The notes below the pieces were generated by a model. It searched no databases. It worked only from the letters and a program-made list of their open reading frames with translations, and had not been told where the DNA came from. Source: Octopus vulgaris (lineage: Eukaryota). Taken from it: a DNA stretch of 64,000 nucleotides. Positions 1 through 64,000 of the stretch are shown piece by piece; position 1 is the stretch's first letter; each line of letters begins with the position of its first letter. Made by a program: the position numbers and the translations under genes. Location of the stretch: NCBI GenBank assembly GCA_951406725.2, contig OX597815.1, forward strand, positions 183,272,001 through 183,336,000, in the 5' to 3' direction.

Positions 1-1112
1 CTGGGAGCTGCTCCAATGCTGATCAATTTTTCATTATAGCTGAACTGTTACATAAAATGCAGATAAAATTTCAGGTGTGGTGCCAAGTCGGGAATCAAAT
101 AGCCTTACAATTAATTTAGCTAAGAGCAAAAGTATAATAAGGCATAAAACAAACAAATCACATATCCCTTCAATCAAATGGCCCTGCTCAAAATTAAGGA
201 AACTCCATACAGTGTATCCAGTGCAAGTTCTGCACACATAAACAGTGCAGTAGAATCATGGGAAAATGAAAAAATCAAGTAGAGACTCTGTGTGGCACAT
301 ATGCAAGTAAGATAAGTTCTAAGTTTGTACAGAGGAGAAACTCCCTCAAATGACCAGCATCTCCTTAAAAATAGTAACCAAATTTTGTTATCCAGGCCAC
401 CATGTAAGCAGTGTATGACGAAGTATAGAAAGCATAATTGTTATAATAAGAAGAGGCCAGTCACATTATGTTAGTGAGTGTCTTTGCTGATAGCAAAGGT
501 GGTTTCCTTAGAATGAAAAGCAGATTGTATGATGTCAGTGTACATACAGCTAGGCTACATGGCAGTGAAACATGGACTGTCTCTAGAGATGACATGCAAA
601 AGGCTTGAAATAAAAGAATCAGGAGCTTCTGCTGGTTTGGTCATGTCAGTGTGCATGTATGACTGAGTGATTAAGAGAAAAATTGGGTATGAGAAGCATC
701 AGTTGAAATGCACAAGAAAGAAGACAGTGGTATCATGTGATGCATATGGATGAGGACAGTAGAAGTGCTTGTTTCTACTCCAGTTGTGGAGGGAAGATGT
801 AAAACAGGTAAACACTGAATCACATGGGAGAAAGTGGTGAGAAACAGTCTTCTGATATTGGGGCCCAAAGAGAAGATGAAAAAAGATCAAAATTTCTGGC
901 AGTTTTCTGCACTACAGAAGGCATGTGAAGCTAAGAAAAGTCTTGGCCACCATTACATACAGGCATGTCCTTTATGGATAGGCCTCACCAAGTCCTCACT
1001 CAGCTGAGATGTCCCTGTCTTGCAAAAACATACACACTAGTGCCACATAAAAGCACCTGTGCCACAACCACAAGAAATGAACATGCCAGTGGAAATTAAA
1101 AGCACCCATACC

Positions 1113-1334
1113 TATTTCTTTACTACCCACAAGGGGCTAAATACAGAGAGGACAAACAAGGACAGACACACAGATTAAGTCGATTATATTGACCACCAGT
1201 GCTTAACTGGTACTTAATTTATCGACCCCGAAAGGATGGAAGGCAAAGACGACCTCGGTGGAATTTGAACTCAGAACATAGCGGCAGACGAAATACCGCT
1301 AAGCATTTTCGCCCGGTGTGCTGCCAGCTCTGCC
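1113..1334 (-). mobile_element. Octopus-type tRNA-derived SINE (family B) with 12-bp TSD; copied in units 1-6 (also ~3925, 6312, 8708, 11517, 13904)
   Basis: B-box-like GAGTTCAAATTCC on minus strand; TSD agcacccatacc at 1101-1112 and 1335-1346; empty site in units 7-9 (e.g. ~16420). Confidence 0.88.
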
Positions 1335-1659
1335 AGCACCCATACCATTACCACATAAAATCACCTATGCCAGTGCCACATCAAAAATATACAAAACACT
1401 CGATAAAGTGGCTGTCATAAGGAAGAGCATCCAGCTCTAGAAACCGTAACAAAACAGACAATTGTAGCCTGCACAGCCCTCCAGACAGCCAGCTCCTGTC
1501 AAATGTCCCAACACATGACAAAATTGAGAACGCATTAACTGATAACAATACTGGTAAAAATGATGTATTATTGGCAACGTTACCACAAACACCTGCAAGA
1601 AAGTAAAGTTTTCAAATTTTAATCTATAAATGAACAGAAAATACTATGGCTTGGGCAAT

Positions 1660-2074
1660 AGGCGCAGGAGTGGCTGTGTGGTAGGTAGCTCGCTTACCTA
1701 CCACACAGCTCCGGGTTCGGTCCCACTGTGTGGTACCTGTAGCCTCGGGCCGAACAAAGCCTTGTGAGTGGATATGGTAGACGGAAACTGAAAGAAGCCC
1801 GTCGTATATATATATATGTATATATATGTATATATATATGTGTGTGTGTGTGTTTGTGTGTCTGTGTTTGTCTCCCCAACATCGCTTGACAACAGATGCT
1901 GGTGTTTTTACATCCCCGTTACTTAGCGGTTCGGCAAAAGAGACCGATAGGATAAGTACTAGGTTTATAAAGAATAAGTCCTGGGGTCCATTTGCTCGAC
2001 TAAAAAGGCGGTGTTCCAGCATGGCCGCAGTCAAATGACTGAAACAAGTAAAAGAGAAAGAGAGAAAAAAGAGA
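1660..2074 (+). mobile_element. Octopus-type tRNA-derived SINE (family A, internal TA/TG microsatellite)
   Basis: Head ggcgcaggagtggctgtgtggta..gggttcggtccc and tail gactgaaacaagtaaaagag; absent from sister monomers; same family at ~28965, 30425, 32650, 41394, 57300. Confidence 0.9.
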
Positions 2075-2099
2075 AAATTCAATGTAAAACGATACTTAC

Positions 2100-2147
2100 G
2101 AGTCTAGAGTTTCATCGATTCCTCTGTTTCTTTCTTCTCCACCATTT
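2100..2147 (-). CDS. 48-nt phase-2 micro-exon, (S)NGGEERNRGIDETLD(S), of a secreted repeat-protein gene
   Basis: Minus strand ggCTAATattttaatttctcTAG|AAATGG...GACTC|GTAAGTATC; the other two frames contain stops. Confidence 0.85.
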
Positions 2148-4515
2148 CTAGAGAAATTAAAATATTAGCCATTATTATATTTTTATTCCATATTTATATC
2201 ATACTATAAAACTAACCAACTATATTTTACTACTGAAAATTAAACAGGTCCAACTTTTTTTACTCAAAATGAAAATGGTAGACATTCAATCAGGAGTTGC
2301 AACGAACAGTGTGGATAATTTGAGTTTGGTGAAAGGAGAGAAGTAATCAGAAGAAGATTGCTTTTTATTGGGAATAAATTGCTCAACTGATTAGGAAGTG
2401 AGTTATCCTGGATGAAATGCAGTTCTATTTTGTGCCAGAAACAAGCACAACTGATGCTATCCGCCTGGTAGTGCAACTTCATCAGAGGGATTTAGCCATT
2501 AATAAACCATTGTAACTGGCTTTTTTAGAGCTGGAGAAAGACATAGAAGAATAAACCGCTGTACTTGGCTGTAGGGGACCTCCAGAAATTCTTGGACAAA
2601 GGCCATAACTCCCTTATCGAGAGGTCGCTGTAGAAGCTATGGATTTATAGGTGGTAGTGAGAACACAGGAAGACATGTGCAAGCATGATGTCAATAAGGT
2701 GAAGGTCTACAATGTGTACAAGACTGAATATAGTGTACGAGTAACCATTCACCAAAGACAGGCCCTAGCCCCTCTCCTTTTTTACATTGTCCTAAACGAC
2801 ATAATAGAGGAATTTAAGACTGGCTAGTTCTGGGAGCTGCTCCAATGCTGATCAATTTTTCCTTATAGCTGAACTGTTACGTAAAATTCAGAGGAAATTT
2901 CAGGTGTGGTGCCAAGTCAGTAATCAAATAGCCAAGAGCAAAAGTCTAATAAGGCATAAAACAAACAAATCACATATCCATTCAGGCAAATAGCCCTGCA
3001 CAAAATTAAGGAAACTCCATACAGTGTATCCAGTGCAAGTTCTGCACACATAAACAGTGCAGTAGAATCATAGGAAAATTAAAAAATCAAGTAGAGACTC
3101 TTTGTGGCAGATATGCAAGTAAGATAAATTCTAAGTTTGTACAGAGGAGAAACTCCCCCGAATGACCAGCATCTCCTTAAAAATAGTAACCAAATTTTGT
3201 TATCCAGGCCACCATGTTAGCAGTGTATGACGAAGTATAAAAAGCATAATTGTTACAATAAGAAGAGGCTGGTCACATTATGTTAGTGAGTGTCTTTGCT
3301 GATAGCAAAGGTTGTTTCCTTAGAATGAAAAGCAGATTGTATGATGCCAGTGTACATACAGCTAGGCTACATGGCAGTGAAACATGGACTGTCTCTAGAG
3401 ATGACATGCAAAAGGCTTGAAATAAAAGAATCAGGAGCTTCTGCTGGATTGGTCATGTCAGTGTGCATGTATGACTGAGTGTTTAAAAGAAAAATTGGGT
3501 ATGAGAAGCATCAGTTGAAATGCGCGAGAAAGAAGACAGTGGTATCATGTGATGCATATGGATGAGGACAGTAGAAGTGCTTGTTTCTACTCCAGTTGTG
3601 GAGGGAAGATGTAAAACAGGTAAACACTGAAACACATGGGAGAAAGTAGTGAGAAACAGTCTTCTGACATTGGGGCCCAAAGAGAAGATGAAAAAAGATC
3701 AAAATTTCTGGCAGTTTTCTGCACTACAGAAGGCATGTTAAGCTAAGAAAAGTCTTGGCCACCATTACATACAGGCATGTCCTTTATGGATAGGCCTCAC
3801 CAAGTCCTCACTCAGCTGAGATGTCCCTGTCTTGCAAAAAGATACACAATAGTGCCACATAAAAGCACCTGTGCCACAACCACAAGAAATGAACATGCCA
3901 GTGGAAATTAAAAGCACCCATACCTATTTCTTTACTACCCACAAGGGGCTAAATACAGAGAGGACAAACAAGGACAGACACACAGATTAAGTCGATTATA
4001 TTGACCACCAGTGCTTAACTGGTACTTAATTTATCGACCCCGAAAGGATGGAAGGCAAAGACGACCTTGGTGGAATTTGAACTCAGAACATAGCGGCAGA
4101 CGAAATACCGCTAAGCATTTTCGCCCTGTGTGCTGCCAGCTCTGCCAGCACCCATACCATTACCACATAAAATCACCTATGCCAGTGCCACATCAGAAAT
4201 ATACAAAACACTCGATAAAGTGGCTGTCATAAGGAAGAGCATCCAGCTCTAGAAACCGTAACAAAACAGATAGTTGTAGCCTGCACAGCCCTCCAGACAG
4301 CCAGCTCCTGTCAAATGTTACAACACATGACAAAATTGAGAACACACATTAACTGATAACAATACTGGTAAAAATGATGTATTATTGGCAACTTTACCAC
4401 AAATACCTGCAAGAAAGTAATGTTTTCAAATTTTAATCTATAAATGAACAGAAAATACTATGGCTTGGGCAATGTATAATAAACCCAAATAAATTCAATG
4501 AAAAACGATACTTAC

Positions 4516-4563
4516 GAGTCTAGAGTTTCATCGATTCCTCTGTTTCTTTCTTCTTCCCCATTT
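4516..4563 (-). CDS. 48-nt phase-2 micro-exon, (S)NGEEERNRGIDETLD(S)
   Basis: Acceptor ttttaatttcgtTAG, donor GTAAGTATC, open frame. Confidence 0.85.
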
Positions 4564-6898
4564 CTAACGAAATTAAAATATTAGCCATTATTATATTTTT
4601 ATTCCATATTTATTTCCTACTATGAAACTAACCAACTATATTTTACTACTGAAATTTAAACAGGTCCAATATTTTTTACTCAAAATGAAAATGGTGGACA
4701 TTCAATCAGGAGTTGCAACGAACAGTGTGGATAATTTGAGTTTGGTGAAAGGAGAGAAGTAATCAGAAGAGGATTGCTTTTTATTGGGAATAAATTGCTC
4801 AACTCATTAGAAAGTGAGTTATCCTGGATGAGATGCAGTTCTATTTTGTGCCAGAAACAAGCACAACTGATGCTATCCACCTGGTAATGCAACTTCATCA
4901 GAAGGATTTAGCCATTGTAACTGGCTTTTGTAGAGCTGGAGAAAGACATAGAATAAACCGCTATACTTGGCTGTAGGGGACCTCCAGAAATTCTTGGACA
5001 AAGGCCATAACTTCCTTATCTAGAGGTCGCTGTAGAAGCTATGGATTGATGAGTGGTGGTGAGAACACTGGAAGACATGTGCAAGCATGATGTCAATAAG
5101 GTGAAGGTCTACAATGAGTACAAGTAAGCATTCATCACAGACAGGTCCTAGCCCCTCTTCTTTTTAACATAGTCCTAAACGACATAATAGAGGAATTTGA
5201 GACTGGCTAGTTCTGGGAGCTGCTCCAATGCTGATCAATTTTTCATTATAGCTGAACTGTTACATAAAATGCAGATAAAATTTCAGGTGTGGTGCCAAGT
5301 CAGTAATCAAATAGCCTTACAATTAATTTAGCTAAGAGCAAATGTATAATAAGGCATAAAATAAACAAATCACATATCCCTTCAATCAAATGGCCCTGCT
5401 CAAAATTAAGGAAACTCCATACAGTGTATCCAGTGCAAGTTCTGCACACATGAACAGTGCAGTAGTATCATGGGAAAATGAAAAAATCAAGGAGAGACTC
5501 TGTGTGGCAGATATGCAAGTAAGATAAATTCTAAGTTTGTACAGAGGAGAAACTCCCCCAAATGACCAGCATCTCCTTAAAAATAGTAACCAAATTTTGT
5601 TATCTAGGCCACTATGTTAGCAGTGTACGACAAAGTATAGAAAGCATAATTGTTACAATAAGAAGAGGCCAGTCACATTACGTTAGTAAGCAAAGGGCTG
5701 CTTCCTTAGAGTGAAAAGCAGATTATACGATCCCAGTGTACATACAGCTAGGCTACATGGCAGTGAAACATGGACTGTCACTAGAGAAGACATGCAAAAG
5801 GCTTGAAACAAAAGAAGCCAGGAGCTTTTGCTGGATTGGTCATGTCAGTGTGCATGTATGACTGAGAGTTTAAGAGAAAAATTGAGTATGAGAAGCATCA
5901 GTTGAAATGCACAAGAAAGAAGACAGTGGTATCATGTGATGCATATGGATGAGGACAGTAGAAGTGCTTGTTTCTACTCCAGTTGTGGAGGGAAGATGTA
6001 AAACAGGTAAACACTGAAATACATGGGAGAAAGTGGTAAGAAACAGTCTTCTGACATTGGGGCCCAAAGAGAAGATGAAAAAAGATCAAAATTTCTGGCA
6101 GTTTTCTGCACTACAGAAGGCATGTTAAGCTAAGAAAAGTCTTGGCCACCATTACATACAGGCATGTCCTTTATGGATAGGCCTCACCAAGTCCTCACTC
6201 AGCTGAGATGTCCCTGTCTTGCAAAAACATACACAATAGTGCCACATAAAAGCACCTGTGCCACAACCACGAGAAACAAACATGCCAGTGCCAATTAAAA
6301 GCACCCATACCTATTTCTTTACTACCCACAAGGGGCTAAACACAGAGAGGACAAACAAGGACAGACACACAGATTAAGTCGATTACATTGACCACCAGTG
6401 CGTAACTGGTACTTAATTTATCGACCCCGAAAGGATGAAAGGCAAAGTCAACATCGGTGGAATTTGAACTCAGAATGTAGCGGCAGACGAAATACCGCTA
6501 AGCATTTTGCCCAGCATGCTGCCAGCTCTGCCAGCACCCATACCATTACCACATAAAAGCACCTATGCCAGTGCCACATCAGAAATATACAAAACACTCG
6601 ATAAAGTGGCTGTCATAAGGAAGAGCATCCAGCTCTAGAAACCATAACAAAACAGACAATTGTAGCCTTCACAGCCCTCCAGACAGCCAGCTCCTGTCAA
6701 ATGTTCCAACACATGACAAAATTGAGAACACATTAACTGATAACAATACTGGTAAAAATGATGTATTATTGGCAACTTTACCACAAACACCTGCAAGAAA
6801 TAATGTTTTCAAATTTTAATCTATAAATGAACAGAAAATACTATGGCTTGGGCAATGTATAATAAACCCAAATAAATTCAATGAAAAACGATACTTAC

Positions 6899-6946
6899 GA
6901 GTCTAGAGTTTCATCGATTCCTCTGTTTCTTTCTTCTTCCCCATTT
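6899..6946 (-). CDS. 48-nt phase-2 micro-exon, (S)NGEEERNRGIDETLD(S)
   Basis: Acceptor ttttaatttcttTAG, donor GTAAGTATC. Confidence 0.85.
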
Positions 6947-9254
6947 CTAAAGAAATTAAAATATTAGCCATTATTATATTTTTATTCCATATTTATTTCC
7001 TACTATGAAACTAACCAACTATATTTTACTACTGAAATTTAAACAGGTCCAATATTTTTTACTCAAAATGAAAATGGTGAAAAATCAATCGGAAGTTGCA
7101 ACGAACAGTGTGGATAATTTGAGTTTGGTGAAAGGAGAGAAGTAATCAGAAGAGGATCGCTTTTTATTGGGAATAAATTGCTCAACTGATTAGGAAGTGA
7201 GTTATCCTGGATGAGATGCAGTTCTATTTTGTGCCAGAAACAAGCACAACTGATGCTATCCTCCTGGTAATGCAACTTCATGAGAAGGATTTAGCCATTG
7301 TAACTGGCTTTTGTAGAGCTGGAGAAAGACATAGAATAAACAGCTATACTTGGCTGTAGGGGACCTCCAGAAATTCTTGGACAAAGGCCATAACTTCCTT
7401 ATCTAGAGGTCGCTGTAGAAGCTATGGGTTGATATGTGGTGGTGAGAACACTGGAAGACATGTGCAAGCATGATGTCAATAAGGTGAAGGTCTACAATGA
7501 GTACAAGTAAGCATTCATCACAGACAGGTCCTAGCCACTCTTCTTTTTAACATAGTCCTAAACGACATAATAGAGGAATTTAAGACTGGCTAGTTCTGGG
7601 AGCTGCTCCAATGCTGATCAATTTTTCATTATAGCTGAACTGTTACATAAAATGCAGATAAAATTTCAGGTGTGGTGCCAAGTCGGGAATCAAATAGCCT
7701 TACAATTAATTTAGCTAAGAGCAAAAGTATAATAAGGCATAAAACAAACAAATCACATATCCCTTCAATCAAATGGCCCTGCTCAAAATTAAGGAAACTC
7801 CATACAGTGTATCCAGTGCAAGTTCTGCACACATAAACAGTGCAGTAGAATCATAGGAAAATGAAAAAATCAAGTAGAGACTCTGTGTGGCACATATGCA
7901 AGTAAGATAAGTTCTAAGTTTGTACAGAGGAGAAACTCCCTCAAATGACCAGCATCTCCTTAAAAATAGTAACCAAATTTTGTTATCCAGGCCACCATGT
8001 AAGCAGTGTATGACGAAGTATAGAAAGCATAATTGTTATAATAAGAAGAGGCCAGTCACATTATGTTAGTGAGTGTCTTTGCTGATAGCAAAGGTGGTTT
8101 CCTTAGAATGAAAAGCAGATTGTATGATGTCAGTGTACATACAGCTAGGCTACATGGCAGTGAAACATGGACTGTCTCTAGAGATGACATGCAAAAGGCT
8201 TGAAATAAAAGAATCAGGAGCTTCTGCTGGTTTGGTCATGTCAGTGTGCATGTATGACTGAGTGATTAAGAGAAAAATTGGGTATGAGAAGCATCAGTTG
8301 AAATGCACAAGAAAGAAGACAGTGGTATCATGTGATGCATATGGATGAGGACAGTAGAAGTGCTTGTTTCTACTCCAGTTGTGGAGGGAAGATGTAAAAC
8401 AGGTAAACACTGAATCACATGGGAGAAAGTGGTGAGAAACAGTCTTCTGATATTGGGGCCCAAAGAGAAGATGAAAAAAGATCAAAATTTCTGGCAGTTT
8501 TCTGCACTACAGAAGGCATGTGAAGCTAAGAAAAGTCTTGGCCACCATTACATACAGGCATGTCCTTTATGGATAGGCCTCACCAAGTCCTCACTCAGCT
8601 GAGATGTCCCTGTCTTGCAAAAACATACACACTAGTGCCACATAAAAGCACCTGTGCCACAACCACAAGAAATGAACATGCCAGTGGAAATTAAAAGCAC
8701 CCATACCTATTTCTTTACTACCCACAAGGGGCTAAATACAGAGAGGACAAACAAGGACAGACACACAGATTAAGTCGATTATATTGACCACCAGTGCTTA
8801 ACTGGTACTTAATTTATCGACCCCGAAAGGATGGAAGGCAAAGACGACCTCGGTGGAATTTGAACTCAGAACATAGCGGCAGACGAAATACCGCTAAGCA
8901 TTTTCGCCCGGTGTGCTGCCAGCTCTGCCAGCACCCATACCATTACCACATAAAATCACCTATGCCAGTGCCACATCAAAAATATACAAAACACTCGATA
9001 AAGTGGCTGTCATAAGGAAGAGCATCCAGCTCTAGAAACCGTAACAAAACAGACAATTGTAGCCTGCACAGCCCTCCAGACAGCCAGCTCCTGTCAAATG
9101 TCCCAACACATGACAAAATTGAGAACGCATTAACTGATAACAATACTGGTAAAAATGATGTATTATTGGCAACGTTACCACAAACACCTGCAAGAAAGTA
9201 AAGTTTTCAAATTTTAATCTATAAATGAACAGAAAATACTATGGCTTGGGCAAT

Positions 9255-9669
9255 AGGCGCAGGAGTGGCTGTGTGGTAGGTAGCTCGCTTACCAACCACA
9301 CAGTTCCGGGTTCGGTCCCACTGTGTGGTACCTGTAGCCTCGGGCCGAACAAAGCCTTGTGAGTGGATATGGTAGACGGAAACTGAAAGAAGCCCGTCGT
9401 ATATATATATATGTATATATATGTATATATATATGTGTGTGTGTGTGTTTGTGTGTCTGTGTTTGTCTCCCCAACATCGCTTGACAACAGATGCTGGTGT
9501 TTTTACATCCCCGTTACTTAGCGGTTCGGCAAAAGAGACCGATAGGATAAGTACTAGGTTTATAAAGAATAAGTCCTGGGGTCCATTTGCTCGACTAAAA
9601 AGGCGGTGTTCCAGCATGGCCGCAGTCAAATGACTGAAACAAGTAAAAGAGAAAGAGAGAAAAAAGAGA
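9255..9669 (+). mobile_element. SINE family A, higher-order-repeat copy of 1660-2074
   Basis: Nearly identical to 1660-2074 at offset 7595. Confidence 0.9.
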
Positions 9670-9694
9670 AAATTCAATGTAAAACGATACTTAC

Positions 9695-9742
9695 GAGTCT
9701 AGAGTTTCATCGATTCCTCTGTTTCTTTCTTCTCCACCATTT
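9695..9742 (-). CDS. 48-nt phase-2 micro-exon, (S)NGGEERNRGIDETLD(S)
   Basis: Identical to 2100-2147 including splice sites. Confidence 0.85.
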
Positions 9743-12107
9743 CTAGAGAAATTAAAATATTAGCCATTATTATATTTTTATTCCATATTTATATCATACT
9801 ATAAAACTAACCAACTATATTTTACTACTGAAAATTAAACAGGTCCAACTTTTTTTACTCAAAATGAAAATGGTAGACATTCAATCAGGAGTTGCAACGA
9901 ACAGTGTGGATAATTTGAGTTTGGTGAAAGGAGAGAAGTAATCAGAAGAAGATTGCTTTTTATTGGGAATAAATTGCTCAACTGATTAGGAAGTGAGTTA
10001 TCCTGGATGAAATGCAGTTCTATTTTGTGCCAGAAACAAGCACAACTGATGCTATCCGCCTGGTAGTGCAACTTCATCAGAGGGATTTAGCCATTAATAA
10101 ACCATTGTAACTGGCTTTTTTAGAGCTGGAGAAAGACATAGAAGAATAAACCGCTGTACTTGGCTGTAGGGGACCTCCAGAAATTCTTGGACAAAGGCCA
10201 TAACTCCCTTATCGAGAGGTCGCTGTAGAAGCTATGGATTTATAGGTGGTAGTGAGAACACAGGAAGACATGTGCAAGCATGATGTCAATAAGGTGAAGG
10301 TCTACAATGTGTACAAGACTGAATATAGTGTACGAGTAACCATTCACCAAAGACAGGCCCTAGCCCCTCTCCTTTTTTACATTGTCCTAAACGACATAAT
10401 AGAGGAATTTAAGACTGGCTAGTTCTGGGAGCTGCTCCAATGCTGATCAATTTTTCCTTATAGCTGAACTGTTACGTAAAATTCAGAGGAAATTTCAGGT
10501 GTGGTGCCAAGTCAGTAATCAAATAGCCAAGAGCAAAAGTCTAATAAGGCATAAAACAAACAAATCACATATCCATTCAGGCAAATAGCCCTGCACAAAA
10601 TTAAGGAAACTCCATACAGTGTATCCAGTGCAAGTTCTGCACACATAAACAGTGCAGTAGAATCATAGGAAAATTAAAAAATCAAGTAGAGACTCTTTGT
10701 GGCAGATATGCAAGTAAGATAAATTCTAAGTTTGTACAGAGGAGAAACTCCCCCGAATGACCAGCATCTCCTTAAAAATAGTAACCAAATTTTGTTATCC
10801 AGGCCACCATGTTAGCAGTGTATGACGAAGTATAAAAAGCATAATTGTTACAATAAGAAGAGGCTGGTCACATTATGTTAGTGAGTGTCTTTGCTGATAG
10901 CAAAGGTTGTTTCCTTAGAATGAAAAGCAGATTGTATGATGCCAGTGTACATACAGCTAGGCTACATGGCAGTGAAACATGGACTGTCTCTAGAGATGAC
11001 ATGCAAAAGGCTTGAAATAAAAGAATCAGGAGCTTCTGCTGGATTGGTCATGTCAGTGTGCATGTATGACTGAGTGTTTAAAAGAAAAATTGGGTATGAG
11101 AAGCATCAGTTGAAATGCGCGAGAAAGAAGACAGTGGTATCATGTGATGCATATGGATGAGGACAGTAGAAGTGCTTGTTTCTACTCCAGTTGTGGAGGG
11201 AAGATGTAAAACAGGTAAACACTGAAACACATGGGAGAAAGTAGTGAGAAACATCTTCTGACATTGGGGCCCAAAGAGAAGATGAAAAAAGATCAAAATT
11301 TCTGGCAGTTTTCTGCACTACAGAAGGCATGTTAAGCTAAGAAAAGTCTTGGCCACCATTACATACAGGCATGTCCTTTATGGATAGGCCTCACCAAGTC
11401 CTCACTCAGCTGAGATGTCCCTGTCTTGCAAAAGATACACAATAGTGCCACATAAAAGCACCTGTGCCACAACCACAAGAAATGAACATGCCAGTGGAAA
11501 TTAAAAGCACCCATACCTATTTCTTTACTACCCACAAGGGGCTAAATACAGAGAGACAAACAAGGACAGACACACAGATTAAGTCGATTATATTGACCAC
11601 CAGTGCTTAACTGGTACTTAATTTATCGACCCCGAAAGGATGGAAGGCAAAGACGACCTTGGTGGAATTTGAACTCAGAACATAGCGGCAGACGAAATAC
11701 CGCTAAGCATTTTCGCCCTGTGTGCTGCCAGCTCTGCCAGCACCCATACCATTACCACATAAAATCACCTATGTCAGTGCCACATCAGAAATATACAAAA
11801 CACTCGATAAAGTGGCTGTCATAAGGAAGAGCATCCAGCTCTAGAAACCGTAACAAAACAGATAGTTGTAGCCTGCACAGCCCTCCAGACAGCCAGCTCC
11901 TGTCAAATGTTACAACACATGACAAAATTGAGAACACACATTAACTGATAACAATACTGGTAAAAATGATGTATTATTGGCAACTTTACCACAAATACCT
12001 GCAAGAAAGTAATGTTTTCAAATTTTAATCTATAAATGAACAGAAAATACTATGGCTTGGGCAATGTATAATAAACCCAAATAAATTCAATGAAAAACGA
12101 TACTTAC

Positions 12108-12155
12108 GAGTCTAGAGTTTCATCGATTCCTCTGTTTCTTTCTTCTTCCCCATTT
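12108..12155 (-). CDS. 48-nt phase-2 micro-exon, (S)NGEEERNRGIDETLD(S)
   Basis: Identical to 4516-4563 including splice sites. Confidence 0.85.
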
Positions 12156-14492
12156 CTAACGAAATTAAAATATTAGCCATTATTATATTTTTATTCCATA
12201 TTTATTTCCTACTATGAAACTAACCAACTATATTTTACTACTGAAATTTAAACAGGTCCAATATTTTTTACTCAAAATGAAAATGGTGGACATTCAATCA
12301 GGAGTTGCAACGAACAGTGTGGATAATTTGAGTTTGGTGAAAGGAGAGAAGTAATCAGAAGAGGATTGCTTTTTATTGGGAATAAATTGCTCAACTGATT
12401 AGAAAGTGAGTTATCCTGGATGAGATGCAGTTCTATTTTGTGCCAGAAACAAGCACAACTGATGCTATCCACCTGGTAATGCAACTTCATCAGAAGGATT
12501 TAGCCATTGTAACTGGCTTTTGTAGAGCTGGAGAAAGACATAGAATAAACCGCTATACTTGGCTGTAGGGGACCTCCAGAAATTCTTGGACAAAGGCCAT
12601 AACTTCCTTATCTAGAGGTCGCTGTAGAAGCTATGGATTGATGAGTGGTGGTGAGAACACTGGAAGACATGTGCAAGCATGATGTCAATAAGGTGAAGGT
12701 CTACAATGAGTACAAGTAAGCATTCATCACAGACAGGTCCTAGCCCCTCTTCTTTTTAACATAGTCCTAAACGACATAATAGAGGAATTTGAGACTGGCT
12801 AGTTCTGGGAGCTGCTCCAATGCTGATCAATTTTTCATTATAGCTGAACTGTTACATAAAATGCAGATAAAATTTCAGGTGTGGTGCCAAGTCAGTAATC
12901 AAATAGCCTTACAATTAATTTAGCTAAGAGCAAATGTATAATAAGGCATAAAATAAACAAATCACATATCCCTTCAATCAAATGGCCCTGCTCAAAATTA
13001 AGGAAACTCCATACAGTGTATCCAGTGCAAGTTCTGCACACATGAACAGTGCAGTAGTATCATGGGAAAATGAAAAAATCAAGGAGAGACTCTGTGTGGC
13101 AGATATGCAAGTAAGATAAATTCTAAGTTTGTACAGAGGAGAAACTCCCCCAAATGACCAGCATCTCCTTAAAAATAGTAACCAAATTTTGTTATCTAGG
13201 CCACTATGTTAGCAGTGTACGACAAAGTATAGAAAGCATAATTGTTACAATAAGAAGAGGCCAGTCACATTATGTTAGTAAGCAAAGGGCTGCTTCCTTA
13301 GAGTGAAAAGCAGATTATACGATCCCAGTGTACATACAGCTAGGCTACATGGCAGTGAAACATGGACTGTCACTAGAGAAGACATGCAAAAGGCTTGAAA
13401 CAAAAGAAGCCAGGAGCTTTTGCTGGATTGGTCATGTCAGTGTGCATGTATGACTGAGAGTTTAAGAGAAAAATTGAGTATGAGAAGCATCAGTTGAAAT
13501 GCACAAGAAAGAAGACAGTGGTATCATGTGATGCATATGGATGAGGACAGTAGAAGTGCTTGTTTCTACTCCAGTTGTGGAGGGAAGATGTAAAACAGGT
13601 AAACACTGAAATACATGGGAGAAAGTGGTAAGAAACAGTCTTCTGACATTGGGGCCCAAAGAGAAGATGAAAAAAGATCAAAATTTCTGGCAGTTTTCTG
13701 CACTACAGAAGGCATGTTAAGCTAAGAAAAGTCTTGGCCACCATTACATACAGGCATGTCCTTTATGGATAGGCCTCACCAAGTCCTCACTCAGCTGAGA
13801 TGTCCCTGTCTTGCAAAAACATACACAATAGTGCCACATAAAAGCACCTGTGCCACAACCACGAGAAACAAACATGCCAGTGCCAATTAAAAGCACCCAT
13901 ACCTATTTCTTTACTACCCACAAGGGGCTAAACACAGAGAGGACAAACAAGGACAGACACACAGATTAAGTCGATTACATTGACCACCAGTGCGTAACTG
14001 GTACTTAATTTATCGACCCCGAAAGGATGAAAGGCAAAGTCAACATCGGTGGAATTTGAACTCAGAATGTAGCGGCAGACGAAATACCGCTAAGCATTTT
14101 GCCCAGCATGCTGCCAGCTCTGCCAGCACCCATACCATTACCACATAAAATCACCTATGTCAGTGCCACATCAGAAATATACAAAACACTCGATAAAGTG
14201 GCTGTCATAAGGAAGAGCATCCAGCTCTAGAAACCGTAACAAAACAGACAATTGTAGCCTGCACAGCCCTCCAGACAGCCAGCTCCTGTCAAACGTTCCA
14301 ACACATGACAAAATTGAGAACACACATTAACTGATAACAATACTGGTAAAAATGATGTATTATTGGCAACTTTACCACAAACACCTGCAAGAAATAATGT
14401 TTTCAAATTTTAATCTATAAATGAACAGAAAATACTATGGCTTGGGCAATGTATAATAAACCCAAATAAATTCAATGAAAAATGATACTTAC

Positions 14493-14540
14493 GAGTCTAG
14501 AGTTTCATCGATTCCTCTGTTTCTTTCTTCTCCACCATTT
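14493..14540 (-). CDS. 48-nt phase-2 micro-exon, (S)NGGEERNRGIDETLD(S)
   Basis: Acceptor ttttaatttctcTAG, donor GTAAGTATC. Confidence 0.85.
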
Positions 14541-16787
14541 CTAGAGAAATTAAAATATTAGCCATTATTATATTTTTATTCCATATTTATTTCATACTAT
14601 AAAACTAACCAACTATATTTTACTACTGAAATTTAAACAGGTCCAACTTTTTTTACTCAAAATGAAAATGGTAAACATTCAATCAGGAGTTGCAACGAAC
14701 AGTGTGAATAATTTGAGCGTGGTGAAGAGGGAGATCATTGAGGAAAGAAATGCTTTAACTGTTGTAGCAAAGAAAGAAGATATGTCTGATTAGAAACAAC
14801 AGTTAAGATTAAGAAGTAGTGAGAAACTTTTCATCATGCCATATGATTTAAAGATCTTCGACTTTCACCATCCCAACTGGTTACTGCAACAGAAATAATA
14901 TTCTTAGAACTACAGTATCTGTAATCAGACTATGTTTTTTCAAGTCAGCAATTTTCTATCATGGGAAGAAGGAAGATTAAATGTTTTCAACAAAATAAAT
15001 GTAAACCCAATTTATTCAATGAAAAGTGTTGCTTACGTTGCTTCAGCATCTTGATTTCTTTTCTCTTGACTTTCTCTAGCATTTATCCTAAAAGTAAAAC
15101 ATTGATTATAACATTTTTTGTTTTTCATTCTAGAAATATTTCACAGAAATAAACAACATTTTGGAAGTTAAATATAATCAGGAAAGAACTGCTTTTTTAT
15201 TGGGAATAAATAACCCAGTTGATTAGGAAGAGAGTTAGCCTGGAGAAGATGCAGTTCTGATTCATACCAGGAAGAAACACAACCAGTGCTATCCTCCTGG
15301 TAAGGCAACTACAAGAGAAGTATTTAGCCCTGAATAAAACGTTGCATATGGCTTTTGTAGAGCTGGAGAAAGACATCCAAATAGAAACCTCTATCCTTGG
15401 CTATTATGGGCCTAACTCTAACCCTAATAAGGAGTAAATCAGACAAATCACACATCCCATCAGGGAGATGGCCCTGCTCAAAATGTTGGAAAGGTATTGG
15501 TAGAAACTCCATATGGTGTATCCAGTGGAAGTTCTGCACACACAAGGAGTGCAGTTGTATCATGGGAAGATGAACAGAGAAAGTAGACACTCTGTGTGAC
15601 ATATATGCAGGTAAAATATATACTAAGTATGTACAGCAGAGAGACTCCCTCAAATGACCAGGGTATCCTTAGAAGTAATAGCCAATTTCTGTTATCCAGG
15701 CCACCATTTCAGCAGTGAAGGATGAAGTTCTGAAGGCATAAATGTTAGAATAAGAATAGGTTGGTCAAAGTTAAGGGTGCCGGTATCGTCTGGGAGTAAA
15801 AGGCCTCTCTCTTAGAGTGAAAGGCAGATTGCATGATGCCAGTGTACATACAATTAGGCTACATGGCAGTGAAACATGGACTATCACTAGAAAGGACAAG
15901 CAAAAGGCTTGAAACAAAAGAAGCCAGGAGCTTGTGCTGGATTGGTCATGTCAGTATACATGTATGACAGAGTGTAAAGAATCTAAGAGAAAAACTGGGT
16001 ATAAGATACATCAATTGAAAAGCACAAGAAAGAAGACAGTAGTATCATATGATACATATGGATGGGGATAGTTGCATAAACAAGTGCTTGTTTCTACACC
16101 AATTATGGAGGGTGCTGTAAAATGGGTAGACCCATGAAGACGTAGGAAAAAGTGGTGAGAAACAGTCTTCTCACATTGGACTTTACAAGGAAGATAGAAA
16201 AGGACCGAGATTTCTGGCAATTTTTTGCACTTCAGAAGACACATCAAGCTAAGAAAAATCTTGGCCACCCATACATACAGTCATGCCCTTTATGGCTATG
16301 ACCCACCACATCCACTCTCAGCTGAGATGTCCCTGTCTTTCAAGCATATACACAATGGTTCCACATAAAAGTGCCTGTGCCACAACCACAAGAAATGAAC
16401 ATGCCAGTGTCAATTACAAGCACCCATGCTGTTGCCACATAAAAGCACCTGTGTCAGTGCCACATCAAGAATATATGAGACACTCTAGAATGTGGTTGCC
16501 ATTGAGAAAGGCATCCAGCTATAGAACCCATAAGGAAACGGACAATTGGAGCCTGGACAGTCCTCCAGCCAGCCAGCTCCTGTCAAATGTTTCAGCACAT
16601 GAAAAAATTGAGAGCAGACGTTAAAAGATAACAATGGTAATGATCATAATGAATTATTTGAAATTTTACCACAAACTCCAACAAAAATGTAGTGCTTTCA
16701 AATTTTTAAGCATAAATGAATAGAAAATGCTATGGTTTGGGCAAAATATAATAAATTCAATTAAATTCACCAAACAATAATACTTAC

Positions 16788-16835
16788 GAGTCTAGAGTTT
16801 CATCAGTTCCTCTGTTTCTTTCTTCTCTACCATTT
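16788..16835 (-). CDS. 48-nt phase-2 micro-exon, (T)NGREERNRGTDETLD(S)
   Basis: Acceptor ttttaaattgtgTAG, donor GTAAGTATT; frame kept although the unit is diverged. Confidence 0.85.
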
Positions 16836-18224
16836 CTACACAATTTAAAATATTAGTCATTATTAAATTTTTAGTCCATATTTATTTCATACTATAAAAC
16901 TAACCAACTATATTTTACTACTGAAATTTAAACAGGTTCAACGTTGTTGCTCAAAATGAAAATGGTAAGACATTCAATCAGGAGTTGCAATGAACAGTGT
17001 GAATAATTTGAGTTTGGTGAGAAGGGAGATCATTGAAGAAAGAAATGCTATAATTGTTGCAGCAAAGAAAGATGAAATGTCTGATAGAGACAAAAGATTA
17101 GGAATGACATGATTTAAAGATCTTCAACTTTCACCATCCCACCTGGTTACTGCAACAGAAATAATATTCTTAGAACTACAGTATCTGTAGTCAATCTATG
17201 TTTTTTCAAGTCAGCAATTTTCTATCATGGGAAGAAAGAAGATTAAAGGTTTTCAACAAAATGAATTTAAACCCAATTTATTCAATGAAAAGTGTTGCTT
17301 ACGTTGCTTCAGCATCTTGATTTCTTTTCTCTTGACTTTCTCTAACATTTGTCCTAAAAGTAAAACACGGATTATAACATTTTTTATTTTTTATTCTAGA
17401 ATTATTTCACAGAAATAAACAACATTTTGGAAGTTAAAAGTAGTCAGAAAATGATTGCTTTTTATTGGGAATAAATTGCTCAACTGGTTAGGAAGAGAGT
17501 TAGACTGGATGAGATGCAGTTCTGTTTTGTGCCATAAAGAAACACAACTAGTGCTGTTGTAGAGCTGAAGAAAGACTTTCAAAAGTAAACTTCTATCCTT
17601 GGCTACTGTGGGCCTAAGAAAGCCTTGGACAGAAGCCATTGCTTCTTCATCTAGTAATCAATGCAGAAGGTATGCATTGATGAGTGGTCTGTGAGAGCAG
17701 TACAAGCCATGTACAAGTATGCTGTCAATAAGTCAAAGGTCCTCAATGAGTATAGCAATGAATTAAGTGTACAAGTAAGCATTCACCAAAGTTCTTAGCT
17801 CATTCTTTTTTTTAATCATTGTCCTGCAGGACATAACAGAGGAAATTAAGACTCGTTGCCCTTGCAGACACCTGAAATGTTGATCAATTTTTTCTTATAG
17901 CTGAACTGTTAGATGAAATTGAGAGGAAATTTCAGGTATGGCACCAGGTCAGAAATCATATAAACTTAGAATTAATTTAGCTAAGAGCAAAATTCTGATG
18001 AGTTGTAAGACAGACAAATCACACATACCTTCAGGGAGATAGCCCTGCTCAAAATATAGAAAAGTTGTTGATAGAAACTCCATATGGTGTATCCAGTAGA
18101 AGTTCTGCACACACAAAAGTGCAGTAGTATCGTGGAAAGAGAAACAGAGAAAGTAAACACTCTGTGTGGCAGATATATGGGTAAAATATATAGTATGTAT
18201 GTCCAGAAGAAAGACTCCCTCAAA

Positions 18225-18370
18225 TAATCAGGAATCTATTGACAATATTTTGAAATGCATGCCATGCCTCTCTTTCTAGATCACCCATCACATTTTCAAG
18301 ATTTACTGACCTCAGCATTTTCCTTACTTGTGATCCAGTAAATATACCACCCTTAACTTTTAAACCCAAT
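18225..18370 (-). mobile_element. DNA transposase fragment (resembles Chapaev3-type)
   Basis: KVKGGIFTGSQVRKML...EREAWHAFQNIVNRFL resembles the KxKEGIFVGPQIR...AWxxFxxVVxxFL motif (recalled, not searched). Confidence 0.5.
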
Positions 18371-19840
18371 TTATACAATGAAAAGTGTTGCTTACGTTGC
18401 TTCAGTATCTTGATTTCTTTTCTTTTGACTGTCTCTAACATTTGTCCTAAAAGTAAATCATGGATTATAGTATTTTTTCTTTACACAGAAATAAACAACA
18501 TTTTGGAAGTTAAATGTAATCGAAAGGAAGTGCTTTTTGGGGGAATAAACTACTCAACTGATTACGAAGAGAGTTAGCCTGGATGAGATGCAGTGCTGTT
18601 TTGTGCCAGAAACACAACTCGTATTATCCTCCTGGTAAGGCAACTGCAACACAAGTATTTTAGCCCTGAATAAACCATTGTATCTGGCTGTTATAGAACT
18701 GGAGAAAAGCTTTCAAATAGAAACCTCTATCCTTGTCTATTGTGGGCCTAAGAAAGCCTTGGACAGAGGCCATTGCCCCTTCATCTAGTGGTCAATGCAG
18801 AACGGATGGATTGATGAGTTGTTTGAGAGCAGTACATGCATGCTCTCAATAAGGTTAAATTATGCAATGAGTAAACGAATGAATTTCCTGTACAAGTAAG
18901 CATTCACAAATTTCAAGTTCTTAGCCTACTCTTTTTTAAATCATAGTAATAAAGGACATAACAGAGGAATTTCAGACCGGCTGCCCTTGTGAGCTCCTCT
19001 AATACTGAACAAAAGGCTTGAAAGAAATACATTATCCATACACGGTCTGCTGGGTGGGTATTGTCAGTGTGCACGTATGACAGAGTGTAAAGAATCTAAG
19101 AGAAAAATTGGGTATAAGAGGCATCAGTTGTAGTACACAGAAGAGAAAACTGTTGTTATATGTGATGCATACAGATGAAAACAGCTGCATAAAGAAGTGT
19201 TTGTTTCTACTCCAATTGTGAGTGAAGACTTGGCAAAAGTGGTGAGAAACGTTCTTCAGACATCGGGGTTTACAGAGATGATAAAAAAGGACCAAGATTC
19301 TTGGCAGTTTTTTTGCACTTCCAAAGACACATCAAGCTAAGGAAAGTTTTGGCCACTCATACATACAGACATGCCCTTTACAGCTATGACCCACTACATC
19401 CCTGTCTTGCAAGCACATGCACAATGGTGCCCCATAAACACACCTGTTCCAGAACCACTAGAAATGACCATGCCAGTGCCAAAAGCACCCATGCCATTAT
19501 CACATAAAAACACCTGTGCCTGTGCCACATCAAGAATATATGAGACATTCTATAAAATGGTTGGCATAAGAAAGAGCATCCAGCTACAGAACCCATAGGG
19601 AAACAGACAATTGGAGCCTGGACAGACCTCCAGCTGGCCAGCTCCCGTCAAATGTTCTAGCACATGACAAAATTGAGAATGGACATTAACTACTAATAAT
19701 GATGACTTATTTGCAATTTTACCACAAACACCAACAAAAATGTAGAGTCTTCAAATTTTAATGTATAAATGAACTGAAAATACTATGGTTTGGGCAAAAT
19801 ATATTAAACCCAAATAAATTCACTAAACAATAATACTTAC

Positions 19841-19888
19841 GTTTCTAGAGTTTCTCTAGTTCCTCTGTTTCTTTCTTCTCTACCATTT
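19841..19888 (-). CDS. 48-nt phase-2 micro-exon, (G)NGREERNRGTRETLE(T)
   Basis: Acceptor ttttaaattctgTAG, donor GTAAGTATT. Confidence 0.85.
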
Positions 19889-22543
19889 CTACAGAATTTA
19901 AAATATTAGCCATTATTATATTTTTAGTCCATATTTATTTCATACTAGAAAACAAAGTAAGTATAGTTTAGTACTGAAATTCAAACAGGTCCAACTTTGT
20001 TGCTAAAAATGAAAATGGTGAAAATTCAATCAGGAGTTGCAACGAACAGTGTGAATAATTTGAGTTTGGTGAGAAGGGAGATCATCGAGGAAAGAAAGAT
20101 GAAATGTCTGATAGAGACAAAATTAGGAATTTGTGGGAAGCTTCTATTCAGTAGAACAATATTGGAGTTGTATAAATGCAGGTTAGGCATGATAAAGATG
20201 ACATAAAATATGAAGATTTCCAGCTCTCACTATCCCATCTGGTTACTCCAGGAGAAATAATATTCTTAGAACTACAATATCTGTAGTCAGACTTTGTTTT
20301 TTTCAAGTCAGCAATGTAAGGAATTTTCAATCATGGGAAGAAAGAAGCTTAAACATTTTCAACAAAATAATTTTAAAGCGAATTTATTCAATGAAACGTG
20401 TTGCTTCAGCATCTTGATTTCTTTTTTTTTTTTTTTTTTTTGACTTTCTCTAACATTTGTCCTAAAAGTAAAACATGGATTATAATACTTTTTGTTTCTC
20501 ATTCTAGAATTATTTCACAGAGATGAACAACATTTTGAAAATTAAATATAGTCAGAAAATGATTGCTTTTTATTGGGAATAAATTGCTCAACTGATTAGG
20601 AAGAGAGTTAGACTGGATGAGATGCAATTCTGTATTGTGCCATAAAGAAACACAACTAATGCTATCCTCCTGATAAGGCAACTGCAGGAGAAGTATGTAG
20701 CTCTGAATAAACCATTGTATCTGGCTGTTATTGAACTGGAGAAAAACTTTCAAATAGAAACCTCTATCCTTGTCTATTGTGGGCCTAAGAAAGCCTTAGA
20801 CAGAGGCCATTGCCCCTTCATCTAGTGGTCAATGCGGAACGGATGGATTGATGAGTTGTTTGAGAGCAGTACAAGCATGATCTCAATAAGGTGATGCAAT
20901 GAGTATACCAATGAAATTAGTGTACAACGAAGTGTTCACCAAAGACAAGACCCACCCCATCTTCTTTTTCTCATAGTCCTCAAGGACATAGCAGAGGAAT
21001 TTAAGTCTGGTGCCTTTGGCAACACCTCAAATGCTGATCAATTCTTTCTTATAGCTGAACTGTTAGATGAAATCAAGAGGAAATTTCAGGTGTGGCACCA
21101 GGTCAGAAATCAAATAGCCTTATCATTAATTTAGCTAAGAGCAAAATTTTGATGAGGTGTACACAGACAAATCACAAATCTCTTCAGGGAGATAGCCCTG
21201 CTCAAAATGTACAAAAGGTGTTGGTAGAAACTTCATACAGTGTATCCAGTTTAAGTTCTGTACACATAAATAGTGCAGTAGTATTATGGGAAAATGAACA
21301 ATTCAAGTAGACACTCTGTGTGGCACATATGCAGGTAAAATCATTACAAAGTGTGTGCAGCAGAGAGACTCCCTCAAATGACTGACGGAGCCCCAGAAAT
21401 AGTAATCAAATTCTGTTATCCAGGCCACCATGTTAGCAGTGGAGAACAAATTTTGGAAGCATAATTGTTAGAATAAGAACAGGCTGATAAAATTTAAGGG
21501 TGCCAATATCTTCTGGTAGTAAATTGCCTTTCCCTTAGAGTGAAAAGTAGATTGAATGTTGCTTATGTACATACAACTAGGCTATATAGCAGTATTTTCT
21601 GGTAGTAAAGGGTGTCTCCCTTGGAGTGAAAAGCAGATTGTTTGATGCCTGTGTACACACAGCTAGGCTACATGGCAGTGAAACATGGAGTGTCACTAGA
21701 GATGACATGCAAAGGGCTTGAAACAAATGTAGCCAATGGGTTCTGCTGGATGGGTAATGTTAATGTGCATGTATGACAGAGTGTAAAGGATTTAAGAAAA
21801 AAATTGGGTATAAGAGGCATCAGTTGAAATGCACAAGTGAGAAGACAATGGTATTGTGTGATGCATATGGATGAGGACAACTGCATAAAGAAGTGTTTGT
21901 TTCTACTGTAAGACAGGTAGACCCCAGAAGACATGGGAAAAAGTGGTGAGAAATGGTTTTCAGACATTGGGCTTTATAGAGAAAATAGTAAAGAACCAAG
22001 ATTTCTGGCAGTTTTCTGCCCTTCAGAAGACACGTGAAGCTAAGTAAAGTCTTGGCCATCCATACATACAGGCATGCCCTTTACAGCTATGCCTCACCAT
22101 GTCCTCTCTCTGCTGAGACATCCCTGTCTTGCAAGTATATGACCGACCATGCCAGTGTCAATAGATATGACCGACCATGCCAGTGTCAATTACAAGCCCC
22201 CATGCTGTTTCCACATAAAGAATATATGAGACACTCTATAAAGTGGTTGCCACTGAGAAAGGCATCCAGCTATAGAAACTATAACAAAACAGACAATTGG
22301 AGCCTGGACAGACCTCCAGCTGGCCAGCTCCTGTCAAACATTCCAGCAAATGATAAAACTGAGAGCAGACATTAAATGATGATAATAATGTGATGATCAT
22401 GATGGATTATTTGTTATTTTTTTTCCACAAATCCCCACAAGAATGGAGAGTTTTCAAATTTTAATGTAGAAATGAACAGAAAATACTATGGTCAGGGCAA
22501 AATATAATAAATCCAAATAAATTCACTGAAAAATAATACTTAC

Positions 22544-22588
22544 CCTCCTTGAGTTCCACCAGATCCTCTGTTTCTATCTCCACCATTT
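22544..22588 (-). CDS. 45-nt phase-2 micro-exon, NGGDRNRGSGGTQG(G); most diverged, 5'-most repeat exon
   Basis: Acceptor ttttacattttaTAG, donor GTAAGTATT; exactly one codon shorter than its siblings, so frame is preserved. Confidence 0.8.
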
Positions 22589-22999
22589 CTATAAAATGTA
22601 AAATATTATATTGCATTTTTATATTATTATATTATATATATTATTTATATATATATTATTTTTTTCCATATAATATTTTTATTCCATATTCATTTCGTAA
22701 CAGTTATCAAGCAAAAGTGAGAGGATTCTGAAGATGATTAAAAAGCTATCGTCTGCTCGCGATTCGTAAAGTAATACTTCGGTTATTTCCGGTTAATCTC
22801 GCTTTTAAACGCCGGTTGTTAAATACGTATGTGTGTGTGTGTGTACGTCTGTGAGTGTATGTGAAAGAAAGGAAATCACACATGTCTATATACATATATA
22901 TATACACGCACACACGTGTATATAGAAATATGTGTCACACGTATATATACATACACACACATATATACACAAACGTACATTAATGTATAACATATATGT

Positions 23000-23038
<39 letters not shown>

Positions 23039-23451
23039 GCACACATACACATACACACAACTATCATCTGGTCACAATTTCTGAAATAATACTTCGGTTA
23101 TTTCCGATTAATCTCGCATAGTTACGCGGCGACACACAAACGCGCTCTCATACAGGTGCGCGCGTGCGCCCACAGTCTCATCATACTGTTACGTACACAT
23201 ACAAACATTCGAACAGTCTCATAGAATTACACGCAAGCACATACACACACACACAAACACACACACGCACACGCACACACACAAAAAGAAACAGACCAAT
23301 CAGCGTCATATTTTCATTTATTAATTTTTATCGGAACACTTAACTTCGTGGGAAGAGAAGGGTATGGCTAGAGAGTAAAGCCGACTAATAGAAGGGACAG
23401 AGAAAAATAGAATGGCCTGTCATTTACTGATGTAAATTATATTTTAGATCC

Positions 23452-23900
23452 TATCTCTTTACTACCCACAAGGGGCTAAACACAGAGAGGACAAACAGGA
23501 ACAGACAAAGGGATTAAGTCGATTATATCGACCCCAATGCGTAAATGGTACTTATTTAATCGACCCCGAAAGGATGAAAGGCAAAGTCGACCTCGGCGGA
23601 ATTTGAACTCAGAACATAAAGACAGACGAAATACCGCTAAGCATTTCGCCCGACGTGCTAACGTTTCTTATTTCTTTATTGCCCACAAGGGGCTAAACAT
23701 AGAGGGGACAAACAAGGACAGACAAAGGGATTAAGTCGATTACATCGACCCCAGTGCGTAACTAGTACTTAATTTATCGACCCTGAAAGGATGAAAGGCA
23801 AAGTCGACCTTGGCGGAATTTGAACTCAGAACGTAACGGCAGACGAAATACCGCTAAGCATTTCGCCCGGCGTGCTAACGTTTCTGCCAGCTCGCCGCCT
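23452..23900 (-). mobile_element. Two tandem SINE family B copies
   Basis: Head ggcggcgagctggcagaaacgttagcacgccgggcg on minus strand; body repeated twice. Confidence 0.88.
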
Positions 23901-24116
23901 TAGAGGAGGGTATACCGAGCGAGTAAAGCAGACTCATAGAATAGACACAGAAAATAGAATGACTTGTCATTTATTGATGTAAATTATATTTTAGATCCAA
24001 TGAATCAAAGGGTATTGGAATGGATCATAGGGTCTATGTCATTCATTGATTTTCTTTACAGTATTATCTTTATAGGTAAACATTGTTTCTTTCTGGAATT
24101 TCTCTTCCAACCATTA

Positions 24117-25500
24117 CTAATCGCACGTTGTTAGATACTCGGTCGTTGTACCTTCGTGCATGCTCTCCAGCTGGCCTCTATCTGCACAAATTGACAATTT
24201 CAGATTACGTTTGTTAGCCAAAGATGCCATAGTTTTAATTTCTCTAATAAGCTCATTGTTTTCCAAAAGCATCTCTTGAATATCCCTAGTAGTGTATAAT
24301 TTTGTTGCAGGAAATCTATTATTTCTGATATTAGTCATTTAATATCATCAATAAAATAAACTTGAACATATTTAGGAATATTTTCATCTGTATTATACAA
24401 TGAACTTATTCTATGCTATACTTGACTTTGTATTTTGAAAACTGACATGAATCCCAGTAGAGATATTAATTCACCAAGGATGTCATTGAAAATAATTCAT
24501 TATATTTTTTGATAATTTTTGGAATCCAGATTTTCCCCCAGCATTAGTGTATTTAAAGGTTCAAGAGGTCTTTCAAACAAATTTAACCTTACCATTTGAA
24601 CAAAATAGTCCCTTAGTTCTTATTTTTATTGTCCTAAAAATTTCGTTGCGTCTTGCAACCTTTTCAATAGTTTATTGAAAAGGTTGCAAGACGCAACGAA
24701 AATTTTAGGAAAATAAAAATAAGAAAAATGTGGAAATTTTACCGGTGAGTGTGTTACATTATAAGGCTCAAAAAGAAAATGACTCTCCCCAGACACAACA
24801 GAATATGCTTCAACACACGAACTCATATAAAGAATCTTGCAAACCAAATCCAGAAACGAAATATAATCCCTTAGGTTCATCCTTAAATAGTTGTGCACAA
24901 CAATGCTTACAAACAACTGACCCTGTTCCTAAATTTGATAGATTATCATAATTTTTAGTTGGATCATAGTCAAACGCTGCATTTGTAAATGATATAACAG
25001 AAGTACCTAGTTCAGCATATCTTGGTCTTTGCTCCATAGTCTGAGAATTTCCTGTCACAAAGTGTGAAATTCTAGTTTCCTCTCTTATTTCTTGTGCCAA
25101 TCTGTGTTTTCTTCTCTAATTTCATTCTTTCTTTGAACTGAGAGTTTTCCTCGTCTTTTTAGATACTCCCCATTTCTTGCTCTTTGAATTTCTCTCACAT
25201 TTTCACTCATTTCATTTGGTTCTTGGCGTTTTTTTTGCTGGGGCATTTAAAATTACCCTTCTATCGTTATTTATTACGCTTATAATATTATTGTTGTTGT
25301 TTAAGCTATTAGTTGCATCATTTAAGTTTTGGTCGGTTCTTACTTTTTGAGTAAGAATTTCTTGATCCGCCATGCGCTGAGAATTTCTAGCCACAATGTG
25401 CAAAATTCTAATTTCTTCTCTTATTATTTCTAGTATCGAATTTTCTCTCAACACCTTGGTGAGCCAACCTGTGTTCTCCTCCAATTTCATTCCGTCTTTG
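24117..25500 (-). mobile_element. Decayed Helitron Rep/Helicase N-terminal region
   Basis: Collinear fragments VCKHCCAQLFKDEPKGL / FCSNGKVK / PLEPL / FSMTSL / IQEMLLENNELIREIKT..LSICADR match the CxxCxAxxFxxE..CCxxGKV..PEPL..FQMTS pattern of animal Helitrons; contains stops and frameshifts. Confidence 0.7.
24617..24725. repeat. Fold-back palindrome, 53-bp arms, 3-nt loop
   Basis: 24617-24669 is the reverse complement of 24673-24725 with 2 mismatches. Confidence 0.95.
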
Positions 25501-25937
25501 AATTGAGGGTCTTTTCTGTCTATGTCTTTGATACTCTATTTCTAGCACATCCAGCTTCCACTTCAGATGGATTCTTCGCGATGAGAATGGTAACTGACAA
25601 TGTGAACACTGGAGGGTGTAAAAAAGAATTTAGAAATGTACTCCACCTTAATGTTGACTTGAGACATCGTATTTGGGAAGAGTTCGAAGGTTAATAGTTA
25701 TCGAGCAAAACTGAGATGATTCTAAAGATGATTAAAAAGCTATCGTCTGCTCATAATTCGTAAAGTAATACTTCGGTTATTTCCGGCTAATCTCGCTTTT
25801 AAACGCTGTTTGTCAAATACGTGTGTGTGTGTTGTATACACACGTCTATGAGTATATGAGAGAGAAAGGAAAGCACACATGTATATATACGTGTATACAG
25901 AAATATATATATATATATAGAAATATGCACACGTATA

Positions 25938-25947
25938 TATGTGTGTG

Positions 25948-26010
<63 letters not shown>
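25938..26010. repeat. (TA)n/(TG)n microsatellite
   Basis: Direct reading; similar tracts at ~22830-23050, 27360, 30570, 37735 and 59835. Confidence 0.95.
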
Positions 26011-26011
<1 letters not shown>

Positions 26012-26140
26012 TATATAGGTACACAAACGTACATTTATATATAATATATGTGTGTATGTGTATTTCGTTTTGGGATTTGGTTTGCAAGATTCTTTATATG
26101 TGTTCGTGTGTTGAAGCATATTCTGTTGTGTCTGGGAAGA

Positions 26141-26330
26141 GTCATTTTCTTTTTGTGCCTTATTATGTAACACACACACGAGTAAAATTTCCACTTTTTT
26201 CTTATTTTTATCTTCCTAAAATTTTCGTTGTGTCTTGCACTAACGAAAATTTTAGAAAGATAAAAATAAGAAAAAAGTGAAAATTTTACCGGTGAGTGTG
26301 TTACCTTATAAGCCACAAAAAGAAAAATGA
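26141..26330. repeat. Imperfect fold-back palindrome (~90-bp arms) related to 24617-24862
   Basis: gtcattttctttttgtg...aattttcgttg paired with taacgaaaatttt...cacaaaaagaaaaatgac. Confidence 0.85.
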
Positions 26331-27357
26331 CCCCCCCCCCCCCCCAGGGTTATTCAAAAATACAGAGCAGATTTCAGATTTATTTTAAAAATAAGCGGTA
26401 ACAGACACAAACGCATTCTACATATTTCCTTATAGGGGAAGGTTTAAAGTTTATCGCAGAGCATGATCAATTGAATTAAACCTTAAATAAAAAAAATATC
26501 TTAATTTTGTTTTAATGTTTCATTTTATTTAAAGTTGTATAATTTTCATTTGTCTAATCCCTTAGAAAATGGCGACGCCGGAAGAAAAGTCCCATTTTAG
26601 GTTAAATTCGATGATATAATAAGAAAGGCATAGCCTTATAAAAATAGTAGAGATGGATGTGAACTTTGTTCTATGGAGACTTATGAAATTTTAAAACATA
26701 GGAATGATACAAATTTATTGAATAACCGTTCTGAACTAGGAGCATCTAGCACACATAATGCTACCCATACGTTTAAATATTTTAAATAATAGCATTCTGA
26801 CCATTTTCAAATCCTGATATTTTATAACCAAATAAAAATTAATTTACCATACTAGCTTTTATTCAACCTGCATAGATTACTTAAACATCTCATTGTATAT
26901 ATAAATCTGAATATATGAAATTTGAATTTTTTTTTATATACTCCCCTATAATGGAAAGAAAAGATTCCATATATCTAGGGAAATTTTCTTGGTTCATTTT
27001 GATTACCTCCCCTCCATTACTTTTTATTATATATTATTGACTCCTGATATATTCACTTCATTGATAAAGTTTTTTTCCACAGGTAGTAAATATTATGTCT
27101 AATATATTATTTTATTTCGACTCATTAATAAAATAAATCACCATTTACTAGCTAATTATGATTCTATATTAATGGAAATGGGGATACTTAAATATGTAAT
27201 AATCACAAATAATTCTATATACCTAGAGAAATTATTTAGTTCACCTTGATTATTTCCCTTCCATTATTTTTTTGAATATATCTTATTGACTCCTAATATA
27301 GGTACTATATTAATAAGGTTTTTTTTCCACGATTAGTAAGTATTAGTCTAACATTCT

Positions 27358-27398
<41 letters not shown>

Positions 27399-27510
27399 AT
27401 TTAGGAATGGTCATTTTGCCAGTTTAGCCAATAAAAACGCATGCACTATATATTTGGTGTTACTTTGCTTCAGCGCTATTCATTTTTTACATCAATTTAA
27501 ATCTTATTTC

Positions 27511-27555
27511 GGCCAGAGTTCTTTCGTCACACTCCTGTGACCTCATCAGTGGTCC
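27511..27555 (-). ncRNA. Putative minimal type I hammerhead ribozyme (Penelope-like element type)
   Basis: Minus strand GGACCA-CTGATGA-G-GTCACA-GGAG-TGTGAC-GAAA-GAAC-TC-TGGCC: both core boxes, 6-bp stem II, vestigial stem III, CUC triplet, short imperfect stem I. Confidence 0.6.
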
Positions 27556-28494
27556 TTTCTTCTCTCTTATTTGTGTGTCTCTCCTTACTAACGGTCAGCC
27601 ATTTTGTAAGGAGAGACACACAAATAAGAAACATTTTTTGTGGCATATTAGGAGGTCACTGTAATTCATTCAACGAAAAAAGTTTCCAATAATGCCGGAA
27701 TTGAGGTGTCCAATTTCCCCTCCTCTACCCCACCCCTTTTTTCTTCTGAACAAAAATATGGGTTTGCAGCACATCAGGAGATCAGATTACTTGATTCCAT
27801 GCAAAAATCTGAAGTTCTTTCGTTTTCGCAGTGAAACGTGTGCGAGTGAACTTCCCAGAATTTACCCAAACTTCTAAGCCTTCTTTTACGGAGTTTCACC
27901 ATTTCAATTAAATTTTCTCCACTGATTTTTTTTTCTAAATTTGTTCACATAATAATACATATCTCAGTTAACTTAGCTGTCAGGAATTTTTCAGAATGCT
28001 ACAAGAATATTTCAGAATGTTACTTGAAATATAGTAACATCTTACCCAGAAAAATAAATAACAAAGTATTAATAAACTTAAAATGATGAGCATGATATCT
28101 ATTATTGAGGAGACAACTCAAAATCAAAAGCTTAAAATAAGTTCATGCAATATTTTCTAAAGGGTGTTCTGAGAAACCCTTGTATTTTCTTTTTTAAAAA
28201 ATCTGAATTTCGGTAAAACAGTGTTCCTGTAATAAAATTCAATATAAGTTCATAAAGGGAAGAGAATGGTATTCACTATTTCAAAATAAGTTCAATAATT
28301 TCTTTCATCATAATTACTTTTATTTAATTCAATGGTTTAATAAAATTAAAGCTATGGTAAGGGTTTCCGCAAAACGTAGATGTGGGTTCTGCACATTTAT
28401 GAACAACTGTTTAAAGAAAGATTCCACATCAAAATAACCTTGGAAAACCTTGAGTTGACTCATCTGGGTTACAATTAACCAACATTAAAAATAA

Positions 28495-28826
28495 ACAAAA
28501 GCACTCAGAGAAAGCAAACTTCAATGATTAGCCAGAGATGATTTTAAAAATGAGAATATCTGAAATAATCTCGACTGCTCTCACAAACTAAAAATGAACC
28601 TGACTGCTCTCAAAAATTAAATAAAAGAAAAAAACGGGAAAATAATCCAGAATCCTTGTCCAGTACAGGATCGATCCCCAAATCTGCCAGTCACGAGGCC
28701 AAACATCCCTGAAAGTTTTATCCAAATCCATCCAGTGGTTCTTGAGATATCTTTTCCACAGACAAACAAACAAAGAAACAAACGCGAGTGAAAACAATAC
28801 CTCTGCCTTGGCGAAGGCAAAGGTAA
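28495..28826 (+). mobile_element. Non-autonomous Helentron/HINE-like element
   Basis: Starts aacaaaagcactcagag, has (acaa)n near its 3' end and a terminal hairpin acctctgccttggcgaaggcaaaggt. Confidence 0.5.
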
Positions 28827-30565
28827 TGCGATGATGGGACGGGAACGGGTAATAGTCTGATATGAAGACATGGAGACCCCTGCAAATATGGTTTTTGCAG
28901 ATATCATCAGAGAAGCTTGGTTATAATGGTAATAATGTATGTGTCTGTAAAAGTAAATGGCAATGATGAGGTGTGGCTATGTAGTAGGAAGTTTGCCTCC
29001 CAAACATATAGTTCCGGGTTCATTCCCACTGCATAACATAGAAGGGGCCCAGCTGACGAAAGGCTTGTGAGTCGTAGAAAACTGAAAGAAGCTTGTTGTG
29101 TGTGTGTCCCACCACTACTTGACAACCAGTGTTGGTTTGTTTACGTCCCTATCACTTAGCAATTCGGGAAGAAGACTGATAGGATACATTCCAGGTTATA
29201 AAAACAAAAAAAATACTGAAGTCGATTAATTCGACTAAAACCCTCGATGAGGTGCCCCAGAATGGTCACAGTCCCATGAATGAAACAAGTAAATAGTATA
29301 AGATAAAAGATGAAACTTTTACTTTCTACTTGTTTCAGTCATTGAACTGCAGGCTCAAAGGGTTAAAATTAATGTGGCAACTTTACACGATAATTTTAAT
29401 TAAGACTAAATCTATAGACAGGACAATGGTTAACTAAACAAAACAAAGGCAATGAGTTAAGAGCAAGCGGAATATTTTTATGAGTTGATAATCAAAAGTG
29501 GTGATAGTTTAGGTGATGTTTCGGTGACAGTGTAGTGTTAATAACACCGTTTTTTTTTTTTGTCAGGAAAATGGGTGCATAATCTCCATATTTTTCTACG
29601 TATTTCGCCCCCAAAAGTTTTTTAAAATGTGAAAATTTTAAAAATTTGTAGCGCTACACTTAGTGAATTACATCCTCTGTATCTGACATATATAATACAA
29701 ATACGGACGTAGCAGATAACCTTAACGTTGTCTCCACTACCGTCACTTTCATCAATGACATGCACAGCCATTTCGCCTAGGTTTAACTACACGCTGTTTG
29801 TGAATATTCACCAAGGTTAACAGCAAGTCTACCTGTGAGATCCCTCTGTACCAAGCAACCCAGCACAGCATAGAAGCCACAACCGACACGAGTCTCAACC
29901 AGCTGTCTTGTGACCTCAATCTCTTGTATCATTACTATCGCGTTCATTACTACGAACTGGTATTTACTTTCATTTGTATCTGATCTTCTAGCGTCCTGAT
30001 AGACTCATTTCTATGCTCTGTATTTTATCTCACACGCATACACTTTGTTTGTACACACACATTATGTATGTTTGACAGCCTGTCATTGTTCTCTTATATG
30101 TACTTATGACACACAGCAAATGATTTTAGCTAAATAGAGGCTATTGGTTGGTTAAAATTCGAAAAATTAAACTATGTTAAACTTACAAATTACAATTTTC
30201 TCAAGAAAGCCAAGAGAAAAAAATGTTTTATTTTGACACATTCTACCAGTATACGAAGTTTAAAAGTGTTTAGTTAACTAGAAATTGTGTTGAAAACTGC
30301 CGTTCAAAAGGAAACGATCCAAAGATGTTTTATATGACACATTCTATCAGTATCCGAAGTTTGAAAGTGTTTAGTTACAAAAAATTTATTTCTTGATCTG
30401 CCGTTGAAAGGGAAAAGATCCGCCTCGGACCGACCAAAGCCTTGTGTTTGTGGATTTGGTAGACGGAAACTGAAAGAAGCTCGTTGCATATATATATATA
30501 TCAATAATAATAAAGGGTAGAATTAATTAATTAATTAATAATTAATAATTCCACCAAGTAGTATT

Positions 30566-30608
<43 letters not shown>

Positions 30609-31548
30609 AAACTAGAAAACTAGTTATATATATATATATATATGTGTGTGTGTATGTTTGTGTGTCTGTATTTGTCCCCCAACATCGCTTGACAACCGAT
30701 GTCGGTGTGTTTACATACCCGTAACTTAGCGGTTCGGCAAAAGTCACCGATAGAATAAGTACTGGGCTTACAAAGAATAAGTGCTGGGTGTCGATTTGCT
30801 CGACTAAAGGCGGTGCCCCAGCATGGCCGCAGTCAAATGACTGAAACAAGTAAAAGCAAAAAAAAAGAGAACGCTCGTCCATAAGTTAACGCATGCGCTT
30901 CAGTGGATCAACTGTTGTCTGCTCAGAGAAACCCAGGAAGATATGGTTGACGGTAATGTCAAGACAAGAGAAAGATGGAAAAGTTAAGTTGTTTTCATAG
31001 TTTTTTTTTCAAATAACTGTATCGAGATTTGACTTTTTAACATTGTTTTCTTTTCTCTCTTACTTTTTAAACATAGATGAAAACTAACAGACGACTCACA
31101 AAAGTAAAAAAACGTATTATGTTTCATCACATTGCACCTTCAGTACTATGTTGTCATCGACTTCATCGACAATCCTTCAGCTTCCCTTTCATATAAAACT
31201 TAGTTCGATACGTGCAATATATATTTTTAGTTTTCTCATTTAAAGTGTAGTTGGGTCTCGTGGTGGTGGTACAGATCCTAATAATATGTGTTTTATAGTG
31301 AGAACAAAATTTCCATCCTAATGGCAATTACCGGACGATTTCTGTTCGAGTCTGACCGTTTGAAGTCGTAGTGGAAGCCCAACTTGTGTCGCAAATAGGC
31401 ATATGAGTGTTGTATAAAGTTTATAATTGAAAAATTTACTTTATTTTGAACACATGAATGTATCAGCCTGCGGGCGCAAAAAGAAAAGGGTTCGGGGACG
31501 CAATTGTACCTGCGGGCGGCAATTTCCTCACCAATGGTTAAAAAAATA

Positions 31549-31991
31549 CAGGGTGTCCACAAAGTCTGGGTACATGGAGTAAATAAAATGATAACATAAA
31601 CAACTAAATATAAGAAATAGTAATTTTCCTTTTTTACTTTTGTTTAAATTAAATAAAAAAAAAAAACTTTAACTTTTCTAAATGCTGGTTGAGGAAAAGT
31701 TTCAGCCATACAAGCTACAGATATTGCATCACTTAAATGAAGACGACCCTGATAGACGAATGCAGATGTGCGAATAGTGTTCAGATAAATTGGATGAAAA
31801 TATCAATTTTACTAAAATGTACACTTATTTAATTGAGTTCACCTGAATTTTGCAAGGCGCATCAAGTTATGTATTGAAAATGATGGAAATCATGTTGAAA
31901 ATATTATCTATTAACATTATAATTGAATAAAATTGTTTTGTTTTAAAAGTATGTGTTAATCCCCATGTACCCAAACTTTGTGGACAACCTG
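31549..31991 (+). mobile_element. Internally deleted Tc1/mariner-superfamily element
   Basis: TA target duplication; ~29-bp TIR CAGGGTGTCCACAAAGTCTGGGTACATGG; transposase remnants QPYKLQILHHLNEDDPDRRMQMCE and RRIKLCIENDGNHVENI. Confidence 0.9.
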
Positions 31992-32245
31992 TATGTATGC
32001 ATCTTTATCTTACAAGTACATTTATATGCTATAAAAATTTTAAAACACTGGAAAAATTACGATTCTTTTGCAGTCCTTCTCCCTATCCCCGATTGTTTCT
32101 ATGGCGAAGTTTCGCATGTCGTAGCGACGGAAATCTGTGCTACTACAACCGAAACTATGCCTGGGGCATAGTAGCGCATGCGAAACTTCGCCATTGTGCT
32201 ACTACAACCGAAACTATGCCAAAGAGCTATGTAAACCATAATTCG

Positions 32246-32510
32246 TGGAGGCACATGGCCTAGTGTTTAGAGCAGCGGACTCGCGGTCGATCGGATTACG
32301 GGTTCGAATCTCAGACCGGGCGATGTCTGTGTCTATAAGCGAATTACCTAAGCTCCACGCGGCTCCGGCAGAAGGTAATGGCGAACTTTCTCTCACTCTT
32401 TCCTCCTGCATCTTGCAGCTCACCTGCAATGGACCGGCGACCAGTCCAGGTGGGGAATCTATACGCCAAGGAAACCGGCCCTATGAGTCAGGCGTGGCTT
32501 GAGAAGGAAC
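32246..32510 (+). mobile_element. tRNA(Arg)-like-headed SINE (family C); copies at 33826-34083 and 35246-35515
   Basis: A box TGGCCTAGTG and B box GGTTCGAATC; tRNA-like head with TCG followed by a non-tRNA body. Confidence 0.8.
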
Positions 32511-34232
32511 AAACGGCGATCTTTCGTTACAAATGCCGAACAAACAAAAAACTGTAATTTTTGTATGACATATTCTACCAGTATCCGAAATTTGAAAGTG
32601 TTACAAAAAATATATTTCTTGATCTGCCGTTGGAAGGGAAAAGATCCGCCTCGGGCCGACCAAAGCCTTGCGTTTGTGGATTTGGTAGAAGGAAACTGAA
32701 AGAAGCCCGTCGTATATATATATACTTATATATATGTGTGTTTGTGTGTCTGTATTTACCCCCAACATCGCTTGACAACCGATGTTGGTGTGTTTACGTA
32801 CCCGTAAACTTGCGGTTCGGCAAAAGTCACCGATAGAATAAGTACTGGGCTTACAAAGAATAAGTGCTGGGTGTCGATTTGCTCGACTAAAGGCGGTGCC
32901 CCAGCATGGCCGCAGTCAAATGACTGAAACAAGTAAAAAGCAAAAGAAAGAGAACGCTCGTCCATAAGTTAACGCATGCGCTTCAGTGGATCAACTGTTG
33001 TCTGCTCGTAGAAACCCAGGAAGATATGGTTGACGGTAATCTCAAGACAAGAGAAAGAAGGAAAAGTTAAGTTTTTTTTTCAAATAACTGTATCGAGATT
33101 TGACTTTTTAACATTGTTTTCTTTTCCCTCTTAGTTTTTAAACATAAATAAAAACTAACAGACGACTCACAAAAGTAAAAAAAACGTATTATGTTTCATC
33201 ACATTGCACCTTCAGTACTACGTTGTCATCAACTTCGACAGTCCTTCAGCTTCCCTTTCATAAAAACTTAGTTCGATACGTGCAATATATATTTTTAGTT
33301 TTCTCAGTTAAAGTGTAGTTGGGTCTCATGGTGGTGGTACAGACCCTAATAATATGTGTTTTATAGTGAGAACAAAATTTCCATCCTAATGGCAATTACC
33401 GGACGATTTCTGTTCGAGTCTGACCGTTTTAAGTCGTAGTGGAAGGCCAACTTGTGTCGCAAATAGGCATATGAGTGTTGTATAAAGTTTATAATTGAAA
33501 AATTTACTTTATTTTGAACACATGAATGTATCAGCCTGTGGGCGCAATAAAAAGGGTTCTCGGACGCAATTGTGTTCCCACGAGCAGCCGTTTCCTCACC
33601 ACTGTTTCAATGGTTAAAAAAATATATATGCATCTTTATCTTACAACTACATTTATACGCTATAAAAAATTTTAAAACACTAGAAAAATTACGATTCTTT
33701 TGCAGTCCTTCTCCCTATCCCCGATTGTTTCTATTTATAATTTAAAATATTGTAGATCCTGAGAAGATCATTGCTGCCATTTATCCAAAGTGATTTTAAA
33801 AAAGAGCTATGTAAACCATAATTCGTGGAGGCACATGGCCTAGTGTTTAGATCAGCGGACACGCGGGCGATCGGATCACGGGTTCGAATCTCAGACCGGG
33901 CGATGTCTGTGTCTATGAGCGAATTACCTAAGCTCCACGCGGCTCCGGCAGAAGGTAATGGCGAACTTTCTCTCACTCTTTCCTCCTGCATCTTGCAGCT
34001 CACCTGCAATGGACCGGCGACCAGTCCAGGCGGGGAATCTATACGCCAAGGAAACCGGCCCTATGAGCCAGGCGTGGCTTGAGAGTGTTGTATAAAGTTT
34101 ATAATTGAAAAATTTACTTTATCTTGAACATATGTATGTATCAGCCTGTGGGCGCAATAAAATGGGTTTGCAGACGCAATTGCACCCGCGGGCGGCAGTT
34201 TCCTCACCACTGTTCCAATGGTTAAAAAAATA

Positions 34233-35042
34233 CAGGGTGTCCACAAAGTCTGGGTACATGGAGTAAATAAAATGATAACATAAACAACTAAATATAAGAA
34301 ATAGTAATTTTCCTTTTTTTACTTTTGTTTAAATTTAAAAAAAACCAAAAAACTTTACTTTTCTAAATGCTGGTTGAGGAAAAGTTTCAGCCATACAAGC
34401 TCTTTTTGGAAGCACTCCGTCGGTTACGACGACGAGGGTTCCGGTTGATCCGAATCAACGGAACAGCCTGCTCGTGAAATTAACGTGTAAGTGGCTGAGC
34501 ACTCCACAGACACGTGTACCCTTAACGTAGTACAGGTACAACGTAGCATAGGTACAACAGAAATAGGAAGTAAGAGTGAGAGAAAGTTGTGGTGAAAGAG
34601 TACAGCAGGGATCACCACCATCCCCTGCCGGAGCCTCGTGGAACTTTTAGGTGTCTTCGCTCAATAAACACTCACAACGCCCGGTCTGGGAATCGAAACC
34701 GCGATCCTATGACCGCGAGTCCGCTGCTCTAACCACTGGGCCATTGCGCCTCCACTCCATACAAGCTACAGATATTGCATCACTTAAATGAAGACGACCC
34801 TGATAGACGAATGCAGATGTGCGGATGGTGTTCAGATAAATTGGATGAAAATATCAATTTTACTAAAATGTACACTTATTTAATTGAGTTCACCTGAATT
34901 TTGCAAGGCGCATCAAGTTATGTATTGAAAATGATGGACATCATGTTGAAAATATTATCTATTAACATTATAATTAAATAAAATTGTTTTGTTTTAAAAG
35001 TATGTGTTAATCCCCATGTACCCAAACTTTGTGGACAACCTG
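34233..35042 (+). mobile_element. Second copy of the mariner-like element, interrupted by a SINE
   Basis: Same TIRs and TA flanks as 31549-31991. Confidence 0.9.
34402..34756 (-). mobile_element. Full-length tRNA(Arg)-like SINE with 11-bp TSD
   Basis: TSD ccatacaagct at 34391-34401 and 34757-34767; empty site in the sister copy at ~31706. Confidence 0.9.
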
Positions 35043-36764
35043 TATATATGCATCTTTATCTTACAAGTACATTTATATGCTATAAAAAATTTTAAAGCAC
35101 TGGAAAAATTACGATTCTTTTGCAGTCCTTCTCCCTATCCCTGATTGTTTCTTTTTATAATTTAAAATATTGTAGATCCTGAGAAGATCATTGCTGCCAT
35201 TTATCCAAAGTGATTTTAAAAAAGAGCTATGTAAACCATAATTCGTGGAGGCACATGGCCTAGTGTTTAGAGCAGCGGACTCGCGGTCGATCGGATCGCA
35301 GGTTCGAATCTCAGACCGGACGATGTTTTGTGTTTATGAGCGAAATACCTAAGCTCCACGCGGCTCCGGCAGAAGGTAATGGTGAAACTTCCGCTGTCTC
35401 TTTCGTCACAACTTTCTCTCACTCTTTCCTGCTGCATCTTGCAGCTCAGCTGCGACGGACCGGCGTCCCGTCCAGGTGGGGAACCTATACGCCAGGTATG
35501 GCTTGAGAAGGAACAAACGGCGATCTTTCGTTACAAATGCCGAACAAACAAAAAAACCATAATTCATTTTAATAGTGAATGATTTTTGTTAGACATACAC
35601 GGCTTCGCTTAATTGAGGTGGACTAAAAATATAAATTACAATTTTTTGTTATTGCTTATATTCCACCGATGTGTTACTTCGTTGTTACACGTGTGCGTTA
35701 CTTCGGCATCATCATTGCATTATCATTGCATAATATTTATTTCTTTATTGCCCACAGGTTAATAGATGTTACCAAAGGGGTATGATATGGCATTCAAAGG
35801 CAGTCTGGGTTGATGTTAAGCCTCTCACCTTGTTTTTATTTTAGGTAGAGATGGTCTACATCACTATTGATGTGGAGATTATGTGTGTTAGTTAGGATCT
35901 TCCAGGTTTTCACATCAATGGCTTGGATCTCATCAAGCGTTCAATCAAATAGCCCAAATGTTGGTATGAGTACTGGCACTGCAAACATATTATGGGCCAA
36001 TTTTATTGAATATAGAGAGTTCCGAGGTCCAAATTTTCTTTATTCGACTAATTATGTATGTATGTATTTATATACATATATAGACAGCTCTATTCTGACC
36101 TCATTTCCTATTAAATGAGGTCAAAATCCTGTTAAAAATAGTCATGCAATATTAAAAAATGCATGAAGGTTCTTGAGTTTGGTCTCTTCTCTCTGTCAAC
36201 ACCTTTCTTTATGTTCTGTCAGTTCTTTGTTGTTAGAGACTGACTACATGTTTGAATGGATTTGACTGTTTGACCTCAGTCTAAAAATAAAAGTCCTTCC
36301 AAAATTCTTTGTCACATCAATTCTGTGATTCAGGCTTCTAAGCAAATTTTTTCCAACAGAGCAAAATTATTTATTTTGTCTTTAGTATTTAATGTTCGTT
36401 GTTACATTTGTGGACTTTTTGGACTATTTGCCCCATGTAAGTTGGAATTGTTCCTTTTTGACCAGGATCTTTTGTTGCTTTATTGATTTATTAGGATTAT
36501 TTTCTGTTTTATTCAAATTGACATTCAATCCATACAGAGACAGACAGACAGACAAACACACATGCAAACACTCACAAACATTCGCACACAAATACTCACA
36601 CACAAACACACACACACACACACACACCTGTGCATATTTCTTTCATAAAACCTTTTGAACTTTCAAAATATTTTTCCAACTGATTAAAATGTGTGTTATA
36701 GAAGAACTTTCGAAAAATAGTTTTTCAAAAATATACTTTGAAAGGAAGCAATTAGAAATGATGT

Positions 36765-37250
36765 CAGACCAATGCCGAAATGGAGGCAAAGTGACTAAAT
36801 TCCTCTTGAGCATTGGGCCTGATGGAGGCAAAGTGGCTGACTTCTTTTTGAGTGTGGGACCTCAGGGAGGCAAGGTGGCTGAGTTCGTTTTGAGTGTTGG
36901 GCCTGACAGAGGCAATGACCGAGACCTTTGGTATTACATCATGCTTGAGAAGACCCATCAAGCTGAGCAAAATTGCAGTCGTGGCAGATACCGGTGTCAC
37001 GCAAATTGGTATCTGTGCCAGTGGAATGTAAACACACCCTGGTGTCATGCACATGACACCCATGCTGGTGTCACATAAAAGCACCCATTACACCCTAAGA
37101 GTTGTTGGCATTTGGGAGGGCATCCAGCTGTAGAAAACCATGCCAAATCAGACTAGAGTCTGGTGCAGCCTTCCAACGTGCTAGTTCAGTCAAACTGTCC
37201 AACCCATGCCAGCATGGAGAATGGACATTAAATGATGATACTGATGACAT
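36765..37250 (+). mobile_element. RTE LINE 3' tail with ~42-bp internal repeats and (GAT)n-like end; same tail at ~40630(-), 44560(+), 45596(-), 48690(+)
   Basis: ggcatccagctgtagaaaaccatgcc...ccaacccatgccagcatgga...ttaaatgatgat, shared with the 3' ends of the RTE copies at 52608 and 63090. Confidence 0.75.
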
Positions 37251-37731
37251 ATATATATAAATGGTTAAGAAATGTAAATAAAGTTGGAAAAGGCACAGAG
37301 AATGTTTAATAAAATATTCTTTTACTCAAGGCACAAGGCATCAAATTTTTGGAGGAGGGGGCCAATTGATTAGATCAACTTCAGTATGCAACTGGTACTT
37401 AATTTATTGACCCTGAAAGAATGAAAGGCAAAGTCAACCTTGGGAGAATTTGAACTCAGAATGTAAAGACATGAAATACTGCTAAGCATTTCACCTGGCA
37501 TGCTAACGTGTCTACAAGCTTGCTGTCTTAGTGTTTAGCAAAATATTTCTGGTTTCAGTGTATCCATATCAAATATCAGAAAAATTAGGAAGAATTTTTT
37601 GTGGAATCAGAAAAAAAAAAATTGTAGGGGTTTAATAGCTGGTACCCAAATTTCAGTTGTTAATGAAATTTTGCTTTAGTCAGTCTTATAAATGTTTGTC
37701 TATGTTGGTTTGGAGTGGGTTTCAAGAGTTG

Positions 37732-37774
<43 letters not shown>

Positions 37775-38161
37775 TTAAGAAATTTGTTTCCAAACCACGT
37801 GAATTTGGGTTCAGTCCTACTGTGTAACATCTTGGGCAAGTGCTTACTACTTTGGCCCTAGGCCAGGCAAAGGCATGTGACTGATTTTGATAGATGGAAT
37901 CGGTGTGAACTTCTTAACTATACAACAATATGTATATATATATTCGCACATGCACATGCACACATAGACACACAAAATAATATTTATATATATGGAAACC
38001 TCTTAGTATTGTGTATTTACCAGCATATAAAGATTATTCAAGATAGTAAAACAAAATATTTTGCTGTAGATCTCATACAGAATTATGAAATAAATACACA
38101 GAATCTAAAAAAAAAATGTGAAGACATTGAACATATTAAGGAATATAAAAAAAAGGCTTAC

Positions 38162-38235
38162 TTTGCAAATATAGTTGTAGCTGTTAAGGCTAATATTACA
38201 GGAACAACAACAACAACAAAACTGAGACATCTCAT
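38162..38235 (-). CDS. First coding exon: signal peptide MRCLSFVVVVVPVILALTATTIFA + AA (phase 2)
   Basis: acaacataATG (A at -3); basic N-region, long hydrophobic core, I-F-A cleavage-like end; donor AA|GTAAGC in phase 2 matches the micro-exons. Confidence 0.8.
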
Positions 38236-38297
38236 TATGTTGTGTAAACCAGTAACTGGTTGGTGCCAAATACAGGTTTGCAGAAATTTTCTTTTGA

Positions 38298-38304
38298 TTT
38301 TATA
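38298..38304 (-). promoter_or_regulatory. Putative TATA box (TATAAAA) of the secreted repeat-protein gene
   Basis: Consensus TATAAAA ending 62 nt upstream of the ATG; AT-rich background weakens significance. Confidence 0.5.
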
Positions 38305-38719
38305 CTAATTTGAAATATATTCTACTTCACTGTACTTGCATTTTCTAGAATCAACCAATGAATGAAAAGCTTTATTATCAAAATGTTTAATTGCTTAAAT
38401 TCAATAACAAATTATTTACGGTGTCAAATATCTTATTGATAAAGTTATGTACTCATATTACAAGTATGATATTTTTTTTTTATTATTTGCTTTCTAGATA
38501 AAATTAATATGGATTTATAGTTTCAAATCAATAACTGACTGTTTGTATGCTAAATGTGCTAAAATATCTGACCTTAACAATAGGTTTCAAGAAATTGAAC
38601 AATATATTATTTAGTGTTTCCATTCAATTGAGAAATTTTAAAGTTTTAGTTCAAAGAAAAAGTGCTTGATACATGATTTGAAGATTGCTTTCAGCAGTAG
38701 GCTATAAAGATTAAATTAA

Positions 38720-38939
38720 CCCTTTTGTTATTGTATTTATTTTGTGATGCTCTGTGTTTCTTTCAATTATTTTAAATATAACAAAGAATTTAGTAAAATA
38801 ACTTAGTTATCATTAAGCTAGTGTTAATAACATAAATTGTGACTAAGGTTTGGCAGAAGATTTTAATTCAAAACTTATGAAAACAAGACATTTATACTCA
38901 GAGCCAGAGCTGGTTTCAGCTGGGTTGGTAATGAAAGGG
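38720..38939. mobile_element. piggyBac-like MITE
   Basis: TTAA|CCCTTT...AAAGGG|TTAG; homologous, in opposite orientation, to 57806-57999. Confidence 0.75.
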
Positions 38940-38948
38940 TTAGGCTAC

Positions 38949-39470
38949 CTAATGAAAGAAGATATTACTCTTATGATAAAAGTAAACAAAGTTTGTTTTA
39001 GAAGTGTTGAGATGTATTGAAAGATACAGAAATAATTTTTTTTATTCTCGATCACACTATTTATTAGCATTATCACGCGTTTGAGAATTAAAAAATGATT
39101 TCTGTATCTTTCAATACATCTCAACGCTTCTAAAACAAACCTTGTTTGTTTACTTTCATCATAAGTTGAATTTAATGTTAGCATCTTATGAAGCTAAATT
39201 TATAAGTTCTAAAATTGCAGAAGAATTCATTACTGGGCAGTTTAGCTTAATGGTAAAGCACTTGACGCATAATCACAGGGATGTGAGTTCGAGTCTCATA
39301 CATTGGATATATTATCCAATGTATGGATATTTATCCTGATCACACTATTTATTAGCATTATCACGCGTTTGAGAATAAAAAAAATATTTCTGTATCTTTC
39401 AATACATCTCAACACTTCTAAAACAAACTTTGTTTACTTTCATCGTAAGAGTAATATCTTCTTTCATTAG
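38949..39470. mobile_element. Fold-back element with ~100-bp terminal inverted repeats, an internal duplication and a tRNA-like segment
   Basis: ctaatgaaagaagatattactctta... at left is the reverse complement of ...taagagtaatatcttctttcattag at right; ~39050-39165 is repeated at ~39339-39450. Confidence 0.8.
39235..39306 (+). pseudogene. tRNA-like sequence (CAT at anticodon position), degenerate
   Basis: A box TAGCTTAATGG; T arm GTGAG-TTCGAGT-CTCAT; anticodon and acceptor stems pair poorly. Confidence 0.5.
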
Positions 39471-39577
39471 ATTAAAGTTACTAAAGAGTGAGTATTTGTC
39501 TTCACTAGATATGTTTTGAATGTAGACTCAAGATTTTATATCTGATTATAGTGATAAGGAAACAGTTACCTATGCTC

Positions 39578-39702
39578 TGTTCCCTTGGTCAATAATGTTG
39601 TGTTCCCTTGGTCAATACTGATTAACAAGATCTGTGTTCCCTTGGTCAATACTGATTAACAAGATCTGTGTTCCCTTGGTCAATACTGATTAACAAGTTC
39701 TG
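39578..39702. repeat. 34-bp minisatellite, 3 full copies + 1 partial
   Basis: Unit tgttcccttggtcaatactgattaacaagatctg. Confidence 0.92.
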
Positions 39703-41393
39703 TGGCACATACTTTGCCACACAGCTGTATGAATGACTGGATTCACTACACAGATCCATAGTTCAAAATATATTTTATATTAGTGGTAGTTAGGGTTGTG
39801 TTTGAAGTGTGAGTTTATGTTGTAGAGACCATCATATATACTTTATTTATTGTCTGTGACTAATGTGATGATTGTTATTGATATTTAACTCTAGGTCATT
39901 CCTGATGAAACCAACTTATGGATCAAAAGTATTCTAGCCATCCATCCCATCCTTTTTTCCTATTTACTTTGAACCCATGACAACATTATCCAGTGTATGT
40001 TAAGATGATAAGGTGTGTCTGGAAGAAAAATTTACTGCTATTTCTAGCAGGCTAAGTGATCACATGTAGAATATCTTGTTGAGAGTAGTGGTCTGTATTC
40101 ACGTGTGATCTTTAAGTAGAGGAGAGGTATAAATTGTAGAATTGGAAGAGTGACCAATGAAATGCTTTGCAGTGTTTACTTACATTCTTGTAATTGTTCT
40201 GGGTTCAAATACAAGTGCCTTTTATTGTTTTTGGGGTTGATGAAATAGTACCAATCAAATACAAGATCAATTTAACTGACTTTATTTAACCTGCTCCTGA
40301 CTCTCCTGCAGTCACTTGATCTGTTAACTACAGCAGCCAAATAAACCACAAACTTCACCCTACTGATTTAAAAAATTGTTGATTATACCAGATAAACTAG
40401 TCTCTGCTTTAATATGCTACAAAATATGATCAGACACTCATGGCTGGAATGTTTGTCTGACTATGTATTGAGCAGCTATTGTTATGCTGTCCCAGATCAG
40501 TATGACCAGGTACAATCTGCTAATTTATTCTTCCAGATACATCAGACCCCCATTGAGGTAGGGACCATAGTGAATATTCTGAGAAAAATTGTTTGATATA
40601 CAGTGTAACACTCTTGCATTCTCCCCATTCATCATCATCATCATCATCGTTTAACATCCGTTTTCCATGCTAGCATGGGTTGGACGGTTCGACCGGGGTC
40701 TGGGAAGCCAGGAGGCTGCACCAGGTTCCAGTCTGACCTGGCAGTGTTTCTACAGCTGGATGCCCTTCCTAACACCAGCCATTCTGTGAGTGTAGTGAGT
40801 GGTTTTTACCTTCCACCAGCACAGGGGCTTGAGGAGGCTGGCAACGGCCACGATTGGTTGGTGCTTTTTATGTGCCACTGGTGCAGAAGCCAGCCATGGT
40901 GGCGCTGGCGTTGGCCACATTCAGATGGTGCTTTTTACATGCCACCGGCACTGGTATCACAACTACAATTTCCATTGATTTTTATTTTGATGTTGATGTA
41001 CTTGACTCATTGGAGTTGGGCAGTGTGAACTTAAATCAAATGTGACAGTTAGGTGTTGTTCCTCTTTAATTAACATTAGTGATGTATACCCCCATGCTAT
41101 TTAGAGTTAGAAAGGCTACTGATGTTGCTAATATTTTTGTGGTTGTGTGAACTTTTTAGTGTTTATCTAGACTATATTAGGGATATTGTTTCTTTGTTGT
41201 TATAATTGTGGCCGTCTTATCTTTTTAGGAGTATCTTGGACTATTTCATTTCATGTGTCTTTCCTTTCCTTTATGACAGTAGGAATTTATTAAGGAGTAG
41301 ATGTGATTGCTATCTCTAGCAGAGTTAACAACCATAAAGTTGGTACATCATACTTGTTGTCTTCAGTGTTTGTGTTGTATGATTATGATATTA

Positions 41394-41790
41394 AGGTGCA
41401 GGTGGCTGTGTGGTAAGTAGCTTGCTTATCAACCACATGGTTCTAGGTTCAGTCCCACTGCATGGCACCATGGGCAAGTGTCTTCTACTATAGCCTCAGG
41501 TTGACCAAAACTTTGTGATTGGATTTGGTAGACAGAAACTGAAAGAAGCCTGTTGTGTAAATATATATATGTGTATGTTTTGTGTCTGTGTTTATCCCCA
41601 CCACCATTGCTTGACAACCGATGCTGTGTGTTTACATCCCAGTAACTTAGCAGTTCATCAAAAGAGACCAATAGCATAAGTACCAGGCTTACAAAGAATA
41701 AGTCCTGGGGTTGATTTGTTCAACTAAAGGCAGTGCTCCAGCATGGCCACAGTCAAATGACTGAAGCAAATAAAAGGCTAAAAGAATAGA
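41394..41790 (+). mobile_element. SINE family A
   Basis: Full-length homolog of 1660-2074. Confidence 0.85.
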
Positions 41791-41889
41791 AGAGTGAAGG
41801 CCACCAAGTGAGCCTCTAGAGCAGGGTCAGCAAAGTAGTCAATATTGACTGTTGGGATATTTAGCTATCCAATTTGTAAATATTGAGTC

Positions 41890-42330
41890 TGAAGGTGGCG
41901 AGCTGGCAGAAATGTTAGCATGTCAGGTGAAATGCTTAGCAGTATTTCATCTGTCTTTACTTTCTGAGTTCAACTTTGCCTTTCATCTTTTTGGGGTTAA
42001 TAAATTAAGTATCTGTTGCATACTGGGGTAGATCTAATTGATTGGACCCCCTCCCCAAAAATTTCAGGCCTTGTGCCTAGAGTAGAAAAGAATAATTTAT
42101 TTGAAGGTGGCAAGCTAGCAGAAATGTTAGCGCGCTGGGTGAAATGTTTAGCAGTATTTCGTCTGTCTTTACGTTCTGAATTCAAATTCTGCCGAGGTCA
42201 GCTTTGCCCTTCATCCTTTCGGGGTTGATAAATTAAGTATCAGTTGTGTGCTGGGGTCGATCTAATTGACTGGCCCCCTCCACTAAAATTTCTGGCCTTA
42301 TGCTTAGAGTAGAAAAGAATATTATTTGAG
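41890..42330 (+). mobile_element. Two tandem SINE family B-related copies
   Basis: gaaggtggcgagctggcagaaatgttagc head at ~41891 and ~42103. Confidence 0.8.
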
Positions 42331-42403
42331 TCTGAGTGGCATCCATGTCATAGAGATAACATGGACACTGCTCGAACTTGAAAGATCAACTGTTATAAAC
42401 TCC

Positions 42404-42665
42404 TCAAGGAATGTGAAAATGTAGGCTGGATAGGTTTGAATGAACGTAGACCATCACACCCCCACCACGGCGATTAATGCGGTCTTTGCGGAACAGGTTG
42501 TAGCTGGCTATGCTGAAAACCCCATCACAGATTGCAGAATGTGCCCATGTTTCCGTGACTGTGATGAAATCTGGGTCGATACTTTTGACGTAAGAGACAA
42601 AAAGATGTACCTTTTTGCATAAACTATGAACATTTAAGAACAACAGTTTGTATCTGGATTTCAGA
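42404..42665 (-). mobile_element. LINE apurinic endonuclease fragment (CR1/L2-like)
   Basis: LLFLNVHSL..K, ITVTETW, YNLFRKDR..RRGGGVMVYV motifs. Confidence 0.85.
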
Positions 42666-42929
42666 TGACAATGATATACAGGGGATGGCTGATTGTTCTT
42701 GTTTATTTTCCCATGACTTTTATATTGCCAGTATGTAGTATGCTCAGACCAACTGATATCCCTTATCCATGACTCACCAGACTTGATGAATTTCCATATT
42801 TGCCCGTTGTCGCATAGGCTAAAGGTTTCCTGTGACACAGAGTTGTGATTTAGGGAAGCTACTTATGATCAAGTATTTCTCTGTAGATTTAGTTTCTGTC
42901 TTAGTCAAAGTTTTCTGTCTTTGCTCTAT

Positions 42930-44838
42930 TCATATGAGTTGAGGCTGAGAAGAATGAAAATAAACGGTCCATTGTGCCAAAAAAATGTAACTGAATCTGC
43001 ACCCACTGAAGCTGCATGCACAGCTGCTAAATTCAGAGTGATTGGTGCATGGTACAAATACAATCTTCAGATTAACTTCTGTGATGCTCATTTGAACACC
43101 GGATCGAAAACTTACTGTTACTGCCACATTATCAAATGCTTGTCCATGACAGTCTTGTATATTAATGTCATCCATTTCTAATTGTTTCAGAATCATTGGT
43201 GTAATTTGCTCATCATTTTTGCCTTCCATCTCAATAAAATGAAATGATTCTTCTACTTTTACTTCCTTTTCATCTATTTTAACATAACATAGCACCCGAG
43301 AAATTTGGTCAATATGAGAAATGTCTGGAGTACTATCAAAAATAATGCAATAGTATTTATTCTGCTTCACTTCATTGATAACTTCCTTTCTCTCCTGATC
43401 TCCTAGGATGTTCACAAATTCATTCTGAATTTTTGGTGAAAGATAGAAAGTTGCACACTTATCAGTTTTTACTTTCACCAAATGTTCATGTAGCGCTGGG
43501 TTGAATTTTCCAATCAGTTGAACAGAAAATTTCCTTTATTTTCATTTACCTTCTAAACCTGAATGTCTTCTCTATAGCAAGGGACATAATTATGTCCAAG
43601 AATCTAGTCAGGATTTGCTTCCATTTCTTTGTTTCATTTTCAACAAGAATTTGTTGTTCTTTGTCTATTACCTTGCATTTGGAAAGGCAAATTTCAAGCA
43701 CTCTTTCCACTGAGTGAACGCATTCTCATGCACAGGGCTAGATTCATGTTCTTGTATCTTAGGGCTCAAATTCCACCAAGATTTGAAACCATCAACTGAG
43801 CAAAACTTCGCTTCTTTCGATGGAGAGTATATCATCTAAGTTCTCGAGATTTTTTCCCCGTTTTGTAAAGTTTGAAAAAACCAGTTTCTTGACTGTCTTC
43901 TAGTCTACCATTTCAGTTTTGTTGTTTGTCCTGGATGTACAACTGCTTTGAGTTCAGTCAGTATTTTGCACAGCCTTTGATCCTTGTTGTACAAAGATTT
44001 CTTGAATACCATCATCATGATTAAACTTAGGCCTCATCCCAATGTCTTTCAAATTAATATTAGTATTTTGTTCTTCAGTAGTTTTTTGGTGGCTCAGCAT
44101 CAACTTCATCTATCTTTTTTCACATTGCAATTCAATTAACATCATCTCCATCACCTTCTACAGTGATACCAGTTTCATCTGGACGGTCGAGTCTGATGAG
44201 AAATTTAATTATGGAACCTACATTTCGCCTTTCTTCTGTTTCTTTTTTTTTCAAAATGCTGCATTGCTATCCATAATTCACTACATCTCAAATTATATCA
44301 GTGATAACGTAAATTTATATGAATAAAACCAAATAGAGTATAGACCAACTTAAAAAATAATCAACTTCCTGAATATCATCGACACACTGTTTAATCCAGT
44401 AGCACACAATAGTACTTTATTAACAATATTATACTGTATATTACACAATATTAACACACAATACATGTTTACTGATGATAAATTTCAATTTTAAGGAAAT
44501 TTTAATAGCTATTATACATTATTAAAGTCTATAATATTTATACTGCATTTTTATTAATGCCAGTGACCCTCACTGGCTCCCGTGCCAGTGGCATGTAAGA
44601 AGCTTTCACTACACTCTCAGAGTGGTTTGTGTTAGGAAGGGCATCCAGCTGTAAAAACATTGCCAGATCAGATTGGAGTCTGGTACAGCCCACTGGCTTG
44701 CCAGACCTCTGTCAAACCATCCAACCCATGCCAGCATGGAAAGCGGACTTTAAACAATGATGATAATGATGATGATATATTAATACAAATAAACCTGGGG
44801 CGGACTGCCCTCCCTGTGCCTCTCTTGGTACGCCACTA
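42930..44838 (-). mobile_element. Decayed hAT transposon (ZMYM1-like/DUF4371-type transposase), 5' part
   Basis: YLSPKIQNEFVNIL, YYCIIFDSTPDISHIDQ, CHGQAFDN motifs with frameshifts; probable terminus TAGTGGCGTA at 44838. Confidence 0.85.
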
Positions 44839-46607
44839 ATCATCATAGAAATTACCATGGATTTTTATGCAATACCTTGGGAAAGTTTCTTTTGTCTTAG
44901 ACTTAGTGTGGCCAAGGCCTTGTGAGTGAAATTTGATTGGTAAAACTGTATGGAAATTCATGAGAGGGACTATTCCTGTTCTTTGGTGGTAGACTTAAAT
45001 TGTTGAATGATTTAACATGAATAACTTGTTTTTGGGTGTCTTTAGCAGAGGGTCTGTTGCAAGCATTGAGGCCAAGTCTTTTGACTGAGGATGACATTCT
45101 CTTTTCTTCCCACCAGTCTTGAAGATCTGGTGCTAAACAACAAAAACCATTGTAATTGTTTGATTATAGGAATTTTTTTTTTTTTTGAGATAAGGCTATC
45201 AAATATCACATCTCACTAAATGCATCCATGAGTATCGGAAAACAACAATTAAGAGGTAGTGACAGCTGTATTAGAATATTTTATTGATTAATGAACTAGA
45301 ACAGCAAAACTCAATAGATATTTCTGATCATGTAAAGAAAAATGAAAGAAAAAAATTTTGTTCAATTATTTCCATGGAGTTGAAGATCATACTTAGTAGA
45401 TGAGAGTAGAATATTGTATTACATACTAGATGGTCAAAAGTATGCTTTTACTGTTATGACATAGTTGAGTAGCTCTAAGTCTACACTAGATTTAGCAAAG
45501 TTTAATCTGAGGTCTAGCAATATTAAGCAAAGCATCATTCAGTCAGTATTCTAATGAGGGTAAGTAATCCTATCTTTGTTACTGGTGGTTTAACTTCATC
45601 ATCATCATCATTTAACATCTGTTGTCCATTCTGGCACCGGTGGGATGGTTTGACCAGGGCTGGCAAGCTGGAAGGCTGCATCAGATTCCATTTTGTTTTG
45701 GAATAGTTTCTATGGCTGGATGTCCTTCCTAACGCTAGCCACTCTGGGAGTGTAATGGGTGCTTTTATGTGCCACTGGCATGGGTGCCATTTGCATAACA
45801 CTGGTAAAACCACAACTGCAGTTTTACTTGGCCTGATGGGTCTTCTCAAGCACAGCATAATGCCAAATGGACTTGGTCATTACCTCTATGAGGCTCAATG
45901 CTTGAAGCACAGCATAATGTCAAATGGTCTTGGTCCTTGCCTCCATGGGGCCCAATGCCTGATTTTATGTGCCGCAGGCAAAAGTGCCATTTGTGGTATC
46001 TGCCATTGCTGCAATTTTACTTGACTTGATGGGTCTTCTTCTCAAGAACAACATAATGCCAAAGGTCTCGATCATTGCCTCTGTGGGGCCCAACATTTGA
46101 AAGGAACTTAACCACTTTGCCTCCATGAGGCTCAACGCTCAAAAGGTGCTTATTATGTGCCACCAGCATGTGTGCCGGTTACGTGATACCAGTGTCAGCC
46201 AACTTTTCACAATATTTCCATGCAATAAAAAAAAAGACATATTACTACACGTTCTTTAAAAGGAGGATATAATTGATTAAATGTACTCTGGTATGAGATA
46301 CTCTTATATCATCAATTCCATCAAAATGAAAGACAAAGGGTGAGCTTAATTTGAACTCGGAACATAAAGTACAGCACCTAAATACAACTTATTTTGTGTA
46401 ACGCAATTCAGCCAACACACTCCTGCTTTTCATATACATGCATGAATGTACCCATCATTACATGCATGTATGCCTATTATATATACGTGTATGGCTTTAT
46501 AGTAACCACATGATTTCAGGTTGGTCCCATTGTGTGGTACCTTGAGCAAATGTTTTCTACTATAGTTCTAGGCTGACCAAAGCCCAGTGAGTGGGTTTGT
46601 TTGATAG

Positions 46608-46986
46608 TGTTATAAACCCATACTTGAATATCAAAGTTTAAAAGGTTTTAATTGACTAAAAATACAGCAATATACAATACAAAGATTGCTAAATTGTAAG
46701 CAAAACCAAACTTCAACGAAATAACATTTTAATGCAGTGAGTTGCTACATTCTAGACTAACTAAAATCAACGCTGAACACGTCGTCTGCAAACAGAATAG
46801 AACTCCGTGCAATCGCACTGCAGGCATATAACAGCAATTGAGACAATCAAAATCACATGATCAAAACTAAAATCATATTTTTCCCCGCTAAAGAAAAACA
46901 AGCAATTAACCACAAAATGCAAAATACAAACATAACCATGAGCCAATCACAACAATGTAATAGTGAGGCTTTTCATAAGCGTAACA
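46608..46986 (-). mobile_element. Putative 3' LTR of the Ty3/gypsy element
   Basis: TGTTA...TAACA inverted termini just after the integrase stop; ATTAAA inside; abuts a truncated SINE; no clear polypurine tract. Confidence 0.55.
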
Positions 46987-46994
46987 CATCATCA

Positions 46995-47933
46995 ATCATA
47001 AATTTAACCTATCAGGGACTTTTTTTGTTCTGGATGAACGCTAGTGCAAAGTAGTTTGAGGTTCTGGTTCTTGAGCTGGTGTAGGTGGGACAGAATCGAT
47101 CATGGTATCTGAAAAACCACCATGGCATTCATGCACTTGAGTAGGATCGGTGTCAGCAACATTAGTTTGATCCTTACTTAACTGATACTCCTCAGTCGTT
47201 TTGCCAGTAGAGGCTAAATCTCTAATAAACACAGTACTTTCACGACCATCTGGGTACTGTACCCTCCCATGGTTAGGGTTAATTTGAACCAATTGGGCTT
47301 CATTTACTAATGGATCATACTTATTGCATACATGTCGTTTAACAAATACTTTGTCAGGTCCTTGCATTAACCAAGTAGGAACGGAAACACCACAGATAGA
47401 ACGTCTAGGAATTTTAAAGAATCTCTCATGCGGGGTCTAATTAGTTACTGTGCATAATAATGAATGTTGCGAATATAAAACTTCTGGAAGCATGACTTCC
47501 CATTGAGAAACTGGTAAATTTCTGCTACGTAAGGCCAATTTAATGGAATTCCATATTACTCCATTATACCTTTCACATTGAGCATTTCCACGAGGATTGT
47601 ACACAGTAGAATGAGTAATTGCTATACCCCTATCATACAGAAATTGTTTAAGTTCTTTGGATACAAAACATTTAGCATTATCACTATAAATAACAGCAGG
47701 AAATCCGAAAAGATTAAACAAAACCTTCAAATTACTAATAACAGAATGAACACTAATATCAGTACATGGAAAAATAAACGAAAAACATGAATACTCATCC
47801 ACAACAGTTAAAAAATAATGGTTTTTTGACACTGAAGGTAGGGGTCCTTTAAAATCAACACTCAATCTTTCAAAAGCTTGAGTAGATTTAATTACTGATG
47901 AAACAGAAGTTTTAGTTAAGCGAGGCTTCACCT
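46995..47933 (-). mobile_element. Ty3/gypsy LTR retrotransposon integrase (pseudogenised)
   Basis: FERLSVDFKGPLP, LTVVDEYS, SDNAKCF, PRGNAQCERYNG (DDE core); C-terminal RSSRTKKVPDRLNL; in-frame stops. Confidence 0.92.
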
Positions 47934-49969
47934 CAGTGGCCCGGGAACAAAATTTGCTTAGGGGGTGCAAACTCAGTTCCAAAATTTGGCACTACTGGAG
48001 AAGTGTGGATCCAAGTTCTGGGAGTGTGCATGTCACAAATTTGCGCATGCGAGCACGTTGTTCGTAAGTAGTCGATTTTGGCACACAGGTAGACGAGACG
48101 CGCACTACTTGCTGTAAATGGTGGGTGGGCTATCCATCTAATACAAGAAGAAAATTGCAGATAAATTGAATAAAAACATGAAAAATAACAAAATGATATT
48201 TCATTGAAAAGTAAACCATTCTGAAAGTTCAGAATGTTTTCAAAACATTCATCTCCATCTTTTCCCATATTTTATTAAGGGTTAGGGGAGATGAATGTTT
48301 TTTTCAGTATTCAATGATTATTCTTTCACTTTTATACTCAATTACCTTGCAAGATAAAAACCCCTCAACTGGGAGTGGGGATTAATATTGAGGATGTGTA
48401 ACTTTTTGTCAGTTGAGAGCCATAGCAAAAGTATATTCCTAACATTACTGTCATATGAAGGGTAATATTCTAGTTCTACTCATATTTGAAAGGATATTTA
48501 TTTATTTAGCATAAAAGATATATGATTAAATTCAGATGAAATTTAAGAAAAACACCTCATAACATTTACTGATCTTAGCAATCTGTGTACTCTAATAAGT
48601 GCTAGTAATGTACCAGTGTTAAATCTTTAGTATTCTGTCACATGTAATGCATATTTATTCACTTGGATGGTTTGACTGAGGACTTGAGCGTGGTCGATGC
48701 CAGTCCCTCCAGACTGGCTCCTGTGCCAGTGGTACATAAAACGTACCATACAAATGTGGTCAATGCCAGTGCCACTTAACTGGCCCTCATGCCAGTGGCA
48801 CGTAAAAAGCCCCGCTACACTCTCAGGGTGGTTGGCGTTAGGAAGGGCATCCAGCTGTACAAATCTTGCCAGATCAAATTGGAACCTAGTGTAGCCTTCT
48901 GGCTTGCTAGTCCTCAGTCAAACCATCCAACTCATGCCAGCATGGAAAGCAGGCATTAAATGATGATTATGATGAATGTTTTGAATTAATTAGGCGTTAT
49001 CTCAGAGCTTTGAGATTTCACTAATGTAATTGTTTATTTTTAGAATGTCATTGTAGAGTAGGTTAGATATGGCCAGTTTGAACATCAAAATGAGAAGAGT
49101 ATTTTGGCCAGATATGGTCAATTTAAATACTAAAAGGTTAATTCAAGTAACTTTAACATCTTCCTTGAAAATAAAAAGATATCAAAAAGAATTTTGACCA
49201 TATGCTGTTCTAATATAGATATTGATTTCTTACTTAGGCAAATGTGGGGTGGTTAGTATAGTTGTTACATTAATCCCAATATTTAGTTTATCACTTCTGG
49301 AAGGATGTAAGGACAAGTTGACTTTGGTGGGATTTTAACTCTGAATGTAAAGAGCTGTAACTAAATATCACAAGACATTTTTGTCTCATATTCTAATGTT
49401 TCTGCAAGATAACAAGATTTGCAAATAATTGATATATTTTGTATTGGAAAGGTGGTGAGTTGGCAGAATCATTAGCATGCTGGGTGAAATGCTTAGCAGC
49501 ATTTCATTCATCTTTATGCTCTGAGTTCAAATTCAGTTAGGGTCAACTTTGCCTTTCCTTCTTTTGGGGTTGATGAAATAAATACCAGTTGAACACTGGG
49601 ATTGATTCAATTTATTTAGCCTCTTCACCAAACTTGCTGGCCTTATGCCAAAATTGAAACTGATATATATATTGAAAGGAGATTTTTTAATGAAACATTA
49701 TCTTCCACTTGATCCAACTCAATGTGAATTATTCAGAATAAATAGTATGAGTTCAAATCCTGCCAAGGTCAACTTGGCTTTTTATCCAGCTGGAGTTGAT
49801 AAAATAAAGTACCTCTCAGTTACAGAAATTGATTTAGTTTACTAAGCCCATTCCCCAAGTTTCTGACCTTGCACATTAGTTAAAAACTTCTTCAGAATAA
49901 AATATGTTGCTTTACATATTAATTATTCAGAGTAATACCAGTGCTCTCTAGATTTTCCATCTATTTATC

Positions 49970-50780
49970 CTATCCCTTGACTGTGTGAGCATTCACTAAT
50001 GTTGCTGTCCACTCTATGATATTACAAGCCCATCTTGTTTTTGGCTCACCTTGTTTTTGTCCACTTTCCACTATGGCTTGCAGGATTGTCTTTGTTAGGT
50101 TTGAACTTCTTATGACATGGCCATACCGTTTCTGTTTTCCTGTCTTTACAATTATCAGTAGATAGCTGTGTGGTCCAACAGCCTGGTTTATTCTCATCCT
50201 CACTTCATTATTCGTCATGTGTTCTGTGTATGGGATACCTAACAGCCTTCTGTATCTCATCTCCATTACACTTGCCATTTTTTCCCAGTTCTGTTGTTAT
50301 TGTCCTTGCAGGTCTATAGAAAGATGGAAATCACAAGTCAATGCATCAGTCTGAATTTTGTGCAAAGCCTATTATTTCTATCTTTCCAGATTGGCCTGCA
50401 TTTTGCAAGCACCATCATTTCCTGTGAGAGGATTTTTGGTCTTGATCCTTCATTAGAGATGATAGCTCTTAGCTGTTTGAACTTGCTGATGGCTTCTGAT
50501 GTTTGTCCATTCACAGTGATGTCATTTGTCGTGCTTTCTGTGTTATTGTCGAATTGGATTTTGGTTTCCTCTGCATTTGTTTCCATACTGTATGCTTTTG
50601 AAGTACTATGTAGATGTTTCACCAAGTTTTCTAGCTCTGTTTTTATGTCTGCCAAGGCAATAGTATCCAATACTCACTTGTACCTTCATGGTCTTTGAAT
50701 GCATTTGATGTGATGCTTTTCAAGAAGATTTTGAAGAGGGTAGACAAGAATAGACATCCTTAACATACACCTACAGTTTT
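49970..50780 (-). mobile_element. RTE (BovB-like) reverse transcriptase C-terminal fragment
   Basis: EMRYRRLLGIPYTEHMTNNEV, YGHVIR, KTILQAIVE...RW motifs. Confidence 0.8.
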
Positions 50781-52607
50781 CCAACTAAATATGCTAAAAG
50801 CTTAATACACTTCATTTTCTTTTTTACTACAACCAACAAGGAATACCATAGCATAACCACTCACCCTGTTGCCAAATTTGTCTTAGATCATACCGTACAT
50901 CTTCAAATTTGAAGGGCACATTGGGTAATGTAGTCTTGGATAAATAGGCAAAATGATCATGATTGGAACATCTTATGTGATAGGTATTCTTGATAAAAGC
51001 TGACCTAGCTAATCAACAAATATCTTACTATAAGTAGTTCTCTCACAAATACGTAGCAACAATGAATTTTAGGAGTAGATTGAAATCATACCAGTGAGAT
51101 ACCATCTGTGGAAAAGTTGAGTAGTCTTATATAGTAGAACATGCATAGATGGAAAATTTATACAGGTGAAAGTGGATGAAAGCTAACATTATTTAAATAA
51201 AGCCATACTGGAAAGTATGGAAAATAAAAACAAATGAATGTAATCTCTCATGAGATAATGCTGTCAGTAAATCTAATATCAGCTTCAGTCCCACATAAAC
51301 ACAAATATCTTTTCTGAATGATATGTAAATGTTTACCTCAGTAGCATACTTGATATGATTGGGTTCCCTTTTATATGATGAATTCAAGGAGTGAAATTTT
51401 GATTTTTGTAGATGAAACACAGCTATGTTGCTGAAGCATTGGCAGATGAAGATCTAAAAACAGCCAAATTCCTAAAGCCTAAGAACTATGTACTTACTAA
51501 AGTAAAGGTACTTTGAATGATCATCCACCACAATAATATAATGTTCCCTCTTTGCACTTAGGGTTTTACTGATGTCATAATTTATTGATTGATTGCTTCA
51601 GAGGATGCAGTGTGACTAAATGGTTGAAAAATTTATTTTGCAGCTATGAGGTCCCACATTTGATCTCCCAATGTGCCATTTTGGGCAAGTATCTTTTGCT
51701 ATAGTTTTGCTTGATACAACTTTTTGAGTAAAATTAGATGTATAGAAATGTGTTGGATGGATTGTTTCTGTAATGTTCAGTCTTGTCACATATGTCACTC
51801 TGATTCTACCTGAGAATATATTAGAGCTACACGTGTGTAAGGAATATTCAGTCACTTTTATGCTAATTTAATATGTCATTCAGTTCATTGAATAATTGAA
51901 CACAGTTTCAAAACTGACTGAGAGACTCATTTACTTCATTTTGGAGGAATAAAATTAAAATCTCATTAGATATACTGAAAATATTTTCATAATGCCAAAC
52001 AGAAATGTTAATTTCAAATTAAATATTGTTGCTGCATTTGGTCAGCCCTGACAAAGCAGATCTTTGATCAAAGTCATTCAGGCCTTAACTGTCTAGGTTT
52101 TGGATATCAATGGTTACATTGCCTAAAGCATCTGTAATGTTTTTGTAAGAGAATTATGGGAGATTTGGTTGCTATATCTTGTAAGTCATTTGACTGCACA
52201 GACTCACTTGCTGGTTTGTCAAGTTGATGTATATTTTTGATCTGTAGAACATTTGGTAAAATAGTGAAATATCTAGTTAGCTTTAAATACATTTTAATAT
52301 TCCTAGGATCCAATGGCAATGAAAAGCAAAATTAGCGGAGTATTGGAAAACATGCTGATTTCAAATACTGCCTAAGTCAGCTTTGGTAGTATTTATTTTA
52401 TCAACCTTCCATGGTTGATTAAATAAGAACTAGCCAAATACTCAGTTTAATATAATATTTAATATATATATACCCTCTCACTAGATTAGTAACTTATTTT
52501 GAGGATCCAGAACTACAAAGAATAATCAAAAGTTTTTAGGTCTTTATTTTCACATACAAACAGAAATACAAGAAGTTCAGTGTTTGGGGATTTAATTCTT
52601 CACAATC

Positions 52608-55360
52608 ACCATCATCATATGTCTGTTTTCCATGCTGGCATGAGTTGGATGGTTTGATAGTAGCTGCCCAGGCTCCAGTCATTTGTTTTGGCATGGTTTC
52701 AATGGCTAGATGCCCTTCCTAATGCTAACCACTCTACTGAGTGTACTAGGTGCTTTGTATGTGGTACTGGCATGAATGCTTTTATGTGACACTGGCATTT
52801 GTGCTATTTATGAGGCACCAACACAAATGCTTTTTATGAAGTACTGACACATGCCATAAAGAACCCATTTGTATGCATGGATGGCCAGAGTTTTATTTAA
52901 CTTGACATGTCTTTTGAAGTACAGTAAATTACCAGAAGTCATCTCCTCATTGGAGCCCAATATCTGGAGATCCTTTCTCACTGCTTCATCCTATGTCTTC
53001 CTGGGTCTATCTCTTCTACAGCTTCCATCTACAATTAGAGATCAGCACTTCCATATGCATCATGTGACCATACCAGTGCAATCTTCTCTTTTACATGCAT
53101 CATCTGATGCCTTTTGTACCAATTTTTCTCTTTATACACTGTCATATATCCATAATAACACTAACCATACAGTGGAACATGCTGGCTCCATCTCTTTCAA
53201 ATTTTTGCAGGTTCTCTGTAATCATAGCCCAAGTTTCACTGTCATGCAGCATAGCTGTTCACACATGGGCATCATACAATCTGCCTTTCACTTTGAGGGC
53301 GAGGCTCTTTGTTACAACAAAGGTAGGAGCTCTCTGAATTTTGCTCAGCCTGTTCTTATTCTAGCAACTACAGTTTCAGAACATTTTCCTCCACTGATAA
53401 CTTGGTTACCTAGGTAAGGGAAACCATCTACTACTTCTAAGGACCTTAACCTTCGGACATTTGAGGAAGTTGATTCTCTGTTCATTCTTAGTGTTTATGT
53501 TACCCACACATCTGCTACATACAAAGATTACTTTCTCTATTAACTTTCTTGTGATATCACTGCACCTCTTATTTACACCATATGGAATTTCTATCAACAC
53601 CTTTCAAGGTACACTGTATGGAATTTCTACCAACCCCTTTTTGACATATTGAGCAGGACCATCTCTCTGAAGGGGTATGTGATTTGTCTGTTTTCCTACT
53701 TACTAGGACTTTGGTGTTTGCTAAATTAACTCTTGGATTCTAAACCTTGCTTCCACACCTGAAATCTTCTCTCAAGTTCTGGTAGGGATTTATCTATATA
53801 AACAAGGTCATTAGCATAGAGGAGCTTCTAAGGGCAGCCAATCTTGAATCCCTCTGTTATAACCTGGATTACTATGATAAACAAGAGGAGCCTGAGAACT
53901 GATCATTAGAGAACTCTTTCTTGTACACTAAATTCATTGCTATACTCATTACTGGCCTTCACCTTACAGCATCCATGTATATGAGTTGTGCAGCTCCCAC
54001 CAACCATTCATCAATCCCTAGCCTTTACATTGACCACCAAATGAGGTAGTGAGGGGTCCTGTGAAAGGCTTTCTCCTAGTTAACAAAAGCCAAGTACAAA
54101 GATTTTTTCTTGGCTAATATTTAGCAGCTTGCCTTTCATAATGGTATTTCCATGCCTCTTTCTTTGTAGAATTACTAACTGCAAGTGAACCCTCATCCAT
54201 GTGCATACACTTCTCTTGTACTGCATCACAATTTTCTCACACACTGTCTTGCAATCTGAAACATCTTGAGCTACTAGTCTTCATTCCACAGAAAATTGGT
54301 AAACTTCTTCCTTTCTTCTTCCCTGGATAAATATGCTTATCTCCTAGCCTCCCTTCTAGCTATCTGATATAGCACCCTGTTACTGCTACTCTCCCTGTTC
54401 TTCCAGGCCCATTCCTTTGCTCTGATGGCCCTGTCTATTTCCCTGTTCCACCACCATTTCACCTTAAGTCTGGAGAGGAGTTTGCACCAGTTGCAAATTT
54501 GGTGGCCCTCATTAAGTCATCCCATGAGAACCTCCAGGTATCCTCTATATTATATACTAGTATCCCCTTCTCATCAAATGCTTCACTGAATATGTCTCTA
54601 AATCTCTGACTACTCTGAGGCTACTTGAGCTTCCATATCTTGCTTTTCCAGACTGATTTACTTCATGGACCCCTTCTAGCCCTGAAACTGAAGTCACTAA
54701 CAACTCTTCACTTGGGAAGGATTTTGCATTAATAATTAACTACCTTTCTTGCTTTTCTGGTGAGAATGTAGTCAATCTGGCTTGTGTGATCACCAGTTTT
54801 ATAAGTGAACAGATGATTGGTTGGTTAACTGAAGTTAACATTACAGATCTTGAGGTCATTTGCATCACAGGACTCCAGCAGTCTAGATTCCCCCTCATTT
54901 TGAGATTTGACTCCTTAGTCCTTGTGCACCCCATGGAAGCCATCCAGATGCTGCCCAATATATCCATTGAGGTCATCAGCCATGTCATTGTCATTTGTTC
55001 ACAAGATAGTCTGCAAAAAGGTTTCATAAAATTAATCTTTCTGTTCATCTGGCAGCCCCAGTTGAGGAGTGTAAACAGAAATAATAGTTACTGTCTCACT
55101 TTGCAAAACTAGTCTAAGCTTAAGTATCCTATCACACACTTTGACTTCCTTAATTGCCTTATTGACCCTTTTCTTAGCAAGAAGTATACCCATACCATCA
55201 TCACTATTATCTAGCCAGATGATTTTATACTTATGTTCTTTGCCTATGAGGAACGTGGCTGAAATGCCTATCCATCTTACTCCTTGAATGTAGCTTGTAT
55301 CTACACACTTCATTCCAGCATTGGGACACTCTCACTAGATGTACCTACATTGAGTGTGCA
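52608..55360 (-). mobile_element. Near full-length decayed RTE LINE (endonuclease to 3' tail); same family as the LINE in the tandem units
   Basis: Endonuclease remnants GMGILL..DRILKLRL..IISVYTPQLG; RT and C-terminal region collinear with the array units; (GAT)n-like tail at ~52610. Confidence 0.85.
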
Positions 55361-57805
55361 ATTCTAAAGGTGAGGAAGAGGATTCTGCATCTGGAAAAGT
55401 TTGCATGGATGTTTGCCAGATATAAGTTCATATAAGTTATCTTGCATTTAATTTACAGCCATACTTTCACTTCACATCTCTACCAGAAGAGGATGTGGTA
55501 TGCTCCATTGCTTCTACAATGTCAGAATAGATAAAATAGTGCTGATAAATAACCTCACTTGCCATGTCTACCGGAAAAGGAGCATACGGTAAACACCATT
55601 GTTTGTACAAGATAAGATAGATAGATAAATAAACTAGAGCCAATAATTAGTCCACCTTAACATATTCCTGATGCTAAAAATGAAAGTTCTTACATGTAAA
55701 ATGATAGCATGAGAGGGCACAATAAAAATCTAACAAAATAGCATGAGAGGGCATAAATGTTATATTTGATTGATCTTCAAAAATAGAGTTTAAATGGAAT
55801 ATTGTAAAATATATTTTCTGGTCTAGTGCATGCAATCCTTTTATATTTGAATAAGACAGGTTTCCACACAGTTTCTGTTTAGCAAGTTCAACTTGTAAGG
55901 AATTTGTGAACCTGAACCTTTTAACAGTAGACATCTACATTGTATCTTTGACTCCTTGATGCTTTAAGGTAGCCTTAAAAAAATATTTCTCTAATGTTAA
56001 CATTAATATTGAATAAATGAATCATTAGAATTAACAAACATCTTAACATATGTTACCAACTTTTCATCAATATCAGGAATTTTATCAGTACAATATATAA
56101 AGCTAATAGTGTTTGCGATTCACTCAATTAACATTACAGATCAAAGTTTAAATCTATAAAATGCAATGATTGTCACATACTGAAATGTCTGCTTCAGATT
56201 TTCATCAATTTTAAAACAAACAGTGTTGAATTACAGTTTTTTTATTCCTCTCTTTTCTTTTCCGGGAATGTAGAAGAGGTGTGTAGGTTTGGAAAAGATA
56301 TGTGGGTTGGAAAAAAGCATTGACCTGTATCATTTTTGTTCTAACATTTCATGTATTTCATGTTTGATTTATCAATATATAATGACTCCTGCACCATAAA
56401 ATTAAAGCTTTAAAAAATGCAATCCTACTAAAATTGTTATTGTACATAGAAGCAGGAATGATGGTCTCATACTAATTATTTTATAGTGCTTAAATTTGTC
56501 ACTCTGCATTCTGAGTTTCTACTCTAATGGAACAAAATTAGTCTTTATTCTATTATTCTTCTGTGATTCATAAAATAAATACAAGCAGTAATTTGGTTGA
56601 CTCCACTATTCTCAACAAACAAGATGCATTTTGTGTGTGGTTTAGTGATTTAATGGCTAGGATATTTGGCTCATGATGATAAGATTGTGAGTTTGATCCT
56701 TGGTGGTGCATTGTGTTCTTGAGCAAGACACTTTATTTCACTTTGCTTCAGTCCACTCAGTGAGTAAAAAAACGAGTTGCACTTATAATTCAAACAGTCA
56801 GCTTTTTCACATTCTGTGTTACACAGACTCTCCCTGAGAACTACGCCCATCTGTGGGATGGTCAGCCACTTGCATATTAATTTAATGAGCAGGCTGTTCC
56901 ATTGATCAGTTCAACTGGAACACTTGTTGTAATTAATAGTATGTCAGTTATGAAATATTCATTATTTAGTACAAATGCAGAGAAATAGATCATTCAATTT
57001 CTTATGAATGCAAATTCTCTTACAGTTAGTTTGAGATATTTTGTCAAATTCTTCCGATGTTAAATGCTCTATTCTTGGTCAAATATTCTCTCTGATAATG
57101 ATAATTTTGTTCATTGAAAATAAAATATTAACCTGATTAGCTTGATATGTTTGTTTTTAAAGTTTATGAAGCATATTTTCATTGATGAAATAACTTTTCT
57201 TCTAAAGGTAAATTGGTCCAATTGCTGACTCTTTTGGCATGTTTTGTTACTTCCAGTCTTTGCTCAATTTCATAGTGGATGGCTTAATAAAATCTGGGTT
57301 CTGTGACAACTTGGGAAAGTGTCTTCTACTATAGCATCAGACTGACTAAAGCCTTATAAGTAGATTTGGTAGATAGAAATTGAAAGAAGACTGTTCTGTG
57401 TGTGTTTGTGGTTTGTGTGTATGCCTGTATTTGTGTGTATGCATGTATTTGTGTGTATGCGTGTTTGTGTGTGTGTGCGTGCGTGCGTGTGCATGTATGT
57501 GTTTGTTCCTACACCACTGCTTGACAATTGGTGTTGGCTTGTTTACATCCCCTTAACTTAGCAGTTCAGCAAAAAAGGCCAATAGAATAAGTACTAGCAT
57601 TGATTTGCTTAACTAAATCCTTCAAGGCAGTGCCCCAGCATGGTTGCAATACAATGAACAAAGCAGGTAAAAGATAAATGATAAAAGAATGGGTGAATAA
57701 AATACAGAGAAAAAAAACATCCAATCTTATTCCCATTTCTATGCTTTGACTTATATCTGTTTCTCTAACTTTCATACTTATGTTGGAAACCATTCATTTT
57801 ATTAA

Positions 57806-57999
57806 CCCTTTCATTACCAACCCGGCTGAAACCAGCTCTGAGTACAAATGTCTTGTTTTCATAAGTTTTGAATTAAAATTTTTCACCAAACCTAACACTA
57901 GCTCAATGATAGCTAAGTTATTTTACTAAATTCTTTGTTATATTTGAAGTAATTGAAAGAAACACAGAGCATCTCAAAATAAATACAGTAATGAAAGGG
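57806..57999. mobile_element. piggyBac-like MITE
   Basis: TTAA TSD on both sides; perfect 12-bp TIR CCCTTTCATTAC. Confidence 0.85.
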
Positions 58000-58112
58000 T
58001 TAAACTTTCCACTTGAAGAGTTTATGACAGCATGTATTTGCATAGTGGCTCCATGAATACTTCACATACTGAGCAGATTTCTCTAAGTACTCAAAATTAA
58101 ACTACCAGTAGG

Positions 58113-58296
58113 CACTAGAATAGCGAGGGTGGTAGGGGTATACCCCCCCCCCCCTGTTGTAGGCTATTACTGTAGGCAATGTGTTTTTTGTAGGGTCCAG
58201 GGGTGGCAAATGGAAGGGCTGCCCCGGGCGGCACACACTCTAGCTACGCTAGTGCCAAGGTTGCTCCAGGTGGCACACACTCTAGCTATGCTAGTG
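58113..58296. mobile_element. hAT-type MITE with duplicated right terminus
   Basis: 8-bp TSD ccagtagg at 58105-58112 and 58297-58304; imperfect TIR cactagaatagc / gctatgctagtg. Confidence 0.8.
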
Positions 58297-59446
58297 CCAG
58301 TAGGTATTACTTATTCCAGATAATTGAACTGCATTTTATGTGCAATAAGCTCATGCTCACCTGATATGCCCCACAGGTAACAGATACTAAACAAATTATA
58401 AGATTAAGTAACATATTCACCAAGACAAATGCTTTTGATGAGATTGCTTTCTGAAAGCTAAATCAGTGACTCTAAAAGATATGTGCGACTGCTGGAAGGT
58501 AGAATTTTAGCTTTTATTTGTGCCAAGTGGTCAGAAAATGGAATTGCTAAACAGAATCACCAAATTTTTTGTTTTAATGTCTAGGTATTCTGTTTGGCAA
58601 CCAGAGGAAATTTTATTTCAATGCAATATATCCATGTGGATATTACTGGCTAAATAATTAAGAGCTTCTGTTACTCTAGCAGATCTTAATAAACTTTCTT
58701 CTCCTCTTCCTCTCCTATGACTATCTGACTATGCTGATGATCTTGCAGATGTTTATGTATTCATATACATAAATTATTAACAAGTGAAACTAATTAGTAC
58801 ATAGGTAATCGTTTTTTATTTTGTATATTTCATTTATCTTGTTTATTTATACGCTTTGGGTTTTTGCTGATTTTTTTTCTTGAGAACACACTATCCATGG
58901 AAAATGCCGATTTTGACGTCTATATCTAACATACAGGCTGTCCAATTTTAGTGGTCAATCTTCTAAATTTTGTATGTAAAAAAATTTTTTAATCTTCGGA
59001 CTTTTTAAAATATGCTAGGCCACTGGTTTTAATTGATTAATATCAATTTCTACCCTTATTTAATTTTATATTTATATATATATGTATATATATTTATATG
59101 TATATATGTTTGTGTGTATATCTATGTATATGTGTGTATATACCTATATATATGTACATGTGTGTGTAATTCTTTCATAACTCTGAGTGGACTTTGGACT
59201 GAGAGAAATCACTAAGTCATTGAAAAAAACTCTCTCAAGACTATATATATATATATATGAAATATTAAAATGAGGGATTATTAATTCAGGCAAAATACAT
59301 CATGAGCTCTCTGTTGGCACTCAAAGCTAACAATATTGCTTAGATTGGTAAAGAACTCTGTGTTCTTATTTTTGGGTATGAGGTTATAGTTCATCACCAT
59401 TCTATATTGTAAATCCATGGTTGCACTCCAGTCAAACTGGTTTTTA

Positions 59447-59784
59447 CGACAAAGTATAAATAATGGTTATCTATTTTTCCTTTATTAGAGTAAATTAGGC
59501 TTACAGCTGTTTCTAGTAGTCATTATAGGTATGTTACTGATAGGTTTACTCGATTGTTCTATTGATCAGCTGAGAATAATTGAACAATCTAAAGATTAAT
59601 ACTACTTTTGTCATGGCTCTGATGAAAGTAGCATTAATTTTTTTAGGTTGTTTCTCAACTGATCAATAGACCAATTAAGTTAATCTATCAGTAACATACC
59701 TATAATGACTACTGGAAACTGCTGTAAGCCTAACTTACTGTAATAAAGGAAAAACATGTAATGACCATTATTTATACCTTGTCT
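59447..59784. repeat. ~340-bp imperfect palindrome (hairpin MITE-like)
   Basis: tagtcattataggtatgttactgatag is the reverse complement of ctatcagtaacatacctataatgacta; symmetry extends ~165 bp on each side of ~59615. Confidence 0.85.
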
Positions 59785-59838
59785 TATGTATGTGTATGTA
59801 TATCATCATCATTTAACGTCTACCTCCATGCTGGCGCG

Positions 59839-59904
<66 letters not shown>

Positions 59905-59919
59905 CACATGATAGAAATT

Positions 59920-60190
59920 AGGTAGTAGTAACCAACAATACTACTTGCAAGGAAATGCAAATAATGAGTGGTATCCCACAGGGTGCTGTCTTGGGGCCAC
60001 AGCTATTGATAGTGGCCCTCTCAGACATGCCCTCAGCTGCTGAGATAATTACCTGTGATAGCTATGCAGACAATACAAAATTTTCTTAGAGGACACAGAA
60101 CCCAGATGTTGTGCACCTGCAACAGGAGTTGGACATGATATACAGGTGGGCTGAGGACAGTAACATACTTGAAAATTCTAAGCTTTGTGC
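59920..60190 (+). mobile_element. LINE RT fragment (CR1/L2/Jockey-like)
   Basis: SGIPQGAVLGPQLL...YADNTK motifs. Confidence 0.75.
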
Positions 60191-61255
60191 TACTGTACTT
60201 CTCTAGCCTTCACATGTCCTCTGCATTTAGTGCCTATATCTCAATACCATGAAGCGTAGCTATATTTATAGAATCATTTAAATCCTGGTACTTATTCTGT
60301 TGAACTTTTTTACTGAATCACTAAGTTACTGGGGCATAAACAAACCAACATACACAGCAAAATGTATTTAGTGTAGCATAAGAGATAGTGCAGCAGCTGT
60401 TGTGGTTGCAAACAAAACTAAACTATGTACACCTACACCACGAGACCACCACAAATAATAGACTTAGGATGGCCAACTTTTCTGTCATGTGGACCATCAC
60501 ACCATTTCTACTGATAAATATCAGAGGCTTCCCATAAAACAGCAAGCACAAAACTGCATACCTGAGGAATCTTTCTGCTTCAATCAAGCAATGCCATGGA
60601 GCATAGCAATGCTTACATAAGCATCATATAATATATCTTTTACTCTGAATGATAGGCCTTTTGTTGTCGAGAGGTAATTACTTTCTGAACCTTCTCCATT
60701 CTACTCTCATTCTAGCTGCTAGAGTATAGTACCTATTCTAAAGTCGGTACACCATGTCCCTGCATTTTGTAAGAGGTGAGTAAAAAGTTTGGCAATAGAA
60801 AGGGTATCCAGCTGAAAAATATTGTCAGAAAAAATGTCTGGCTCTTTTCTACATGTTGTAGAAAGAAGGAAAATGAAACATTTTTTTTCATAGTCTTGCA
60901 ACAATTCCAGGTGGTCATGGAAAATTGATAACAAACTGTCTTCCTACTTTAGTAAATTAACACAAAGGATTGAGCTAACAAAGGAGACTCTGCTTGTGTT
61001 CCACCTTCAAACCATATCAGCCAAATTCCTCCAAATCACAGTATTATAGTGGCTTGATGTACTTTGGATAATATAGACACTCCCTAGAAAAATGGAATGG
61101 CTAAGGTTGAAATGTCTTTAATCACAGACCTGCTCAGTCAGAGATATCCTGGTACTAAACAACAACAACAATGAAACAAAGGATTGAACTGCTCAATCAG
61201 GGCAACTTAAAAAGATGTAATAAGAAAACAAGTTTTTTCTGATAGTTTGATATAA

Positions 61256-61261
61256 TTTATT
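61256..61261 (-). promoter_or_regulatory. Candidate polyadenylation signal AATAAA for the CTCK gene
   Basis: ~190 nt downstream of the stop codon; AT-rich context. Confidence 0.4.
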
Positions 61262-61447
61262 TTCAATTAATATTGAAATATTTCAGAGTAGATGTTTGAA
61301 ATATATACTACTATTCATATTTCAATGCTTTAACAAATTTCTTTTCATTATTTTTTTCCATTATGTATTTTAAATTGCTATTTCCCACTATATTTTGGAC
61401 AGACAAATCTTTTTCCTAATTAGAATACCATTAGTACTTTTGCAATC

Positions 61448-61746
61448 TTATCTACATTTAGTACATTCACAACTGCATATTTCTGGATAATACATGACAG
61501 TTTCTATGTTATCTGGTGGACAGAGAACCGTAACTGATCTGATTTTTGTTGCTTTCGCTTGACAGCATTCACAATTATTGTGGAACATCTCATCAGTGAC
61601 TACATCTGGTTTAGTGCTCATCAAAATTACTCCAGATGTACTTTCAGCACAATGCCCTCCACACTGAGTTACCCTCACCTTTTGAATTGCAGTACAGGTT
61701 CCATTTGTAAGGTACTTGAAATCAACTTTCACTTGGCATTTGTTTT
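61448..61746 (-). CDS. Terminal exon encoding a C-terminal cystine-knot (CTCK) domain; mucin/VWF/SCO-spondin-like secreted protein; upstream exons not found in window
   Basis: Acceptor ttctgttcctttccttcCAG, phase 1; CQVKV..C..CGGHC..CECC..C..CSCEC..CR* matches CTCK cysteine spacing; TAA at 61448-61450. Confidence 0.92.
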
Positions 61747-62399
61747 CTGGAAGGAAAGGAACAGAATTTATTATAAACATTAAAAAAAAAACCCTCTTGT
61801 CATTATTTCAGATATAAAAATGTTGGAAGATTATATTGTTATGACTTATATATCTTATAAAAATATTCTCCTCTTATTTATGTGGGTATAATTTATTTTG
61901 TGTGTACAGTAAGACATGTGACTACTACTGTATAAGTTATCATTATCCTGTCAGTTTCTGGTATAGCAGTTAGTTGACCACTGTACTTAGCAGTATTGCT
62001 AGTTATGATATACAGAGGATATGTCAAGGAAAATTAAGATAAACACCAATATAAATATTTGGTTCCTATGTCCATTTCACTATTGCAATTATTTGGAACT
62101 CAGTATTGGATGTTCCAAGTGTATTTGGATGCCTAGCTGCAATGGATCATCAGGAGAACACTTTATCGTATTCTGTTACAGAGATCTAATATCTGAAGTC
62201 AGACACATGATGAGATAATTTATAAGTATTTAGCAAAGGGAGGAGAAAAAAAGCAAGTAGTGGATAGAAAATTAAAGAAGACAAAATAACACAGTAATAA
62301 ACAGGATAAAATGTACCAGTATATTAGTAAATAAATAAAATATAAAAATGCATACATGCATGCACACATACGTAGTATACACACGCACAGCATTTGCAT

Positions 62400-63090
62400 A
62401 GGTCTCTACTTCAGAGTAAAAGGCAAACTGGATGATGCCTGTGTGCAAACAACCATGCTATATGGCAGTGAAACATGGGCTGTAACTGCTGAAGACATGC
62501 GTAGGCTTGAAAGAAATGAAGCTAGTGTGCTTCACTGGATGTACAATGTCAGTGTGCATGTACAACAGAGTAAGTGTTTTGAGAGAAAAGTTGGGCATAA
62601 AAGGCATCAGATGTGGTGTGCAAGAGAGACAACTGTGCTGGTATGGTCATGGATGCGTATAGATGAAAACAGCTGTGTGAAGAAGTGCTGATCTCTAACG
62701 GTGGAGGGAACCTGTGGAAGAGGTAGAACCAGGGAGATTCAAGAAATCATGGGATGAGGTGATGAAGCATGATTTTTTGAACATTAGGCCTCACAGAGAC
62801 AATGATAAGTGACTGGGACCTTCGGCGATATGCCATTTCTTTAGAAGACCTGTCAAGCCAAGTGAAATCGTAGTCGAGGCCGATACTGGTGTCATGTAAC
62901 CGGCACCCTTGTTAGGGGCACGTAAAAACCACCCATTACACTTTTGGAGTGGTTGGTGTTAGGGAGGGCGTCCAGCCTTAGAGACCATGCCAAATCAGAG
63001 TGTTCCTGGTGTAGCCCTGCAGCTTACCAGTTTCAGTCAAACTGTCTAACTTATGCTAGCATGAAAAGCAGATGTTAAATGATGATGGTG
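62400..63090 (+). mobile_element. 5'-truncated RTE LINE
   Basis: MLYGSETWAVTAEDMRRLERNE, followed by the shared 3' tail. Confidence 0.88.
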
Positions 63091-63767
63091 AAAATGATTT
63101 CAAGTGAAGATCAATACGAAAGTAACTGAAAATTAACGAAAAAAATATATGCATTAAGACGGATAGGTAAAGGAAGAAAAGATAAAAAAAAAAACAAGCA
63201 GAATGTGTACAGAAGGAGTTTAAGGAAGGAAAGGAGTTAAAAGGAATGTATTGTGATGGTCAGTATTTTAATTCTGTTCTTGAGGATGACATCTGGATTT
63301 GGAAAAGTGTAACAGGATTGTGACTCCATGCTAAGTTGGTAATACCTAGCAGATAAATGAAAAGATAAGCAACATAGGGGTTAAAGGTGACTAAATATAA
63401 ACAAGTCATTTAGAACAGATGTCTAAGTTCAACAGGACACTGATACAGATACATTCTCACAATGTACAACCTCACATACACACAAAACCCAGTCATTCCC
63501 ATCTCACTCATTATCCTGTATTGACCCTCCTCCAGGGAGGGTCTGAGTTAAGGTGGCATGAAGTTGGTTGGGCTTGTGTTGCATCAATCCATGCAGTGCC
63601 AGTAGAAAACCAAAGGAGGGGAAGAGAGAAAGGAGACAACACCTCTACAGACCAGAGGTTGGTGGGTGTATACTTATGTAAGTTTATTTATACATTACAG
63701 GAAGAAAACTTGCAGTTTGATCCACTAAACTTATCCAATATTTCCTAAGTCCATGTATTTTGCTTAA

Positions 63768-64000
63768 TCTACATATATATAGCTGAAGTTGTCTGTCTGT
63801 GTGTGTGGCAGGTTTGGTAGCCTTCAACTAACACTATCTCCTCAGAGACCCTGCGGTGCAAGTTAACCAAAATTGAGAGTATGATAGAAGAAGGCTTGCT
63901 CTTCATTCCGTAGAAGAAAAAAATTCAAATTGGACCATGTTAAGACCAAAAATTATTTACATCAAAAAGGTGGGTTTTTTTCTATGAAAATCCTTATTTT
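63768..64000 (+). mobile_element. Possible non-autonomous Helitron 5' end
   Basis: a|TCtacatatatatagctgaag followed by gtctgtctgtgtgt, a layout typical of Helitron-derived repeats; truncated by the window edge. Confidence 0.4.

What the first reader, a model, noticed from the sequence alone, without database searches (positions are those of the whole stretch)
1..22620. Protein repeat number grows by duplicating LINE-padded exon cassettes of ~2.4 kb
Each 48-nt exon is ~2% of its unit. Most of the remainder is one antisense, decayed RTE LINE (LHGSETW motif; same family as the dispersed copies at 52608-55360 and 62400-63090). One genomic unit equals one peptide repeat, so unequal crossover changes protein length in frame. 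Inference: an intronic LINE supplied the homology that seeded or sustains expansion, making this a macrosatellite that is also a coding VNTR.
Basis: partly seen in the sequence, partly recalled or inferred. Interest (0 to 1): 0.75.

Follow-up and report, generated by a model that had tools for sequence, protein, structure and literature searches.

The report
Octopus mucin-like gene's expanding micro-exon array
A 35-kilobase DNA repeat in an octopus mucin-like gene copies tiny in-frame exon-like pieces that likely lengthen the front end of a secreted protein (11 recent copies here, 3 in the gene model of a sister species); the old jumping-gene relic in each copy is one insertion carried along, likely not the trigger, and this design is already known from flatworm and human genes.

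Summary
The array is real and larger than reported: window -12.8 kb to +22.7 kb. All are phase 2-2. They lie between a likely signal-peptide exon (38235-38162) and the first Cys-rich domain of a ~235-kb SCO-spondin/mucin-like VWD gene. A public O. vulgaris model includes 14 A + 2 B. The O. sinensis model has 3 young repeats against 11 here. The LINE fills ~72% of a young unit and is one insertion (shared ends; one clade, 100/100). But the array ends and the unit junction are LINE-free, the copy aged 0.15 changes/site before the surviving copies split, and a second exon array in the same gene is 1.3% LINE. So it is likely a passenger, not the seed. The latest growth came in 7.6-kb, three-exon steps (higher-order repeat, 0.08-0.16% apart). 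Splicing is not shown by RNA here. Same design as SmPoMuc, LPA KIV-2 and NBPF triplets: a new member of a known kind.

The parts
1..22699 (.). Exon-bearing tandem array, in-window part; continues left of the window to about -12766 (G000:C2:183259234)
2100..2147 (-). A exon, 48 nt, phase 2-2, 'G' allele (NGGEERNRGIDETLD)
   Evidence: in model P0006
4516..4563 (-). A exon, 48 nt, 'E' allele
6899..6946 (-). A exon, 48 nt, 'E' allele
9695..9742 (-). A exon, 48 nt, 'G' allele
12108..12155 (-). A exon, 48 nt, 'E' allele
14493..14540 (-). A exon, 48 nt, 'G' allele; border of young and old parts
15037..15087 (-). B exon, 51 nt, phase 2-2, intact splice sites
16788..16835 (-). A exon, 48 nt, old copy
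17303..17353 (-). B exon, 51 nt, intact
18396..18446 (-). B exon, 51 nt, intact splice sites but not in model P0006
19841..19888 (-). A exon, 48 nt, old copy
20395..20462 (-). Broken B copy: donor lost, poly-A expansion (approximate limits)
22544..22588 (-). First A exon (A'), 45 nt, most diverged
6899..14492 (.). One complete 7.6-kb trimer (higher-order repeat); two more lie at -696..6898 and -8290..-697
12378..14330 (+). Example of the single, 5'-truncated LINE relic (antisense to the gene). Other copies start at 2370, 4786, 7169, 9965, 15202, 17467, 18541, 20575 with the same 5' junction
13897..14127 (.). ~230-bp high-copy SINE-like insertion inside the LINE of the young units, absent from old units
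9255..9669 (.). ~410-bp repeat insertion that marks one monomer of the trimer (also 1660-2074)
14592..14913 (.). LINE-free, array-specific spacer that holds the junction of the old [A-LINE-B] unit
12345..12355 (.). Junction of the ~440-bp deletion that removed exon B and made the young monomer; about 25 bp outside the LINE
   Evidence: spanned by a contig of run X8
38162..38235 (-). Likely first coding exon: predicted signal peptide, phase-2 donor AAA|GTAAGC, TATA-like box ~70 nt upstream, single copy
24921..25037 (-). First exon of public model P0006; lies in a dispersed repeat, no signal peptide, likely an annotation patch
52608..55360 (-). Dispersed, longer copy of the same LINE family; separate insertion
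61451..61746 (-). Last coding exon (cystine-knot-like) of the upstream paralog

Best explanation
This is a tandem array of symmetric phase-2 micro-exon cassettes inside an octopus SCO-spondin/mucin-like VWD gene, likely spliced in to add an acidic, cysteine-free 15-17-residue repeat between a predicted signal peptide and the first Cys-rich domain, and likely grown by repeated unequal exchange that carried one old intronic LINE along as a passenger. Order of events (inferred): (1) a micro-exon duplicated into A and B with no LINE involved; (2) one 5'-truncated LINE inserted antisense in the A-to-B intron and decayed as a single copy; (3) the [A-LINE-B] block was duplicated with a junction in unique DNA, giving units now 15-25% apart; (4) a ~440-bp deletion removed B and made the 2.4-kb A-only monomer, copied into four types 3-5% apart that are mosaics of each other; (5) a 7.6-kb trimer was triplicated very recently, three exons per step. 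Shown: anatomy, frame, single LINE origin, junction positions, trimer. Inferred: splicing, the signal-peptide link, unequal crossover as the means, and function. Likely function: a weakly constrained, disordered, net-negative spacer or pro-segment (273 aa; 82 D/E, 41 R/K) whose length is tolerated or tunes packing and swelling of the secreted polymer.
For: Frame: the phase-2 frame is open in 8 of 8 distinct A/B alleles; the other frames in 0 and 3 of 8. Lengths 45, 48, 51 and the downstream 36-nt exon are all 3n; signal exon + 17 cassettes + 36-nt exon + first Cys exon join without a stop; null rate for 3n-and-open AG..GT intervals is 461 of 2948. Public model CAI9718652.1 holds 14 A + 2 B in this frame and maps to the locus exon by exon. 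O. sinensis XP_036356616.1 holds B-A-B plus 3 young repeats; O. bimaculoides XP_014786686.1 shows a frame-shifted trace of one A exon. 13 of 18 homolog N-termini inspected by eye, and the upstream paralog, have a signal peptide just ahead of the Cys domain. LINE: same 5' truncation in all 14 junctions found by the motif scan and same 3' junction in 11 of 14 (3 replaced by the marker insertion in the stretch shown); 9 of 9 array rows form one clade against 21 dispersed rows, 100/100, stem 0.15. Ends and junction LINE-free. Second array in the gene: 787 of 59301 bases LINE. Trimer copies differ by 6, 12 and 12 substitutions per 7.6 kb, each with private changes.
Against: No transcript or peptide evidence for the micro-exons was obtained. 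The three public models all have patched 5' ends without a signal peptide, so they are at least partly ab initio. Exon changes are mostly nonsynonymous (0-1 synonymous against 1-5 nonsynonymous codons per pair), so no purifying selection on the peptide is seen. 2 of 5 B copies are broken. The species difference rests on gene models, and either assembly could have collapsed or inflated near-identical units. A long stem on the LINE tree could also come from homogenisation among copies. An outer LINE copy could have been deleted after seeding.
Confidence: 0.7

Rival explanations
1. One reading: homology between intronic LINE copies seeded the first duplication.
For: LINE makes up ~72% of the young unit; monomer types switch ancestry inside the LINE; a partial B+LINE duplication at 17.3-18.4 kb has one break inside the LINE.
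Against: One insertion only; array ends and unit junction in unique DNA; stem of 0.15 changes/site before the copies split; A/B duplication and the monomer-forming deletion are LINE-free; second array in the gene grew without it.
Confidence: 0.07
2. The cassettes are mostly skipped pseudo-exons: an intronic macrosatellite that gene predictors chained because the pieces happen to keep the frame.
For: Models are patched at their 5' ends; no sign of purifying selection on the peptide; 2 of 5 B copies broken; homologs lack any such segment; skipping all cassettes also keeps the frame.
Against: Four exon lengths all 3n and phase 2-2 against a 15.6% null (the types are related, so not independent); two species' models chain the same 48/51-nt exons across 2-3 kb introns in the same frame; an A-like exon persists in O. 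bimaculoides; exons are 73-79% purine, as expected of splice enhancers (enhancer reading is from my own knowledge).
Confidence: 0.15
3. The coding array is real, but the count of 11 young units is an assembly artefact (or the sister species' 3 is a collapse), so number may be nearly fixed.
For: Trimer copies are only 0.08-0.16% apart; the comparison is between gene models, not reads.
Against: All three trimer copies have private substitutions, more than two joined haplotypes would give; the four monomer types are 3-5% apart, too far for collapse into G-E-G without trace, so 5 against 3 would remain.
Confidence: 0.1
4. The array is an adaptive diversifier like schistosome micro-exon genes: cassettes are included combinatorially, or released as peptides at basic sites, to vary a surface or mucus protein.
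For: Symmetric micro-exons behind a signal exon; the two models pick different subsets; changes are mainly nonsynonymous; B carries a KR pair and A an R-x-x-R-like stretch (sequence).
Against: The 11 young repeats are only two alleles differing at one residue, so combinations change length more than sequence; too few changes to test positive selection; no expression data.
Confidence: 0.12

Closest known systems
Schistosoma mansoni polymorphic mucins, SmPoMuc (PMC2576457, passages read)
   Same: Signal peptide followed by a peptide VNTR in which each repeat is one small exon (27 bp) inside a ~1-kb genomic tandem unit, up to 20 units, under concerted evolution.
   Different: Here the unit is 2.4-2.8 kb and mostly LINE relic, the peptide is acidic rather than a glycosylated mucin repeat, there are two exon types and a trimer HOR, and the host is a giant VWD/cystine-knot gene; polymorphism and splicing are shown for SmPoMuc, not here.
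Human LPA kringle IV-2 coding CNV (PMC7613587, passages read)
   Same: Multi-kb exon-plus-intron unit (~5550 bp) with variable number and unit subtypes; the KIV introns hold large diverged L1 insertions.
   Different: Each KIV-2 unit encodes a folded kringle from two exons of 160 and 182 bp; here one 48-nt exon encodes a low-complexity peptide.
NBPF/Olduvai triplets (PMC9584774, passages read)
   Same: Exon-bearing monomers organised as a 3-mer higher-order repeat with far lower divergence between trimers than between monomers.
   Different: NBPF: monomers ~18% apart, HORs ~1.6%, two exons per monomer, up to 19 HORs; here 3-5%, 0.08-0.16%, one exon, three HORs.
Schistosome micro-exon genes, MEGs (PMC4350168, passages read)
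   Same: Very small symmetric exons in a secreted-protein gene, allowing in-frame skipping.
   Different: In MEGs such exons make up most of the coding region; here they are a small N-terminal part of a very large multidomain gene, and alternative splicing is untested.
Molluscan SCO-spondin-like / mucin-2-like VWD proteins (CAI9718652.1, XP_036356616.1, XP_014786686.1, XP_052821913.1)
   Same: Same host gene family: VWD, C8, TIL, LDLa domains, Thr-rich region, terminal cystine-knot-like exon.
   Different: The repeat was found only in the three Octopus models of this one gene; the paralogs have no such array.

Membership tests
Coding macrosatellite / exon-cassette VNTR (SmPoMuc, KIV-2 type) | Head-to-tail kb-scale units each holding an exon | tested here: met
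Coding macrosatellite / exon-cassette VNTR (SmPoMuc, KIV-2 type) | Exons symmetric, so number changes keep the frame | tested here: met
   all 45/48/51 nt, phase 2-2, no stop when joined
Coding macrosatellite / exon-cassette VNTR (SmPoMuc, KIV-2 type) | Exons are spliced into mRNA | tested here: inconclusive
   present in public models; no spliced RNA contig seen
Coding macrosatellite / exon-cassette VNTR (SmPoMuc, KIV-2 type) | Unit number varies | tested here: inconclusive
   11 against 3 young repeats between species' models; between individuals not testable with contigs
Higher-order repeat (Willard type) | n-mer copies much closer to each other than monomers within them | tested here: met
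   6-12 substitutions per 7.6 kb against 77-122 per monomer pair
Repeat-mediated (TE-TE NAHR) duplication | Two independent same-strand TE copies at the outer ends of the duplicated block | tested here: not met
   ends at -12766 and 22642-22699 are LINE-free; one clade
Repeat-mediated (TE-TE NAHR) duplication | Founding junction lies inside a chimeric TE | tested here: not met
   junction spacer 14592-14913 matches only the array, 13 of 13 hits
Non-LTR retrotransposon (LINE) | Reverse-transcriptase homology, 5' truncation, simple-repeat 3' tail | tested here: met
   RVT_1 above cut-off in 3 of 4 ORFs of close dispersed relatives; shared truncation and (TGA)n-like tail
RTE clade of LINEs | RT phylogeny groups with reference RTE elements | not testable with these tools
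SCO-spondin-like / gel-forming mucin-like VWD protein | VWD-C8-TIL assemblies | tested here: met
   3 VWD, 3 C8, 4 TIL in P0006
SCO-spondin-like / gel-forming mucin-like VWD protein | C-terminal cystine knot and Thr/Ser/Pro-rich region | tested here: inconclusive
   Thr-rich VNTR at -157..-161 kb; knot-like exon at -197 kb, 46% identical to the paralog's, whose Pfam Cys_knot hit is below cut-off; linkage by one transcript not shown
SCO-spondin-like / gel-forming mucin-like VWD protein | N-terminal signal peptide | tested here: inconclusive
   best of 4 candidate rows in 22.6-61.3 kb, phase-compatible, single copy; no signal-peptide predictor or RNA link
Micro-exon gene (MEG) | Most of the coding region is micro-exons | tested here: not met
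   about 260 of 2164 residues of P0006
Micro-exon gene (MEG) | Extensive alternative splicing of the cassettes | not testable with these tools
   needs reads from expressing tissue

The most novel reading that the evidence does not exclude
A charge-rich N-terminal module, new to Octopus and built from one micro-exon, is an actively changing length dial on a giant secreted mucus or matrix protein: 3 to 11 young copies between sister species, moving in three-exon steps, polymorphic among individuals and further varied by cassette skipping or basic-site cleavage, with effects on gel properties. The single decayed LINE then serves as a built-in neutral clock that dates every step.
Probability: 0.2. 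Interest if true: 0.6.

Novelty: new member of a known kind. Interest (0 to 1): 0.36.

Why it matters
It is a clean, datable case of a protein repeat born and expanded by whole-cassette duplication, with four nested age layers in 35 kb, and it lets one test a common claim (intronic TEs drive exon-array expansion) with an internal control; here the claim fails for the founding step. It also corrects the 5' end of a large octopus secreted-protein gene and gives a candidate length marker between Octopus species. It does not reveal a new mechanism.

Tried and rejected
RNA: no RNA holder was listed. Of the two candidate RNA runs laid on 11900-22600, X16 had no cover in the bins holding A exons and neither showed a listed spliced joint (only 15 of 522 joints were shown); this is no evidence either way. 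Depth: summed contig depth at listed young-unit sites was 57-167 in X4 against 43-60 for 8 old-unit contigs, and 3-40 against 4-9 in X8, which would fit fewer than 10 young units, but the tool states that this depth is no copy number, so it is not used as evidence. Homolog search of the repeat region among full-length proteins gave 1 low-complexity salmon hit, rejected. The HMMER search of 1.84 billion representatives gave 363 hits (150 listed), none with the repeat motifs. ESM Atlas: hits under 0.9, leads only. Proteomics: the one supplement of PMC10138644 held none of 6 terms (3 accessions, 3 peptides); the supplement of PMC11431876 could not be read and may bear on expression in skin mucus. 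Selection test: not informative (gapped p-distances understate exon divergence, so the ungapped counts are used). The model's first exon was rejected as a repeat-derived patch. The ATG-started frame of the A exon was rejected: it stops inside 13 of 14 copies. The 382-bp array in the gene was checked as a control but is non-coding, so not used. PMC13172734 passages read, not relevant. Earlier-finding look-ups by place, words and sequence were blank. No structure or complex was predicted: the segment is low-complexity and no binding is claimed.
Full report
Observation. Self-comparison of the window shows units of about 2.4-2.8 kb from base 1 to ~22.6 kb, with a 7595-bp period at 99.5% identity. 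Each carries, on the minus strand, a 48-nt AG..GTAAGT element. A genome search puts all 14 matches at this one locus, five of them left of the window. A profile of the exon and its flanks found 19 strong hits in 464 kb: 14 A copies and 5 copies of a second type, B. B is 51 nt, aligns to A with its flanking intron and has 5 of 5 genome matches here. Three B copies have intact splice sites; two are broken. The LINE is on the + strand, antisense to the exons, fills about 72% of a young unit and shows LHGSETW 12 times. Dispersed relatives hit Pfam RVT_1. The RTE label is recalled, not tested.

Host gene. A splice-site scan of the flanks showed Cys-rich exons on the minus strand on both sides. A protein search led to CAI9718652.1, named mucin-2-like, Octopus vulgaris, by its source. 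It maps to the locus exon by exon and holds 14 A and 2 B repeats, then a 36-nt exon and the Cys-rich EMI/EGF-like, VWD, C8, TIL and LDLa domains. A Thr-rich VNTR and a cystine-knot-like exon lie further on, at -157 to -161 kb and -197 kb. The model's first exon (25037-24921) sits in a dispersed repeat (18 matches) and has no signal peptide. A single-copy exon at 38235-38162 encodes a typical signal peptide, ends in phase 2 and has a TATA-like box upstream; it was the most hydrophobic of 4 candidate rows. Joined to the 17 intact cassettes, the 36-nt exon and the first Cys exon it reads 359 codons without a stop. The upstream paralog, which ends at 61451 in this window, has a phase-2 signal exon and no array before its first Cys exon. 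13 of 18 homolog N-termini inspected by eye also have the signal peptide just ahead of that domain. The repeat is therefore likely an Octopus-specific insert.

Coding status. The phase-2 frame is open in 8 of 8 distinct A/B alleles, the other two in 0 and 3 of 8. Random AG..GT intervals of 36-60 nt are 3n and open in that frame in 461 of 2948 cases; the exon types are related, so this is not a product of independent trials. Against: changes between copies are mostly nonsynonymous, 2 of 5 B copies are dead, and all three public models have patched 5' ends. No RNA or peptide support was obtained. Splicing is likely, not shown.

Copy number. The O. sinensis model XP_036356616.1 has B-A-B followed by 3 young repeats (G, E, G); this locus has 11 (G,E,G,E,E,G,E,E,G,E,G). 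The O. bimaculoides model XP_014786686.1 begins with what matches the shifted reading of one A exon and keeps the 36-nt exon. These are models, not reads. A contig of run X8 (organism D) spans the young-monomer junction, and run X4 (organism B) shows alleles absent from all 10 assembled young units (4 of 23 sites checked), so young-type units exist and differ in other animals.

History of the array. The 10 young units are one monomer plus three trimers. Monomer types differ by 77-122 substitutions; trimers by 6, 12 and 12 per 7.6 kb, each with private changes. One monomer type carries a ~410-bp marker insertion. Windowed distances show that the types are mosaics, with a switch near offset 950-1170, inside the LINE, as expected when 72% of the unit is LINE. 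The young monomer arose by a ~440-bp deletion that removed B; its junction lies ~25 bp outside the LINE. The old part keeps [A-LINE-B-spacer] units 15-25% apart.

Role of the LINE. All 14 5' junctions found by the motif scan share one truncation point, and the 3' junction is shared (the leftmost copy at -12.4 kb has a variant motif and was placed). Nine representative array copies form one clade against 21 dispersed copies, support 100/100, on a stem of 0.15 changes per site (six near-identical young copies were left out, the dispersed set is biased to best hits, the root is at the midpoint). So there was one insertion, which aged before the surviving copies split, unless homogenisation made the stem. 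Seeding by LINE-LINE exchange predicts LINEs at both outer ends and a junction inside a chimeric LINE. Instead homology ends ~130 bp past the last B (-12766) and 50-110 bp before the first A (22642-22699), and the spacer that holds the junction matches nothing but the array. The same gene has a second exon-bearing array of ~6.2-6.6-kb units at -89 to -148 kb with 787 of 59301 bases matching this LINE; other repeat families were not measured there. The LINE is best read as padding and as a neutral clock.

Likely function (inferred). The 17 cassettes give 273 residues with 82 acidic and 41 basic residues and no cysteine: a likely disordered, net-negative segment at the start of the mature protein. 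It is tolerated at varying length because every cassette is symmetric. From general knowledge of mucin packing by calcium and low pH, such a segment could alter storage or swelling; KR and R-x-x-R-like sites could allow its removal. Neither was tested. Passages of PMC11431876 report SCO-spondin-like and mucin proteins in octopus skin mucus but do not name this protein.

Comparison and novelty. SmPoMuc has the same plan: signal peptide, then a 27-bp exon in ~1-kb genomic repeats, up to 20 (PMC2576457, passages). LPA KIV-2 is a ~5550-bp coding CNV, and the KIV introns hold diverged L1 insertions (PMC7613587, passages). NBPF has exon-bearing 3-mer HORs (PMC9584774, passages). MEGs have small symmetric exons (PMC4350168, passages). 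Searches for six accessions and for cephalopod + microexon + mucin gave 0 papers; the listings (20 of 76, 8 of 8) showed nothing on this locus by title or abstract start. Unchecked notes of this scan report other micro-exon cassette arrays in the same genome, so the design seems recurrent there.

Verdict. Real feature, undescribed as far as these searches reach, new member of a known kind. Coding-VNTR reading likely (0.7 for the whole model); LINE-seeding unlikely (0.07). Interest 0.36.

Noticed in passing
G000:C2 ~183,123,600-183,182,900 (window -148 kb to -89 kb; L031-L035, L009-L010): Second tandem array in the same gene: ~6.2-6.6-kb units of four exons encoding a ~290-aa pair of Cys-flanked domains with no Pfam hit, about 8-9 copies at 88-98% identity; model P0006 includes fewer than two units and stops early.
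   Followed up: partly
window -160.8 kb to -156.8 kb (L036-L037): Exonic Thr-rich VNTR (~36-nt unit) with apparent frameshifts, possibly assembly errors.
   Followed up: partly
window -87.0 kb to about -79 kb (L008-L009): Intronic 382-bp satellite, 98-99% identical copies, no open frame.
   Followed up: partly
window +61.4 kb to +169.7 kb, +237 kb, and G000:C2:183,650,233: Cluster of at least three paralogous SCO-spondin/mucin-like genes on the same strand; only the most downstream has the micro-exon array.
   Followed up: partly
window 24900-25560: Dispersed repeat (18 genome matches) used as false first exon by the public model; lies inside a block flanked by a ~250-bp direct repeat (22698-22948 and 25692-25940).
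   Followed up: partly
L002:2916-2951 (window -17084..-17049): A 36-nt phase 2-2 exon just before the Cys domain, kept in all three Octopus models and faintly like the A repeat; a possible ancestor of A and B.
   Followed up: no
window 30219-35555: Complex locally duplicated and partly inverted segment (88-98% identity) in the intron between the signal exon and the array.
   Followed up: no
window 47000-48150 and 43000-43900 (minus strand): Decayed integrase-bearing LTR-type element and a DNA-transposase-like relic between the two genes (read from sequence, not tested).
   Followed up: no
window 14541-14740 and equivalents: The ~200 bp of intron upstream of A is more alike among old units (8-11%) than the LINE 3' end (14-18%): splice-control elements or local conversion.
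   Followed up: partly
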